Of a stretch of DNA of 64,000 nt, positions 1 to 64,000 are shown piece by piece. This stretch comes from Sedimentisphaerales bacterium (GTDB taxonomy: Bacteria > Planctomycetota > Phycisphaerae > Sedimentisphaerales > SM23-30). The translations under genes were made by a program, and so were the position numbers. The DNA is taken from assembly GCA_963666285.1 (NCBI GenBank), contig OY762711.1, one strand, 5' to 3'. Under the pieces are notes generated by a model that was given only the letters and a program-made list of their open reading frames with translations, was not told the DNA's origin and searched no databases. Each line of letters opens with the position of its first letter. Positions within the stretch are counted from its first letter, which is position 1.

Positions 1-1431
1 TAGGGGAGTAAGTTCGGCCGGTCTGATTATACACTGCGTATCAACACTCTGCTCGATAGGAATCCATAGTATCCCTACAATACTTGAACAGATAAGAAGT
101 ATTATTGCTGTTGCCATAACCGGGTGAACATGAATAGAATCCCATTGTGCCCCCAGGAATTTAAGAAATTTGAAAAATGGTGTAATAAAGGACGTTATTA
201 TTGTTGATATAGCCATTATCGCAGCGATACTTTCGAGTCCGTATGGTTCCAAAAATTTCCAGACCATGGTAACGATCGCAAATATAATGAACCAGCGATA
301 AATTGCACTGCAAATTGCGTAAGCCAGGATACCGGATTCTCTGGTATCAAGGTCTATCGGCTTTTCCGCTTTTTCCATGCCTAATACGTATTTTTTGCCT
401 AAATACCATAGATATTGCGTGGCTTTCTGTTTCATGTTAGGTATCTCAAGCATATCCATAACGAAGTAATAGCCATCATATCTCAGTAAGGGATTTCCAT
501 TAAACATGATTGTATTAATACTTGCTGCCAGCATTACATTTAGGGCAAACTGGTTTATCATGCTGCCGGGCACTGTTATCGCCCATATTATTGTTGCAGC
601 CGTGGCCAAAAATACCTCTACCGCTATTCCGGCGGCTGTTATCCATACCCGTTTGTGTTTCTTGCTTATCATCCAGGCATCCGACACATCGCAATACATA
701 CAAGGCATAAATACCAAAAATAGTATTCCCATTTCATGTACTTCTACGCCGAAATGCTTGGCTGTTAAGCCATGACCGAATTCGTGAATTATTTTAATAC
801 AGAATAACGCTGGAAACAGGAACATCAAGTTTGTCCAGCTTAACAGCGGCTGTCTTTGCCCCAAATTGTCAATATTGGAAAACAGCATATATATTGCAAC
901 AACAAACATTATCAGCGTAAAGATTATCATTGCCTTGCTGTAGATAAACGATCCTATTACCCTGTCCATTTTTGTTAGCAGCTTATCCGGGTCCAGCATG
1001 GGTATCTTGAAAAACATATATTCTGTTTTTATTCGCTGCCATATGCTGCGTGTAAGCTGCTGTTTGCGTTTCATTAAGTAGTCAGTTGTGCTGTCGCCGG
1101 TTGCCTGCAATAAATTACCGCCGCGCATCATTATTATAAAGCTCATTACTGACTGTGCATCAAATGTGTCGTCTGGAAATCGGATTGCTAATGTTTTCAG
1201 TACATCCTCAAGAGTTGTTTTACCGTCCAACATTTTAAAAATTGTATATTCTGGCGGTCTAAGGCGATAGTATCTTAAAGAAGTCGGATCTTTTAAAACA
1301 TAACATGGATTTCCATAATACACTTGTTCGGTTATTTCCAGGTCCGCTCTTGCTTTTGGCAATACGCCGGTTTGAGCTTTACTGGATTGAGATGAAATTT
1401 TATCTATATCAATATTGTTGTTTTCAGGCAT
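1..1431 (-). CDS. M50 family (site-2-like) membrane metallopeptidase with N-terminal PqqD-like domain, probably HlyD-fused; runs off the window edge
   Basis: Not in the ORF track. Manual translation from ATG 1431: MPENNNID...YVLKDPTSLRYYRL...IIHEFGHG...NGNPLLRYDGYY, giving HExxH plus the NPxxxxDG M50 motif and several TM segments. Confidence 0.85.
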   Translation of the reverse strand, partial: MPENNNIDIDKISSQSSKAQTGVLPKARADLEITEQVYYGNPCYVLKDPTSLRYYRLRPPEYTIFKMLDGKTTLEDVLKTLAIRFPDDTFDAQSVMSFIIMMRGGNLLQATGDSTTDYLMKRKQQLTRSIWQRIKTEYMFFKIPMLDPDKLLTKMDRVIGSFIYSKAMIIFTLIMFVVAIYMLFSNIDNLGQRQPLLSWTNLMFLFPALFCIKIIHEFGHGLTAKHFGVEVHEMGILFLVFMPCMYCDVSDAWMISKKHKRVWITAAGIAVEVFLATAATIIWAITVPGSMINQFALNVMLAASINTIMFNGNPLLRYDGYYFVMDMLEIPNMKQKATQYLWYLGKKYVLGMEKAEKPIDLDTRESGILAYAICSAIYRWFIIFAIVTMVWKFLEPYGLESIAAIMAISTIITSFITPFFKFLKFLGAQWDSIHVHPVMATAIILLICSSIVGILWIPIEQSVDTQCIIRPAELTPL

Positions 1432-1602
1432 GGCATTTCCATTGTTGTATTTATCTAAATATCTTTATAAACATATTCTAGCAAAAAAATATTCACTAGT
1501 AAATATCGACATATATTTATAGCAACTTATGATGTTTAGAAGTTATATGTTTTACATTATCTTTGTGTGGTAGTACCAAATAGCGTAACGGTAGGGTAGT
1601 TT

Positions 1603-1638
1603 AAAAAAAAGAAGCCGGGCTACAAAATATAACCCGGC
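1603..1638 (-). terminator. Rho-independent terminator
   Basis: Minus strand GCCGGGTTA...TAGCCCGGC followed by TTC and T8. Confidence 0.75.
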
Positions 1639-1776
1639 ATTAGGTTGTTCGTGAGCTATCACTATAATGGATCTAAATTACCCAAATCGTTAAGATCCGA
1701 ATAATCCGCCTAAGCAGGCCCACTCCCAACATAGCGTACTTTTATGTCTATTCTCTTTAGAAATTTCCTCGTCCTT
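1603..1776 (-). ncRNA. Candidate ~170-nt sRNA or leader RNA
   Basis: TTGAAA-17bp-TATATT promoter (1811-1783), nested stems GUUG/CAAC, GUGGGC/GCUCAC and GGAUCU/AGAUCC, then a terminator; no family recognised. Confidence 0.35.
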
Positions 1777-1941
1777 ATCTATAATATATATGACATTATC
1801 GGACATTTCAATATGTTTTTTAAAATTTAAATATTTTTTATTTATTGTTAATAAAGAAAATACGATTTCGCAACAAAATCTGGGCTTTCCATTCGCGGAC
1901 TACTTCAATATTTGGCACACACCCAACTATGGTAGGTCCAG

Positions 1942-2880
1942 CTATTTAAGGTGTATTAAATTATGTTCTCTTGCATAATGGAATTTATAACTGTTCCAGT
2001 AACCCCATGCTATCCCTAAACTGCCAAATACTGCGTATGTTATTGGAAGAATAGTCAAAGTTGCATAACCGGGATGTATTAGATGAGCTGGAACTCCATT
2101 GCTTGCCAGTTGGTCCCATAGGCCGTTGTTTCCTCTGATATAAAAGAAAGTCGCTACTATAATTGGTAGCGGAATAAATGCTTTTCCTGTGGTCCTGGTA
2201 AATTGGTGGGTAGCCATAACCGCAATAAAAAAGGTTGCTGTAACTGCAAATGCCTGCTGACCTATAGAGACTGCTGTGGAAAATTTCTGAGGCGAACCTG
2301 CTACCATTATTTCAGCTGTATCTCCAAGGCAGAGATATGGCAATATTAAGATCGATATTATACTTGCCGCAACTGCTGATAATATACATTTGGGAATATC
2401 TGTACCAAATTTAAGCTGACTGTTTTCCTCGGTGTTTTCTATGGCAGTTTTTTGGGGAATAAATTTTTTGTTTAGAATAACTACTACTATAAGTCCTGTA
2501 ATTATAGGTATATACCACAAAAAAGTATCAACTGCCATCTGGTTGAACAAGCTTGATCTGGATGACCCGCTCTGGTGTAAAGTTAGCAGTTTGTTCATAT
2601 TTGGAGAAAAAATAGCAGGAAGCAGCAGAACAAAAGGCGCTGCTAAAGGGGCTATATAACGAGTATTTTTACCGCCTATGAAAAACGCCAGAATTGTCGC
2701 CGCAATGCAGATGATGTTTATATATAGATATGTCATGAATGAGCTGTTAGGATTACCTAATATTGACTGAGGCAGGTCGTTATTATTAAACAGTGTGCCC
2801 TTACAGGTCATCCAGTATAGTCCGGCGGCAATTAACACTATTATTGTAATACGAATCTTTGTTAATATATGTAGTTTCAT
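1942..2880 (-). CDS. Multi-pass membrane protein of unknown function
   Basis: 312-aa ORF with about 8 hydrophobic segments. Confidence 0.75.
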   Translation of the reverse strand: MKLHILTKIRITIIVLIAAGLYWMTCKGTLFNNNDLPQSILGNPNSSFMTYLYINIICIAATILAFFIGGKNTRYIAPLAAPFVLLLPAIFSPNMNKLLTLHQSGSSRSSLFNQMAVDTFLWYIPIITGLIVVVILNKKFIPQKTAIENTEENSQLKFGTDIPKCILSAVAASIISILILPYLCLGDTAEIMVAGSPQKFSTAVSIGQQAFAVTATFFIAVMATHQFTRTTGKAFIPLPIIVATFFYIRGNNGLWDQLASNGVPAHLIHPGYATLTILPITYAVFGSLGIAWGYWNSYKFHYAREHNLIHLK

Positions 2881-3108
2881 AATTTATAATATTACTGCTT
2901 TTTTAGTCAATAACAAGATAATTCAATATTAATCTTGGCTGCTTCTCAAGCTTTTATCAAAGATTATTTTACCTTCAAAACACGCTATATACCAATTATT
3001 TAGTCATTGCTTAAATTTATTTCAAGATAGATTTTACCATTTTAACTATTATTTTCTTTCTGTATGTATACTTGTGAAATATACTATTATTTTTACGGCT
3101 TATATTTA

Positions 3109-3331
3109 GTTTACTTTCGCAGTTTTTAAGTTGCAATAACGAAGTGACTCTGGTAAATCGCCTAAAAGGGCCTTCCTGCAGCGTTTTGAGTTAAATATAC
3201 TTTCGAGAAATAGCTCGAAAACACAATTAAATATATAGTTTTTCATTCACAAGGCCCTGTTCCGGCCTTTGCGTGTAATGTTGAACAGTCAAAAGTGCGC
3301 CATGCATATGATGCGAAGCATAAACCGCACT
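3109..3331 (+). repeat. MITE-like dispersed repeat R1, longest copy
   Basis: GTTTACTTTCGCAGTTTTTAAGTTGCAATAAC...AATCGCCTAAAAGGGCC...GCGTGTAATGTTGAACAGTCAAAAGTGCG; recurs at 5061, 6023, 8250, 14650 and 16866. Confidence 0.85.
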
Positions 3332-3379
3332 ATTACAAATTTGTTTTATATAATATTAAACTATTTTGAGGAAATCGTT

Positions 3380-5008
3380 TTGCATAATACTGTTAGTAAC
3401 ATCCCGTATCCTGTTAATGAACCTGTGTTTTCATATGCCCCCGGTTCACCTGAAAGAGAAAAATTAGAGGCAGAACTCTCTATACTCGAAGCTCAGGAGA
3501 TAGAAATTCCGCTTATTATTGGCGGAAAGGAAATCAAAACAGGCAAGCTTGGAAAATGTGTACAACCGCACAATCATAAAAAGACTCTTTGTACCTTCCA
3601 TATGGCAGGTGAAAAAGAGGTTGAAATGGCAATTGAGGCGACTCAAAAAGCCAAAAAAAGTTGGGAAAATCTTCCTTATGTTGAGCGTGCCAGGGTATTT
3701 TTAAAAGCGGCTGATTTGCTCGCTACAAAATATCGCTATAAAGTTAATGCTGCAACAATGCTGAACCAGAGTAAAAATGCTTTTCAGGCTGAAATTGACA
3801 GTGCTTGCGAACTTATTGACTTCTGGAAATTTAATGTGTTTTTTATGCAGCAGCTTTATCAGGACCAACCTTTGTATTCTCCTGCTGGAATGCTTAATTC
3901 TGTTGAATACAGGGCTTTGGAAGGGTTTGTCTTTGCTGTTTCTCCCTTTAATTTTACCAGTATCGGGGGAAATCTTCCCACTGCTCCGGCAATGATGGGC
4001 AATACTGCTATATGGAAACCGGCTTCTACCTCGGTTTTCTCTAATTATTTCATTATGAAGCTGCTTCAGGAAGCAGGCTTGCCGGACGGTGTTATCAATT
4101 TTATTCCGGGTTCTGGTCCGGAAATTTGCCAACAGGTAATGAGTTCGCCGCTTTTTGCCGGCATACATTTCACCGGCAGTACTGCAGTATTCCAGGGCAT
4201 GTGGAAGATGATTGGTAATAATATCGATAAATATATCTCTTATCCAAGAATTGTCGGCGAGACTGGCGGAAAGGATTTTATGGTAGCTCATTCTTCTGCG
4301 GATATCCAGGAAGTTGCTGTTGCCATGGTTCGCGGCGCCTATGAGTTCCAGGGCCAGAAATGTTCAGCTCTCTCTCGGGCATACATTCCGGAAAGCCTCT
4401 GGCCTGGTATCAAGGAAAGCATTGGAAATATGCTTGCCGAAATTAAAATGGGCGATGTGAAGGATTTTACAAATTTCGTTAATGCTGTTATTGATAAAAA
4501 GTCTTTTGACAAAAATAAGGGATATATAGACAGGGCCGCTAGCTCCAAAGATGCTGAAATTGTCTTTGGCGGCAAATGTGATGATTCCGTTGGCTATTTT
4601 GTTGAACCAACATTAATATTAGCCAATAAAGCCGACTATGAATCTATGGTTGAAGAGATATTCGGCCCGGTTTTAACTGTATTTGTCTATCCGGACAATG
4701 AATTTGAGCAGATTCTTAATACTTGTGATACTACTAGTATTTATGCTCTTACCGGTTGCATTATGGCTCGTGACAGGTATGCCGTTCAAATGGCTTTAGA
4801 CACGCTAAGGCATTCTGCCGGCAATTTCTATATAAACGACAAACCAACTGGCGCTGTTGTTGGACAGCAGCCTTTTGGAGGCAGCAGGGGTTCTGGAACT
4901 AACGATAAGGCTGGCTCTATGCAGAATCTGCTCAGGTGGGTATCTGTAAGAACGCTCAAAGAAAACTTTATCCCGCCGACAGATTATAAATATCCGTTTA
5001 TGGGATAA
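3380..5008 (+). CDS. pruA: 1-pyrroline-5-carboxylate (L-glutamate gamma-semialdehyde) dehydrogenase
   Basis: ALDH motifs SPFNF, FTGS, GETGGKDF, GQKCSA, EEIFGP, QQPFGGSR. Probable TTG start at 3380 after GAGG; the ORF extension to 3269 lies in repeat R1. Confidence 0.92.
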   Translation: MHNTVSNIPYPVNEPVFSYAPGSPEREKLEAELSILEAQEIEIPLIIGGKEIKTGKLGKCVQPHNHKKTLCTFHMAGEKEVEMAIEATQKAKKSWENLPYVERARVFLKAADLLATKYRYKVNAATMLNQSKNAFQAEIDSACELIDFWKFNVFFMQQLYQDQPLYSPAGMLNSVEYRALEGFVFAVSPFNFTSIGGNLPTAPAMMGNTAIWKPASTSVFSNYFIMKLLQEAGLPDGVINFIPGSGPEICQQVMSSPLFAGIHFTGSTAVFQGMWKMIGNNIDKYISYPRIVGETGGKDFMVAHSSADIQEVAVAMVRGAYEFQGQKCSALSRAYIPESLWPGIKESIGNMLAEIKMGDVKDFTNFVNAVIDKKSFDKNKGYIDRAASSKDAEIVFGGKCDDSVGYFVEPTLILANKADYESMVEEIFGPVLTVFVYPDNEFEQILNTCDTTSIYALTGCIMARDRYAVQMALDTLRHSAGNFYINDKPTGAVVGQQPFGGSRGSGTNDKAGSMQNLLRWVSVRTLKENFIPPTDYKYPFMG

Positions 5009-5060
5009 TCTGGTTACCAGGATTTATTGCTAATAAATTACCTGTTTCATTTAATTGGCA

Positions 5061-5134
5061 TGTTTCGGCCTTTGCGTGTAATGCTGAATAGTCACAAGTG
5101 CGTCATGCATATGATGCGAATCATAAATCACACT
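5061..5134 (+). repeat. R1 partial copy (right end)
   Basis: GGCCTTTGCGTGTAATGCTGAATAGTCACAAGTGCG...CATGCATATGATGCGAA matches 3260-3331. Confidence 0.85.
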
Positions 5135-5221
5135 TATACAACAGGCTGTATTATAATAATACAGCCTGTTGCATTTTCTTATCAATTGTCTTTAACATTT
5201 TCGTATTATTTTTTTATAAAC

Positions 5222-5971
5222 TTATTTTTTGCGTTTCATTAATTTTCGATATTGGGCAGGTGTCAGTCCGATTGTTTTTTTGAATTGTCGTGAAAAAGCG
5301 CTTTGGTCTGCATACCCGCAATCCAAAGCTATTTCTACTATTTGAAGATTGGTCTCTCTCAGTTTCCATAATGCAATTTCTATTCTTGTCTTCTGGATAA
5401 ATTGACCTGCTGTCAGCTTGAATATCTTCTGCATACGCTGTTCATATTGATAGGTCGACATACACGCCATTCTGGCCAGATCATCGACCATCAGTGCCTT
5501 ATTATAATTATTCTTTATATATGTGACGCTTTCGGCTATACGCTGATAGTCTTCGTGTTTTTTCTTTTGTGGTATTAGGTCTCGCGATACGCCCGCTATC
5601 CCTACAACTTCACCTTTTGCGCCATGAAGAGGCACTTTTGTCGTAAGGCACCAGGACAATTCCTGGTTTGGCGTCATATGCAGTTCCAGCTGATTTAATA
5701 TCGGGGTACCGTCTTTGAGGATTTGGTCGTCCTGTTTCCTGTATTCGCTGCCAAGCGATAATGGATATACCTGGTCTGATGTTTTTCCAATTAACGCTGA
5801 TTTGTCGGTCAGGCCGCACCTTTCAACCAGGGTCTGATTAACAACAATATATTCGCCTTTATTATTTTTGACAAAATATACTATGTCGCTGAGTTGGTCA
5901 AAGAGGGTTTCGCAAGTGAAAGGCTCGTAGAGTAAGTTAAAGAAATCTGCTTGAAGTGAGGTATTTTCCAT
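5222..5971 (-). CDS. AraC family transcriptional regulator with N-terminal PAS domain
   Basis: PAS-like YFVKN...IGKT...TTKVPL...GIAGVSRD, then C-terminal AraC HTH IALDCGYADQSAFSRQFKK.IG.TP.QYR. Confidence 0.9.
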   Translation of the reverse strand: MENTSLQADFFNLLYEPFTCETLFDQLSDIVYFVKNNKGEYIVVNQTLVERCGLTDKSALIGKTSDQVYPLSLGSEYRKQDDQILKDGTPILNQLELHMTPNQELSWCLTTKVPLHGAKGEVVGIAGVSRDLIPQKKKHEDYQRIAESVTYIKNNYNKALMVDDLARMACMSTYQYEQRMQKIFKLTAGQFIQKTRIEIALWKLRETNLQIVEIALDCGYADQSAFSRQFKKTIGLTPAQYRKLMKRKK

Positions 5972-6022
5972 AAGATTTTTGTACCGTACCTAGAGATAGT
6001 TAATATTAGCATTAAACTTATA

Positions 6023-6204
6023 GTTAACTTTTATAGTTTTTAAGTTGCAGTAATCGCCTAAAAGGGCCTTCTTGCAACATTTTGGATTAAATAGACTTTC
6101 GAGAATTAGCTCGAAAATACAATTAAATGTTTAGTCTTTCATTCACAAGGCCCTGTTTTGGCCTTTGCGTGTAATGTTGGAAAGTCAAAAGTGCGAAACC
6201 GCAC
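6023..6204 (+). repeat. R1 copy with internal deletion
   Basis: Near-collinear with 3109-3300 (AATCGCCTAAAAGGGCC, TTTCGAGAA.TAGCTCGAAA, CATTCACAAGGCCCTG, GTCAAAAGTGCG). Confidence 0.85.
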
Positions 6205-6441
6205 CTTATACCATTGGAATATATTTGAAGTGTTTTTAATCTAAATCGTGTAATAATTACAAATTATGGCTTTTACCGCTCTCAAATATCTCCTATAATA
6301 TATTAGTAAGAATACTACTAATTTATTTGCAAGGCAAGTATTTTTGTTAGACTTTCATTATAAAATTTGATATTGTAAAATATTCAATTTATGTATCGAA
6401 TTTGCGCATATTATACCAAATGAAAAACTAGGTAATATATT

Positions 6442-7236
6442 ATGAAAATAGGTTTTATCGGTTGCGGCCAGATGGCACAGGTGTTGGTTAACTCTTTTAT
6501 TGAAAGCGAAATTGTTAGCTCTTCGCAGATTATTTGTTCTGATGTTAACCACGAACTATTAGAGGAAACCCGTGACAAATGTGGTGTCTGGATCACTATG
6601 GACAATAGCTATGTCTTTGAAAATGCAGACATTATTTTTCTCGCTGTTAAACCTCAGGCTTTTAATGATGCTGTCGTTGGTTGTAAGGACAAGATTCGTA
6701 AATCGCACCTTATCGTTTCTATTATGGCTGGTGTGACTATTTCCAGGATCAAGGAATCTCTACCGGCTCCCGTTGTCAGGGTTATGCCCAATACTCCCTG
6801 TATTGTCGGTCATATGGCCGCAGGTTATGCCGTTGGTAAAGATGTGACAACAGAAAAGCAGGAGTTTGTTGTTAAGCTGCTGTCTTGTACTGGAATTGCT
6901 ATCAAGGTTAATGAGTATGATCTTGATGCCGTAACTGGTCTTAGCGGTTCTGGTCCGGCCTTTGTGGCGTATCTGATTCAGCAATTTATTGATGCCGGCA
7001 TTAAAGAAGGATTGTCTCCAGATAAGGCCAGGGAGCTTTCTGTGATGACATTTATTGGTACCGGCATTTTGATCAGGGAAAAGAATATAGCACCGGAAAA
7101 GCTTATCCAAATGGTATCTTCTCCCAATGGTACTACTGTGGCAGGGCGGGAAATTCTGGAACACTCCGATATTGCTCAGATTATTCAGGATACAATTGCT
7201 CGGGCTTCTGAACGAAGCAGGGAATTATCAAAATAA
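6442..7236 (+). CDS. proC: Pyrroline-5-carboxylate reductase
   Basis: GFIGCGQM, LAVKPQ, VRVMPNTP, TGLSGSGPA, VSSPNGTT. Confidence 0.95.
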   Translation: MKIGFIGCGQMAQVLVNSFIESEIVSSSQIICSDVNHELLEETRDKCGVWITMDNSYVFENADIIFLAVKPQAFNDAVVGCKDKIRKSHLIVSIMAGVTISRIKESLPAPVVRVMPNTPCIVGHMAAGYAVGKDVTTEKQEFVVKLLSCTGIAIKVNEYDLDAVTGLSGSGPAFVAYLIQQFIDAGIKEGLSPDKARELSVMTFIGTGILIREKNIAPEKLIQMVSSPNGTTVAGREILEHSDIAQIIQDTIARASERSRELSK

Positions 7237-7354
7237 ATGCTACTGATCCTGACTATGAACTTTGAAATAGACTCTAATCATATATAATAATAAGGGATGT
7301 TCACTACCATGAATATCCCTTATTTTATGTTTACAGCTTTTCAAGTTATCATTG

Positions 7355-8230
7355 CTACATATCAAGGGCTATATCAAGATTGCGAACTGAGTGTGTTAAT
7401 GCCCCGACTGATATTCGGTCTACTCCTGTCTCCGCTACTCCTCTCACTGTGTCAAAAGTTATTCCCCCCGACGCTTCCAGCTGTACAAACCTCGATTCTT
7501 CCTGCATCCTGTCACGAATTTGTACGGCTTCTTTAAGGTCTTTATTCGACATATTATCCAGAAGGACAATATCTACTCCTTTTATTGCTAATACAATTTT
7601 TAACTGTTCCAGTGTGTCAACTTCTACTTGTATAAAGTCAGGTTGCCTTTCAAATTTCCGTATTCGTTCCAGCATAAGAAAAACTTTATCATGTAGAGAC
7701 TCACCCTTAACTGCGGCCAGATGGTTATCTTTCACCAGTACCGCGTCAAATAAGGAGAATCGATGGTTCACTCCGCCTCCGCAGCGTACCGCGTATTTCT
7801 CCAGCTCACGCCATCCTGGAGTTGTTTTGCGGGTATCACATATCCGGGCCTTTGTTCCGCGAACTGCTTCTACATATTTATTTGTTATAGTAGCTATTCC
7901 GCTTAACCTTTGGATAAAGTTTAATATAATTCTTTCTGCCGCCAGTATCGAACGCATATTGCCCGATAACAGTCCTATTGCCTGGTGAGCCGCTATCATG
8001 TCACCATCATGAGCAAAAGGGGAATATACGATCGAACTGTCATAATAGCTTAAAATATCTTTGACTACCTGAGAACCGCAAAAACATCCCGGCTCTCTGA
8101 ATACCAGATTACCTTCCCCGGATAATTCTATCGGGATAGTCGTCTCTGATGTTATATCTCCATATTGATAGTCTTCTCGCCAGGCCAGCTCAATCAGCGG
8201 CAGATAGCTTTTGGGATCTGGTATTTTCAT
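7355..8230 (-). CDS. nadC: Nicotinate-nucleotide diphosphorylase (quinolinate phosphoribosyltransferase)
   Basis: DTRKTTPG, NHRF.L.D.VLVKDNH, EVDT, LLDN, EASGGI. Confidence 0.95.
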   Translation of the reverse strand: MKIPDPKSYLPLIELAWREDYQYGDITSETTIPIELSGEGNLVFREPGCFCGSQVVKDILSYYDSSIVYSPFAHDGDMIAAHQAIGLLSGNMRSILAAERIILNFIQRLSGIATITNKYVEAVRGTKARICDTRKTTPGWRELEKYAVRCGGGVNHRFSLFDAVLVKDNHLAAVKGESLHDKVFLMLERIRKFERQPDFIQVEVDTLEQLKIVLAIKGVDIVLLDNMSNKDLKEAVQIRDRMQEESRFVQLEASGGITFDTVRGVAETGVDRISVGALTHSVRNLDIALDM

Positions 8231-8249
8231 ATTTATCTTATCTTTAATT

Positions 8250-8337
8250 GTTTACTTTCGCAGTTTTTAAGTTGCTGGAAGGTCCTGTTTCGTTGTATGC
8301 GTGTAATGTTAAACTGTCAAGAGTGCGATATTGCACT
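8250..8337 (+). repeat. R1 minimal copy (both ends joined)
   Basis: GTTTACTTTCGCAGTTTTTAAGTTGC fused directly to GCGTGTAATGTTAAACTGTCAAGAGTGCG. Confidence 0.8.
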
Positions 8338-9301
8338 ACTTCTTCCTTTGCGAATATTTTTCTACTAAATCTATTATCTTGGGCTGATCCGGATCTAATT
8401 CTAGGGATTTATGCCAGTAGCTAACCGCCTCACGTGCAAGATCCTGTTCTTTTTCTTCACTATTGATGAATTGCATCATTCTTACAACCCCCATTCCATT
8501 ATAAGCATCCAGGTTATCTTTCTCTAAATCCAAAATACTCTTGTAAAAATCATATGCCTCTGATAATTGCTGGTTTGACAGGTGGCAGTAAGCGATAGAT
8601 ACCCTCGCTTTTACACTCTCCGGGTGTATCTTTATTGCTTTATTCAATATATACAATGCAGGCTCATATCTTTGCATATTTGTATATGCCAGGCCAAGCC
8701 CTATCATGGCATTCAGGTCATATGTATCTATTTCTAGCGATCTTTTATACTCTGTGATCGCTTTTTCATAGTCTCCGCTTTTGCTGTAAATATCTGCCAG
8801 CCCGGCCATATATTCAGAATTATTCGGATCGATCTCAATCGCTGCCCGGCAAAATTCTTCTGCCTTACCATAGTCATCTACTTTATAATAGCAAACGCCT
8901 AACCTGTAATTGACTTCACTACTCATCGGTTTCAGTTTATGGGCCTGGCTAAGAGTAGTTATTGCGTCTTTGAATCTTTCTAATACCTGGTAAACTTTTC
9001 CAAGCTTGAGATGTGCTGTGAATCCCCATGGATTAATTCGGCATGTCTTTTCATAGGATTTTGCCGCGTTTTCGTATTCACCGTTTTCTGCATATATGTC
9101 GCCCATCATTGAATGAGCCAGCGAAAACTCACTGTCTAGTTTTACTGCCTCTTTTAGTGCATATAAGGCATTTTGATCAAAATCGGTATTCTTCAGTGAC
9201 ATTGCTGTAACATAATACTCAACTGCTTTCTCATGTTTCCAGTTGCATCCTCCAATAATAATCAACGCTAATATTAAAAGTGATAATATGTGTCTATGCA
9301 T
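8336..9301 (-). CDS. Tetratricopeptide-repeat lipoprotein
   Basis: Signal peptide ending IIGGC, followed by multiple 34-aa TPR units. Confidence 0.85.
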   Translation of the reverse strand: MHRHILSLLILALIIIGGCNWKHEKAVEYYVTAMSLKNTDFDQNALYALKEAVKLDSEFSLAHSMMGDIYAENGEYENAAKSYEKTCRINPWGFTAHLKLGKVYQVLERFKDAITTLSQAHKLKPMSSEVNYRLGVCYYKVDDYGKAEEFCRAAIEIDPNNSEYMAGLADIYSKSGDYEKAITEYKRSLEIDTYDLNAMIGLGLAYTNMQRYEPALYILNKAIKIHPESVKARVSIAYCHLSNQQLSEAYDFYKSILDLEKDNLDAYNGMGVVRMMQFINSEEKEQDLAREAVSYWHKSLELDPDQPKIIDLVEKYSQRKK

Positions 9302-9375
9302 AGTTTTGTATCCGTTTAATATTTATATATCATTTAATGTGTTTTCAATATCATACCATATCAAAGGTATAGATG

Positions 9376-10122
9376 TTAATTCCTTTTCCAGCCTTCATCT
9401 GCCGGCATTTTCCATGAATTTTCAGTACTTAGCATTTTCTTTTGCAGTAATATACTCATTATTACGCAGAATAATAGCAATGCGGGTAAATTCATTGGCA
9501 TATCTATCAGGTATTGTTTCATCATAGAAGCGAATGGGGTTTGATTCTTCAATATTGCCATTAACCCTATGATAAGCATTGAGCAGCCCTGTACAGAAGT
9601 AAACATCATTACCGTATACTTAAATGAAGAAAAGGCCAAAAACGCTCCTGCTACCATTCCCGCCAGTCCGCCGGCCAGTATCAAATTGTCCATTCCCATA
9701 AAACCTTTCCATAGTGCCGCTCCTATGGCTGCCCCGGCCATTCCTCCCAGGATTGCCACGCAGTATTTCATGAAAGGGTATGTCATTGATACGCAGAATA
9801 TCGCTCCCAATACTCCGCATAATAATATTATATTAGGCTGATTTGACTGGCTGCCCGCATATCTGCCCAGGTATAATCCTAAATACAAAAAGTTCAATGC
9901 CACTAGCAGCCGGAATAGTCGCCATCCGTACAATATGAAAATTGCCGCGATTGTAATAGCACCTAAAGCCTGTATCGATGATACAGAGTCCAGCTTTACC
10001 CAGAGTTCATTAAAATCTGACAATCTTTGCAGGCTTGACGAAAAGTTCTGTGACGTTTCGCCTTCTTCAGCTCCATTTGCCACTTGTGCCAGCAAAGTAA
10101 AATCTAATCCAGTGAAATTCAT
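9376..10122 (-). CDS. DUF4203/TMEM198-like membrane protein
   Basis: LYGWRLFR motif, Gly-rich TM helices, TSVQG motif. Confidence 0.65.
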   Translation of the reverse strand: MNFTGLDFTLLAQVANGAEEGETSQNFSSSLQRLSDFNELWVKLDSVSSIQALGAITIAAIFILYGWRLFRLLVALNFLYLGLYLGRYAGSQSNQPNIILLCGVLGAIFCVSMTYPFMKYCVAILGGMAGAAIGAALWKGFMGMDNLILAGGLAGMVAGAFLAFSSFKYTVMMFTSVQGCSMLIIGLMAILKNQTPFASMMKQYLIDMPMNLPALLLFCVIMSILLQKKMLSTENSWKMPADEGWKRN

Positions 10123-10137
10123 TTTTGCTGCTCCTTA

Positions 10138-11016
10138 CTATACATTTTCAGAGCTCTCCTTCTTTTGTTTCGATTGTTTCATTCCGCCTGTCATCAACTG
10201 GAATAACCAGCCAAAGGCTACCATTGCTCCGAATACTATTGTCAATACTTTATGGTGGTTTTGTAAATTCGACCAGACTGGCGTTCCTTTTGCTATTATA
10301 GCCAGCATAAGGCCGGTTATCATTGCTGATGAGCCTACTACGCTGCAGCAAAAGCCCATTACTATCAATTTTAGTAATTTTGCCAGGACCAGGCCGATAA
10401 TTCCTCCAACTACGCACCACATAATCAAATAGCCGGCATTTTTACTTACTGTTGGCTTTAATTCATTATATATCTCTTGTAATTTCTGGCCAAATGAGTT
10501 GGCATATTTTCCGGCTTTCAATGCTGTCTGACTGGCTTTATTTAGTTCATCCAGGCGGCTGCCTTCCCCAAAAGGACTTCCGGAGCCAAATAGACCGGTT
10601 CCGTTTGAAGATGCATCTTCATCATACAAGCCGGTCTGGGAACTTTCATCAGATACCCTGGTCAGACCATGTTTGCCGATTGTGTAATCTAAATATCCTG
10701 TTCCAAAAGCAAATGAAAATATCATTATTGCCAATATGAATATTATTACCTGCTGTGCTAGCATCGCAATAAACGCACAAAGGGTTGCTGATATACAAAT
10801 CGTAGCAGCAGGGTGGACATCTATATATGACGATATCATAAAACCGATTGCTGTTCCAATACATGCACCGATAAAGCCGGTTACGGCTTTAAGGTATCTC
10901 AATCCGCCAATCCACAGAAATAAACCGAGGATCATCAGTGTTACACCGGTCAATACCACCGGCGCGGTATTGGCTTCCAGGCATGCCTGTTCTATTTTTA
11001 ATAATTGCTCGTTCAA
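10138..11016 (-). CDS. DUF4203-like membrane protein with soluble insertion
   Basis: GLFLWIGGLRYLK, CSVVGS; paralogous layout to the downstream gene; TTG start. Confidence 0.6.
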   Translation of the reverse strand: MNEQLLKIEQACLEANTAPVVLTGVTLMILGLFLWIGGLRYLKAVTGFIGACIGTAIGFMISSYIDVHPAATICISATLCAFIAMLAQQVIIFILAIMIFSFAFGTGYLDYTIGKHGLTRVSDESSQTGLYDEDASSNGTGLFGSGSPFGEGSRLDELNKASQTALKAGKYANSFGQKLQEIYNELKPTVSKNAGYLIMWCVVGGIIGLVLAKLLKLIVMGFCCSVVGSSAMITGLMLAIIAKGTPVWSNLQNHHKVLTIVFGAMVAFGWLFQLMTGGMKQSKQKKESSENV

Positions 11017-11468
11017 ATCTTACCTATTTTAGCTACTGTTTCTATCTTTACAGATTTTGACCCAATTCATTATATAATATCGGCTTACAGCATAAAATGT
11101 CACCATAATATTAGGTTTTTTTCTCCATTTTAGTCGGCTCTATTACGCTTTTATTGCATTTGCGATTATTTATCAAGACTAATTTATTAATGAAGAATTA
11201 CTATGCCATTGATAACAACAAAAATATGTTCAAAGAAGTCTATGGCAGTTGTTCAAATAGCTCAGAATCTATGATAATGCTAGCAAAACAATTCGGGAGA
11301 CATTACGTCATCTTTCCCCAACTGACTATTTTATATATAGTTACCTCGCTGTGAATTATAAACCTGTTTCCGTTCGCTAGTTTAGTTTTGCATTAATATT
11401 CTTTTCGGGTATAATACCCCAAGTTTGTATTTAATTAGTTTTATTAACTTAACTTATAGAGGCAAAAT

Positions 11469-12530
11469 ATGAGTATCCTAGATATTGTAAAACCAGGCGT
11501 TGTTTCTGGTGAAGACGTGCAAAAAGTTTTCGCTTATGCGAAAGAAAATGGTTTTGCACTTCCTGCGGTTAATTGTGTTGGAACAGACTCTTGTAATGCT
11601 GTAATGGAAGCTGGAGCAAAGGCTAAAGCTCCTGTTATCATTCAGTTTTCTAATGGTGGTGCCAACTTCGTTGCAGGTAAAACTTGCGATAACGGTAAAG
11701 TTCTTGGCGCTATCTCTGGTGCTATTCACGTTCACACTGTTGCTGAAGCTTATGGCATCCCTGTAATCTTGCACACAGACCATGCTGCTAAAAAGCTTCT
11801 GCCCTGGATTGATGCACTGTTAGATGAAGGCGAAAAGTATTTCGCTGAAACTGGCAAACCACTATTCTCTTCTCATATGCTTGACCTTTCAGAAGAAACT
11901 CTGGAAGAAAACATTGAAATCAGCTGCAAATATCTTGAGCGTATGGCCAAGATCGGTATGACTCTTGAAATCGAGCTGGGCTGTACTGGTGGCGAAGAAG
12001 ATGGTGTAGATAACTCTGATATGGATGAATCTAAGCTTTACACTCAGCCTGCTGACGTTGCTTACGCTTACGAAAAAATGATCAAAATCAGCCCTAATTT
12101 CACAATTGCGGCTTCTTTTGGTAATGTTCACGGTGTTTACAAGCCAGGTAATGTTAAACTTACTCCAACTATCCTGCGTGATTCCCAGACTGAAGTTTCT
12201 AAGAAGTTCGGCCTTGGCGATAACCCGCTGGACTTCGTATTCCATGGCGGTTCTGGTTCAACTCAGGCAGAGATCAAAGAAGCTATCTCTTACGGCGTTA
12301 TCAAAATGAATATCGATACAGATACCCAGTGGGCAACCTGGAAGGGTGTTCTTGATTTCTATAATGAAAATAAAGATTATCTTCAAGGTCAGCTTGGCAA
12401 TCCTGAAGGTGCCGATAAGCCTAACAAGAAGTTCTACGACCCACGCGTATGGCTTCGTAAAGGTCAGGAAAGCATGGTTGCTCGCATTGTAGAAGCATGC
12501 GATAGCCTTAACGCTACCGGCAAACTATAA
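11469..12530 (+). CDS. fbaA: Class II fructose-bisphosphate aldolase
   Basis: HTDH, SHMLDLS, EIELGCTGGEEDG, GNVHGVY, FHGGSG, KMNIDTD, YDPRVW. Confidence 0.97.
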   Translation: MSILDIVKPGVVSGEDVQKVFAYAKENGFALPAVNCVGTDSCNAVMEAGAKAKAPVIIQFSNGGANFVAGKTCDNGKVLGAISGAIHVHTVAEAYGIPVILHTDHAAKKLLPWIDALLDEGEKYFAETGKPLFSSHMLDLSEETLEENIEISCKYLERMAKIGMTLEIELGCTGGEEDGVDNSDMDESKLYTQPADVAYAYEKMIKISPNFTIAASFGNVHGVYKPGNVKLTPTILRDSQTEVSKKFGLGDNPLDFVFHGGSGSTQAEIKEAISYGVIKMNIDTDTQWATWKGVLDFYNENKDYLQGQLGNPEGADKPNKKFYDPRVWLRKGQESMVARIVEACDSLNATGKL

Positions 12531-12552
12531 TTGATAGTTTATCGAAAAAATT

Positions 12553-12589
12553 AAAAGCCATGCCATTCCGATGGCGTGGCTTTTTCTTT
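12553..12589 (+). terminator. Rho-independent terminator of fbaA
   Basis: GCCATGCCAT-TCCG-ATGGCGTGGC followed by a T run. Confidence 0.85.
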
Positions 12590-12591
12590 AA

Positions 12592-12615
12592 GTAGCACAA
12601 GCGTCCCCGCTTGTG
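12592..12615 (+). repeat. REP-like palindrome with GTAG foot
   Basis: GTAG-CACAAGCG-TCCC-CGCTTGTG. Confidence 0.6.
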
Positions 12616-12746
12616 AATTATTTATCTTCGGCGCAGCCGAAACCTTAAAGAGTCTTTTAGGGCGAAATATGTGGTTTGAAATTTTTAAAATAACGTCGCG
12701 CAGCGACACCTCAAGTAATTGTTGTTAACTCCAAAAAGGTGTTCGT

Positions 12747-13877
12747 ATGAAAAAATATTACCTGATTATTCTTGCTATCTTGGTATCCTCTACCTATATC
12801 TCTGCCCAAACTACCTCTATCACCAGCTACGAACTATTTCTCGACACCGACGGCAACCACATAAACGCCCATGGAGCAGGGGTGCTGTATCATGACGGTG
12901 TTTATTATCTATATGGCGAATACAAAAAGAGATGGGCCAGCGCTCTCGGCGTCAGTTGTTATTCATCCGGCGATCTCTATAACTGGCAGTTCAAAGGCTT
13001 GGCCCTAACAAACATCGACCGACCCGGCCACGATATCCAACCCGGAGCCGTTATCGAACGCCCCAAGGTCATCTACAATGCCAAAACCGGCAAATTCGTC
13101 ATGTGGTTTCATCTGGAACTGCGAGGCAAGGGGTACGAAGCTGCCCGTACCGCTGTTGCCGTTAGTGACTCTCCGGAAGGACCATTCGAGTATATCCGCT
13201 CTCTACGGCCCAATCCTGCCATATGGCCCATGAACTATTCCCAACAGCTTTACAACGCCTACAGGGAAAAATCGAACGGTTCAGATAAAGGTTTTTTCAA
13301 CCCCGGCACAGTCGGCGACTTCCTCGCACGCGACCTCGATTCCGGCCAGATGGCACGTGATATGACCCTTTTTGTGGATGATGATGGCAAAGCCTACCAT
13401 ATCCACGCTTCCGAAGAAAACCAGACTCTCCATATTTGTGAGCTTACCGACGATTATCTCGACTTCTCCGGTCGCTACACCCGCGTTCTGCCCGGCCAGA
13501 GCAACGAAGCCCCGGCAATATGCAAATTCAAAGGCATGTATTACATGATCTCCTCAGGCTGTACCGGTTGGGCACCCAACCAGGCTCGTTCTGCTGTCGC
13601 TCCTACTATCTGGGGACCCTGGACCTATACCGGCAACCCCTGCCAGGGCACCAACCCGCACAATAACTTGGGGCCGGACAAAACCTACGGCGGTCAAAGC
13701 ACATACCTTCTCCCAGTACAGGGCAAAGACAATGCCTTCATCGCTATGTTCGATGTGTGGCGGCCACACAACCAGCAGGACAGCCGCTATCTCTGGCTCC
13801 CCGCCCGCATCAAAGACGGCAAGCTCATCGTCCGCTGGCAATCCAGCTGGAACCTCTCATTTTTCGATCAGCAGTAA
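12747..13877 (+). CDS. Secreted glycoside hydrolase family 43 (GH43_24-like, exo-beta-1,3-galactanase type)
   Basis: Signal peptide; AHGAG, YYLYGE, ERPKVIYN, RDMTLFVDDDGKAY, EAPA, SGCTGW.PN, GQST. Confidence 0.85.
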   Translation: MKKYYLIILAILVSSTYISAQTTSITSYELFLDTDGNHINAHGAGVLYHDGVYYLYGEYKKRWASALGVSCYSSGDLYNWQFKGLALTNIDRPGHDIQPGAVIERPKVIYNAKTGKFVMWFHLELRGKGYEAARTAVAVSDSPEGPFEYIRSLRPNPAIWPMNYSQQLYNAYREKSNGSDKGFFNPGTVGDFLARDLDSGQMARDMTLFVDDDGKAYHIHASEENQTLHICELTDDYLDFSGRYTRVLPGQSNEAPAICKFKGMYYMISSGCTGWAPNQARSAVAPTIWGPWTYTGNPCQGTNPHNNLGPDKTYGGQSTYLLPVQGKDNAFIAMFDVWRPHNQQDSRYLWLPARIKDGKLIVRWQSSWNLSFFDQQ

Positions 13878-13952
13878 TGCAATAGTGTTGCATAAATAAT
13901 GAAAACAAACCATTTATCAGTTTGAGCAGTATAACTATGCTTATCAAGTCAT

Positions 13953-14600
13953 TTAGTATGAGCTGCAAATCTTCTGCATATGCATTTTTAGCGTCTCGAT
14001 TTCTGTAAAGATCATATCAGGCATAGACTCCTGCAGCTCTGATATATTTGCGGTACTGCTCCACGCGGCTGACCAGATTGCTATTCCCGCATCCCTGGCA
14101 GATTTTATATCACTTGCCGTATCTCCTATATATACTGCTTCTTCAGGCATAAGATTATACTTGGCAAGAACTGCTTGTATCCCTTCAACCTTTCTGGGGC
14201 CTTTAATCCAGCCAGTTTCCACCATATCAAACATATCACTTATGCCGTAAATCTCCAGTGTTATTCTGGCACTCTTATGCCCTTTACCCGTCACCAGTGC
14301 CGCAATCAACTCGCTTGACCTCAAATATTCAAGCAGCTCTACTATCCCGTCAAAAGGGGACATACTCATGCTGTGCAGTTCCTGGTAGTATTTCAAATAA
14401 TCTTTTACTCCTTGTTCATAATGGTCTGGTATCAGCTGTTGGATCGTTCCCTCTTCGCTTGGACCGAATGTTGCAATTATCTCATTGTCTGACAGCTTCT
14501 TGCCTGCCAGTGGTTCGATTGACTTCTTGAATGCTTCTATACATAGCGGCAGTGTGTCACCTAATGTGCCGTCCAGGTCAAAAATTACTGCTTTTATCAT
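13953..14600 (-). CDS. HAD family hydrolase (phosphoglycolate-phosphatase-like)
   Basis: FDLDGTL, VTGK, YIGDTASD. Confidence 0.9.
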   Translation of the reverse strand: MIKAVIFDLDGTLGDTLPLCIEAFKKSIEPLAGKKLSDNEIIATFGPSEEGTIQQLIPDHYEQGVKDYLKYYQELHSMSMSPFDGIVELLEYLRSSELIAALVTGKGHKSARITLEIYGISDMFDMVETGWIKGPRKVEGIQAVLAKYNLMPEEAVYIGDTASDIKSARDAGIAIWSAAWSSTANISELQESMPDMIFTEIETLKMHMQKICSSY

Positions 14601-14649
14601 CTACTTTATCTTTCTTTATTTCCTTTTGCTTTTTCTATTCTTAGTTACT

Positions 14650-14800
14650 GTTTACTTTCGCACTTTTAAAGTTGCAATAATGAAATGCCTCTGGTAAATC
14701 GCCTAAAAGGGTCTTCCTGCAACGCTTTGAATTTTAAAAAATGTGAGACGAAAGTCGAACACCTTAAATTTTCACTATTCATTTTTCATTTCGCGATGCT
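14650..14800 (+). repeat. R1 left half joined to an AGGTGT-hairpin module (module on the minus strand)
   Basis: GTTTACTTTCGCAC...CTCTGGTAAATCGCCTAAAAGGG, then GTGAGACGAAAGTCGAACACCT and a TTTTCA-rich run matching the reverse complement of 53028-53095. Confidence 0.8.
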
Positions 14801-16699
14801 TGCCACTTCCTCATCGCTTCTCGCTTCTAACTTTTCTATCTCTTTACGTATCTCCGGAAAGATAATATTCTCTACCATAGTATAAATAATATTCGCTAAA
14901 GCTCCGGCAACAACACCATCCGTCTCTAAATGAAACATGCCGCCGTCCGCCAGCCAGCAAATATCAGCCGGCATATTTTTGTACAAATGTGAAAAATCAA
15001 ATTCTTCCGAATTATCCTTATTCAACCTGGAGGTAATGTCTTTTTTCAATTCATATGGTAAATATTTATTTAATGCCGTATTCAATGTTGCCCATAAGGT
15101 TTCGGAATCAAGATAATGCATATAATATATATTTTCAGGAAGATCTTTCGTTGCCCTAACAAACTTCGGACTTGACAGTATAGACTTCGATATGTCCTGA
15201 GATTGCCATAAGCTGATCATTTCAACTGCTGCCTGTTCGGATGTTGACAAAACAATGTTATTAGCATCAAGAGCAAAAATTGAAGGCTTAATAATATCAG
15301 ATAAAACCGGATATGAAAAAGAATAAAGATCAACCCCGTTACAATCTTTTACAGAAAGATCGACCCTTTCTTTATCCTTAACTTGAGCATTCAGTGCCTG
15401 AATAAACAACCCGGAATCATTGACTCCCAAAATACAAGTGATATTATTATTTCGTAGATTAACCGCATCATCCGCCTTAACAGTAACAAGCATAGCCCAG
15501 GTCAGATTGTTAAATATCCCCTCTAAAAAATCATCACCAACCAATTCTTTGATATTGGCAGCCAAACGCTGCATCTCCTGTGGAGTAATTTCTCCAAACT
15601 TAACAGATGAATTCATTAAAGTGATAAAACTTGTTTTATAATCATAGTTAAATGCTGCCATACCAGTCACATCTGCCGGAATTACAGAAAGCAGCTTACG
15701 GTTAAGTTTTGTTACTTTCTTAAATCTGGGGAAAAAGTTTGAATCAATATTAAAAAATTCTGTTTCGTATAAAAATGCATCTTTTTCTAATTTTACATCA
15801 TAGGCATCTATTACAGTTTGCCTGTCTTTGAAGCTGAATCTGTAATAAGATTTTCCTGATTGCTCCCGAGGCGTCAAGTTGCGATATTTTATAATTTCAT
15901 TTGGCAGCTGATAGCTGTTATTCTTGAACTGGTTTACAACAAATTCGTTGTTTTGCATAAATATAATGTCATCTCCTTGAAAACAATTGCTCTTGAAGCA
16001 TTCAATAGTTTCAGAACGAGACGAGATCGATTTCGCCATAGCTACCAGGCTTTGCTCTACTATATTATCCAAAGTGGCTATCGCAATTATGTATTTGTCA
16101 ATAACACATAAACACAATACCGGACGATGCCGATAAACCATTATATCTCCGGTCAATATTATAACGTTTCCATATTCAGGATATTTAACCACCTCAATAG
16201 CGGTTTTATTGTTTGCGAAGGTATTAAATTCTTTTAATACTTTAATATATTCATTCAGCTTTGCCTGATCTCCCGGGGTAATATAATATACGTAACTATT
16301 TGCACTCTCAATATCACGTGAAGAACTATCAACAACAAGACCAAACAATGAAGGATCTTGCAGCAATTTAAGATCGATAATCTTATCTCGAATCTCTTTA
16401 TATTCGGAAGTTTGCCGATAGTGTTTACTTATTATACTTTCCGGATGTATTGCTTGACTTAGCAGAGACTTAATATATTCATCTTCAAACACATCGTGCA
16501 AAATTGTTTTGTCATAATCATCTGACAAATTATCAGTTCCGCTGCTGGCAATATAAAAAAGGGAATCGTCGGGAGCAAGTGCCGCCAGCTCTTTAGCCAA
16601 AGAACGCGAATCCGGAGATTTAAAAGAGAGGTCAAACTGCATCGCTATCGCGACAGCAACAGTCAAGAAGGTAATAAACCCAAACAACTTCAATTTCAT
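14786..16699 (-). CDS. Membrane-anchored or secreted hypothetical protein (DUF3352-like architecture)
   Basis: N-terminal hydrophobic helix, long ORF; probable ATG at 16699 after AAAGGA; family assignment tentative. Confidence 0.6.
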   Translation of the reverse strand: MKLKLFGFITFLTVAVAIAMQFDLSFKSPDSRSLAKELAALAPDDSLFYIASSGTDNLSDDYDKTILHDVFEDEYIKSLLSQAIHPESIISKHYRQTSEYKEIRDKIIDLKLLQDPSLFGLVVDSSSRDIESANSYVYYITPGDQAKLNEYIKVLKEFNTFANNKTAIEVVKYPEYGNVIILTGDIMVYRHRPVLCLCVIDKYIIAIATLDNIVEQSLVAMAKSISSRSETIECFKSNCFQGDDIIFMQNNEFVVNQFKNNSYQLPNEIIKYRNLTPREQSGKSYYRFSFKDRQTVIDAYDVKLEKDAFLYETEFFNIDSNFFPRFKKVTKLNRKLLSVIPADVTGMAAFNYDYKTSFITLMNSSVKFGEITPQEMQRLAANIKELVGDDFLEGIFNNLTWAMLVTVKADDAVNLRNNNITCILGVNDSGLFIQALNAQVKDKERVDLSVKDCNGVDLYSFSYPVLSDIIKPSIFALDANNIVLSTSEQAAVEMISLWQSQDISKSILSSPKFVRATKDLPENIYYMHYLDSETLWATLNTALNKYLPYELKKDITSRLNKDNSEEFDFSHLYKNMPADICWLADGGMFHLETDGVVAGALANIIYTMVENIIFPEIRKEIEKLEARSDEEVASIAK

Positions 16700-16865
16700 A
16701 ATAGATAATCCTTTATCTAAGTTATTCAAAGTGACCGATTTTACACTTTTTATTGCTGTAACACAATTTTATGCAAATTGTTACATTAATGATTTAATTA
16801 GCTTGCCGCTTTGCGACAAACCTTACCTAATACCTCTCAAACTGGCCATCGGTCAGTTTGAGTAA

Positions 16866-17040
16866 GTTAATTTTCTCAGTTTTTGAATTGCAATAACGAA
16901 TTGCCTTTTGATAATTCGTCTAAAAGGGCCTTTTTGCAACACTTTAAATTTAAACGAAACGTGAGATGCGATGTTGAGCAAAGCGAAATCCCGATGAACA
17001 TCGGCAAACACCTTAATTTTTCACTTTTCTATTCATTTAA
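16866..17040 (+). repeat. Diverged R1 left half plus AGGTGT-hairpin module
   Basis: CAGTTTTTGAATTGCAATAACG...CTAAAAGGGCC...TGCAACACTTT, then CCGATGAACATCGG hairpin and ACACCT. Confidence 0.7.
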
Positions 17041-17243
17041 CATCATTACCGGCTCATCAATTCCATTGCCATATAAGAATTCCTGTGCCAGGCATGCTTC
17101 TGAAGCATTATCCATAGAAGCATAATCACCTGCCACTCATCATTATGGTAACACCAAACCGTTTTGTCAACATCTTCATTTTCATCATAGAAAACTGCCA
17201 AAATCCGCCTGCCAAGGGCATCATATTCATATTCAACCAGCAA
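17029..17243 (-). pseudogene. RHS/YD-repeat protein remnant
   Basis: YEYDALGRRI...YHNDEWQVI, then a frameshift to QEFLYGNGIDEPVMM, typical of the region before the RHS core; no intact gene around it. Confidence 0.75.
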
Positions 17244-17434
17244 AGAGAACTAAAAGGGGTACGTCCCTTTTTCTTTATCCGCGACCATCTGTTCAACCTT
17301 TACTCCCGCACCAACTTTAAAACAAGTCGTCCGCTAATGCGAATTATTCCTGATGTCAACGTACATCAGGACACCTTCACCTCTGGGAACGCTGAGCACC
17401 GGCTCGGCACATTATTTAAAACAGGTCGCGTAAG

Positions 17435-18127
17435 CGACACCTTCACATCATTGGATTTGCCCAATGATGTGCCAGAGTGCGCAGCACGTATTTCCTGGCA
17501 GCTGGCTGCTCGCCGCTGTTGGCTACATTCCTGTTCTACTGCTCTCCTGTCAACTTTCCAGCGACCTTCCGTCGCTCGGCGTCAGCTTTAGAATAAGGTC
17601 CTGTACCGTACGGTACAAGACACCTCAACTCTTACCTCTTACTTTTACCTGTCTTCCCGCTTCCGCTTCGTTCCCGTCCGTATACCGCCGCACCCATTCA
17701 ACGTTCCGCCGTATATTGCCCGCAGCCCGCAATTCCCCGCCGTTCAAATCCATTCCCCTTTTCACCGCCTTCCACCCGCCGCGCTGCCCCGTATATATTC
17801 CGATTACCTCCCGTCACACATTAATTAGTGGTCGCGAAGCGACACCGCAATTCTTCACTCTCAACTCTTCATTCTTCACTTGATTTTTTCAAAGAAAATA
17901 TCATCTCGTTTTTACAACCACCAAAATGCGAAAATCTGAAATCTTTAAAATTATTATCCCGCATTACCCCAACCCTTTACAAATCTTCGGGCCAACCATC
18001 CCGCCACAAAAATCAGCGCACTTTCGACATACCGTCCAACAGTAGAGAGCTAACAAAAAATGAGAACCAACAAAAAACAGCTCTCTCTAAAACATAACAA
18101 CGACGAAAACTTCGTCTTAAACATAAA
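17435..18127 (-). repeat. Long structured non-coding element, copy A (inverted relative to 52554-53187)
   Basis: Reverse complement matches copy B over long stretches, e.g. TTAAGACGAAGTTTTCGTCGTTGTT, CTCTCTACTGTTGGACGGTATGTCGAAAGTGCGCTGATTTT, AATATACGGCGG, CTCTGGCACATCATTGG...CCAATGATGTGAAGGT. Confidence 0.9.
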
Positions 18128-18213
18128 ATATGTTATTGGATTGTAAATTTTTAATATATATCAGTCGATAAACATAGTAATATATAGCGATTACTTAATT
18201 ATAAGGATATATT

Positions 18214-19719
18214 ATGGCTGAATATGTTAAAATAAATAATTTATGTCACTTCGTTTGCAAACAGGTTGAACTTCGCGGCTGGCTATATAACGCCAGGTCG
18301 GGTGGCAAGGTCTTATTTCTTGTTGTCAGGGACGGCACAGGCTTATGTCAGGCCGTTTTCGAAAAAAACGATACTAATGCTGAACTCTTTGACAAGGTCA
18401 AACATTTGGGCCAGGAATCATCTATTACACTTACTGGAACCGTTAAGGAAGAGCCTAGAAGTGTAGGGGGGTATGAGCTGGCCGTTGACAACGTTAACAT
18501 TGTTCACGAAACCTCTGATTATCCTATCACACCCAAAAGTCATGGCATTGATTTTCTGATGAAAAACCGACATCTGCATCTTCGCAGCCAGCGTCAATGG
18601 GCAATCGCTCGTATCAGACACACTATTATCGATGCTATTAGGACTTATTTTAACAGTAATGATTTTATTTTGGTAGATACCCCGATTTTTTCACCTGCGG
18701 CCGGCGAAGAGGAACAGTCACTATTTAATGTCGATTATTTCGGCGAAGATGTGGCACTTTCTCAAACTGGACAGTTATATTTAGAAACAGCGGCAATGAG
18801 TCTAGGAAAAGTTTATTGCTTTGGACCTACCTTTAGGGCGGAAAAGAGTAAAACCAGACGGCATCTTACCGAATTCTGGATGGTTGAGCCGGAAATTTGC
18901 TATGTTGATATAAATGACCTTATGAAAGTTGGCGAAGGTTTAATTTGTGCTATTGTGGATGCTTCAATTCAAAAATGCAGTCATGAGCTCGATATTCTGC
19001 AGCGTGATTTATCTGATTTACAGAAAATTAAGCCTCCTTTTGCTCAGTTAAGCTATAAAGAAGCTGTAGATATGCTTCATAGCACCGACATCTCAGATTG
19101 GCTCGACAGTCAGCTGGAAGCTAAAATTATCGAAAAAAATGAATTAGAAAAAAATATTTTGGAATGGACCGACCAGCAAAATCAGGCCAAAAAGCAATGG
19201 CAGAAAGATAAGCTTGCTGCCCAGATTATTACTGCTAATTCCCAGGTTTCAGAGCTTACCGAGCAAATCGAAAATATGCCAAAACATAAAGAACTTGCTC
19301 TTAACTTTCAATGGGGAAAGGATTTAGGTGGATCTGATGAAACTATTATATCCATGCAGTTTGATACTCCTGTATTTGTCCACCGTTATCCCAAAGATGT
19401 TAAGGCCTTTTATATGAAGCCTGATCCCGATGATTCTTCCGTTGTTTTAAATTTTGATTGCCTTGCTCCTCAGGGTTATGGTGAAATAATTGGCGGTTCT
19501 ATGCGGGAAGAAGACTATCGGGCGCTACATAACCGCATTCAACAGTTAGGTTTTGATCCTGATAACTATAGCTGGTACCTGGATTTAAGAAAATATGGGT
19601 CAGTTCCGCACGGCGGCTTTGGTTTGGGGGTTGAAAGAACTGTCGCCTGGATTACCGGTGCCAAACATATTAGAGAATGTATCGCTTTTCCGAGAATGAT
19701 GGGCAAGGTCTTCCCTTAA
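18214..19719 (+). CDS. asnS: Asparagine--tRNA ligase with ~75-aa helical insertion
   Basis: OB fold RGW...RDGTG, LSQTGQLYLE, FRAEKSKTRRHLTEFWMVEPE, GEIIGGS.RE, PHGGFGLGVER, FPR. Confidence 0.95.
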   Translation: MAEYVKINNLCHFVCKQVELRGWLYNARSGGKVLFLVVRDGTGLCQAVFEKNDTNAELFDKVKHLGQESSITLTGTVKEEPRSVGGYELAVDNVNIVHETSDYPITPKSHGIDFLMKNRHLHLRSQRQWAIARIRHTIIDAIRTYFNSNDFILVDTPIFSPAAGEEEQSLFNVDYFGEDVALSQTGQLYLETAAMSLGKVYCFGPTFRAEKSKTRRHLTEFWMVEPEICYVDINDLMKVGEGLICAIVDASIQKCSHELDILQRDLSDLQKIKPPFAQLSYKEAVDMLHSTDISDWLDSQLEAKIIEKNELEKNILEWTDQQNQAKKQWQKDKLAAQIITANSQVSELTEQIENMPKHKELALNFQWGKDLGGSDETIISMQFDTPVFVHRYPKDVKAFYMKPDPDDSSVVLNFDCLAPQGYGEIIGGSMREEDYRALHNRIQQLGFDPDNYSWYLDLRKYGSVPHGGFGLGVERTVAWITGAKHIRECIAFPRMMGKVFP

Positions 19720-20017
19720 TAGAATTTGGAATAATACTACAAAAGAAATATTTTGCGTATTTTCCCATAATTTTTGTTGTTTTATTATTTTTTGATACAA
19801 AATCGTTAGGTTAAAGCTGATTATTTTGTTATAATGACTCTTAATAAGTGAAAATCAGTAATTTATAAAAGAGAAAAAATTCAATTAATATTATTTTTAA
19901 TATTGACTTTAAGTTTAATATCTGTTATAAATTACTATAGAAGTGATTAAAGTGAGTTGCAGAAAAGGCAATATTTACTAAATGAGAAAACGAACTTTTT
20001 TGGAGGTACGTAAAATT

Positions 20018-20479
20018 ATGAGGATAGGTTTTTTAGCTTTGTTGCTCATAGCTGTAGCAAGCGTAGCGAATGCCGCCCTTTATGAAACTGTCTATGATGA
20101 CAGTTCAGCTAGCTCTAAAAGTGTTATTATATTTAACATTGATAATCAGGGCTTTACAAATGACGGCGCATACGACTGGATCGGCTATGACTTTGAAATC
20201 TTAAGTGGTGGAGAATTTGTTTCTTCTAGTGCTTCAAGTGACATGTTTAGTACTGTTACTGAAGTAGTAGATGGTGGTGGACTGTTGACCAAGCTTGAAT
20301 TTTCAGATGGCACAGTTGCTCCTGGTGAAACAGTCAAATTCTCTTATGATATCGCAGTTGATTTGACTAATGGTCTGTTCGGCGTTCAGCTGGAAAGACA
20401 TGAAGTAGTAGTTCCTGAACCTGCAACTGTTGCTTTGACAGTAATGGGTGCCGGCCTGCTGCTAAGAAGAAAATTCTAA
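20018..20479 (+). CDS. Small PEP-CTERM sorting-domain protein
   Basis: Signal peptide; C-terminal VPEPATVALTVMGAGLLLRRKF; GGAGG before ATG 20018. Confidence 0.9.
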   Translation: MRIGFLALLLIAVASVANAALYETVYDDSSASSKSVIIFNIDNQGFTNDGAYDWIGYDFEILSGGEFVSSSASSDMFSTVTEVVDGGGLLTKLEFSDGTVAPGETVKFSYDIAVDLTNGLFGVQLERHEVVVPEPATVALTVMGAGLLLRRKF

Positions 20480-20501
20480 TATTATAATTTTCAAAAGTAC
20501 T

Positions 20502-20536
20502 AAAGCCGACTGGTAGTATTACTGGTCGGCTTTTTT
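20502..20536 (+). terminator. Rho-independent terminator
   Basis: GCCGACTGGTA...TACTGGTCGGC followed by T6. Confidence 0.8.
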
Positions 20537-20641
20537 ATTTTAAATATCCATATTTACCATGAGCGATAATTTACTTTAAAATATCGCTCTAATCGGTTAT
20601 ATTTTAACGACTTGAAGTGCTTGCTTAAAAGGTAATTATAT

Positions 20642-20953
20642 ATGGATGAGACATTTGAAATTGTTGAGCCTATTGGTAAACGTGTCGTTATTCGCAAGGA
20701 TGAGGATAAAAAAGAGACCAAAGGTGGTATCAGATTGCCGGATAATATTGAGATTCCTACTATCACCGGAAGGATTGTTGCTGTTTCAGCGGAAATAGAA
20801 TCTGACCCAATGGTGCCGTTAAGAAAATATGATAAGGTGCTGTTTAACCCCAAAGGTGCAATTCCAGTTGATTTTGAAGGTACAAACAGGCTGTTTGTAA
20901 TTGAACTTGATAGCGTTGTAGCTGTTTTTCGTAGGGCTGGTTCTGATAACTAA
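20642..20953 (+). CDS. GroES/Cpn10 family protein (orphan paralogue)
   Basis: EPIGKRVVIRK..ETKGGIRLPD...GRIVAV...DKVLF. Confidence 0.8.
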   Translation: MDETFEIVEPIGKRVVIRKDEDKKETKGGIRLPDNIEIPTITGRIVAVSAEIESDPMVPLRKYDKVLFNPKGAIPVDFEGTNRLFVIELDSVVAVFRRAGSDN

Positions 20954-20970
20954 ACATTAGAAAGAATAAT

Positions 20971-21792
20971 ATGGATTTGATTGCAATTGACATTGGTAAT
21001 AGTTCGCTGACAGTAGGGGTATTTGCTGGCGGAGAGCTCAAAGAATCTGCTAGTATTACAAAAGAGGTAATTGCCAATAGTTTGCCGGAGATCTTAATAA
21101 AGTATAGAGAGATTTGTGGCCCTCAGAAATTTGGCGCCAGGACGGTACCAATTGTGGTAAGTTCTGTAAATATTGATAATCTGGCGGCTGTCGAAAAAGT
21201 AACTGTTGATATTTTTAACCAGGATATCCGTCTTGCCGGACGTGATTTTTCTGTTGATATGCCTGTTGGAATTGAAGATAGCAGTACGTTAGGGTCAGAT
21301 AGGCTGCTTACGGCTTTGGCTGCTTTTCAAGTCGTTGGAAAAGCTGTCGTTATTGCTGATTTTGGGACTGCTACCACAATTGATTTGGTAAATGACAGTG
21401 GTATTTTTCTGGGCGGAGTAATTTTTCCTGGTTTGGATTTAGCTTCGCATTGTCTTGATGAGCATACTTCAGCTCTGCCTTATGTTAAGCCGGGAGTTCC
21501 GCTAGAACCTCAGGCTTATGGCACTAATACAGAGAAGGCCATACAAAATGGTGTCTATTATTCTACGATTGGCGCTCTTAGAGAACTGGTAGAGCGTTAT
21601 GCGACTGAGCTGGGTTATTGGCCTCAGGTTGTTGCGACAGGGGGGTATGCTAATATGATTTCTCAGAAATCTGAAATAATAGAAAATGTTGTTCCCGGAC
21701 TATGTCTTAACGGCTTGTTTTTAGCGTATTCTGGGTGGCGTAGCCACCAGGAGTCACCGGAAGATATATTCTCAAGTGAAGATATAGAATAA
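20971..21792 (+). CDS. coaX: Type III pantothenate kinase
   Basis: IDIGNS, SSV, LGSDR, DFGTATTID, GG.I.PG, ATGG. Confidence 0.92.
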   Translation: MDLIAIDIGNSSLTVGVFAGGELKESASITKEVIANSLPEILIKYREICGPQKFGARTVPIVVSSVNIDNLAAVEKVTVDIFNQDIRLAGRDFSVDMPVGIEDSSTLGSDRLLTALAAFQVVGKAVVIADFGTATTIDLVNDSGIFLGGVIFPGLDLASHCLDEHTSALPYVKPGVPLEPQAYGTNTEKAIQNGVYYSTIGALRELVERYATELGYWPQVVATGGYANMISQKSEIIENVVPGLCLNGLFLAYSGWRSHQESPEDIFSSEDIE

Positions 21793-22949
21793 TGTTAGAT
21801 ATTTGCGCAAATTCTTTGCGAGGAGGCCTGCTTACACCATCTGGCTATGGTGGTATTGCAATATTGCGTATTGCAGGACGAGGCTCTCTTGATTTAATAG
21901 GTAATATATTTGTACCATATCAGAGTATCTCTATCCAGGATATGCTTAATGACCATATTTATCTGGGTGAAATTAGGGAGGCAGATCAGGTTATAGACCA
22001 GGTTATGCTGGTTTTGGATAGGCAAAACTCTGTTTTTGAGGTTCATTGTCATGGCGGTCCGCGAATAGTTCAAAGGTTGCTCATTTTGTTCGAAAGTTTA
22101 GGAGTTGATGTTATATCATGGCATAATGCTGATCCTGAACCTTCAATTTTAGCTGAAGTTGAGTTTTTTCTGTCTTTCTGCAAATCTGAAATTGCGGTAA
22201 AAGCTATATCATGTCAGGCAAGTTCTGGATTAAGCTCATGGTGTAAACAAACAATTGAGATTCTTGCAACAGGTAATGCAGATATAAGTGGCTTATTATC
22301 CCAGATAAACCAGATTGCATTTACCTGGAATACTGCACAGTTATTATTATATCCGCCGAAAATATTTATCATCGGCCCTCCTAATGCCGGTAAAAGCGCT
22401 CTCGCTAATGCTTTAACTGGAAGGAGCCAGTCTCTGGTCTCCAGTATTCCCGGCACAACCCGGGATTGGACTTCAGAATTAACTGAGATGGCCGGCATTG
22501 CGGTTGAATTGGTAGATACGGCAGGTAAAAGAGTTACTGACGACCATTTTGAAAGCGTCTCACTGCAACGTCTGACCGTTCAGGTATCGCATGCCAAGCT
22601 TTTTATACTGCTAATTCCAGCTGATTATCCATCAAATGTAGAGCGTTTATATGATGAACAGGTTGATGGTTTGCCTGATGATGCAAAAGTCATAACAGTG
22701 ATAAGTAAGTCTGACTTGTCAGAAAGTCACAAGTACTCAGGTTTAGCTGACTTAGCTGTATCTGCTGTAGAGGGTACTGGTTTGATCCCGCTTATGAAAC
22801 TTGTAGCAGAACGGCTTGGATTTGGTGATGAGTTTGATTGCAGGAAGCCGCTAATATTTACACAGAGACAGTATGAGCTTGTTAATAAAATGACTAACAT
22901 CAGTAGTTTAGAGTCTTTACAAACGCTCTTATATGAGATCAAAGGTTAG
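21792..22949 (+). CDS. MnmE/TrmE-like GTPase, short form
   Basis: TPSGYGGIAILR, EVHCHGG, GPPNAGKS, PGTTRD, DTAG; lacks the C-terminal FCxGK. Confidence 0.8.
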   Translation: MLDICANSLRGGLLTPSGYGGIAILRIAGRGSLDLIGNIFVPYQSISIQDMLNDHIYLGEIREADQVIDQVMLVLDRQNSVFEVHCHGGPRIVQRLLILFESLGVDVISWHNADPEPSILAEVEFFLSFCKSEIAVKAISCQASSGLSSWCKQTIEILATGNADISGLLSQINQIAFTWNTAQLLLYPPKIFIIGPPNAGKSALANALTGRSQSLVSSIPGTTRDWTSELTEMAGIAVELVDTAGKRVTDDHFESVSLQRLTVQVSHAKLFILLIPADYPSNVERLYDEQVDGLPDDAKVITVISKSDLSESHKYSGLADLAVSAVEGTGLIPLMKLVAERLGFGDEFDCRKPLIFTQRQYELVNKMTNISSLESLQTLLYEIKG

Positions 22950-22957
22950 TTGATACA

Positions 22958-23677
22958 TTAACTGCCAGATACAATTTCTATTGCCTCTGATACTGAAAAT
23001 TTGTTTTCGTAAAGAGCTCTACCGGTAATAATTCCTTCTAGAGGAAGTGATCGCAGATTTTTAATATCGTCCAGAGAACCAACACCGCCTGAAGCAATGA
23101 CAGGGATTTTACAATTCTCAGCTAACTCTTTTGTTGATTCTATATTAGGTCCAATTAACATTCCATCTTTGGCTATGTCTGTATAAACAATAGCAGCAAG
23201 AGGGAGAGAGTTAACTTCACCTGCCATTTCTAATACAGTCATTTCACCTGTTACTGTCCATCCATGAGTAGCTATATAACCGTCTTTTGCATCCATGCCA
23301 AGTACTATTTTACCAGGATATTTGTTGACCATGGAGTAAAACCAATCTTGCTGTTCAAAAGCTTTTGTGCCAATAATCACTCTATTAATTCCGGTATCAA
23401 GTAATTTACTTATGGCCTCTTCATTGCGTATACCGCCGCCAACTTCAATGTTAAGAGAAGTATTCTGACGTATGTCCTTAAGAACAGCGAAGTTATACTG
23501 ATCACCATGTAAAGCACCGTCCAGATCAACTACATGCAGCCATTTTGCTCCTTGTTCTTCAAACAATTGGGCTTGAGAGACGGGAGAGTCATTATAATTG
23601 ATCTGACGATCGTAATCTCCTTGGATGAGCCTTACACATTTACCATCTCTAAGATCAATAGCAGGCAATATATACAT
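22958..23677 (-). CDS. hisA: ProFAR isomerase
   Basis: ILPAIDLRDGKCVRL.QGD, HVVDLDGA, GGGIR, TDIAKDG, ASGGV. Confidence 0.95.
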   Translation of the reverse strand: MYILPAIDLRDGKCVRLIQGDYDRQINYNDSPVSQAQLFEEQGAKWLHVVDLDGALHGDQYNFAVLKDIRQNTSLNIEVGGGIRNEEAISKLLDTGINRVIIGTKAFEQQDWFYSMVNKYPGKIVLGMDAKDGYIATHGWTVTGEMTVLEMAGEVNSLPLAAIVYTDIAKDGMLIGPNIESTKELAENCKIPVIASGGVGSLDDIKNLRSLPLEGIITGRALYENKFSVSEAIEIVSGS

Positions 23678-23711
23678 AAATAATCTTTCTTTTAATAACA
23701 GTTAAATTACA

Positions 23712-24383
23712 CTATTTTTCATTGGAATTTGCATATTCGCTTAATCCGCTGCTGTCAGCTTTAGTAATGATCTCAATAGCTTCCTTTGGATCATCGGTTA
23801 AATCATAAAGACTGATATCTTCAGGTGATATTGTCTTTTCTTTCAACATGGATGATTTAACCCAATCAAACAGGCCTGACCAGTAATCTTTGCCCATTAC
23901 AACAACAGGGAAATGCCGCATTTTTAGTGTTTGCATCAGAGTTAGCGATTCGAAGAGTTCGTCAAGTGTTCCAAAACCGCCTGGCAGTATAATAAATCCC
24001 CTTGCATATTTTGTAAACATAGTTTTGCGTGCGAAAAAGTATTTAAAATGCAACTCAAGAGTTTGATAATCATTGGGCTTTTGCTCCATTGGCAACTCAA
24101 TATTGAGACCTGCACTTTTACCGCCAGCTTCAAATGCACCTTTATTGGCAGCTTCCATAATTCCGCCACCGCCGCCAGTGATAACAGCAAATCCTGCTTT
24201 AACTGCTTCTGTTGCAGTTTCTTCAGCCATTTTATAATAAGGGCTGTCAGGACTTGTTCTTGCTGAACCGAAGATTGAAATGGCAGGTCCGAGGTAGCAT
24301 AGTTCTTCAAACCCTTCGATAAATTCGGCCATAATACGAAAAATTCGCCATGTTTCTTTATTTAATTGTTCATTTATTGGCAT
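23712..24383 (-). CDS. LOG family Rossmann-fold protein (TIGR00730-like)
   Basis: FGSAR, TGGGGGIMEAAN, YFFARK, PGGFGTLDE. Confidence 0.9.
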   Translation of the reverse strand: MPINEQLNKETWRIFRIMAEFIEGFEELCYLGPAISIFGSARTSPDSPYYKMAEETATEAVKAGFAVITGGGGGIMEAANKGAFEAGGKSAGLNIELPMEQKPNDYQTLELHFKYFFARKTMFTKYARGFIILPGGFGTLDELFESLTLMQTLKMRHFPVVVMGKDYWSGLFDWVKSSMLKEKTISPEDISLYDLTDDPKEAIEIITKADSSGLSEYANSNEK

Positions 24384-25071
24384 TTATATCTCCCTTTTTA
24401 GTTATTGTTTCATAAAGGAAATCTATGACTTCCTGAATATTCATATTGGAGGTATCAACTATAAGAGCATCTTGAGCAACTTTAAGAGCACCTGTGTCAC
24501 GATTGATATCGGCATGATCTCTTTGTATTTGAGACTCTAAAATTTCGTTATAATTAGCATTTATCCCTTTTTGTAACATTTGCTCGTGACGGCGTTTAGC
24601 TCTAACTTCAGGAAGAGCGTCCAGATAGAATTTAAACTTGGCATCTGGAAATACCACTGTAGTTTGATCTCTACCTTCAGTAACTAGTGATTCCAGTTGT
24701 TTGCCAAGTTCCTGCTGCTGTTTGACCAGGATTTCTCTAATTTTGGGGTTAGAAGCGATAGATTTTGAAGCATTTGTGACTTCTTGGGTTCGTATCGCAA
24801 AGGCAATATCCTGTCCATTATCCAATTTATCTTTGCCATCAATTGTTAGTGTGCTAATTCCATTGATGTTAGTAAAAGACAGTTTAGTTTGTTTAGCAAT
24901 TTTAACTAGATTATCAGGATTGGAAAAATCAACTTTAGCTTCGATAGCAGCAAGTGTAATTCCTCTATACATAGCTCCGGTATCCAGGTAAGAGATGTTA
25001 AGTTTTTGAGCCAGTTTTTTGGCAATTGTGCTTTTACCGCTACCAGCGGGACCATCTATTGCTATTATCAT
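24370..25071 (-). CDS. cmk: Cytidylate kinase
   Basis: IAIDGPAGSGKST, YLDTGAMYR, EGRD.TTVVFPDA. Confidence 0.95.
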   Translation of the reverse strand: MIIAIDGPAGSGKSTIAKKLAQKLNISYLDTGAMYRGITLAAIEAKVDFSNPDNLVKIAKQTKLSFTNINGISTLTIDGKDKLDNGQDIAFAIRTQEVTNASKSIASNPKIREILVKQQQELGKQLESLVTEGRDQTTVVFPDAKFKFYLDALPEVRAKRRHEQMLQKGINANYNEILESQIQRDHADINRDTGALKVAQDALIVDTSNMNIQEVIDFLYETITKKGDINANK

Positions 25072-25095
25072 TATAAACCCTGACGATACATACAG

Positions 25096-25138
25096 AAATA
25101 AAAACAGACGGATGAATGACAGCCGCCTGTTTTTATTT
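25096..25138 (-). terminator. Terminator-like hairpin after the pilM cluster
   Basis: AAATAAAAACAG.CGG...CCG.CTGTTTTTATTT inverted repeat. Confidence 0.65.
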
Positions 25139-25153
25139 AATTACTTATTTTAA

Positions 25154-26866
25154 CTACCTTCTACCAGCATTTCTTAATTCACGTTCCTGGTCTTTTCGCC
25201 TACGTTCATCAGCTGTATAAGCCCTGTTAACATTAGTATACATTTCTCTAAAAGTATCAGACCAAAATGCATTGTGTGAAGTAATTGATTTTGTTTGACC
25301 ATATTGATCACAATATACAATCTCACCACAAAGCTCAGACCTTAGCCCATTGTTGGTTTTATACCATCTAGTAGTAGGAGTTTTAATTTCAAGAACGGTA
25401 GCTCCAATTGCATAATCTACTTCAATCTCACTTTGATTTCCAGTTGCGGGATTCTGGCCCTGCGGCATATCGCCACCTTCCATTCCAATATTCATCATCC
25501 CAGGATTAGTATTGGGTGTATTGCTGGAAACATAAGCAGTTTGTGTGACAGGGAATCCGATAGACGATCCTGGTGATACGGAAAACGAACGTTTGAACCA
25601 TTGGCCATTTTGGAATTTGTAAACTTCAATGCGAGCAGAATTTTCATCGTTAATAGATCTTGGAATAAATAAAGAATCCGGAGGTGTCAAGACTGCATTT
25701 TCAGGCATAGCAACCGTTGAAGGGAAGACCTGGCTTAACCTCCATTGTTGACTAGATTTATTTAACCAGTTAGTCTCAAAGCATGGATTAAAGAAGCAAA
25801 CTTTCAATGCATAACTGTAAATTTTACCAGGTTCAACAGTTTCGTCATGTGCCCATACTTTGAAATCATCAACCACCAATTGTGTGTTGATTCTGTTGCC
25901 AGCTCCGGCTCCATACATGCCTGGTACAGCCGGTCCAGCTTGGTTTGGTTGGACTCCAGCTCTAGCACCTCTTCTATCTTCATCTTCTTCGCTTGCAGCT
26001 TCTCTAGCAGTAGGATTGAGCCATCTGTCGCCAATAAGTTCATAAGGTCTAGGCTGAAGCATTTGTAACTGAATGTCAGATGGCATATTATCCTTCATTG
26101 CAATTTCATGTTTTGTTTTAGACATATGCGTGAGTTCATCAAATGTGAAGTTGTTTTTCATAGGGTCATTAGACATTCTTGGGATGTAGACAGGGGCGGA
26201 CCATGAACCGTCATCAAGCAACTCTTTTCTTACCAAGTCAACAGACGCAACAATTGGATGATACATCTCTTTCATTTTTTTTGTAACACGTTGACCGGTG
26301 AACGCCTGTTCAAATGTTTCATAAAGAGCACTCATGTCAATGGTTGCTTCTACAGTAACAAAAGTAATATCTTTAACTTCGTAAGTTAAAGATCGATTAC
26401 CACCAAATGCAGCTAAAGCATTATTATCGTCGGATTCAGCTTCAACAGGAACAGAAGCTTGTGCATGGGTCAGCAAAATTTTAGGATCGCTAAGTACAGG
26501 TTGTTCCGGCATAGCGTAATTTCTAATATCTTGCTCTAAAATAAGCTTTCTGATATCAGGTGGGGTTAATAATATTTTATCCATTTGTACAGGCTTAATG
26601 TCTGCCATTACATCATCGCCTACAGGTTCATATACAGTAAGACCTTCGAGAGGCCCAGGTTCGCTAAGCTCGTCAACTACATTTCGAGCTATTTTAGCAC
26701 CTTTTTCGGCAGCTTCTGTTGCACTCATTTTCTGTCCTGAAACTTTTACGCCTGGAGCATTAAGTATACAAGAGAATACAACCCATGCAACAAAAGCAAT
26801 TGCTAGTGCTACTATTATTTTCTCAAAGTTAGCTTCTAAAAAATTCATTGTTTGTTTTTTGGCCAT
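25154..26866 (-). CDS. Membrane-anchored hypothetical protein of the planctomycete pilM cluster
   Basis: N-terminal TM (EKIIVAL...), W.HD.TV.PG..Y.Y...V...NP motif, Gly/Met-rich linkers; third gene after pilM. Confidence 0.7.
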   Translation of the reverse strand: MAKKQTMNFLEANFEKIIVALAIAFVAWVVFSCILNAPGVKVSGQKMSATEAAEKGAKIARNVVDELSEPGPLEGLTVYEPVGDDVMADIKPVQMDKILLTPPDIRKLILEQDIRNYAMPEQPVLSDPKILLTHAQASVPVEAESDDNNALAAFGGNRSLTYEVKDITFVTVEATIDMSALYETFEQAFTGQRVTKKMKEMYHPIVASVDLVRKELLDDGSWSAPVYIPRMSNDPMKNNFTFDELTHMSKTKHEIAMKDNMPSDIQLQMLQPRPYELIGDRWLNPTAREAASEEDEDRRGARAGVQPNQAGPAVPGMYGAGAGNRINTQLVVDDFKVWAHDETVEPGKIYSYALKVCFFNPCFETNWLNKSSQQWRLSQVFPSTVAMPENAVLTPPDSLFIPRSINDENSARIEVYKFQNGQWFKRSFSVSPGSSIGFPVTQTAYVSSNTPNTNPGMMNIGMEGGDMPQGQNPATGNQSEIEVDYAIGATVLEIKTPTTRWYKTNNGLRSELCGEIVYCDQYGQTKSITSHNAFWSDTFREMYTNVNRAYTADERRRKDQERELRNAGRR

Positions 26867-26941
26867 TATCTATATCCTGATTTAAGCTTTATGTTTTACA
26901 GCATTGATTAATTACATAATGTCTAAAAGACTGTACCGGGA

Positions 26942-28318
26942 TTAATATGTCTGCATCATAGTTTTTTGTGAATCTTCTGAAGGATTGATCAGCTGATCAA
27001 TTGATGTAGGAACAAAATCACTATAACCATCTTTGAAAAATACGTATTCACAAACATATTCTACTTTTGAGATAGCACCTGAACCATAATAATAGCCAGA
27101 TAATTCTTCAGTTTGGACATTCACCGGAATAATATTATATTCAAGTACCGTAATCTGGTTTCTTTGGTTTGTGCCATCAATATTAGCGCGTGGGCTTTGC
27201 AAGGCATTTATGAATTCATTAACATCATCCGAAGCCATTATGACAGATATGTTGAAATGCAAAACATCAATTAACTCATCGCAAAAACGATTTGACCATG
27301 GTGTAGCAAGAGAGTTTTTATAAGGTGAACTTGTTTCAGATGTATTACTGCTACTGCTAGGCTTAATTACATAGCCCGGTAAAGTATTTATGCCGCCAAT
27401 TCGTGAGATAAGGCTTCCACTGGTTAGTTTCCCCATTGCAGGCATGGGCATTCCACCACCAGCCATTCCACCACCTCCAATTTTAGCATTAGCCGAACCG
27501 GTTTGCGTCTGCAGGCCAGCAAAACTGATTTCAACAAGTCTTTTAATAGGATTTTCTTTTACAGATTTATTTTTATCATTAATTTTATTGATTGAAATTA
27601 CTACGTCTTCCTGAATCCAGAACGCTATCTGGCTTAACCAACTGTCAATTTGAAGAGTTGTCGGTGTTCCGGATTTACCATCATGCAATTTCCAAAAGTC
27701 ATATAAAACAAATGATGTTTGATCAGCATAAATGCTAATATCATTCGCTTTGTTTTCTCTATATTCAGCGAGAAGTTTCTGGTCAGCAGAACCTGAAGCA
27801 TTGCCCATACCACCAGTAGCATAACCAATTTCCATTCCAATACCGGCTCCACCTCCTCCGGTAGTTCTGGTTCGTCGTGAATCTTCCAGATAGTTCTTTT
27901 CTTCCAGTTGCGTTGGTTTATCACCGGCGTTTAGACCTGAGTTGCCATATAGTCTATCTATGGCTTTGGTGTATTCTTCTGCAAATCTGATATAATGGAT
28001 TTTGCTTTCATCAGCTTTTGCACTTGGAAATACATTTTTGTAGAGTAATGGTCTACTGCTTGTTTTTGTACAGAAGTTGTTTACAGTTTCTTCATCGGTT
28101 TTAGCTTTAATCAGGTTGTCATTCAAGAATTTCAGTTGATTATCATGTACTGCTTTTCCACTTAAGCTCATTGCCGTACTGTAATCACTTTCAATTCCTT
28201 TGAATCCCTGAATATTACTACTGTTCTGCATAACACCCAGGATGTAGATTCCTATAGATATTAGGACAGTAAGAATATAGATACCGTAAATATAATATTT
28301 CTTAATAAATTGCATCAT
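26942..28318 (-). CDS. Membrane-anchored hypothetical protein, PilO-position gene
   Basis: N-terminal TM, W.SQ..FWIQED motif, Gly/Met-rich linkers; follows pilM. Confidence 0.65.
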   Translation of the reverse strand: MMQFIKKYYIYGIYILTVLISIGIYILGVMQNSSNIQGFKGIESDYSTAMSLSGKAVHDNQLKFLNDNLIKAKTDEETVNNFCTKTSSRPLLYKNVFPSAKADESKIHYIRFAEEYTKAIDRLYGNSGLNAGDKPTQLEEKNYLEDSRRTRTTGGGGAGIGMEIGYATGGMGNASGSADQKLLAEYRENKANDISIYADQTSFVLYDFWKLHDGKSGTPTTLQIDSWLSQIAFWIQEDVVISINKINDKNKSVKENPIKRLVEISFAGLQTQTGSANAKIGGGGMAGGGMPMPAMGKLTSGSLISRIGGINTLPGYVIKPSSSSNTSETSSPYKNSLATPWSNRFCDELIDVLHFNISVIMASDDVNEFINALQSPRANIDGTNQRNQITVLEYNIIPVNVQTEELSGYYYGSGAISKVEYVCEYVFFKDGYSDFVPTSIDQLINPSEDSQKTMMQTY

Positions 28319-28372
28319 ATCTGTCTTGTCTTTCGTTGAATATATAAATTGTTTATCATTATGATGTCAGCT

Positions 28373-30781
28373 TTAGTTAGATTCTGCATTTGCAACATCG
28401 CTACTATCATTATTATCTTTGAGTGCGATTTTCATTTTAAGTCTGAACCAGTAGTCATTCTTAATAGTTACAGGTTCTCCATTTTCTAAGACTATATCAC
28501 CCTCATCATTTTCTTTGTATTCAATGCTAACAACTTCCTGAGTAAAAGGGTCGATGAGTAAAGGTAATTGGTTGTTAGTTCTGTTTCCAACTCCACCCAT
28601 TACCATTCCAGCACCTTCATATCCAATGTTGCCCATTCCAAGTGCAGCAGAACCAGTTTGGTCTTCTTTAATTTTCATCACACCGATGCCAACCGGCTGG
28701 CCCATATTACCAATTCCAGAGACATAGCTACCTTCATTTGTATCAAAGTATAACTTTAATTCATTCTGTCCAATATAAGATTCGAACATCAGGTTTGATG
28801 CATATTCATTTTGGTTTTTCTGATAATCATTTTGCGGAGCATCATTTATTTTAAAAGATTTTTCTTCCATAAGTTTTTTTATCTGTTTATCAGTTTTGCC
28901 AAAATGATATAGCCTATTGAAAAATCCCCAGGTTTGCCTATCAAGTCCAACTCCGGGAACATTGAGAAATTCAAGTCCGTTTTTATTTGGTGTACTTCCT
29001 TCAATTACAACAACAAAACCAGGTTTCTTTCCTTCATTGTCCTGTGTTGAACCTGTGCTTTTATTTGCGTTTCCTAGTGGTGAAGGATTACCTAACATGG
29101 GGGTACCAGGCATTGTCATTTGACCGGGCATTGTCATTGGGCTGGTCATTGGTGTAGTGCCGCCACCCATTTCACCCGCTCCATAACCAAAGCCACTACC
29201 AGCACCTCTCATAGAATTAGAAGCTAGTATAGCTTCAAAACTTTTACTTAAATCATCAGTATACTTAGTCTTAATACCTGAAATAAAGACTTGCTTTCTT
29301 TCTTTTCTAGGTGTTTGTTTCAGTTGGTTTAGCTGGCCATTAAGAAAAGCCTGGTATACAGCGGCCTGGTCAGGATTATGCTCTGCATTAGGCAATGCCT
29401 GAACTAAAGCCTTGTGAAGTTTTTGGACGACAGATCTGTCACTATATACTATTTTATGTTTTTGAACATTTTCTCTTATCTGGTTTATCTGTTCTTCTTT
29501 TTCATTTTTTGCATTGTTAGTTTCATTTATCTTTGCAGCAGAACTTGAAATAGGCATGGCAGCAGTTTTAGCATTAGCAATGTCTGCTTTGCCAGCTTGA
29601 GCATTACCAATAGCAATTATGCCGCCTATCATAAAGCAAGCACATGCTGCGATAAACCATTTGTGTTTGCGTTTCCATTGAGTTTGCCGAATTGTTTCTT
29701 TGGGCAATAGATTACCGTCGATAACACCTTCACCGATACCCTGAAGGGCAAGACCGTAAGCGATAGGTAGCCTTGGGATGTGACCTGAAAACTCGGCAAC
29801 GGAAATATCATCCGCAGGAATTGATTTTTCAAAGGAGTCCAGACGTTTGATAGGTAATGACAGGCTTTGTTGTAAGAATTTCAGCAAACCAGGGAGCTTC
29901 ATGGCATTACCCATAGCCAGGGCTTCACCAAATTGAGTATCACGGTTTCCGCTGCTGTAAAAACCTAAAGAACGTTGAATTTCAGCGGCTAAATCAGAGA
30001 AGACAGGACGCATTGCCTGGAATATTTGACGTGCGTGTTTGCTGGTGTTTGCAGTACGCTTTATATTTTCAGCTTTCTGGAAACTAAGCTTAAATGATTT
30101 TTGAACTGCAGCAGTAAAGTGGTTACCACCGATTTTAATACTACGTTGCCAGACTCTTCCTTTATGGGCAATAATTAGATCAGTATTTTCAGCACCAATA
30201 TCAATAAGTATGACAGCTTCTTCAGAAGAAGATAATTCTGGTTTATCATAACTTAAGAAGTTGAATAATGCCATTGGTCCCATTTGTACTGTATCAATGA
30301 GACAATTGATTTCTGTGTAGGGATATAGAAGTCTTTTCGCTAAATCAGTTTTGATTGCAAAAATACCAATTTCAATTTCTTGTGCTTCTTCATCTTCGCT
30401 TAGAACCTGCCAGTCCCATTCAACATCATTTATATCAAACGGTATTTGCTGCTGAGCTTCATAATGAACCATATTAGGCAGGTTTTTCTTATCAACAGGC
30501 GGCAATTTTGCAAATCTGGCAAAACTGCTGTGACCTGGAACTCCAACAACAATATGGCTGCCGGATATATCATGTTCATCGACAAACTTTTCAAGAGACT
30601 TATTGATAAGTTCAATTCGCTGTTGAGGATTCACTTCAGGGGAAGTAAGAATGGTATCATGCTCTATAACTGCATAATCAAGCACTTCAACATTATCATC
30701 GTCTCCAGTCGCAATTTTGATTGCTTTTAGAGCGCTGTTACCGAGGTCAATACCCCATGCTGTTCCGGCTGCTTTTGCCAT
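28373..30781 (-). CDS. pilM: Type IV pilus assembly protein PilM fused to a PilN-like TM/periplasmic region
   Basis: WGIDLG...LKA, EAQQQIPF, IDIGAENT, IGGNHFT, EIQRSL, GLALQG, then NLLP (PilN signature) and a TM helix. Confidence 0.85.
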   Translation of the reverse strand: MAKAAGTAWGIDLGNSALKAIKIATGDDDNVEVLDYAVIEHDTILTSPEVNPQQRIELINKSLEKFVDEHDISGSHIVVGVPGHSSFARFAKLPPVDKKNLPNMVHYEAQQQIPFDINDVEWDWQVLSEDEEAQEIEIGIFAIKTDLAKRLLYPYTEINCLIDTVQMGPMALFNFLSYDKPELSSSEEAVILIDIGAENTDLIIAHKGRVWQRSIKIGGNHFTAAVQKSFKLSFQKAENIKRTANTSKHARQIFQAMRPVFSDLAAEIQRSLGFYSSGNRDTQFGEALAMGNAMKLPGLLKFLQQSLSLPIKRLDSFEKSIPADDISVAEFSGHIPRLPIAYGLALQGIGEGVIDGNLLPKETIRQTQWKRKHKWFIAACACFMIGGIIAIGNAQAGKADIANAKTAAMPISSSAAKINETNNAKNEKEEQINQIRENVQKHKIVYSDRSVVQKLHKALVQALPNAEHNPDQAAVYQAFLNGQLNQLKQTPRKERKQVFISGIKTKYTDDLSKSFEAILASNSMRGAGSGFGYGAGEMGGGTTPMTSPMTMPGQMTMPGTPMLGNPSPLGNANKSTGSTQDNEGKKPGFVVVIEGSTPNKNGLEFLNVPGVGLDRQTWGFFNRLYHFGKTDKQIKKLMEEKSFKINDAPQNDYQKNQNEYASNLMFESYIGQNELKLYFDTNEGSYVSGIGNMGQPVGIGVMKIKEDQTGSAALGMGNIGYEGAGMVMGGVGNRTNNQLPLLIDPFTQEVVSIEYKENDEGDIVLENGEPVTIKNDYWFRLKMKIALKDNNDSSDVANAESN

Positions 30782-31288
30782 GTCAAATTCCTTAATCTAT
30801 TTCGTTTGGTTAAATTACGTCCCGGCATATAGCAGGATGTTGAACTGTCATAATTCTATTGGCAGTTCAATTAAAATTGTCAAGGTATGCCGCTTTTGTC
30901 GGAAAAGTGAGGATTACCGACATAAGTCTTTGTGTAATAACTGATAACGGTACTATTTTCACCTATCTGAATCAGCAATAATAATTTTAACAAAAAAAAT
31001 ATTTCTTTCCAGTTTTATTTTCGGCCTAAAACAATAAACCAGTTAGATTTAGTGTTATTTTTCATTATATTTTTACATAACTCGTTTGTATAGAGTTTAT
31101 GAGTAAGCTCATATTAAGATTATATGCCTATAATCAAGCAAAAATAATTGGCTGTTGTTTTTGACCAAAGCCCAATGTTAAGTTATAATACAAAATTCTT
31201 TGAGTAGATTTCGTTTAAGTATGGAATTTGCGTTAAGAGTATTAAGTAGTAAGGATTATCGTAAAGGTATTAAATATAAGGAATTACA

Positions 31289-32563
31289 ATGACTCAATAT
31301 CAAAGTGCCAAAGCTGGAAATATCACAAATGAAATGAAAATTGTTGCAGAGAAAGAATCGGTCTCTGCTGAACTGATAAGAAGTGAAATAGCATTTGGTA
31401 GAATGGTAATACCAGCAAATATTGTTCATCTACAGAAGGGCTTGAGGCCAATAGGTATTGGGCGTGCCATTTCTACGAAAATTAATGCAAATATTGGAGC
31501 TAGTCCGTTAGATTCTGATGATTGTGGTGAGTTGGAGAAGATGAATATCGCGTTAGAATACGGAGCAGATACAATTATGGATCTTTCTACAGGTGGTGAT
31601 GTCGATAAATGCCGCTGTAATTTAATTGATCACTGTTCTGCACCAATTGGAACAGTTCCACTTTATGAGATGATAATCGGTAACAAGCCGATAGAAGAAT
31701 TGACATATGATACGATTTTAGATGTATGTGAAAAACAGGCTAAGCAAGGAATAGATTTTTTTACTATTCATGCCGGTTTATTGCGAAGTCATGTTCCTTT
31801 GGCAAAAAAACGTCTCGCGGGGATAGTAAGTCGTGGAGGAGCGTTGATTGCAAAATGGATGGAATACCATCAAAAAGAAAATCCTTTTTATCACGTTTTC
31901 GATGATCTTTGTGATTTAATGGCTGAATATGACGTTTGCTTTTCACTAGGAGATGGTTTAAGGCCTGGAGCAATAGCAGACGCATCAGATGAGGCTCAGT
32001 TTGCAGAGCTGGATGTGCTGGGAGAACTAACCGAGCGGGCCTGGAAAAAAGGATGCCAGGTAATGGTAGAAGGTCCCGGGCATGTTCCTTATGACCAGAT
32101 TGAGGAAAATATGAAGCGGCAGCAAAAGGTATGTAAAAATGCTCCATTCTATGTTCTTGGCCCTCTGGTAACAGATATTGCACCAGGTTATGACCATATT
32201 ACCAGTGCAATGGGGGCAGTAGCTGCCGCAATACATGGTGCTTGCTATTTGTGTTATGTTACCCCAAGAGAACACTTGGGGCTGCCTGATATTGAAGATG
32301 TCAAGCAGGGAGTAATTGCTTATAAGATAGCTGCCCATGCTGCTGATGTTGCTTTGAAAATTCCTGGTGCGAGAAAATGGGATGATGATATCAGCACCGC
32401 AAGAGCAAATCTTGACTGGAAGACCCATTTAGGTTTGGCGATTGATACTGAAACCGCTACGAGGATGCATACAGAAAAGAAACTGGATCAGACCGATCAT
32501 TGTACTATGTGTGGAAAAGAATGGTGTTCGGTTAGGATATCCAGAGATCTCAAAAAGGTATAA
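31289..32563 (+). CDS. thiC: Phosphomethylpyrimidine synthase
   Basis: [54 protein letters not shown]. Confidence 0.97.
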
Positions 32564-32581
32564 AATCCTGATTTTGAGATG

Positions 32582-33445
32582 TTATATTAAAATTTTCATA
32601 TATTCAGATACAGCTTTTTGCCAGCTTTGCGGTTGCCAGCCAATAGTATGATATGTACTACTGCAGTCTAGGACGGACCATGCAGGTCTTTTGGCTGGCC
32701 TGGGGAATTCATCTGAGGTGCATGGAGCTAGATCGCAGTTTATTCCAGCCTGAGTAATAGATTCTTTTGCTAGATCGAACCAGGTACATGCCGGACCATT
32801 GCAGAAATGGTATATTCCCTTAGCAGAAGTGTTGGAGATATCAAACATGCATTTTGCCAGGTCAGGAGCCCAGGTAGGACAGCCATTCTGATCGTTAACT
32901 ACCTTCAAACTGTCTCTATCTTTTGCCAGGTTAATGATTGTGTTTATGAAATTTTTCCCTTTTGGTCCAAATAGCCATGCTGTTCGTATAATAATCCATT
33001 TACAGTTACTTTTTTGTAAAAGCTGTTCTCCGAGAAGCTTACTTCTTCCATAAGCACATTGAGGATTAACGTCGTCTTCTGGTTTATATGGAGTATTGGC
33101 ATCACCGGAAAAAACGTAGTCAGTACTTATGTGTACCAGTGTTGCGTTATGTTTTTCTGCTGCTATTGCAAGGTTTTCAACACCATAACCGTTGATCAGA
33201 TTAGCAACTTCTTCATTTTCTTCTGCACCGTCTACATCAGTAAAAGCTGAACAATTGAATATGACATCTGGTTGATTTTTGGCAACCAGTTTCGACAAAC
33301 TGTCTTTATCTGTTATGTCTACTTTTATTTCATCTTTACCTGGCATTATGTCAGCAAATACAGCTTTTGTGTTCTTGCTGTTTTTTATAATTTCAGTCAG
33401 TTCCTGACCAAGCATTCCTCTTGAGCCAATAATTAGTGATTTCAT
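32582..33445 (-). CDS. rfbD: dTDP-4-dehydrorhamnose reductase
   Basis: GSRGMLG, TDVDGAE, HISTDYVF, YGRSK, VVNDQ.G.PT, AKRP. Confidence 0.93.
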   Translation of the reverse strand: MKSLIIGSRGMLGQELTEIIKNSKNTKAVFADIMPGKDEIKVDITDKDSLSKLVAKNQPDVIFNCSAFTDVDGAEENEEVANLINGYGVENLAIAAEKHNATLVHISTDYVFSGDANTPYKPEDDVNPQCAYGRSKLLGEQLLQKSNCKWIIIRTAWLFGPKGKNFINTIINLAKDRDSLKVVNDQNGCPTWAPDLAKCMFDISNTSAKGIYHFCNGPACTWFDLAKESITQAGINCDLAPCTSDEFPRPAKRPAWSVLDCSSTYHTIGWQPQSWQKAVSEYMKILI

Positions 33446-33464
33446 GATTAAGGGGCCTTACAAG

Positions 33465-33830
33465 CTAAAGTTGGTATTTATTTAGGAGTTTTGCAACTTG
33501 TTCAACGCATTCTATACAGGGGAGTAGTTTTTGTGATCGAATATCACGACAGGTATTTGCTCCAGCGATTGTTTCAAACTCTTTAAGTAATTTTTTGAAA
33601 TCATCTTCATTCAGCAGCTCACGTGCAGCATGAAGTGCTCCGCACAGTCCACCCGGGGCTCTACCTCCTCCATGAGCTCGATATTGCTCACCAATTTGCT
33701 CATCAGTCATACCGGTTTTATCTGAGAAGGCTTTTAGGACAGCCTGACAACAGTTAAACCTTTCTTTACCGTGAAAATATTGTGCTGCAATAGTGTTATC
33801 GTTTTCCAAGTTATCAATTTCTGTTTGCAT
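33465..33830 (-). CDS. C_GCAxxG_C_C family putative redox protein
   Basis: FNCCQAVL, GLCGAL, TCRDI, C..CV. Confidence 0.8.
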   Translation of the reverse strand: MQTEIDNLENDNTIAAQYFHGKERFNCCQAVLKAFSDKTGMTDEQIGEQYRAHGGGRAPGGLCGALHAARELLNEDDFKKLLKEFETIAGANTCRDIRSQKLLPCIECVEQVAKLLNKYQL

Positions 33831-33839
33831 AATTGTGTA

Positions 33840-34853
33840 TTATAAATGGCTTATAAGTTTTGAAGGTTCTTCAGGGCTTTTTGTTATTGATGAAAGGTAC
33901 GCAGTGTTTATTAATGCAATAGTTTCCAAATAAGATTTTGCACAACAATTCAATATTAAATCTGGGTTTTCCAAATGCCCGGCAAAGTTTTCCAGTTGAG
34001 AGATGGTTAAATCTATATTGTTGCAGTCAGATGTGAAATATTCTATTTGTTCGTTCTGTCGGTTGAGTAGTCTGAATTCACTATCTGTAGCGTGAATAGA
34101 ACCTTCCGTACCGTAATATGAAATTGTTTCTTTTTCAGTTCCCGCCATCCAGCCGCAGCAAATATTTGCTATTACATTGTCGTTGTATTCCATAGTTACA
34201 ACGCAGCTGTCTTCGGTCATATATGGCGGTATAGAATTTTTTTTGCATAAGTCACTTTTTATTGCAAATACTCGATTTGGCAGTCCCATAGTCTCTTTAA
34301 TTAAGTCGATTTTATCACAAACACCTTCCAGAAGAACACCTCCTCCGGAAAGTTTAGGTTCTCCTCTCCAATCAAAAACTCCTTTAAATTGTGTGAAATA
34401 ATTTATTGAGACAAGGTATACTTTGCCGATTGTTTTGTTTTTGATAGTGTTTATTATTTTCTGAGTGATAGGTTTAGTTCTATTAATGCAATTTAAGGCA
34501 AGGACACATTTTGCTTTTTGTGTAGCAGTAATCCATTCCTGGGCTTCTGAGATATCTCTTGCTAAAGGGGGGCGTTTGATAATATTACATCCTATTCCAG
34601 CTGCTGTATGGATTAGTTCGCCACATAAATAGTTTGGCAGATTAAGAATAATAATATCCGGTTTTTCATTGAGTATTAACTGGCGGGAGTCGTCATAAGA
34701 TGTAATATTAAATTGTTCGTGGATTTGTTCACACTTTGTTCGCGATTTTTCAGAAATAGCGCAAAGATCAAACATTTCGTTTTGAAGTATATGTTTAATG
34801 AGATTTTCGCCATTAATGCCTAAACCAATAAGTGCAGTGCGGTATGATTTCAT
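33840..34853 (-). CDS. Gfo/Idh/MocA family oxidoreductase (degenerate motifs)
   Basis: ALIGLG, WR....SGGGVLL, YGTEGSI; EKP and catalytic His motifs are altered. Confidence 0.75.
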   Translation of the reverse strand: MKSYRTALIGLGINGENLIKHILQNEMFDLCAISEKSRTKCEQIHEQFNITSYDDSRQLILNEKPDIIILNLPNYLCGELIHTAAGIGCNIIKRPPLARDISEAQEWITATQKAKCVLALNCINRTKPITQKIINTIKNKTIGKVYLVSINYFTQFKGVFDWRGEPKLSGGGVLLEGVCDKIDLIKETMGLPNRVFAIKSDLCKKNSIPPYMTEDSCVVTMEYNDNVIANICCGWMAGTEKETISYYGTEGSIHATDSEFRLLNRQNEQIEYFTSDCNNIDLTISQLENFAGHLENPDLILNCCAKSYLETIALINTAYLSSITKSPEEPSKLISHL

Positions 34854-34884
34854 CTAATTAATCCCTGGAATACAGAATTGAAAA

Positions 34885-35373
34885 TTATCCATTCAGTTTC
34901 TTCTTTAACATTTCAGAAACATATTCAGGCACCATCCCTGAGACGTCACCGTTGTGCTTTGCAACCTCTCTGATTAAAGAAGAGCTTATAAAACCTTTGG
35001 TTTCGCTTGTCATGATGAAAACAGTTTCGATACCGGAGAGAGTTCGATTGGTTAATGCTAACTGAAATTCATAGTGTATATCTGACAGGTCACGCAAGCC
35101 GCGTACAATTACTTGAGCATCAATACGTTTGGCAAAGTCAACTGTGAGATCAGGGTATCTTTCAGCACTAACTTCTGGTATATCCCGTGTTATGTGGTTT
35201 ATCATATCAAGTCGCTCATCGCCGGAAAACATATATTCTTTTTGCGGGCTGTCACCTACTCCAATAATTATTTCATCAAACATTGTAGCTGATCGCAAAA
35301 TAACATCAATATGACCGTTTGTAATAGGGTCAAATGAACCGGGGAAGAGAGCTCTAACATATTTATTCTGCAT
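34885..35373 (-). CDS. coaD: Phosphopantetheine adenylyltransferase
   Basis: FPGSFDPITNGH, VRGLR, ISSSLIREVA; probable ATG at 35373. Confidence 0.95.
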   Translation of the reverse strand: MQNKYVRALFPGSFDPITNGHIDVILRSATMFDEIIIGVGDSPQKEYMFSGDERLDMINHITRDIPEVSAERYPDLTVDFAKRIDAQVIVRGLRDLSDIHYEFQLALTNRTLSGIETVFIMTSETKGFISSSLIREVAKHNGDVSGMVPEYVSEMLKKKLNG

Positions 35374-35380
35374 AGTGAGG

Positions 35381-36067
35381 CTAATTATAGTCAGAACCTT
35401 CGATTCCGTCAATTGTTACATTTGCATCAGGAAAATCGTCATTGGCTCTGTTAATTTTCTCTGCATCAAGAAATGCGGTATGGCTGTCTGCAAATATAAA
35501 GTTTCTTTTCCCTTTCCAGTTCCACCACCCATTATCGTAATCAATAAGAGCATGATTACTGTTCCATTCACCAAAAATGATTTTTTGGGACGGATTTTTA
35601 ACAAATTCTGATTTTTGTTTAACCGGTGGGATTGGTGCAGCGTCACCATATGTCTGGCTATATTCAGATATGCTGTTGATTTGTTCTTTGCTATGATAAA
35701 AGCTCATAGAATATACATAACTGCTGATTTCGCTATTTGTAATTTCATCAGAAGCAGATGGGCAGTTAAAAATTTCTGGCTCAGAAACATACGGCTCCAG
35801 TAACTTATTCCATTCGCTTCCCATCCAGATTCTGGATCCTGAAGAATTAACAGGTATGCCAGAGATGTAATAAGAGTCATTGTCTTGGGTATAAACCTCG
35901 GTAGCTAGTGAGAAGTTTTTGAGGTTAAATTGGCAAATTGTACGTCGGGATGTAATTTGAGCATTAGATAATGAAGGCAGAAATACTCCCACCAGCATAA
36001 CTAAAGCTGTTAATGCTACCAACACTTCTGTGATGGTAAAGCCTTTATTGTCAATATATTTACGCAT
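35381..36067 (-). CDS. Prepilin-type N-terminal cleavage/methylation protein (DUF1559-like)
   Basis: KGFTITEVLV, C..NLK, FNCPS, C-terminal NFIFADSH (H-X9-DG-like). Confidence 0.8.
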   Translation of the reverse strand: MRKYIDNKGFTITEVLVALTALVMLVGVFLPSLSNAQITSRRTICQFNLKNFSLATEVYTQDNDSYYISGIPVNSSGSRIWMGSEWNKLLEPYVSEPEIFNCPSASDEITNSEISSYVYSMSFYHSKEQINSISEYSQTYGDAAPIPPVKQKSEFVKNPSQKIIFGEWNSNHALIDYDNGWWNWKGKRNFIFADSHTAFLDAEKINRANDDFPDANVTIDGIEGSDYN

Positions 36068-36163
36068 AGGATAGTTCTGTTATCGGTATTTTCTAGTCCT
36101 ATCTTAATTTATTTATTCTGACAATTTTGTAAAGGCGATCGTGTAAACAGCAATATATATAAA

Positions 36164-36673
36164 TTATAGGACAGATGCCTTATTGATGGCAACAGGTTCT
36201 ACCGGTACATCTGCATATGGGCCGACAGTATGGGTCTTAACAGCGACAATTTTGTCTAAAATATCCATACCATCAACTACTTCACCAAAAACAGCGTACC
36301 CATTTGGGTCGTACATTTCCGGGTCAAGCTTGCCGCTGTTGTCAACGACATTGATAAAAAATTGTGAAGTTGCACTATTGGGATCAGAAGTTCTTGCATA
36401 GCTTATTGAGCCTCTGATATTGCTTAAACCGTTTTGGGCTTCATTGATTATTGGAGATTTTGTATCTTTTTGAACCATATTAGCGTCAAATCCGCCGCCC
36501 TGAACCACAAAACCAGGAATAACTCTATGGAATATTATTCCGTCATAAAATCCTTCTGTGACATAGCTTAGAAAATTTTCACATGATACAGGCGCCTTAT
36601 CTGGATTAAGCTCAATGATGAAATTGCCCATTGTGGTTTCAAACAAGACCTTGGTTGCGGATCCATCGGACAT
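36164..36673 (-). CDS. Cyclophilin-type peptidyl-prolyl isomerase
   Basis: FHRVIPGFVVQGGG, ARTSDPNSATSQFFIN, YAVFGEV. Confidence 0.93.
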   Translation of the reverse strand: MSDGSATKVLFETTMGNFIIELNPDKAPVSCENFLSYVTEGFYDGIIFHRVIPGFVVQGGGFDANMVQKDTKSPIINEAQNGLSNIRGSISYARTSDPNSATSQFFINVVDNSGKLDPEMYDPNGYAVFGEVVDGMDILDKIVAVKTHTVGPYADVPVEPVAINKASVL

Positions 36674-36826
36674 TTATATAATTCCTTTCCAGAGAAAGAG
36701 TGTTTTTTAGCTTTTTTACTATTTAAAGTATACGATTCTTTACTTAGATATCACAAAACATGTTTATTATACCGTCTAGTAGTAAAAAAACAATATAAAT
36801 ATTTGTAAAGTATCTATTTAGGTAAA

Positions 36827-37318
36827 TTAGACCTTACAGGCATCATATTCCATTGAATCAAGATCTAAGATCACAACGTTACCTGAACCGGTAATCCAAT
36901 CAGTAGCTTCACCTGGATTTATTACCAGGGATTTACCTTCCTGGCGGATATCCTGACTGTGGGTGTGGCCGTAAATTATTAAGTCGAATTCCTGGCATTG
37001 GATTATCTCATGTAAATCAAAAGGCACGTGTGTCATAAAAATCTTTTTTCCATTTATTGTGCCTTTGAAGCAGTATTCGTGAATTTCACCGCCAATAGAA
37101 TCAAAAGTCTTTTTTAGTGCCAGTTTTTCACCGTCATTGTTACCGAATACTGCAATAATCTTTCTGCAATCCAGATCGTCGAAAGCTTTTGCAGTAAAAG
37201 GAGATACGATATCTCCTGCATGGAATACGATATCAACTTTCTTTTCATTGAAAAGTGCTATTGCATCTAATACGCTTTTGTGATGGTCATGAGTATCGGA
37301 AATTATACCTGCAAGCAT
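36827..37318 (-). CDS. YfcE-like metallophosphoesterase
   Basis: SDTH, HAGD, GNND, YGHTH, INPGE. Confidence 0.9.
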   Translation of the reverse strand: MLAGIISDTHDHHKSVLDAIALFNEKKVDIVFHAGDIVSPFTAKAFDDLDCRKIIAVFGNNDGEKLALKKTFDSIGGEIHEYCFKGTINGKKIFMTHVPFDLHEIIQCQEFDLIIYGHTHSQDIRQEGKSLVINPGEATDWITGSGNVVILDLDSMEYDACKV

Positions 37319-37532
37319 TTATTGTTCCTCAATCTAAAAGTCTTCTCAAATAGGTAGGGTGGACAAGGTTATATATACCTCATCTTACTATTTTTATCAT
37401 AATATAGCAATGCAAACAAGTCTAAAACAAAAGTTTATGAACAAATTAGTGTGAACGAACTTTATTATTGTCATAATTCTTTTATATGATTATGATTATG
37501 ACTTCTTGGCATTATATACGTAAGGAGTAAAT

Positions 37533-38801
37533 ATGAATTATTTTGAGGTTAACGGCCCTTGTCGTTTGAATGGTGAAATTGAAATCAGTGGTTCAAAAAA
37601 TGCAGCATTACCCATCATGGCGGCGGCATTGCTTGCTCCAGGAAAATCCGTTTTGAGGTCTGTACCTGATTTGTCTGATATCCGGGTATTAAGCAGTTTG
37701 ATTGAATCACTTGGATGTAAGGTTCAAAGACAAAAAGATGGTTCTTTAAGTATTGATGCTACAAATATTTCCAATCCTCACGGTGATTATGAAATCGTGC
37801 GGCAGTTGCGAGCGGGTATTTGTATATTGGGGCCATTGCTGGCCCGATGTCGCAAAGTTGAAGTTTCTATGCCGGGAGGATGTGCGATTGGCAACAGGCC
37901 AATTGATATACATGTTCGTGGGTTACGTGAACTTGGTGCAAATTGTTATCTAAAGGGGGGGTATGTTATTGCCGAAGCTCCGAATGGATTAGTTGGTTCT
38001 GAAATCTTTCTAGGAGGCCCCTGTGGTTCAACTGTTCTTGGTACAGCAAATATTCTTTCAGCGGCAACTTTAGCCAAGGGAAGGACTGTAATAGAATCAG
38101 CTGCATGTGAACCCGAGATAATAGATTTATGCAATATGCTTGTAAAAATGGGAGCTAAAATCGCAGGTATTGGGTCTCCAAGGTTGACTGTTGATGGAGT
38201 AACTGAATTATCACCGGTTAATCATGACGTGATACCGGACAGGATTGAAGCCGGTACTTTTATGTGTGCCGCAGCTATTACGGAAGGAGTCTTAAAACTT
38301 AATAATTGTAGAAATGATCATTTGATTGCGATGGTTGATAAACTTCGCGGCATAGGTGTGACTATAGATAAAACGAAAAATGGTTGTGAAGTTTCTCGTC
38401 GAGGGAGGTTAAATCCGGCAGACGTTACAACACAGCCTTATCCAGGATTTCCTACAGATTTACAGGCTCAATTAATGGCTGTTCTTGCAATAGCGGATGG
38501 AAATAGCGTTGTTGTCGAGAAAATCTTTCCTCAGCGATTTATGCACGTTGCCGAACTTAATCGTATGGGAGCGAGTTTGCGTAAGGAAGGTGATATTGTG
38601 GTCGTAGCAGGAGTTGACAGGCTTAGCGGTGCTCCAGTTATGGCTTCAGATCTGAGAGCATCTGCAGCTTTAGTTATTGCTGGGTTGGCTGCCGAGGGTA
38701 TTACTACAGTTAAAAGAATATATCATATAGATAGAGGTTATGAGCATATAGAAGAAAAACTTAATAGGGCAGGAGCGTCAATTACTAGATTGGATGAATA
38801 A
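37533..38801 (+). CDS. murA: UDP-N-acetylglucosamine 1-carboxyvinyltransferase
   Basis: GSKNAALP, PGGCAIG.RP, DRIEAGT, PGFPTDLQAQ, SDLRAS, HIDRGYE. Confidence 0.97.
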   Translation: MNYFEVNGPCRLNGEIEISGSKNAALPIMAAALLAPGKSVLRSVPDLSDIRVLSSLIESLGCKVQRQKDGSLSIDATNISNPHGDYEIVRQLRAGICILGPLLARCRKVEVSMPGGCAIGNRPIDIHVRGLRELGANCYLKGGYVIAEAPNGLVGSEIFLGGPCGSTVLGTANILSAATLAKGRTVIESAACEPEIIDLCNMLVKMGAKIAGIGSPRLTVDGVTELSPVNHDVIPDRIEAGTFMCAAAITEGVLKLNNCRNDHLIAMVDKLRGIGVTIDKTKNGCEVSRRGRLNPADVTTQPYPGFPTDLQAQLMAVLAIADGNSVVVEKIFPQRFMHVAELNRMGASLRKEGDIVVVAGVDRLSGAPVMASDLRASAALVIAGLAAEGITTVKRIYHIDRGYEHIEEKLNRAGASITRLDE

Positions 38802-38839
38802 AACAAATCGATTTTATTGACTGAAGTATTTTTAAATAA

Positions 38840-39040
38840 TTAATTGTCATATTCTTCAGGAAATTCTAAATCTTCCTCATCAATTTCTACTGCCGGAATG
38901 GAGTATCCTTCAGTAAACCATACCCCCAGATCAACCTGCTGACATCGTTTACTGCAGAATGGCTTTAATTCGCCGCTATCGCCATTGCTATTGCCGCAGA
39001 TAGGGCACTTATCAGAATTAAATCTTGCTGAATTTGCCAA
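38840..39040 (-). CDS. yacG: DNA gyrase inhibitor YacG family
   Basis: CPIC...PFCSKRCQQVDLG.W. Confidence 0.88.
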   Translation of the reverse strand: MANSARFNSDKCPICGNSNGDSGELKPFCSKRCQQVDLGVWFTEGYSIPAVEIDEEDLEFPEEYDN

Positions 39041-39042
39041 TG

Positions 39043-39351
39043 TTAACTAACCTTCTTGTCGTTTGAGGAAGATTTGCCTGTGTCGCATTTCTTGTCAGAT
39101 TTTGTCTTGCTTTCGCTTTTGCTGCTGTTTTTTTCACTGTCTGCACTTGCAGCCTTTTTATAGCCTTCGCTGCGATAATCAGTCTCGTAAAAGCCGCTGC
39201 CTTTAAAGATTAACCCGGCACCGGTACCTATCAGCCTTTTTAACTTCAATTTGCCGCATTCTGGACATTTTTTTAGCGGTTTAGAAGTAATCGACTGAAA
39301 TTCTTCGAATGTGTAATCGCATGCATCACATTTATAGTCATATGTCGGCAT
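39043..39351 (-). CDS. FmdB family zinc-ribbon protein
   Basis: MPTYDYKC..C...CPECG...FKGSGFYETDY. Confidence 0.9.
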   Translation of the reverse strand: MPTYDYKCDACDYTFEEFQSITSKPLKKCPECGKLKLKRLIGTGAGLIFKGSGFYETDYRSEGYKKAASADSEKNSSKSESKTKSDKKCDTGKSSSNDKKVS

Positions 39352-39353
39352 TT

Positions 39354-39986
39354 TTACTCCTCTGAATTTTCTTCCTGGCTGCCTTCGCTTTCATTGTTTT
39401 CCGGCTCGGTTATTTCCTGAACAGCTTTTGCTATTGAAACTTTGGCCGGACGTAGTGTCCGCTCGTTCATTTCATATCCAGCTGCCAGTTCCATGATAAC
39501 ATGGTTAGCTTCAACTTCGTCGGACTCAACATGCATCATAGCCTCATGCTTGGTAGGGTCAAAAGCACAGCCTTTTTCAACTGTGATCTTTCTCATACCG
39601 GCTGTTTTCAATGTGTCATACATGTGGTCATATACAATCTGCATTCCCTGCATGATAGATACAATGTCGCCGGTGTCTTTTCCTTTTTCCAGGGCATGCT
39701 CAAAATTATCCAGTACAGGCAGCAGATTTTTGATAATTCTCTCGGATGCAAAATCTGATGCCTGCTCAATCTGGCGTTCGGCACGTTTTTGATAATTTTG
39801 ATATTCAGCTGCCATACGCAGGAGCTTATCCTTCATTTCATCAACGGTTGGCTCCTGTTTTTCGACATTTTGTTCTGAATTTGAACTTTCATTATTGCAA
39901 GTTTGTTCTTCTTTGTTGATTTCGGTCTCTTCAACTACTTCCTGCTTCTTTTGTTCTTCTACTTTATTCTTAGCTTTCTTTTTCAT
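39354..39986 (-). CDS. grpE: Nucleotide exchange factor GrpE
   Basis: AEYQNYQKR, LLPVLDNFE, FDPTKHEA, GY....RTLRPAKV. Confidence 0.95.
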   Translation of the reverse strand: MKKKAKNKVEEQKKQEVVEETEINKEEQTCNNESSNSEQNVEKQEPTVDEMKDKLLRMAAEYQNYQKRAERQIEQASDFASERIIKNLLPVLDNFEHALEKGKDTGDIVSIMQGMQIVYDHMYDTLKTAGMRKITVEKGCAFDPTKHEAMMHVESDEVEANHVIMELAAGYEMNERTLRPAKVSIAKAVQEITEPENNESEGSQEENSEE

Positions 39987-40053
39987 AATCCATTTCCAGC
40001 TATAATAAGTCCTTTATTATTGTTTGCCTAAATTACCGTACCGGTTTCAAAGA

Positions 40054-41181
40054 CTAAAAATACTCTTTAAGTTTATCCAAAAACTTCTTACGCTCGGGCA
40101 TAACATTTTTGTGTTCTGTTTCAGCGTATTCTCTTAACAGTTTTTCCTGATCCTTACTTAGCTTTTCGGGTATTTCAATCAAAACCTGCACCATTAGTGA
40201 ACCTCTGCGTCCACTTCTCAGATTTGGCAGCCCCTGGGCTTTTAGTTCAATTACTTTGCCATACTGAGTTCCTTTGGGAACCTCAACTTCTATTTTGCCG
40301 CTCAATGTCGGTACTTCTATTTTAGCTCCTAACGCAGCCTGGGTGAAGCTGATAGGTACCCTTACAATCAGGTCATCATCCTGACGTTGGATAATCGGGT
40401 CTTCTTTTATTCGTACGTAGCAGTACAGGTCGCCGCGTGATCCGCCCAGAGAACCTGGTTCTCCTTCACCTGTTACTCTAACCGCCTGACCTTCTGCGAT
40501 TCCGGCTGGAAATTTAACAGCAAGTCTGCGTGTTTGATTCTCTGTTCCGCTGCCGCCGCACTTTTTGCATGGGTGGGTAACTGTTTTGCCTGCACCTTTA
40601 CAGGCAGGGCACGTTGTAACCATTCTGAACAGTCCGCCCATACCGCTTTGTGCAACCTGGCCCTGGCCTCCGCATTGACTGCATACCTGCAAATCATGAC
40701 CGGGTTCACAGCCGTTACCGCCGCAGGTGCTGCATACTTCGCGACGCCTGAATTCCAGTTCTTTTTCGACACCGATTAGAACTTCTTTGAGGGTCAGGTC
40801 AATTTGAGTTTCGATATTTGGACCACGCCGTGGCCTGTTTGCCTGGGCACGGCTTCTGCCGCGACCGCCGAATATGCCGCCGCCAAATATGTCGTCAAAC
40901 ATGCTGAAGATATCATCCATACCCATATGGGTATAATCATGCATCCCGGCGCCACGTAGTCCGTCATGGCCATACTGGTCGTAGCGAGCTTTTTTTTCTG
41001 CATCACTTAATACTTCGTAGGCCTCGGCACATTCCTTAAATTTGCGTTCTGCTTCTGCGTCACCAGGATTCTTGTCCGGGTGATACTTCAGGGCCATTCT
41101 GCGATAAGCACGCTTGCATTCTTCAGCGTTTGCATCCCGGTTTATCCCTAAAACCTCATAATAATCTCGCTTGGAACTCAT
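40054..41181 (-). CDS. dnaJ: Chaperone DnaJ
   Basis: J domain HPD, G/F region, four CxxCxGxG repeats. Confidence 0.97.
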
Positions 41182-41364
41182 TTCACAGCCCTTCGGTTAA
41201 ATAAGCAAATCTTTTTTGCGGGTAATTAAATCGCTGCATAATATATTTGCTCTATTTTTATATAACAACCGCAAACCACATTAGGTAATGCGGTTGCGGT
41301 CATTATTCTAAAATCTATAAATTATCTAATCATAAAGTCAGTTCTATCGCCTATCTTTATGTGA

Positions 41365-43011
<1,647 letters not shown>

Positions 43012-43052
43012 CTAAATATGAAAATATGATTTATACTCGGTTAGCTTTAAAC

Positions 43053-43340
43053 TTATTCAATTACTGCAAGAATATCTGACTCACGCAGGATAACATATTT
43101 TTCGCCGGAAATCTCTACTTCCGTACCTGAATACTTGCCGTAGAATACTTCATCACCTTTTTTGACGCTCAATGCAGCCCGTTCGCCGCTATCCAGGAGT
43201 TTGCCTGGGCCGAGAAATTCAACTTTGCCACGTTGTGGTTTTTCCTGGGCGCTGCCTGGCAGGACAATTCCGCCGGCTGTCATTGCTTCTGCTTCACACT
43301 GTTTTACGATTACTCTATCATCTAAAGGTTTAATAGCCAT
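43053..43340 (-). CDS. groES: Co-chaperonin GroES
   Basis: IKPLDDRV, GGIVLP.SAQEKP, YSGTEV, ESDILA. Confidence 0.97.
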   Translation of the reverse strand: MAIKPLDDRVIVKQCEAEAMTAGGIVLPGSAQEKPQRGKVEFLGPGKLLDSGERAALSVKKGDEVFYGKYSGTEVEISGEKYVILRESDILAVIE

Positions 43341-43409
43341 TGTATTTATCTCCGTTATATTTTTATGTTTGTTATATATTATTTGGTTTCAGTTTATTAT
43401 GGGCGTAGC

Positions 43410-45140
<1,731 letters not shown>

Positions 45141-45207
45141 TTAAGTACTTATATCATTTTTACGGTAGTGTGTCCGAATGTATGCACATCCTGACGACTA
45201 TCTTACA

Positions 45208-45223
45208 TGCAAGATTTATGCCA
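45208..45223 (-). promoter_or_regulatory. Sigma-54 -24/-12 promoter of the chaperone operon
   Basis: Minus strand TGGCATAAATCTTGCA = GG-N10-GC, about 105 bp upstream of groEL. Confidence 0.7.
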
Positions 45224-45310
45224 TTTGTGGCTTGTAGTCTAACTCTTTGTTAAGTGCTTTGTATGCAATAGATTACGCATATTAGTGAAATGTTGCCCTT
45301 CATTTAGGTA

Positions 45311-45355
45311 CTGCCATACTGACAATCTGTCACCTGACTCTGCCACATGTGGCAG
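45311..45355. promoter_or_regulatory. Putative enhancer-binding-protein sites (TGNCA boxes)
   Basis: TGCCA-N3-TGACA-N3-TGTCA and palindrome CTGCCACATGTGGCAG, 90-130 bp upstream of the -24 element. Confidence 0.55.
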
Positions 45356-45608
45356 GAAGCTATAAACCGGCATATATGGGGGATTAAAATTTGATTTGAT
45401 ATACCGAAAATGCTATAGTTTAAGTTATTCTTTTAAGGAATTATGCAAAGGGGATCTTAATAAACAGCCTTTTGAGTTCAAATTTACTATTTATAGGTGT
45501 GTGCCTTAATTCGTTATTTTATAATGTGTTATATTTTTTTGTTTTTTGGACTCTAAATTACTCATTATTATGGGTTTATAAATATAGGTGACCACTGGAA
45601 ATTGCTTC

Positions 45609-45734
45609 TGATGCGATAGTTTAAGATTTTGGTTGCTGACAAGGAACATAAAATCGTGCATATTGTGCTATATTCACTGTTTTATGTGACGCATGTCAGC
45701 AGGCAAAAGTAAAACTAGTCGCTCAAAATGAATT
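45609..45734 (+). repeat. ~125-bp palindromic element P, copy 1
   Basis: TGCTGACA...ACATAAAA...TTTTATGT...TGTCAGCA; its reverse complement recurs at 56243-56370. Confidence 0.85.
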
Positions 45735-45814
45735 TTAAGTGGTTGCCAATATACAGAGTACTATCGCACATAGAGAGAAAAGAAAATATTACCCTATCAG
45801 TCAAGGAAATCCTG

Positions 45815-48754
45815 ATGTGTCAGTTACCGTTGAGGAAATTAGTTATTGTTTCTGCTTTTGCAGCTTATATATGTTTATCATCAATTGCTTTAGCAGATGT
45901 TGTCTGGTCCGATGAATTTGATGGTGATACTATTGATTTAAACAAATGGACCTATGATGTTGGTACCGGCAGCTGGGGTTGGGGCAACGGAGAACTGGAA
46001 AATTACACAGCACGCTCTGAAAATGCATATATTGAAGATGGCAGCCTTGTAATCGAGGCCAGGCGCGAAAATTATAATGGCAGCTCTTTTACTTCGGCTC
46101 GCCTCAAAACCATTGGCCGTATGTCTTTTACCTATGGTACCCTTGAAGCAAGAATAAAAATACCAGACCTTGCAAACGGTCTCTGGCCGGCATTCTGGCT
46201 GCTTGGGGACAATATTGGATCACAGGGATGGCCGAAATGTGGTGAGGTTGATATTCTTGAAATGGGCATGGCCGAAGCAATTTCTGCCGGCACGCAAAAT
46301 AAACGACATAATTCTGGTGCGTTCTGGGACTATCAGGACAATCTTGCCAATTATGCTCTGGCTGTAAATGCCCCGGCTGTTCTTAACGATGATTATCATC
46401 TATACAAGCTTGAATGGTCTCCAAATGCTTTAATTGCATATGTTGATAATGTTCAGTGTTGGGCAATGACAATAAATAATCCGGAATCGAGCAGCCTTGA
46501 AGAATTTCACAGGCCTATGCATATACTGCTAAATCTTGCTGTTGGCGGTCAGAACTTTGTTGATATAACTGACCCTGCAGCAATAACGGCTCCATTGCCT
46601 GCCAGGATGTATATTGACTGGGTTAGGCTTTCTGATAATGGTTTTACTCAGCTGCAAACAGACAATACTGTGGAACATGGCAATTTTGGAATCTTTACCG
46701 AAACTACTTCTGTCGAAAATCAGGTTAATTACGGTACCGATGCCGATCTTTATATATGGAACAATATGAATGCTGCTGAAGATACACCTTTTGAAGGTGA
46801 TAAAGCCTGGGCATTTAGTGTTGCTGCCGGTAATTGGTGGGGGATGGGCGTTGCATGCTCGGTTGACCGCAATATGAATAATTATTCTGATGGTTATCTT
46901 CATCTGAATATGAAAACTGCTTCAACCCAAACATTCAGGATTGGCATTAGCAGTACTGCTGCCGGAGAAGGATGGCTGAGTTTCGTTGATGGTGCTGAGC
47001 AGTTCGGTTTGGTTCGCGATGGTAGCTGGCATGAAGTACTTATTCCGTTGAATCGGTTCGCCAATGTTGACTTTCCTACTATTAACCAGCTTTTCATGAT
47101 CGCCGGTGATAGCGGCTCGGCATTTGATATCGCTTTTGATAATGTTTACTGGAGTGAAAGTCTGCCGCGGCCGGTACCGGCAAACGGCAGTTATGGTATT
47201 TTCACCGAAAATTCTGGGCATCAGGATGCAGGGGCCTTTGAACTTGGGTCTGATGGCAATTTCTTTATCTGGGAAAACACTCTCGTTGCTGCTTCCGGTT
47301 CTCCTTTCGATGGTGAAAATTCCATTGCCTTGCAGTCAGCTCCGGGGCTCAGTTGGTTTGGGGCTGCTTTTACTGCCAATATCAAACACAATTTGACCGC
47401 ATTTCGCTATCCGGAAAGTCGCCTGCATTTTGCTATGAAAACCAGTTCTACCGCTTCCTTCCAGGTTGGAATCAAAAGTGGCAATGTCGATGATATCGGT
47501 CAAAAATGGATTACTTTCCAGAATGGTAACGACCCGTACGGATTCGCCAGGGATGGCAATTGGCATGAAATAGATATTCCAATGTCTGATATTGCCGGTG
47601 ATGTGGATCTTTCTCAGGTTAGCCAGATTTTTGAAATTCTCGGCGTCTCTGGCCCTATCGGTGCATTCGAAATTGATGATATATGTTTTACTGGTGGTGG
47701 CGAACCGATTCTGGATGATTCCGAATCTAATAGATTGCCAACTGTTTCTATTACCTGTCCCATCGACAATGCAGTATTTGCTCCTGCTTCTGATATAATT
47801 ATTAATGCTTCGGCAAGCGATATCGACGGCGTTGTGACTAAGGTGGAATTCTATGAAGGGGACAAATTACTGGCAGCTGATTATACCGAACCCTATTCTT
47901 TTACATGGCAGAATGTTGTTGAAGGTACCTATACAATTACTGCAAAGGCAACTGATGATGAAGATGCTGTAACGACTTCATCTTCTGTTAGAGTTTTCGT
48001 TGGAAATCAAGAATTGGCTGCTATTGAAATTTCACCTTTGCACTGTTCGCTTTCTGTTGGAGATACTGAGCAGTTTACGGCATCGGGACTCGATCAGTAT
48101 AATTTGCCTGTTGCTGCTGATATTGCCTGGTCTGTTTCTGGTGGTGGTTCGATAGATAATGATGGTTTGTTTACCGCTTCTTATCCCGGCGGACCTTTTG
48201 TGATCACTGCAAAATCTGGTAGTGTTACTGCTAATGTAAATGTTACTGTTTCTATGCCGGCCGGGGTATGTACCGGTGGACCGGCAAACGGTGATTATAC
48301 TTATGAAGTTAGTGGAGATAATGAAAACCCGACTTTTACTTTTATTCCTGGCTATACCGGTGTTGGCGACAGCCTTGTGCTTCTTTATTACGGTAATACA
48401 CAGAATGGAGTTTTCCCTGGTGTATTCGTTAAGCCTAACAAGCCTTATTCTCTTACTGCTGCCGAAGGAGAGACTGTCTATTTCTACTATACCTACAGTG
48501 TTCCCGAGGGTGGTCAGCGAAATACATCCAATGAACGTCATTTCATAACTGTCGGCCAGTGTGGCGGCGCTGTTTCTGGTGATATTACTGGCGATGGATA
48601 TATTGATCTGGATGATCTTGGCATGCTGGCTTATTACTGGCTCAGGTCGGATTGTAACATAAATAATGATTATTGTCTCGGTGCTGATACTCAACCGGAC
48701 AGCAAAGTTAACCTGTTGGATTTGGCTTCTATTTCTGCTGCCTGGCTTCAATAA
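45815..48754 (+). CDS. Secreted multimodular GH16 beta-1,3-glucanase/laminarinase-like protein (GH16, two tandem CBM-like repeats, Ig-like domains, dockerin-like tail)
   Basis: WSDEFDG, WGNGELE.Y, SARL, WPAFW, EVDILE, NLAVGG; ATG 45815 follows AAGGA (the ORF-track start 45728 lies in element P). Confidence 0.88.
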   Translation: MCQLPLRKLVIVSAFAAYICLSSIALADVVWSDEFDGDTIDLNKWTYDVGTGSWGWGNGELENYTARSENAYIEDGSLVIEARRENYNGSSFTSARLKTIGRMSFTYGTLEARIKIPDLANGLWPAFWLLGDNIGSQGWPKCGEVDILEMGMAEAISAGTQNKRHNSGAFWDYQDNLANYALAVNAPAVLNDDYHLYKLEWSPNALIAYVDNVQCWAMTINNPESSSLEEFHRPMHILLNLAVGGQNFVDITDPAAITAPLPARMYIDWVRLSDNGFTQLQTDNTVEHGNFGIFTETTSVENQVNYGTDADLYIWNNMNAAEDTPFEGDKAWAFSVAAGNWWGMGVACSVDRNMNNYSDGYLHLNMKTASTQTFRIGISSTAAGEGWLSFVDGAEQFGLVRDGSWHEVLIPLNRFANVDFPTINQLFMIAGDSGSAFDIAFDNVYWSESLPRPVPANGSYGIFTENSGHQDAGAFELGSDGNFFIWENTLVAASGSPFDGENSIALQSAPGLSWFGAAFTANIKHNLTAFRYPESRLHFAMKTSSTASFQVGIKSGNVDDIGQKWITFQNGNDPYGFARDGNWHEIDIPMSDIAGDVDLSQVSQIFEILGVSGPIGAFEIDDICFTGGGEPILDDSESNRLPTVSITCPIDNAVFAPASDIIINASASDIDGVVTKVEFYEGDKLLAADYTEPYSFTWQNVVEGTYTITAKATDDEDAVTTSSSVRVFVGNQELAAIEISPLHCSLSVGDTEQFTASGLDQYNLPVAADIAWSVSGGGSIDNDGLFTASYPGGPFVITAKSGSVTANVNVTVSMPAGVCTGGPANGDYTYEVSGDNENPTFTFIPGYTGVGDSLVLLYYGNTQNGVFPGVFVKPNKPYSLTAAEGETVYFYYTYSVPEGGQRNTSNERHFITVGQCGGAVSGDITGDGYIDLDDLGMLAYYWLRSDCNINNDYCLGADTQPDSKVNLLDLASISAAWLQ

Positions 48755-49081
48755 CTGGAATTTGTCAGAAAACTTCCTTTTATCCATATCCTGCTCAATC
48801 TAAACCTTTTCTTCCGTAAGTCATTGGATTTTTTGTGTTTATGCCAGTTGTCTACGGCTTTTGCTCTACCTTGATTTCTTTTTTCGATTTTTCAGGTGCA
48901 TTTTTCTACATTTAGCGCAGATACACTATATAGAGAGAGATTATATGTGTGATTATTGGACCTGTCGCTGGAGCTCCATATCAACTGCATATAGTCTATT
49001 CTTTATTATCATGCCGTATTTGGATATTTGTATCTTTCATATTGAAATAAAGCTGAAGAGATTTTGGAAAGGTTAGAAGAG

Positions 49082-52000
49082 ATGAATTATATCAGAAATG
49101 TATTGGCCGTTGCGCTCGTTTCAGGATTTTTCCTGTTAAGTACGGCAATGGGAGCTATTACGTATATTGATGCTGAGCTTGGTAATACCACAGTTAATGG
49201 TGAAGCTCTTTCTAAAGGTGTAAATTATTCTACCAGCTACGCTGATATTGATAATTTGTGGGGGTGGCGTACTAATCGAACAGATGTTAATGGTGCTGGT
49301 GTATGGGTAAGTGACGGTGGTTCTGATGGTAGTGTGTCTGATCGGGAAAATACCGAACCTCTTAAAATTAATATTTCTCTTCCGCAGCCGGGAATCTATA
49401 AACTTTATGCTATTATTATGAACAATAACAGCGGTTCAGGCCATTGGGATGTTGCCGCTCGCATTGGTGATTCTGGTTACTTTTCTTCTTATAATAAATA
49501 CAATGATGCTGTATCTAAGGCAATTGCGTCTGACTTTATCGGCACTGTAAAAGTTTCCGGCAGTGGTGATATGACTTTCAAAGTTATGATTGGTACATAT
49601 TCTGCACATACCGCTAATGAGATTGTTAGTATATATATAAATGGATTGGACGGCTGGGACACTCAGACCGGGCTGGACCAGAGAACTCGCTTTGATGGCT
49701 TAGGCTATGAGAAAGTTTCTGATTTGCAGCCGTTCGCTCAAAATGTATTTCCTGCTGATGGCACAAATGATGTGTTAAGTGTTAATCCGGTACTGCAATG
49801 GCTGGCTGGTAACGATGCTGCCGGTCATAATGTCTATCTAAGCACTGATATGGATTCTGTTGAATTTCGTAGTGATATAAATGCAAGTACTGTTGTTGAT
49901 ATGGCGGATCTTGCTTTATTGGCTTCTGATTGGCAGAAAAGCTCAGCTCTGGCTTCCGGCTCTTCAGATTTAGATCAATCAGGTACTATCGATATTGGTG
50001 ATCTTTCCGTTCTGGCAGTTGACTGGCTTGCATCCGCCGGGATTACCTTAAAAGGTTCATTCCCTTTAGCAACAAATACTTTTGATGCCGGTCTGCTTTC
50101 TCCCGACCAGACTTATTACTGGCGAATCGATGAAGTTGGCAGTCAGGATATTACAAAGGGTGATATCTGGGAATTCAAAACTTTCAAAGGTGATGGTTTA
50201 ACAGCATATATATATGATGATATGTACCTGAGTGACTTAAAGGTTACTCGGGTTGATAGCCGGGTTAGTTTTAACTGGGCCCAGGGGTCGCCCGATCCGT
50301 CTGTTGATAGCGAAACTTTTTCAATTGCCTGGAAAGGCGGAGTTATTGTCCCGGAAGAAGGTGAATATACTTTTTATACTAATTCGGATGACGGATTAAG
50401 GCTTTATGTTAATGATTTGCTTATTATTGATCACTGGTCTGGTCAAAGCCTGACCGAACACAGCGGCAATGTTTTTCTCAGGCCGGGAACAGTCTATCCT
50501 ATTCGCCTCGAATATTATGATAACACTGGTTCTGCTGCTATGTATTTGTCATGGTCTGGACCTGGCATAACCAAGCAGATTATTCCTTCTGAATACCTCG
50601 CTTCAACAGTAGCTGAAGTTCGGCCAAATGATATGTGGGTCATCGATTTGGGGTCGATGCCTACTGCGATGCGTTTTACCGCTCTCACCTTGCAAGGTCT
50701 GGTAGCAAAAGATAAGCCTGAGATTCTTGTCAAGCAGGGCGGTTTGACAAGTTATATCAGGACTCAAATGGAGCAGGAGGGAACTGTTTTTCATGACAAC
50801 ACCTCGGTATGGTGGCTCTTGAATAAATACAGAGACTATATTGATGGTATTGTTGTTTGCAGTTCGGACTTGAACAGTATAAACTGCGCCACATCTCTTT
50901 GCGGCCCGATGCGTGCGATTGGTGTATATGCATCTAATCTTGAAGCAGTCCAGGCTCGTACCGGATTACCTGTTCTGGCTGATGTTCAGGGTCTCTCTGA
51001 AGCTGATATTTTTGAAACTTATAAAGACCTATTTGATAAGGAAGTGCTTGTTGATGTCAACAAGATTGATTTCCTGCGAGATATTTCAATCACTCGAAAT
51101 GCATTCACCTTTTATAATGTTGAATCTGCTGCTCGCAGGCAATATATTGCTGATCTAACTTCTCAGGGACTTGTTCTGGGTTGGGGCAGCAACGCCGAGT
51201 ATAACTGGATAAAAGATGTCAGCTCTGCTAATGCAGCTGGTGTCCCTGCTGACTGGTGTAAGAATCTTTCTACCCTGTCAAAACTTAAAACTTCGATTCC
51301 AAAGCCGCCGCGTAGGTATCCTGAACCGGTTAAAGATGGTGAACGAATTATCGCTTTCTCGATGAGTGATGGTGATAATCTGCAAATTATGGCTGGTGGC
51401 GCTATAAATGATAATATTTTCTTTGGTAACGAACATCGCGGTTCATTCCCAATGTCGTGGGAATTCCCGCCTTCTATGGGATATTTTGTTCCAAGAGGTG
51501 TTCGCAGTTTCTATGGCGAAGCAACTACTGGCGAAAATCTTGATTGCTTTATTGCCGGGCCGAGTGGTGCCGGTTATGCTTTCCACTGCTATATGCCGGG
51601 TAGTCATACATTTGCAAAAAATACCGGCCAATCTATGAAATTATGTGGTCTTACTGTTGCTTCTCTTATCAATGATAATAGTGGTAGCATGGCTGATACT
51701 GACCAGTTCCTTGAACGACCTGAAATAATGGGTGTTGTTTATAAGGACTGGGTTCCTTATAACAGGCGAAACGGTGCCATATACTGGCACAACGGAAAAC
51801 CATGCGTCTCTTACAAGTTTTTGTTGTGGGGCGGCACGGTTGGCGATCCATCTAACTTAGGTGACTGGGAAACAGTTTCCGAAGGGATTGCCGCCATGCC
51901 ATCTTCTCCTGCAACTGATCAGGGCAGTTATGCCCTCATAAATGCTAATGCCTGGTCTTTCGGCGATTATGGCGGTCCGATGCAGGCTATTGTTAACACA

Positions 52001-52111
52001 ATTGAATTGTTACCGGAAAATACCAGGTTAGTTACCGTCGAAGAGCTTATTATTCTTCTTCGCAATAACTTCGGTGACTCAATTACGGAAGAGGAATATT
52101 TGGGTATGTAA
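49082..52111 (+). CDS. Secreted GxGYxYP-family putative glycoside hydrolase with PA14 and dockerin-like domains
   Basis: PA14 (FSIAW.G, SDDG.RL, IRLEYY), LQGLVA, SDGDNLQ, GPSGAGY; signal peptide from ATG 49082. Confidence 0.8.
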   Translation: MNYIRNVLAVALVSGFFLLSTAMGAITYIDAELGNTTVNGEALSKGVNYSTSYADIDNLWGWRTNRTDVNGAGVWVSDGGSDGSVSDRENTEPLKINISLPQPGIYKLYAIIMNNNSGSGHWDVAARIGDSGYFSSYNKYNDAVSKAIASDFIGTVKVSGSGDMTFKVMIGTYSAHTANEIVSIYINGLDGWDTQTGLDQRTRFDGLGYEKVSDLQPFAQNVFPADGTNDVLSVNPVLQWLAGNDAAGHNVYLSTDMDSVEFRSDINASTVVDMADLALLASDWQKSSALASGSSDLDQSGTIDIGDLSVLAVDWLASAGITLKGSFPLATNTFDAGLLSPDQTYYWRIDEVGSQDITKGDIWEFKTFKGDGLTAYIYDDMYLSDLKVTRVDSRVSFNWAQGSPDPSVDSETFSIAWKGGVIVPEEGEYTFYTNSDDGLRLYVNDLLIIDHWSGQSLTEHSGNVFLRPGTVYPIRLEYYDNTGSAAMYLSWSGPGITKQIIPSEYLASTVAEVRPNDMWVIDLGSMPTAMRFTALTLQGLVAKDKPEILVKQGGLTSYIRTQMEQEGTVFHDNTSVWWLLNKYRDYIDGIVVCSSDLNSINCATSLCGPMRAIGVYASNLEAVQARTGLPVLADVQGLSEADIFETYKDLFDKEVLVDVNKIDFLRDISITRNAFTFYNVESAARRQYIADLTSQGLVLGWGSNAEYNWIKDVSSANAAGVPADWCKNLSTLSKLKTSIPKPPRRYPEPVKDGERIIAFSMSDGDNLQIMAGGAINDNIFFGNEHRGSFPMSWEFPPSMGYFVPRGVRSFYGEATTGENLDCFIAGPSGAGYAFHCYMPGSHTFAKNTGQSMKLCGLTVASLINDNSGSMADTDQFLERPEIMGVVYKDWVPYNRRNGAIYWHNGKPCVSYKFLLWGGTVGDPSNLGDWETVSEGIAAMPSSPATDQGSYALINANAWSFGDYGGPMQAIVNTIELLPENTRLVTVEELIILLRNNFGDSITEEEYLGM

Positions 52112-52181
52112 TTTTAGCAAAGGTTTTTTGTAATCGCCAATTTAAATAGTACCACACATTATTTTAGCGACTACAATACTG

Positions 52182-52217
52182 GCGAGGTAATGGATACGTT
52201 CATGCCTCGCTTTTTTT
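52182..52217 (+). terminator. Rho-independent terminator
   Basis: GCGAGGTA...TGCCTCGC followed by T7. Confidence 0.7.
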
Positions 52218-52384
52218 ATTAATTTACCATCTTTTTCTTCATTGACATTTTTGCTGTAATTAGTATTTTAGTATTACAGTATCGTAGTATCGTACAGTAA
52301 TATTTGAACAATAAACTTTATTTGACTTAAATTTTATTATATTTATACTGTCAAGTCTATTAATTTTGAACACAAGTATTATTT

Positions 52385-52458
52385 GCGTCAGTAGCTCAGC
52401 TGGATAGAGTACCGGATTTCTAATCCGGCGGTCACAGGTTCGAATTCTGTCTGACGTG
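52385..52458 (+). tRNA. tRNA-Arg (anticodon TCT), CCA not encoded
   Basis: Acceptor GCGTCAG/CTGACGT, D arm GCTC..GAGT, anticodon arm CCGGA-TTTCTAA-TCCGG, T loop GGTTCGAAT. Confidence 0.93.
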
Positions 52459-52465
52459 TTTCATC

Positions 52466-52521
52466 AAAGCCCTGTTTTTGACCTAAAATCGCTGATTTTG
52501 GTTCAGAGTCAGGGCTTTTTT
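52466..52521 (+). terminator. Long terminator hairpin after the tRNA
   Basis: AAAGCCCTG...CAGGGCTTTTTT. Confidence 0.7.
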
Positions 52522-52553
52522 AATATCAATTATTCAGTTTTTATTGAGCGTTG

Positions 52554-53187
52554 TTTATATTTAAGACGAAGTTTTCGTCGTTGTTAAGTTTTATCGAGAG
52601 CTGGTTTTTGCTGGTTCTCATTTTTTGTCGGCTCTCTACTGTTGGACGGTATGTCGAAAGTGCGCTGATTTTTTTGGTGTGATGGTTGGCTTGGAAGTTT
52701 GTAAAGTGTTGAGGAGAAGCGGGATAATGATTTTGGAATAATTATATTTTCGCGTTTTGGTGGATGTAAAAACGCGGTGATTTTTTCAAAGAAAAAATCA
52801 AGTGAAGAATTACGGTGTTGCTTCGCGACGACTAATTGATGGGTAACGGAGGGTGTGCGGGATATATACGGGGAAACGCGGCGGGTGGACGGCGGCGAAA
52901 AGAGGTACGTATTTGAACGGTGGTGAATTGCAGGCTGCGGACAATATACGGCGGGACGTTGAATGGTTACGGCGGTATACGGCGGTATACGGACGGGAAC
53001 GGAGCGGAAACGCGACGAGCTACGCTAAATGAAAAATGAATAATTAAAAGTGAAAAATTAAGGTGTTCGCCTAGCGGCTCACAACTTGTTTAAAATTAGA
53101 ACAGATGACAGTGGAACAGTAGGAAGATAAAAACGTGCTTTGCGCTCTGGCACATCATTGGAAAAGTCCAATGATGTGAAGGTAGCG
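52554..53187 (+). repeat. Long structured non-coding element, copy B
   Basis: Inverted homologue of 17435-18127; carries an extra 10-bp GGCGGTATAC duplication. Confidence 0.9.
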
Positions 53188-53440
53188 TCTAACGGCGAAG
53201 CTATTTTTATGTGTTGATGTATAAGTGAAAACAATAAGCGAAGTTAAACGGGCAGGCCTCGGAGGTAATGCGGCGGGCAGGGGATTTTGAGGAATTTGGC
53301 GTAAGTTGCTTTTTTTTGAGATTGGGCGGACCAGATGCCGTGAAGCGGCATCAAAGTGTAAAGGGTAAAATAAAAGGTGTAAAGGAGGTGTTCGCCTGGC
53401 GGCTCACGACTTGTTTTTAAGCTGACGCGTAAGGTAAGTT

Positions 53441-53490
53441 CATGCCAGAATTGAGGCATTTTAAACATGCCAGAATTGAGGCATTTTAAA
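53441..53490 (+). repeat. Perfect 25-bp tandem duplication
   Basis: (CATGCCAGAATTGAGGCATTTTAAA)x2. Confidence 0.9.
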
Positions 53491-53821
53491 GATGAGAAGA
53501 GTTAGAAGAAAGAAGCGAGGAGAAAGAGTTTAAGTTCAATGAGGGGCGGCAAGCTTGGCTAAGTGAATAATTCAGGTGGCTGCATTTGCGGACGGCTTGT
53601 ATTAGTGCCGGTGTGTACGAAGGCTTATGCCTAAATTGTTGAGGCAGAAGACATTTGAAAAATCTGTTTTCTAGTTGAGGTTGTAACTGTTTTAGGGGCA
53701 AGGGGTTGCGTGGTTTAAATGTGAATTCTTGTGAATGTTTTTTAAAAATAATATTTTCTTTGCATAAATTTCCCGTTATAGAGAACTATTAAATTTAGAA
53801 GAAACTGAAAAAGGAAATTTT

Positions 53822-54373
53822 ATGTCTATTGACCAAAATCCAAAGGAAAATCCTGAAAGTGATCGCGGTGACCGTTTTATGAAGTTATATACCGCGGTAC
53901 AACGTCGTTTGTATGGTTATATAATGGCGATGGTTCCAGATGAGACAGCGGTAGAGGATATAATTCAGGAAACGGTTTCATATATGTGGAAGCATTTTGA
54001 TGATTTTGAGCCGGGAACCGATTTTGCAGCGTGGTCATTTGCGATAGCGAAATACCGGATTTTCAATTATATCAAGCAGAAGCAAAAAGATAAGAAGACG
54101 TTTAGCAATAAGACCATCCAGGCGATAGAGGATGTTGTTATTGCCAGGACACAGGAGCAGGAAGACAACCGGCTTGACAGGCTGCGTAACTGTATGAAGA
54201 AACTGTCAGATCGGGACAGGAACCTGCTATCGTTGCGATATGAAGTGAACTCGAGTGTAAAAAATATATCAGAAAGGGTAGAACAGAGCGTAAATACGCT
54301 TTATAACAGGTTGTATCGGATAAGAATCTCGCTTTTGAACTGTGTAAATAAAGGTTTTGACCGAAATTACTAA
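53822..54373 (+). CDS. ECF sigma-70 factor (Rhodopirellula/Verrucomicrobium type)
   Basis: RLYGYI...EDIIQE...F.PGTDF.AW...IA.Y, region 4 LLSLRY...LYRIR..L..C. Confidence 0.92.
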   Translation: MSIDQNPKENPESDRGDRFMKLYTAVQRRLYGYIMAMVPDETAVEDIIQETVSYMWKHFDDFEPGTDFAAWSFAIAKYRIFNYIKQKQKDKKTFSNKTIQAIEDVVIARTQEQEDNRLDRLRNCMKKLSDRDRNLLSLRYEVNSSVKNISERVEQSVNTLYNRLYRIRISLLNCVNKGFDRNY

Positions 54374-54376
54374 TTT

Positions 54377-56092
54377 ATGACTCAAGATCAAAAAAAAGAA
54401 ATATATTATCTGCTGAACTGCCTTTGTGAAGGCATAATAAAGGATGATGAATTTGACAGATTAGAGGAACTGCTTAACTCAGACAGGCAGGTACGAGAAA
54501 TGTATGTAGATTTCATTTCTTTATGGTCTGATTTGAGAACATTCCAAATGTCGGTTTCGCCAAGAAATGATGGAGGTATTTCAAGCATCCAGAATGTTAT
54601 GGATACGCCGTACCAGATAAGTGATACCGGGATATGGGAGGCACTTCTTAAGGCAGAGAAAGAATATTCAGCACTTGAGATAGCAGAAGAGCCAGAACAA
54701 GAAGCGGTAGTGGGACTCAAGCCGTCGAATAAAAAACCGAGCAGATTCTATTCGATATATAATAAAATAGTCTATGCAGCGGCAGTATTAATGTTTGTTC
54801 TCATAGTTTATAATTATGTATTTCCGCCAAAATATACAGTAGAGGTTGCAACAGTAAGTGACCAAATTGGAGTATTATGGGGCAACTCATCTGAAACCAT
54901 GGATATAAATGACCGTGTCTTGACAAATCAGCCTCCATTTATACTAGATAAAGGGCTGGTGAAGCTTGAGTTTGATGATGGTGTTAATGTGTTGATTGAA
55001 GGCCCGGCAGAATTTATGGTGGAAAGAAAGGGTCTTTCATTAACATACGGTAAATTGTATTCTCATGTGTATGAGACAGGCCGAGGATTTACAGTTGATA
55101 CTCCCAATACACGTTTTATCGATCTTGGAACCGAATTTTGTGTTTTGGCGGAAAAGAATAAATCATCAGAGCTGCATGTATTGAAGGGAGAAGTTCAATA
55201 TTTTTACGGCTTGCCGGGTGCAAATAAGTCGAGCAAGATTATTACAGAGAATAATGCGAGAAGATTTGACGGCGACTCTGGAGAAGTTCAGGCAATACCG
55301 GTAGCAAATACCTCATTTGTGCGTCATTTAGACTCTAAAAGCGGTTTTATCTGGCGAGGCCGAAACAGGATATCCTTAGTGAACATACTATCAGGAAATA
55401 TATTTACTGCATCGCCGGACGGTGTTGAGATTAACCCGGTTACGGGAGAATATGTAACACATGAAGATTATGTGAGCGGAATTGAGAGAAGCGGCGGACT
55501 AGAGTATCAGGAAATGGACAGTCCATTTATCGACGGTACATTTGTGCCGCAGGGTGGTCAGCCGCAAGTGATAACGTCAACTCAATTGAAATGGCAGGCA
55601 CCGAAGACAAGTGGTTTGCTACATTATAACCTGAGCGATCGTAAGATTATTTATGATGGTGTTTCGGATAAGAGGTATAATCTCTCGCTGAAAGATGATC
55701 CCGGCGATTCTCCTTCATTGTTAATGCATCCGAATATGGGCCTGACGTTAGACCTTGGAAAAATACGTAAAGAGATTACCGGAATGAATATTGTAAGATT
55801 TTCTGTGAGGTGCGGTATTGCAGATGCCATGGATGAGGTTCTCAGTACTTTGTATCCGGATGGAAAAGTTCCTGAATTACAAAAGCCGGAAATGGCTTTT
55901 ATAGTCTTACTTGACGGTAAAGAATGCAAAACAGAACGCGGAATAAGCCTGGAATCCGGGGCAAGAAAAATTGATATAGAAATTGATTCTGAAGCACGTT
56001 TTTTAACCTTAGCGGCAACAGATGGAAATCAATCATTTGTGTATGACTGGTTTTTCCTGGAAGACCCTGTGTTGGTAATAGAATCTCAATAG
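54377..56092 (+). CDS. FecR-like anti-sigma factor with C-terminal NPCBM-like domain
   Basis: LEELL..D...R..Y, TM helix, IEGPA.F, GFTV.TP...DLGTEF, HV..GEV; C-terminal RFLTLAATDG...DW. Confidence 0.85.
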   Translation: MTQDQKKEIYYLLNCLCEGIIKDDEFDRLEELLNSDRQVREMYVDFISLWSDLRTFQMSVSPRNDGGISSIQNVMDTPYQISDTGIWEALLKAEKEYSALEIAEEPEQEAVVGLKPSNKKPSRFYSIYNKIVYAAAVLMFVLIVYNYVFPPKYTVEVATVSDQIGVLWGNSSETMDINDRVLTNQPPFILDKGLVKLEFDDGVNVLIEGPAEFMVERKGLSLTYGKLYSHVYETGRGFTVDTPNTRFIDLGTEFCVLAEKNKSSELHVLKGEVQYFYGLPGANKSSKIITENNARRFDGDSGEVQAIPVANTSFVRHLDSKSGFIWRGRNRISLVNILSGNIFTASPDGVEINPVTGEYVTHEDYVSGIERSGGLEYQEMDSPFIDGTFVPQGGQPQVITSTQLKWQAPKTSGLLHYNLSDRKIIYDGVSDKRYNLSLKDDPGDSPSLLMHPNMGLTLDLGKIRKEITGMNIVRFSVRCGIADAMDEVLSTLYPDGKVPELQKPEMAFIVLLDGKECKTERGISLESGARKIDIEIDSEARFLTLAATDGNQSFVYDWFFLEDPVLVIESQ

Positions 56093-56242
56093 TAGAATGC
56101 TTGTGTGTTATTTATTGACCAGCATCAAATGCGAGGCCTTTACAGGGAAATAAAGTGAATCCAGTTTGAGAACAATAAAAATATGAATAGAAAATCGTTT
56201 GCAGGAATGTAGACCTGCGAAATAATAAAGGCAATCTCTGAT

Positions 56243-56370
56243 AATTCATTTTGAACGACTAATTTTACTTTTGTCTGCTGACATATTTGACATAAAGCAG
56301 TGAATACAGCCCAATATGCACGATTTTATGTTTATTGTCAGCAATCAAAAAAGTATAGACTATCGTATCA
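56243..56370 (-). repeat. ~125-bp palindromic element P, copy 2 (inverted)
   Basis: Reverse complement TGCTGACAATAAACATAAAATCGTGCATATTG...TGTCAGCAGACAAAAGTAAAATTAGTCG matches 45609-45734. Confidence 0.85.
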
Positions 56371-56416
56371 AATGTATTCAAGAGGTCAGCTAAAATATTC
56401 TTTGGAGGAATAGGTC

Positions 56417-57166
56417 ATGAAAAGATGTTTGCTAATTGTTATCGTTGGAATCATATCATCAATTGCGTCAGTAAGCCATGCGGCTGTAATAAGCTGGAAT
56501 AATGACACATATTCTACGGTTGGCGGTGATGGTGCGAGTAGTCTTCCTGCCTTGTCAGAAGTGGGTGGTGCATATTCAGCCGGCGGCTGGACTAACAACT
56601 GGCCGGATTATGATTATACCGATCTTCGAGATAACACAGGAAGTGAAACGACAATGGATCTTGCTATTTCCAATAATGGCGGAACATGGGTAGCCTGGGA
56701 CTGGAATCATCCTGGACAGGATGCAGACGGATCCTGGAATAATGAAATGCTGAATGGTTATCTGAATGGCGGCGGTTCTGAAAACAGTGTAAGTATTACT
56801 TTGAGTGAAGTTCCTTATGCCGTATATGATGTATATGTTTATGTTGTTTCTGATAACAATACACGTACAGGGACAGTAACTGACGGTATAACAACGTATA
56901 GTTTTGGCGTTCTTGATAATATGATCAACTCAGGCGGAAACGCATTGTTAGTACAAACAACCGATATTAGCGGTGCGAATCCAGAGGCAAACTATGCCGT
57001 ATTCAGCGGTCTTAGCGGAGATACCCAGACATTCTCGACAACATTTTATAATGCTGATGGCGGCTTTGATTATGGCGGGATCGCAGGATTCCAGGTAGTT
57101 GAAGTTCCGGAACCGGCAACATTAGTCATCATGGGCTTAGGAGCTATGATTATACGTCGAAGATAA
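56417..57166 (+). CDS. PEP-CTERM sorting-domain protein
   Basis: Signal peptide; C-terminal VPEPATLVIMGLGAMIIRRR. Confidence 0.9.
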   Translation: MKRCLLIVIVGIISSIASVSHAAVISWNNDTYSTVGGDGASSLPALSEVGGAYSAGGWTNNWPDYDYTDLRDNTGSETTMDLAISNNGGTWVAWDWNHPGQDADGSWNNEMLNGYLNGGGSENSVSITLSEVPYAVYDVYVYVVSDNNTRTGTVTDGITTYSFGVLDNMINSGGNALLVQTTDISGANPEANYAVFSGLSGDTQTFSTTFYNADGGFDYGGIAGFQVVEVPEPATLVIMGLGAMIIRRR

Positions 57167-57353
57167 GATTATGCTTACGTGCATTTTCAGTATATGGCTA
57201 GTATGAAAGTTAGCAATAACCATATGAATATGTATAAAATTATCTCAAACTAACTGATTGGCAGTTTGAGCATGCTATATTTGTTACAGCAAAACAAAGT
57301 GTAAAATCGGTCACTTTGTGTAAATAGTTATGTTTTGTTTAAGGAGAACTATA

Positions 57354-59318
57354 ATGAAGAAATTGTTATTGGTAATTGTATTGTCTATTTCATCTCTAAG
57401 TTGGGGGCTGGTATTAAACAATGCAAATTTTGATGCACAGACTATAGCAGATGGCGGATGGTCATCACCTGCCGATGTTGCAGAATGGGACTTGAACTTT
57501 GGGTATTCACATGCGCAGAATTTACCGCAGGGTGATAGCGGCGGTGCAATGACTGTGCCGGCACAAAGCGGTGAGAACACCTGTGGCCTTAATGGTGATG
57601 ATGGTGATAATGGCGGTACCTATATATCTCAGATAGTAAAGGAAGACGATGGTGTAACCGCAGTATTGGTAGAGGCAGGAAAGACATATAAGGTAACAGT
57701 ATGGGTTGGCAGAAGGTCAGGTGACCAGGGCACCTATGCTGGTATTCTAAATGTTTATCTGCAGGAAACCTCCGGTGAAGAACCAACAGATATTACCATG
57801 GCTTCTTATGATCTGATAGCCCAGGAGCAAAATACCTGGACACAGCAGACATTGTACCTGTCGACCGGTGATAGCCCGGCCGGAATTGGCAGTGAGTTGA
57901 GGTTAATGCTGAGAAATGTTGGCGATCGAACAGACACTCACTGGCATCAGCAGGTTGTATTGGATGATGTTACGATAGCTCCTTCCAATATAGCAAAAGT
58001 ACCAGATCCTTATAACGGCGAGATTAAAGTAAATATTGATACGGCTTTGAACTGGGAAGCACCAGACGAGTTTGTACCGGTTGGATACGATGTCAGGATT
58101 GGTACTGATCCTAATATGACAACTGTTTTGGCAACAGGTACGACTGATACTACTGTTGACGCATCGCCAAGTGGTGACCTGGCATATAATACAAAATATT
58201 ACTGGCGTGTTGATGCGGTAGAATCAGACGGCGGCAGTACCGTAACACATTCAGGTGAGATGTGGGAATTTACAACAATTCCGGAAGCACCAGTATATAC
58301 ACTACAGCCTACCGTATTTGTTGCAGCACCGGGAACTGATGCCGAATTTGAAGTGTCAGCATTGAATACCACCAGTTATGAATGGTTCAAGTCCGCAGAT
58401 GCAGTTGTTGGTGATGACACATCGGCAGGTACCGGAGCCAAACTGGTTCTGACAGAAGTAGATGTAAATGATGAAGCATATTATTATTGTGTAGCAACAG
58501 GCCCGGCGGGATCTGAGATATCAGATATTGCTACATTAGCAGTAGAGCGTAAAGTTGCACATTGGACCCTGGATGAATTATCCAGTGGGCAATATGCCGA
58601 TATCAGCGGCGAAGGTCATAATGCGGATCCAAACGGAGCACCGACCTTCTCAGCCGGAGCTATTAATAATGGTGTAACAATAACAGATACTAACGGATGG
58701 GCGTCAGCAGGCACCTGGAATCCATCAGAATATTCGAAACAGCTGACGATTTCCATGTGGGTTAAGACAAGTGGCGATTTTGGTAACTGGCGAGGATTGA
58801 TATCTAAGCGTAATTCATGGGGGACAGATACCATGATGTGGCGTATGGAACAAGATAGTGGCACAGGAAATGTTGTATTTGGCAGCTCTTCCGGTTCTAT
58901 TGTGTCAGCTACTCCATTGCCGGCAGGTGAATGGGAGCATGTAGCAGTTACCTTTGACGGGTCAACGGCAACTATTTACCGAAATGGTGTAAACAGTGTA
59001 AGCGGTGCAGTGACATTCCAGAATAAAACCGATGCTAACCTTATGATTGGTGCCGGTGAAATGACAGATGACGGCACAGTAAGCTATATTTATCTGGGTG
59101 ACCTGGATGATATTCAGCTTTACAATTATGCGTTAAGCTATACTGAGGTTGCAGATCTATACCTGGAATCGCCTTTATCAGAACCATTTGTTTGTGTAGA
59201 ATCTTATGCTTCGGACTATGATTATGACAACAACTGTGTTATTGATGTCTATGATTTTTCAGTTATAGCATCTCAATGGCTAAGCTGCGGTCGCTATCCA
59301 GCATCTGAATGTAACTGA
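57354..59318 (+). CDS. Secreted non-catalytic multidomain protein (CBM-like, FN3-like, Ig, LamG, dockerin-like tail)
   Basis: YYWRVD...WEF.T, Ig (YEWFK...YYC), LamG (W.HVAVTFDG...G.LDD...YNYAL); ATG 57354 after AAGGAG. Confidence 0.82.
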   Translation: MKKLLLVIVLSISSLSWGLVLNNANFDAQTIADGGWSSPADVAEWDLNFGYSHAQNLPQGDSGGAMTVPAQSGENTCGLNGDDGDNGGTYISQIVKEDDGVTAVLVEAGKTYKVTVWVGRRSGDQGTYAGILNVYLQETSGEEPTDITMASYDLIAQEQNTWTQQTLYLSTGDSPAGIGSELRLMLRNVGDRTDTHWHQQVVLDDVTIAPSNIAKVPDPYNGEIKVNIDTALNWEAPDEFVPVGYDVRIGTDPNMTTVLATGTTDTTVDASPSGDLAYNTKYYWRVDAVESDGGSTVTHSGEMWEFTTIPEAPVYTLQPTVFVAAPGTDAEFEVSALNTTSYEWFKSADAVVGDDTSAGTGAKLVLTEVDVNDEAYYYCVATGPAGSEISDIATLAVERKVAHWTLDELSSGQYADISGEGHNADPNGAPTFSAGAINNGVTITDTNGWASAGTWNPSEYSKQLTISMWVKTSGDFGNWRGLISKRNSWGTDTMMWRMEQDSGTGNVVFGSSSGSIVSATPLPAGEWEHVAVTFDGSTATIYRNGVNSVSGAVTFQNKTDANLMIGAGEMTDDGTVSYIYLGDLDDIQLYNYALSYTEVADLYLESPLSEPFVCVESYASDYDYDNNCVIDVYDFSVIASQWLSCGRYPASECN

Positions 59319-59345
59319 TAATTGTGTTTGATTGCATTTTTCATG

Positions 59346-59382
59346 AAAACAGAGGCGAGCTAAACCTCGTCTCTGTTTTTTT
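59346..59382 (+). terminator. Rho-independent terminator
   Basis: ACAGAGGCGAG...CTCGTCTCTGT followed by a T run. Confidence 0.8.
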
Positions 59383-59514
59383 ATGCAAAATGAGACTAAT
59401 TGTGAGTGTATTTAGGCCAGAGATGATCTTATGAATGATAGTATAATCGTATGCGAGAACAGGTGGTATGGAGAAAGTATGAAAGTATATACGAAAATGG
59501 AAGTGAATCGAGTA

Positions 59515-62460
59515 ATGAAATCATTCTTTAGTTTTATGCTTGTTTTGACAGTGCTGTGTCAGGGAGTGCAGGCAGTTTTGCCAGAGCCGTGGCAGGGCCT
59601 TGATGTTGGTAATGTCGGTAGTGCGGGAAGTAGTTATTATTCAGATGGAACTTTTACTGTAAGCGGGTCAGGTGCCGACATATGGGATAGGGCAGATGAG
59701 TTTCAATATGTTTGCCAGCCTTACACCGGTGATTTTCAAATTGAAGGTACAGTAGTATCACAAACTGTTACTGACGGATGGGCCAAAGCAGGTTTGATGA
59801 TACGTGAGACGCTGGCGGATGATTCCTGTCATGTAATGATTGTTATTACCCCTTCGAATGGCAGTTCAATGCAACATCGACCGGAAGAAGGCGGCGTATC
59901 TTACCATATTACGCCAGGTAATGGTATGATAGTGCCATGTCACCTTAAGTTGATACGGGTAGGAGATGAATTCAGTGGGTACAGCTCAAACGATGGTGAA
60001 AACTGGGTGTTGATTTCTTCTGTAACGGTATCAATGGCAGCAGAGGTATATGCCGGTTTATGTGTGACAGCGCATAATGATGGTCAGATATCAACAGCAG
60101 AGTATGTAAATGTATCGATAGTTAACGATTCAAATCCTCCGGAACCAGACCCGGCAGGTTGGTCGGTAATGCCATATGCCAGCAGTAGTAATTCAGTTGA
60201 AATGACTGCAATAGCAGGAACGGATATCAGCGGCCCGGTGGAGTATTACTTTGAAGAGACAAGCGGAAACTCAGGGGGAAACAGCAGCGGCTGGATTTCA
60301 GAACCGGTATATAAGGATTTGGGGCTTCAAGCGATGGAAACGTATACGTACGTGGTTCGCATGCGAGATACAATGGGTAATGTTGGCAATGATTCTATAC
60401 CGGTTTCAGTAACAACAGGCCCGATTCCTGATTCTGATGATGATAATGATATTGATTTGGCGGACTATGCATTTTTTTCGTCAAACTGGCAAAAGACGGA
60501 TAGTTCGAAGGTTTCATGGGGCGGTGGTTCAGATTTTGACCTGAACGGTGTGGTTGACATTCCAGACCTTGAGATTTTGTGTAGTGCGTGGCTGGGAACG
60601 GGAGATTTGGGACATTTTTATGATTGGGCTGTTACGCCTCCTATGGGCTGGAACAGCTGGGATTGCTTCGGTTGTAGTGTTACGGAATCCGAGGTGAAAG
60701 CCAATGCAGATTATATGGCAGCACATTTGAAACAGTACGGATGGGAATATATAGTAGTTGATATACAATGGTATGAGCCGAAATCGGATTTAAACAGTGC
60801 GGATCCATACTCGTATCCCTCCGTTCTCGATACAAATATAGACGAATATGGTCGAGTATGGCCGGTTGCTAATAAGCATCCATCTTCGGTTGATGGGAAT
60901 GGTTTTATGCCACTGGCGGACTATGTCCATTCACTTGGTTTGAAATTTGGCGTTCACATGATGCGAGGAATACCAAAGGCGGCTTATGAGTCTTATACTC
61001 CAGTAAAAGGCACAATATACAGTGCAAGGGATATAGCAGATATATCAAGCACCTGTTCCTGGAATCCAGATATGTATGGCGTAGATATGAGTAAACCAGG
61101 TGCCCAGGAATATTATAATTCTGTGATAGATCAGGCTGCCGGATGGGGAGTGGATTATATCAAGATCGATGATTTGAGCCGCCCTTACCATCAGGATGAG
61201 ATAGAAGCTATCAGGAAAGCAATTGATCAATGCGGGCGGGCGATAGTGTTTAGTACTTCTCCGGGAGCAACGCCATTAACATCAGGAGAACATGTATCCC
61301 AAAATGCCAATTTATGGCGGATTAGTGACGATTTCTGGGACAGTTGGGGGTATTTGGATGATCAGTTCCAGAGACTTTACGACTGGAGTGTATGGAGAGG
61401 AAATGGCCATTATCCGGATGCTGATATGCTGCCGCTGGGAAATGTACGTGCCCGAAGTAATGGCTGGACGAATTTTACAGAAACTGAGCAGAAGACGATG
61501 ATGACATTATGGGCAATTGCCAGGTCGCCTTTGATGATGGGCGGTCATATGCCAAATAATGATGCATATACTCAGTCACTGCTGACTAATGCGGAAGTAT
61601 TAGAGGTAAATCAGCATAGTGAAAATAACCGTGCTATTGTCAATAGCAGTTATCCGATATGGGCGGCTGATGTGCCGGAATGTGATGATATATATCTTGC
61701 TGTGTTTAACCGTACATCAACAGGGCCGACCAATGTACAGGTGATATTGAGTCACCTGGGAGTAAAGCGATGCATGGTGAGAGACTTATGGCTGCATACG
61801 GACTTAGGAGAATATTCTGAAACATTTTCGCCGGATATTGAAGCGCATGGTGCGGGCCTATATAGAATAACAATACTTGAAAAGACTCCGGTTACAGAAC
61901 CGGTAAAAGATCTATATTTAATTAATCCGGATTTTGACACGCAGGTGATTGGAGATGGCGGCTGGACTGGAGCCGGAGATATATCAGGCTGGAATGATGA
62001 TACCGGCGGATGGGCCCATGCCCAGAATCTAAGCTCTTCGGCAATTGTGCCAGAATCTCAGAATGGTGATAACACCTGCGGGTTAAACCAGGGAGCCTGG
62101 ATAGGCCAGAATCTGAGTTATACAGACGGCAGTTCGGTAGTGATTGAGCCTGAAAAGGTGTATCAAGTATCATTATGGGTAGGTCGCAGGCTGGGTACGG
62201 AAGGTACAGCAGCCGGAATTTTAACGATTTACCTTGAGGATACAATAACCCGTGAGATTTTAGATGAGTATGTTTATGATCTGGAAATTCAAAGCCAAGG
62301 AGAGTGGGTGAGTAAGGAATTTGAACTAACTACAGGAACAGCTCCAGGCGGAACCGGCAATCCATTGCGGCTTGGCATGAAAAATACCGGAACACGCGGC
62401 GGTGAATTCTGGTATGGTCAGGTTGTTATTGATGATATTGATTTTAGCGAAACTGAATAG
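59515..62460 (+). CDS. Secreted multimodular GH27 (beta-L-arabinopyranosidase/alpha-galactosidase type)
   Basis: TPPMGWNSWD, YIVVDIQW, YIKIDD, WRISDDFWD, DADMLPLG; N-terminal GSGADIW/KAGLMIRE beta-sandwich, internal dockerin-like pair, C-terminal CBM-like domain. Confidence 0.88.
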   Translation: MKSFFSFMLVLTVLCQGVQAVLPEPWQGLDVGNVGSAGSSYYSDGTFTVSGSGADIWDRADEFQYVCQPYTGDFQIEGTVVSQTVTDGWAKAGLMIRETLADDSCHVMIVITPSNGSSMQHRPEEGGVSYHITPGNGMIVPCHLKLIRVGDEFSGYSSNDGENWVLISSVTVSMAAEVYAGLCVTAHNDGQISTAEYVNVSIVNDSNPPEPDPAGWSVMPYASSSNSVEMTAIAGTDISGPVEYYFEETSGNSGGNSSGWISEPVYKDLGLQAMETYTYVVRMRDTMGNVGNDSIPVSVTTGPIPDSDDDNDIDLADYAFFSSNWQKTDSSKVSWGGGSDFDLNGVVDIPDLEILCSAWLGTGDLGHFYDWAVTPPMGWNSWDCFGCSVTESEVKANADYMAAHLKQYGWEYIVVDIQWYEPKSDLNSADPYSYPSVLDTNIDEYGRVWPVANKHPSSVDGNGFMPLADYVHSLGLKFGVHMMRGIPKAAYESYTPVKGTIYSARDIADISSTCSWNPDMYGVDMSKPGAQEYYNSVIDQAAGWGVDYIKIDDLSRPYHQDEIEAIRKAIDQCGRAIVFSTSPGATPLTSGEHVSQNANLWRISDDFWDSWGYLDDQFQRLYDWSVWRGNGHYPDADMLPLGNVRARSNGWTNFTETEQKTMMTLWAIARSPLMMGGHMPNNDAYTQSLLTNAEVLEVNQHSENNRAIVNSSYPIWAADVPECDDIYLAVFNRTSTGPTNVQVILSHLGVKRCMVRDLWLHTDLGEYSETFSPDIEAHGAGLYRITILEKTPVTEPVKDLYLINPDFDTQVIGDGGWTGAGDISGWNDDTGGWAHAQNLSSSAIVPESQNGDNTCGLNQGAWIGQNLSYTDGSSVVIEPEKVYQVSLWVGRRLGTEGTAAGILTIYLEDTITREILDEYVYDLEIQSQGEWVSKEFELTTGTAPGGTGNPLRLGMKNTGTRGGEFWYGQVVIDDIDFSETE

Positions 62461-62595
62461 GCAGTATATTCGAGATCTAATTCGTTGGGTGCATAATTCT
62501 TATTAGATTTTGGGTGTATCCTATACACTGTGCAGGTTAACAGCTTACACAGTGTATATTTTTGACAGTGTAATCATTTGAAGCATATTATAAAG

Positions 62596-62627
62596 AAAGC
62601 CCTGTAATCATTCGATTACAAGGCTTT
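62596..62627. terminator. Bidirectional terminator between convergent genes
   Basis: AAAGCCCTGTAATC-ATTC-GATTACAAGGCTTT. Confidence 0.7.
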
Positions 62628-62671
62628 ATATTTAGTAGGAATGTTCTTATGTTTGAAAGCATAAGGGCCTA

Positions 62672-64000
62672 TTACTGTCCCGGATTTGGCTGTAGGGCGG
62701 ACCAGTTAGCAGGGTCGTTGCCGTAAGAGTCTTCATATATCCGATTCAGGCTGGTACCATCACTGTCAGGAGCGGTAGGCCAAGGCAGATAGTCATCATA
62801 TTTGACTTTATCAACACAGATCCAGAACCTGTCGCTATCCCATTCCTGATCGCCAGGCATTGATAGCTGGATAGTTTCACCATCGTTAGAAAGTGAACCA
62901 CTTGTCCATTGGAATATACGAGTTCCAGAAGGAACAGTTGAATAATAAGCGTTAAAGGCTGCGGCATCCTTCACCAGTAAAATACGTTCACCGGCAGATA
63001 GGGTAGTATTGGCCGGGAATGTATATTCAATGCCGTTAGTGACACTCCATGGAATTGAATCGTTGGTAATTTGAGACGGGTCAGGTCCGAATTGAGTGCC
63101 GACAGTTGAAAACAGGTCAACGTCAGATGCTGTGATATTGACAAGCTCAAGATATTCAAGTGCGTTGTCTGTTGGGTGATACATAATCTCACTGATAACA
63201 ACAGGTCCGACAAGCGGATCGGAATTAACATCACCATCGGTTTTTGAACTCATCGCAACAAAATTATACTCGCCTGTGCTGTTTTGATATCTTCCAAATG
63301 AAACATCGGTCTGTGATGCATCAAAATCTTCTTTCGTACGGTATCCGGTAAATTCACCGGCAGCGGCAGAGTAGAGATAAAGGGTTTCACCGCCTTCACT
63401 AAGTCCAAATCCTGTAGGAATGACCAGTTTGCCGAAATGAATATCTTCATAAAATACGACATAATCACCTGACTGAAGAATAGTATTTTCAGGGATTTCA
63501 AATTTCTTCAGATCAGCCTGATCATCACTGATGTACCAGCCGCTTATGTCGATTGCATGTTCAGAACTATTAAACAGTTCGATCCAGTCAGCAGCGTCCG
63601 CGTGTGAGTGGGCAAGTACTTCATTAAACACGATCGTTTCGGTGTTGAGTGAGCCTGGTGTCGGGATATTGAAGAAAGCATACTCGCCTGAATTTTCCGG
63701 ATTGGCACCTTGCGATACACCCGTTGTCTGAGGCAGATACAAGATACTGTCGATAATGTTCAGGTCTGAATCGTATAGGGCAATAAACTCTTCATCGGCA
63801 TCCAATCGGAAATTAAGATGACCAGGTGCATCGCTATTATCTGCTGTTAACAGCATTAAGCCGTACCCGTCAATAAAATTCAGGTCAGCAAATTCATATT
63901 TAGTCTGCTGGTTTAGCGGATTGTCAGTGATGAAAATTCCGCTAACATTTACAGGATGGCTATCAGCGTTATAGAGTTCGATGAAATCATCACCAGACTG
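62672..64000 (-). CDS. Lamin-tail-domain repeat secreted protein (often CotH-associated); 5' end outside the window
   Basis: Repeated NEVLAH/SEIMYH...DWIELFN/EYLELVN...L...GE...TPG LTD units; the frame stays open to position 64000. Confidence 0.8.
   Translation of the reverse strand, partial: QSGDDFIELYNADSHPVNVSGIFITDNPLNQQTKYEFADLNFIDGYGLMLLTADNSDAPGHLNFRLDADEEFIALYDSDLNIIDSILYLPQTTGVSQGANPENSGEYAFFNIPTPGSLNTETIVFNEVLAHSHADAADWIELFNSSEHAIDISGWYISDDQADLKKFEIPENTILQSGDYVVFYEDIHFGKLVIPTGFGLSEGGETLYLYSAAAGEFTGYRTKEDFDASQTDVSFGRYQNSTGEYNFVAMSSKTDGDVNSDPLVGPVVISEIMYHPTDNALEYLELVNITASDVDLFSTVGTQFGPDPSQITNDSIPWSVTNGIEYTFPANTTLSAGERILLVKDAAAFNAYYSTVPSGTRIFQWTSGSLSNDGETIQLSMPGDQEWDSDRFWICVDKVKYDDYLPWPTAPDSDGTSLNRIYEDSYGNDPANWSALQPNPGQ

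Follow-up and report, generated by a model that had tools for sequence, protein, structure and literature searches.

Two inverted elements and their surroundings

The window analysed here comprises 64,000 nucleotides of contig OY762711.1 from a Sedimentisphaerales bacterium (assembly GCA_963666285.1) and contains two related elements, 34 kb apart and in opposite orientation. Copy A, on the minus strand, lies back-to-back with asnS (18214, plus strand), and copy B, on the plus strand, is positioned 3' of a tRNA-Arg gene (52384-52459), as the earlier note had described. The homology it proposed between 17435-18127 (minus) and 52554-53187 (plus) is real (79.9% identity across 487 bp in the alignment), and the hairpins, TATACGG units and GTCGAAAGTGCG motif that it named are all found in the sequence. 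The limits of the element have been redrawn: it is collinear over ~480 bp only, instead of ~650 bp, the remainder being a shuffled mosaic, and the true conserved left end lies ~25 bp farther out (52528 in copy B; degenerate in copy A). The suggested likeness to the end of a repeat termed R1 holds in that the 12-mer GTCRAAAGTGCG matches, in reverse, the end of a repeat with more than 100 copies, which is probably the R1 of that note.

The conserved head of copy A (17670-18127, minus strand) has a degenerate left-end motif, followed on the same strand by a hairpin with the arms GACGAA/TTCGTC (18116-18102), a stem formed by GAGAGCTG and TAGCTCTC (18085-18045), the GTCGAAAGTGCG motif (18028-18017), a third hairpin, a swappable heptamer-plus-hairpin module and, at the far end, an oriented RCGG tract (17650-17820, minus; 16 ACGG/GCGG words per 150 bp). 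It is succeeded by a mosaic tail (17300-17650, minus) of GGTG-hairpin-TTTTAAA modules, heptamer runs and a CACATCATTGG/CCAATGATGTG hairpin, and then by a segment (16820-17243, minus) holding pieces of genome-wide oriented repeats and an RHS-core-like remnant (17046-17243, minus), whose likeness was judged from its translation alone, with no family matches. In copy B the head occupies 52528-53010 on the plus strand, with the left-end motif beginning at 52528, the first hairpin at 52565-52579, the stem at 52596-52636, GTCGAAAGTGCG at 52653-52664 and the RCGG tract at ~52835-53010 (17 ACGG/GCGG words per 150 bp); its mosaic tail (53010-53530, plus) includes a second long module with GTAAGTTG...TGGGCGGACCAG. 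As had been noted, neither copy encodes a transposase or integrase: the element ORFs have no matches in Pfam, PHROG or NCBIfam. A decayed transposase or gene was likewise rejected, there being no family matches, a longest open stretch of 54-160 aa, and six frame-shifting deletions out of 12.

Each copy opens onto a compositionally skewed domain. Downstream of copy A (1-16729, minus; including fba, nadC and proC) the minus strand carries a four-fold-site purine excess in all genes of at least 150 aa (-0.05 to -0.30 in plus-strand reading), and the domain extends ~15 kb past the window edge. A short ramp of the same sign lies upstream of this copy (18214-20479, minus), from -0.16 in asnS to -0.09 in the next gene and ~0 from 21 kb. 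Downstream of copy B (53822-64000, plus; genes for an ECF sigma factor, a FecR-like protein, a PEP-CTERM protein and a glycoside hydrolase) the four-fold purine skew is +0.06 to +0.22. Copy A faces core genes, contrary to what was first supposed. Nor does the 34-kb interval resemble an island, as its content is housekeeping (asnS, hisF, cmk, thiC, grpE, dnaJ and two groEL genes), and a long-standing inversion of it is contradicted by a keto skew (+0.057) that is normal for its own replichore (+0.043 +/- 0.028).

A dispersed family of conserved heads with mosaic tails

Two copies proved to be too few: the genome contains 31, of which 30 have full heads and one is truncated (this count leaves out one weak 52-bp match, and a 38-bp stub is counted separately). 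The ~480-bp heads, intergenic in all 31 copies, share 78-92% mutual identity; the copies are dispersed and species-specific, and their left end is sharp. Many head positions are invariant over 30 copies, which speaks for a function. Every head then runs into a mosaic built of short modules, hairpins and heptamers, with a different tail in each copy; module matches inside one cluster are nearly all on the same strand, and the tails hold insertions of IS3 and IS110 copies. At separations of 16-30 bp the linkage (r2) across 91 informative head sites has dropped from 0.40 to 0.06 (permutation p=0.0005): the copies exchange patches shorter than ~30 bp.

The three head hairpins are 98% paired, and their substitutions had been read as preserving pairing. 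This stands insofar as the variable pairs stay wobble-compatible on the G-rich strand, but every change is one-sided, with both-sided changes in none of 24 hairpin pairs (covariation score 0.061 vs 0.063 shuffled) and in one of 50 pairs of the predicted fold, there in a single sequence. The copies are young and patchy, which reduces the power of the covariation test. Folding z-scores of the heads range from +1.4 to -2.0. A search of Rfam 15 (including GOLLD, ROOL, HEARO and OLE) recovered only tRNA in the window at the gathering threshold, and two further copies gave no match at E<=0.1. The proposed large structured non-coding RNA is thus unsupported, as the hairpins show neither two-sided covariation nor an Rfam match.

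Certain site-specific recombination systems were also considered. The Xer dif/pdif architecture (two 11-bp arms and a 6-bp centre) is absent from the heads, a loose pattern occurring in only 2 of 31 with a spacer of varying length. Tyrosine-recombinase matches in the genome number 20, the two best-scoring being XerC and XerD, and no intact head has one within 20 kb. An integron attI/attC array was rejected, given the identity of these best two integrases and the lack of co-orientation among downstream genes (48% on the same strand as the head).

One-sided purine-skew domains

Every one of the 30 intact heads is followed by a four-fold-site purine excess on its own G-rich strand, the mean skew being +0.099 downstream and -0.013 upstream; this supports the earlier proposal of a cis-acting DNA platform with outward polarity. 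On the element strand the profile starts from ~0 at -6 to -4 kb, climbs along an upstream ramp ~3 kb long to +0.09 near the head, stays between +0.09 and +0.11 as far as 16 kb and declines to 0.01 by 56-60 kb; at 8-12 kb downstream the skew is positive for 30 of 31 copies. Around random points oriented by local skew the two sides are symmetric, at 0.056 and 0.054, and relative to 200 random placements the G-over-C variant of the skew reaches z~5. In two truncated copies, which lack the RCGG tract, the skew is ~0 out to 16 kb.

The base ratios at four-fold sites on the element strand are G 1.26, A 1.15, C 0.79 and T 0.81. The effect is equal for genes of either strand and for heads of either replichore. 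Overall, coding strands are rich in pyrimidines (0.44 purine), and the bias, about twice the coding-strand effect, follows the element and not the genes. Amino-acid use also differs between the two orientations (log ratio +0.16 for Glu, -0.16 for His and Gln), and the depletion varies with the 5' neighbour, T before C being retained after a purine. The replichore skew is one of G+T on the leading strand, that of the domains one of G+A. The octamer GGGCAGGG, a KOPS word, is distributed 82:7 by replichore and 22:28 by domain. A secondary oriC-type origin was accordingly rejected, the domain strand being G+A-rich without the G+T leading-strand signature of the genome, and GGGCAGGG ignoring the domains.

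Four repeat families are oriented 85:1, 1:40, 1:14 and 2:30 by domain, and 33:80, 9:50, 7:12 and 11:23 by replichore; their orientation matches the polarity of the domain much better than the replichore. Purine-biased mutation was tested for directly, with a negative outcome: changes private to repeat copies numbered 65 Y>R vs 86 R>Y, a ratio of 0.88 (p=0.46). Among these changes C>G alone was raised (14 vs 8, p=0.03 uncorrected), T>G was lowered (6 vs 16, p=0.03), and T>A and C>A were not raised. As single-strand deamination alone yields C>T (PMC3269016, in the part considered), the loss of T in the domains is not attributable to that process alone.

Sharp upward skew steps fall within 6 kb of a head in 11 of 62 cases (~3.6 expected), and downward steps in none of 38. 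Because the remaining 51 of the 62 lack a head, the heads are one of several start families. The core common to the heads and to 36 unrelated non-coding arrays is the oriented RCGG tract, and the same effect was seen at 34 of these 36 (34 of 38 if two non-coding-flagged tracts that resemble short genes, both negative, are kept). A decay model built from all 66 sites correlates with the chromosome skew at r=0.64. Coding RCGG tracts are more symmetric (0.091 and 0.043). The genome has an AddA-like nuclease domain, and AGCGG and GAAGCGG are given as Chi-like words elsewhere (10.1101/2021.07.08.451572, as far as drawn on here). A Chi array for AddAB was rejected, as the RCGG words (ACGG 1.04 and GCGG 1.46 in neutral blocks) are not among the over-represented top words and are not Chi-like.

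Comparison with congeners

In 216 ortholog pairs the purine content of a gene correlates with the skew of its neighbours at r=0.81 in this genome and at r=0.00 for the congener ortholog. As the congener orthologs lack the same pattern, the skew arose in place, on resident genes. Protein identity to congeners is not lower within domains (p=0.61), and orthologs of at least 90% aa identity are not enriched there (1/100 inside, 5/384 outside). The earlier suggestion that the elements nucleate islands is not supported, since the skew came to lie on resident orthologs and 24 of 169 genes (14%) at 5-15 kb downstream are shared with congeners. A flank poor in shared genes finds slight backing in the first 0.5-5 kb downstream, where 3 of 75 genes (4%) are shared vs 9.5% genome-wide (p=0.12 for the heads alone; p=0.003 pooled with the 36 similar arrays). 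The upstream neighbours of asnS differ in the congeners G001 and G003, with poor synteny on both sides.

G003 has its own, unrelated head in nine copies. In the seven copies outside the discovery set the skew is without exception positive at +5-12 kb (+0.06 to +0.18) and negative at -12 to -4 kb; at +0.5-5 kb it is positive in just five of them. The RCGG tract is absent from G003 heads and is therefore not universal. The AAGTGCG of the heads, presumably similar to a MOB-Q nick site, is not a fixed feature of those in G003. G001 has little domain structure (rms 0.038 vs 0.070 in G003).

Candidate explanations for the domains

The explanation that we favour, with somewhat less than even confidence, is that at each copy a DNA process begins that runs one way, involves a single strand and is separate from normal replication. 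The strand would be nicked or primed at the head and then re-made or displaced downstream over 10-50 kb, with single-stranded DNA as the probable intermediate, and the element itself would cause the purine gain on its own G-rich strand. The ~3-kb upstream ramp may reflect resection or unwinding behind the start, and short single strands may drive the patchwork among copies and fix the orientation of inserting repeats. Counting for this reading are the one-sided, decaying skew, its independence from gene strand and replichore, its origin in place, the like behaviour of the other RCGG tracts, the truncated copies without skew, the G003 copies, the patchwork, the orientation of the repeat families and the lack of a conserved sigma-70 match. 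Counting against it are the negative mutation test, the loss of T, the missing relaxase, coupling-protein and Rep_trans matches, the many steps away from heads, the G003 heads without the tract and with just five of seven copies positive at +0.5-5 kb, the two negative tracts that resemble short genes, the faint domain structure of G001 and the protein identity to congeners. More tentatively, this lineage may have, beside normal replication, a second chromosome-wide DNA process with 60-70 oriented gene-less starts, one strand being nicked or primed at each and then re-made, displaced or exported over 10-50 kb; it would rewrite core-gene composition, orient all incoming repeats and IS elements and remix its own starts via short single strands, with the start sequence swapped wholesale between sister species.

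Alternatively, a long transcript (or R-loop) that is untranslated and resists termination might start at the head on the G-rich strand, the downstream DNA being selected for Rho avoidance irrespective of gene direction. The ranking of bases on the element strand, G>A>T>C, agrees with the features of Bacillus subtilis Rho targets, given in the cited portion of the report as an excess of C over G plus T richness (PMC13323073), and the missing excess of Y>R mutations is consistent with selection. At the left end of the head a boxA-like word also comes after a hairpin, the arrangement seen 5' of both 16S genes recovered with the probe. However, this word is on the opposite, C-rich strand and points away from the domain, and only 6 of 30 heads have it in exact form (14 within one mismatch). 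Sigma-70 matches of at least 9/12 occur in 3 of 30 heads leftward and 8 of 30 rightward, none of them conserved. A promoter would leave the upstream ramp unexplained, about half of the downstream coding DNA, core genes included, would be antisense, and the dependence on the 5' neighbour is less like simple YC avoidance. We regard this selective account as unlikely.

The element could also mark, or accumulate at, domain starts that are set otherwise, its G-richness and orientation being a result and not a cause. The many steps without a head, the variation of start sequences among families and species and the orientation of all repeat families by the domains fit this. On the other hand, the one-sidedness at heads as against the symmetry at random oriented points (and the greater symmetry at coding RCGG tracts), the two truncated copies without skew and the invariant head positions make it improbable. 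Slightly more so is the possibility that the head is the fixed end of a homologous single-strand invader, derived from a sister chromosome or, by phage or uptake, from another cell, with mismatch repair that misses some mismatch types biasing the outcome toward purines. C-C mismatches escape repair, and C>G is the sole raised change; the patchwork among copies, three phage-like contigs of ~65 kb each in the assembly and the presence of pilM and comM-like genes would also suit invasion. At 91% DNA identity to G003, fba (5.6 kb downstream of copy A) is the sole non-rRNA stretch above 90% in a 1.6-Mb sample, but a single transferred gene is anecdotal, highly similar orthologs show no enrichment inside domains, none of T>A, C>A and T>G is raised, and the RCGG words do not resemble Chi.

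A non-autonomous transposon or island end, seeding accessory DNA or inverting the 34 kb as the earlier note envisaged, would account for the dispersed species-specific copies with sharp left ends, the scarcity of shared genes in the first 5 kb and the IS insertions in the tails. It is very improbable in view of the core genes downstream, the normal replichore skew of the interval and the distance to any tyrosine-recombinase match; neither terminal inverted repeats nor a fixed right end were found (an inverted left end, with up to 5 mismatches, in just 2 of 30 heads), and the 92 proteins flanking 28 other copies include no integrase or relaxase. A multi-copy gene for a large structured non-coding RNA, despite its well-paired, wobble-compatible hairpins, is scarcely credible given the one-sided changes, unremarkable folding scores, lack of Rfam matches and loss of linkage within 30 bp, and it leaves the 50-kb domain unexplained.

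Relationship to known systems

The strand bias of bacterial chromosomes is usually ascribed to replication or transcription (PMC3269016, in the section used). The domains represent a third strand bias that starts at defined repeats, is independent of the direction of both, and alters synonymous sites as well as the use of amino acids across much of the chromosome. Such domains were not described in the literature searched, which comprised few subscription journals. The Rho-driven purine bias shows the same one-strand preference, with C below G and T reduced, but in the passages cited it tracks the coding strand, whereas the bias here tracks the element (PMC13323073).

Several systems act from a site in cis. 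An integrated oriT mobilised in trans, in Hfr-like manner, is a gene-less site from which one strand is processed one way, as is proposed for the heads, and a distance gradient would be expected, as in the domains; in the account consulted there is one site per element, unlike the ~66 chromosome-wide sites here (PMC5704250). An oriT of a conjugative system found no support, as searches of the genome, which is 97% complete, for a MobA/MobL relaxase (PF03389), a TrwB-type coupling protein (PF10412) and Pfam Rep_trans gave no match, although a helper could be transient. Run-off replication in Bartonella would have in common with the proposed process extra synthesis from the chromosome interior that fades with distance, and phage-like elements are present here too, but it is described, in the excerpt used, as starting from one bidirectional origin at a phage helicase, in contrast to the many one-sided, gene-less sites seen here (PMC2697382). 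The heads supply exact coordinates and a direction for the process behind the domains, which is open to direct test.

Other parallels concern the repeats. REP/BIME elements with RAYT are also extragenic mosaics of hairpin modules targeted by IS3 and IS110 elements, but REPs alternate in orientation where the modules here have one polarity, and the fixed 480-bp head and 10-50 kb compositional domain are found here only, as far as the part of that report considered extends (PMC2817692). One RAYT-like gene scores 62.7, below the cut-off of 80, and lies outside the listed module clusters. The Neisserial intergenic mosaic elements (dRS3 plus RS) are similarly dynamic intergenic arrays that attract other elements, and have been proposed to promote recombination of neighbouring genes; they consist of inverted 20-bp dRS3 pairs around spacers, unlike the polar array with a fixed head, and the description cited includes no strand-skew domain (PMC1797815). 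The intergenic TAACTGA repeats form comparable tandem heptamer runs between genes, but heptamers are one tail module here, and the report, in the part cited, has neither head nor skew domain (PMC4679880). The heads may explain why heptamer and hairpin repeats are oriented in such bacteria.

The head element and its copies

The two stretches of the window reported in the earlier note as inverted copies of one element, copy A (17435-18127, minus strand) and copy B (52554-53187, plus strand), are homologous, with 79.9% identity over 487 bp, and the hairpins and motifs that the note lists were confirmed. The count of two did not stand: the genome contains 31 copies of a conserved, gene-free element of ~480 bp, here termed the head (30 full and one cut at ~190 bp, with one weak match left out), and an additional 38-bp stub. 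All heads are intergenic and both strands are used, with 19 of the 31 on the leading strand; pairwise identity across the 30 full heads is 78-92%. The left end is sharp and lies ~25 bp outside the start first assigned to it, while no fixed right end was found and an inverted left end is present in 2 of 30. Past ~480 bp the copies dissolve into a tail, a mosaic of short hairpin modules, runs of 7- and 9-mers, and IS3 and IS110 insertions. The tail modules also occur in ~200 head-free clusters, and within a cluster they almost always share a strand. At L013 (G000:C1:3076594-3076830, on contig C1 of the genome under study, G000) a truncated head is followed by an apparent inverted left end of a second head, as if a deletion had joined two converging heads. 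Downstream of copy A lies a 65-codon remnant resembling an RHS core (window 17046-17243, minus strand), with a related stretch at G000:C1:3803735-3803991.

The best asnS relatives among the sequences scanned belong to Planctomycetota, so that the host is most probably a planctomycete. Among 40 relatives the only head homologs were 25-56-bp matches in four genomes, and the 16-mer hairpin of the head has 27 matches in this genome versus 0-5 per genome in 400 genomes of the class. A head profile found nothing in 800 kb of congener DNA; exact matches to head motifs were absent from metagenome and viral contigs, and head matches from plasmid and phage collections.

The head contains neither a protein family match nor a conserved reading frame. 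The suggestion that it is a structured non-coding RNA with pairing-preserving changes is not supported: 0 of 24 pairs vary on both sides, the covariation score equals that of shuffles and there is no Rfam match. Pairing in the three main hairpins is 98%, and folding z-scores of the heads are weak. No tyrosine recombinase was found within 20 kb of any intact head, nor was one among the 92 proteins that flank 28 other copies. The genome also includes three related phage-like contigs of ~65 kb (G000:C2, C3 and C4; L069-L080), all of which encode an integrase, with DnaB on one and a DprA-like gene on one; no head lies on any of the three. The 34 kb between copies A and B, for which inversion had been considered, is housekeeping DNA with a keto skew normal for its own replichore. 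Among the joints listed, from read sets that each took in at most one of the two copies, none connects the flank of A with that of B. A dif-like left end, a Chi array and an integron integrase partner were each rejected after testing, as were a conserved sigma-70 promoter (the 11/12 match of copy B is not kept across heads) and a canonical G-quadruplex (0 of 25 motifs genome-wide coincide with a head).

Across the 30 heads 91 sites are informative, and linkage between them decays rapidly: mean r2 is 0.40 for sites 1-5 bp apart, 0.14 for those 6-15 bp apart and at most 0.06 beyond (permutation p=0.0005), and four-gamete conflicts climb with distance from 38% to ~81%. Recurrent mutation could raise the conflicts but would not produce linkage decay with distance; the heads therefore exchange very short patches.

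A one-sided purine domain downstream of heads

Skew was measured at four-fold sites and corrected for gene strand and replichore. Downstream of the heads, the strand of the head carries more G than C (z~5; 29 of 31 copies), and the signature of this domain is one of purines (G 1.26, A 1.15, C 0.79, T 0.81), identical for either gene strand and either replichore; the replichore skew, by contrast, is G+T. An octamer following the replichore, not the domains, is presumably KOPS. The purine excess is ~0 more than 4 kb upstream, climbs over the final 3 kb before the head, stays between +0.09 and +0.11 as far as 16 kb downstream and has faded by ~55 kb. It is positive downstream of all 30 intact heads, random oriented points being symmetric, and two truncated copies show skew of ~0 out to 16 kb. 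In the window, the purine-rich strand is the minus strand in all genes left of copy A and the plus strand in all those to the right of copy B, with skew near zero at 21-45 kb. Across 216 ortholog pairs, purine content correlates with the skew of neighbouring genes at r=0.81 in this genome versus 0.00 for the congener orthologs, which indicates that the skew arose in place; nadC, for example, has 0.65 purine here versus 0.29 in the congener G003.

Other repeat families track domain polarity very closely (85:1, 1:40, 1:14 and 2:30) and the replichore much less; among insertion sequences, IS3 shows 7:2 and IS110 is mostly aligned. The 85:1 family, oriented with the purine strand, is a ~210-bp repeat that holds the head's 12-mer reversed; 56 of the 126 copies are found in the 40 kb downstream of a same-strand array (a domain start site of any family) and one in that downstream of an opposite-strand array. 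This repeat, with imperfect inverted ends and more than 100 copies genome-wide (e.g. window 3101-3299 and 6020-6204, minus strand), is probably the R1 of the earlier note.

Of all genes, 9.5% have a close ortholog in a 1.6-Mb congener sample. The share is 4% (3/75) in the interval 0.5-5 kb past a head, 14% (24/169) in that from 5 to 15 kb, and 8-12% on the upstream side. Immediately downstream of the head there is often a short accessory patch, but the domain itself extends through core genes. The fba gene (window 11377-12551), 5.6 kb downstream of copy A, has 91% DNA identity to G003 over 1175 bp, the sole non-rRNA stretch of at least 300 bp above 90% in this sample, and is likely to reflect a recent between-species transfer.

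Other start sites and a second species

A head is present at 11 of 62 sharp upward skew steps, the majority being headless. Some headless steps carry other families, with a common ~300-bp tract dense in ACGG/GCGG; such an oriented run (RCGG tract) also lies within the head. Non-coding RCGG tracts are positive downstream in 34 of 36 cases (34/38 with two dropped gene-like tracts kept), and a decay model built on heads and tracts together (66 sites) reaches r=0.64 over the chromosome. To the left of tRNA-Arg, two large genes resembling glycoside hydrolases (window 45728-52111) have a purine excess on the minus strand (-0.14), although no RCGG tract was found where their domain starts. The tRNA-Arg gene and ~100 bp upstream (window 52330-52460) are repeated at G000:C1:2695018-2695223, near the GC-skew maximum.

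Judged from 0.8 Mb of each genome, domains are strong in G003 and weak in a second congener, G001. The head of G003, present in nine copies, is unrelated in sequence to that of G000; its framework is a pair of AATGTACATT palindromes with a spacing of 32 bp (e.g. L101:10168-10250), with 22 occurrences versus 2 for a reversed control. In all seven copies outside the discovery set the skew is positive at +5-12 kb and negative from -12 to -4 kb, and in five of them it is positive at +0.5-5 kb. The RCGG tract is absent from these heads and is thus not universal. Flanking genes map beside an array in G000 at 2 of the 9 G003 sites examined, a small number.

Possible origin of the domains

We consider the system real and, as far as the literature search reaches, new: one-sided purine domains anchored on repeats were not described in the literature searched. 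The tail works as a mosaic similar to BIMEs and NIMEs (PMC2817692, PMC1797815), but its modules do not share their alternating orientation; likewise, the geometry of the head resembles that of an integrated oriT or run-off origin (PMC5704250, PMC2697382), whose partner genes are lacking for the head here.

The geometry requires an agent that starts at the element and acts on one strand, in one direction, with a variable stop. Our tentative preference is for a DNA-level process, in which the G-rich strand, nicked or primed at the head, would be re-synthesised or displaced downstream. The word AAGTGCG of the head may resemble a MOB-Q nick site. We favour the DNA-level process because it is compatible with five features, each through a link that we infer: a skew that does not depend on gene direction, a short ramp upstream, heads with no conserved promoter, insertions with one orientation and exchange of short patches. 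Private changes in repeat copies (65 Y>R versus 86 R>Y, excluding a 70%-diverged IS copy) contain no Y>R excess, which counts against it, as do the loss of T, which differs from the deamination signature, and the failure to find a MobA/MobL relaxase, a coupling protein or Pfam Rep_trans in the genome. Simple deamination is itself rejected since T falls on the domain strand.

An unlikely alternative to the DNA-level process is a long untranslated transcript from the head, the downstream DNA being selected against Rho. The base order of the domains fits such selection (PMC13323073), but the boxA-like word of the heads faces the opposite way, and 6 of the 30 carry an exact version. The same word also stands ahead of both 16S genes matched by the probe (rRNA leaders 1183406, 1450849) and at G000:C1:3246261. 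That the element does no more than mark domain starts we regard as improbable, and one-strand invasion with biased repair as marginally more so; C-C mismatches are poorly repaired. Ordinary extra origins failed their test. Contig depth is ~20% greater on the downstream than on the upstream side of copy B in two sequencing runs from a single sample, but contig depth at one locus carries no evidential weight; run X3, with uneven read depth and chimeric joints at GATC, was taken to be a proximity-ligation library and set aside.

Candidate enzymes for the DNA-level process included IS200-like Y1 genes, one RAYT-like gene, group II-type RTs, four-helix-bundle genes, one three-copy element and a NusG paralog between one back-to-back array pair, all without a link to heads. 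A NusG paralog stands back-to-back with a domain-start array in both G000 (C1:248955-249608) and G003 (C1:4121180-4121404), the two arrays being unrelated in sequence.
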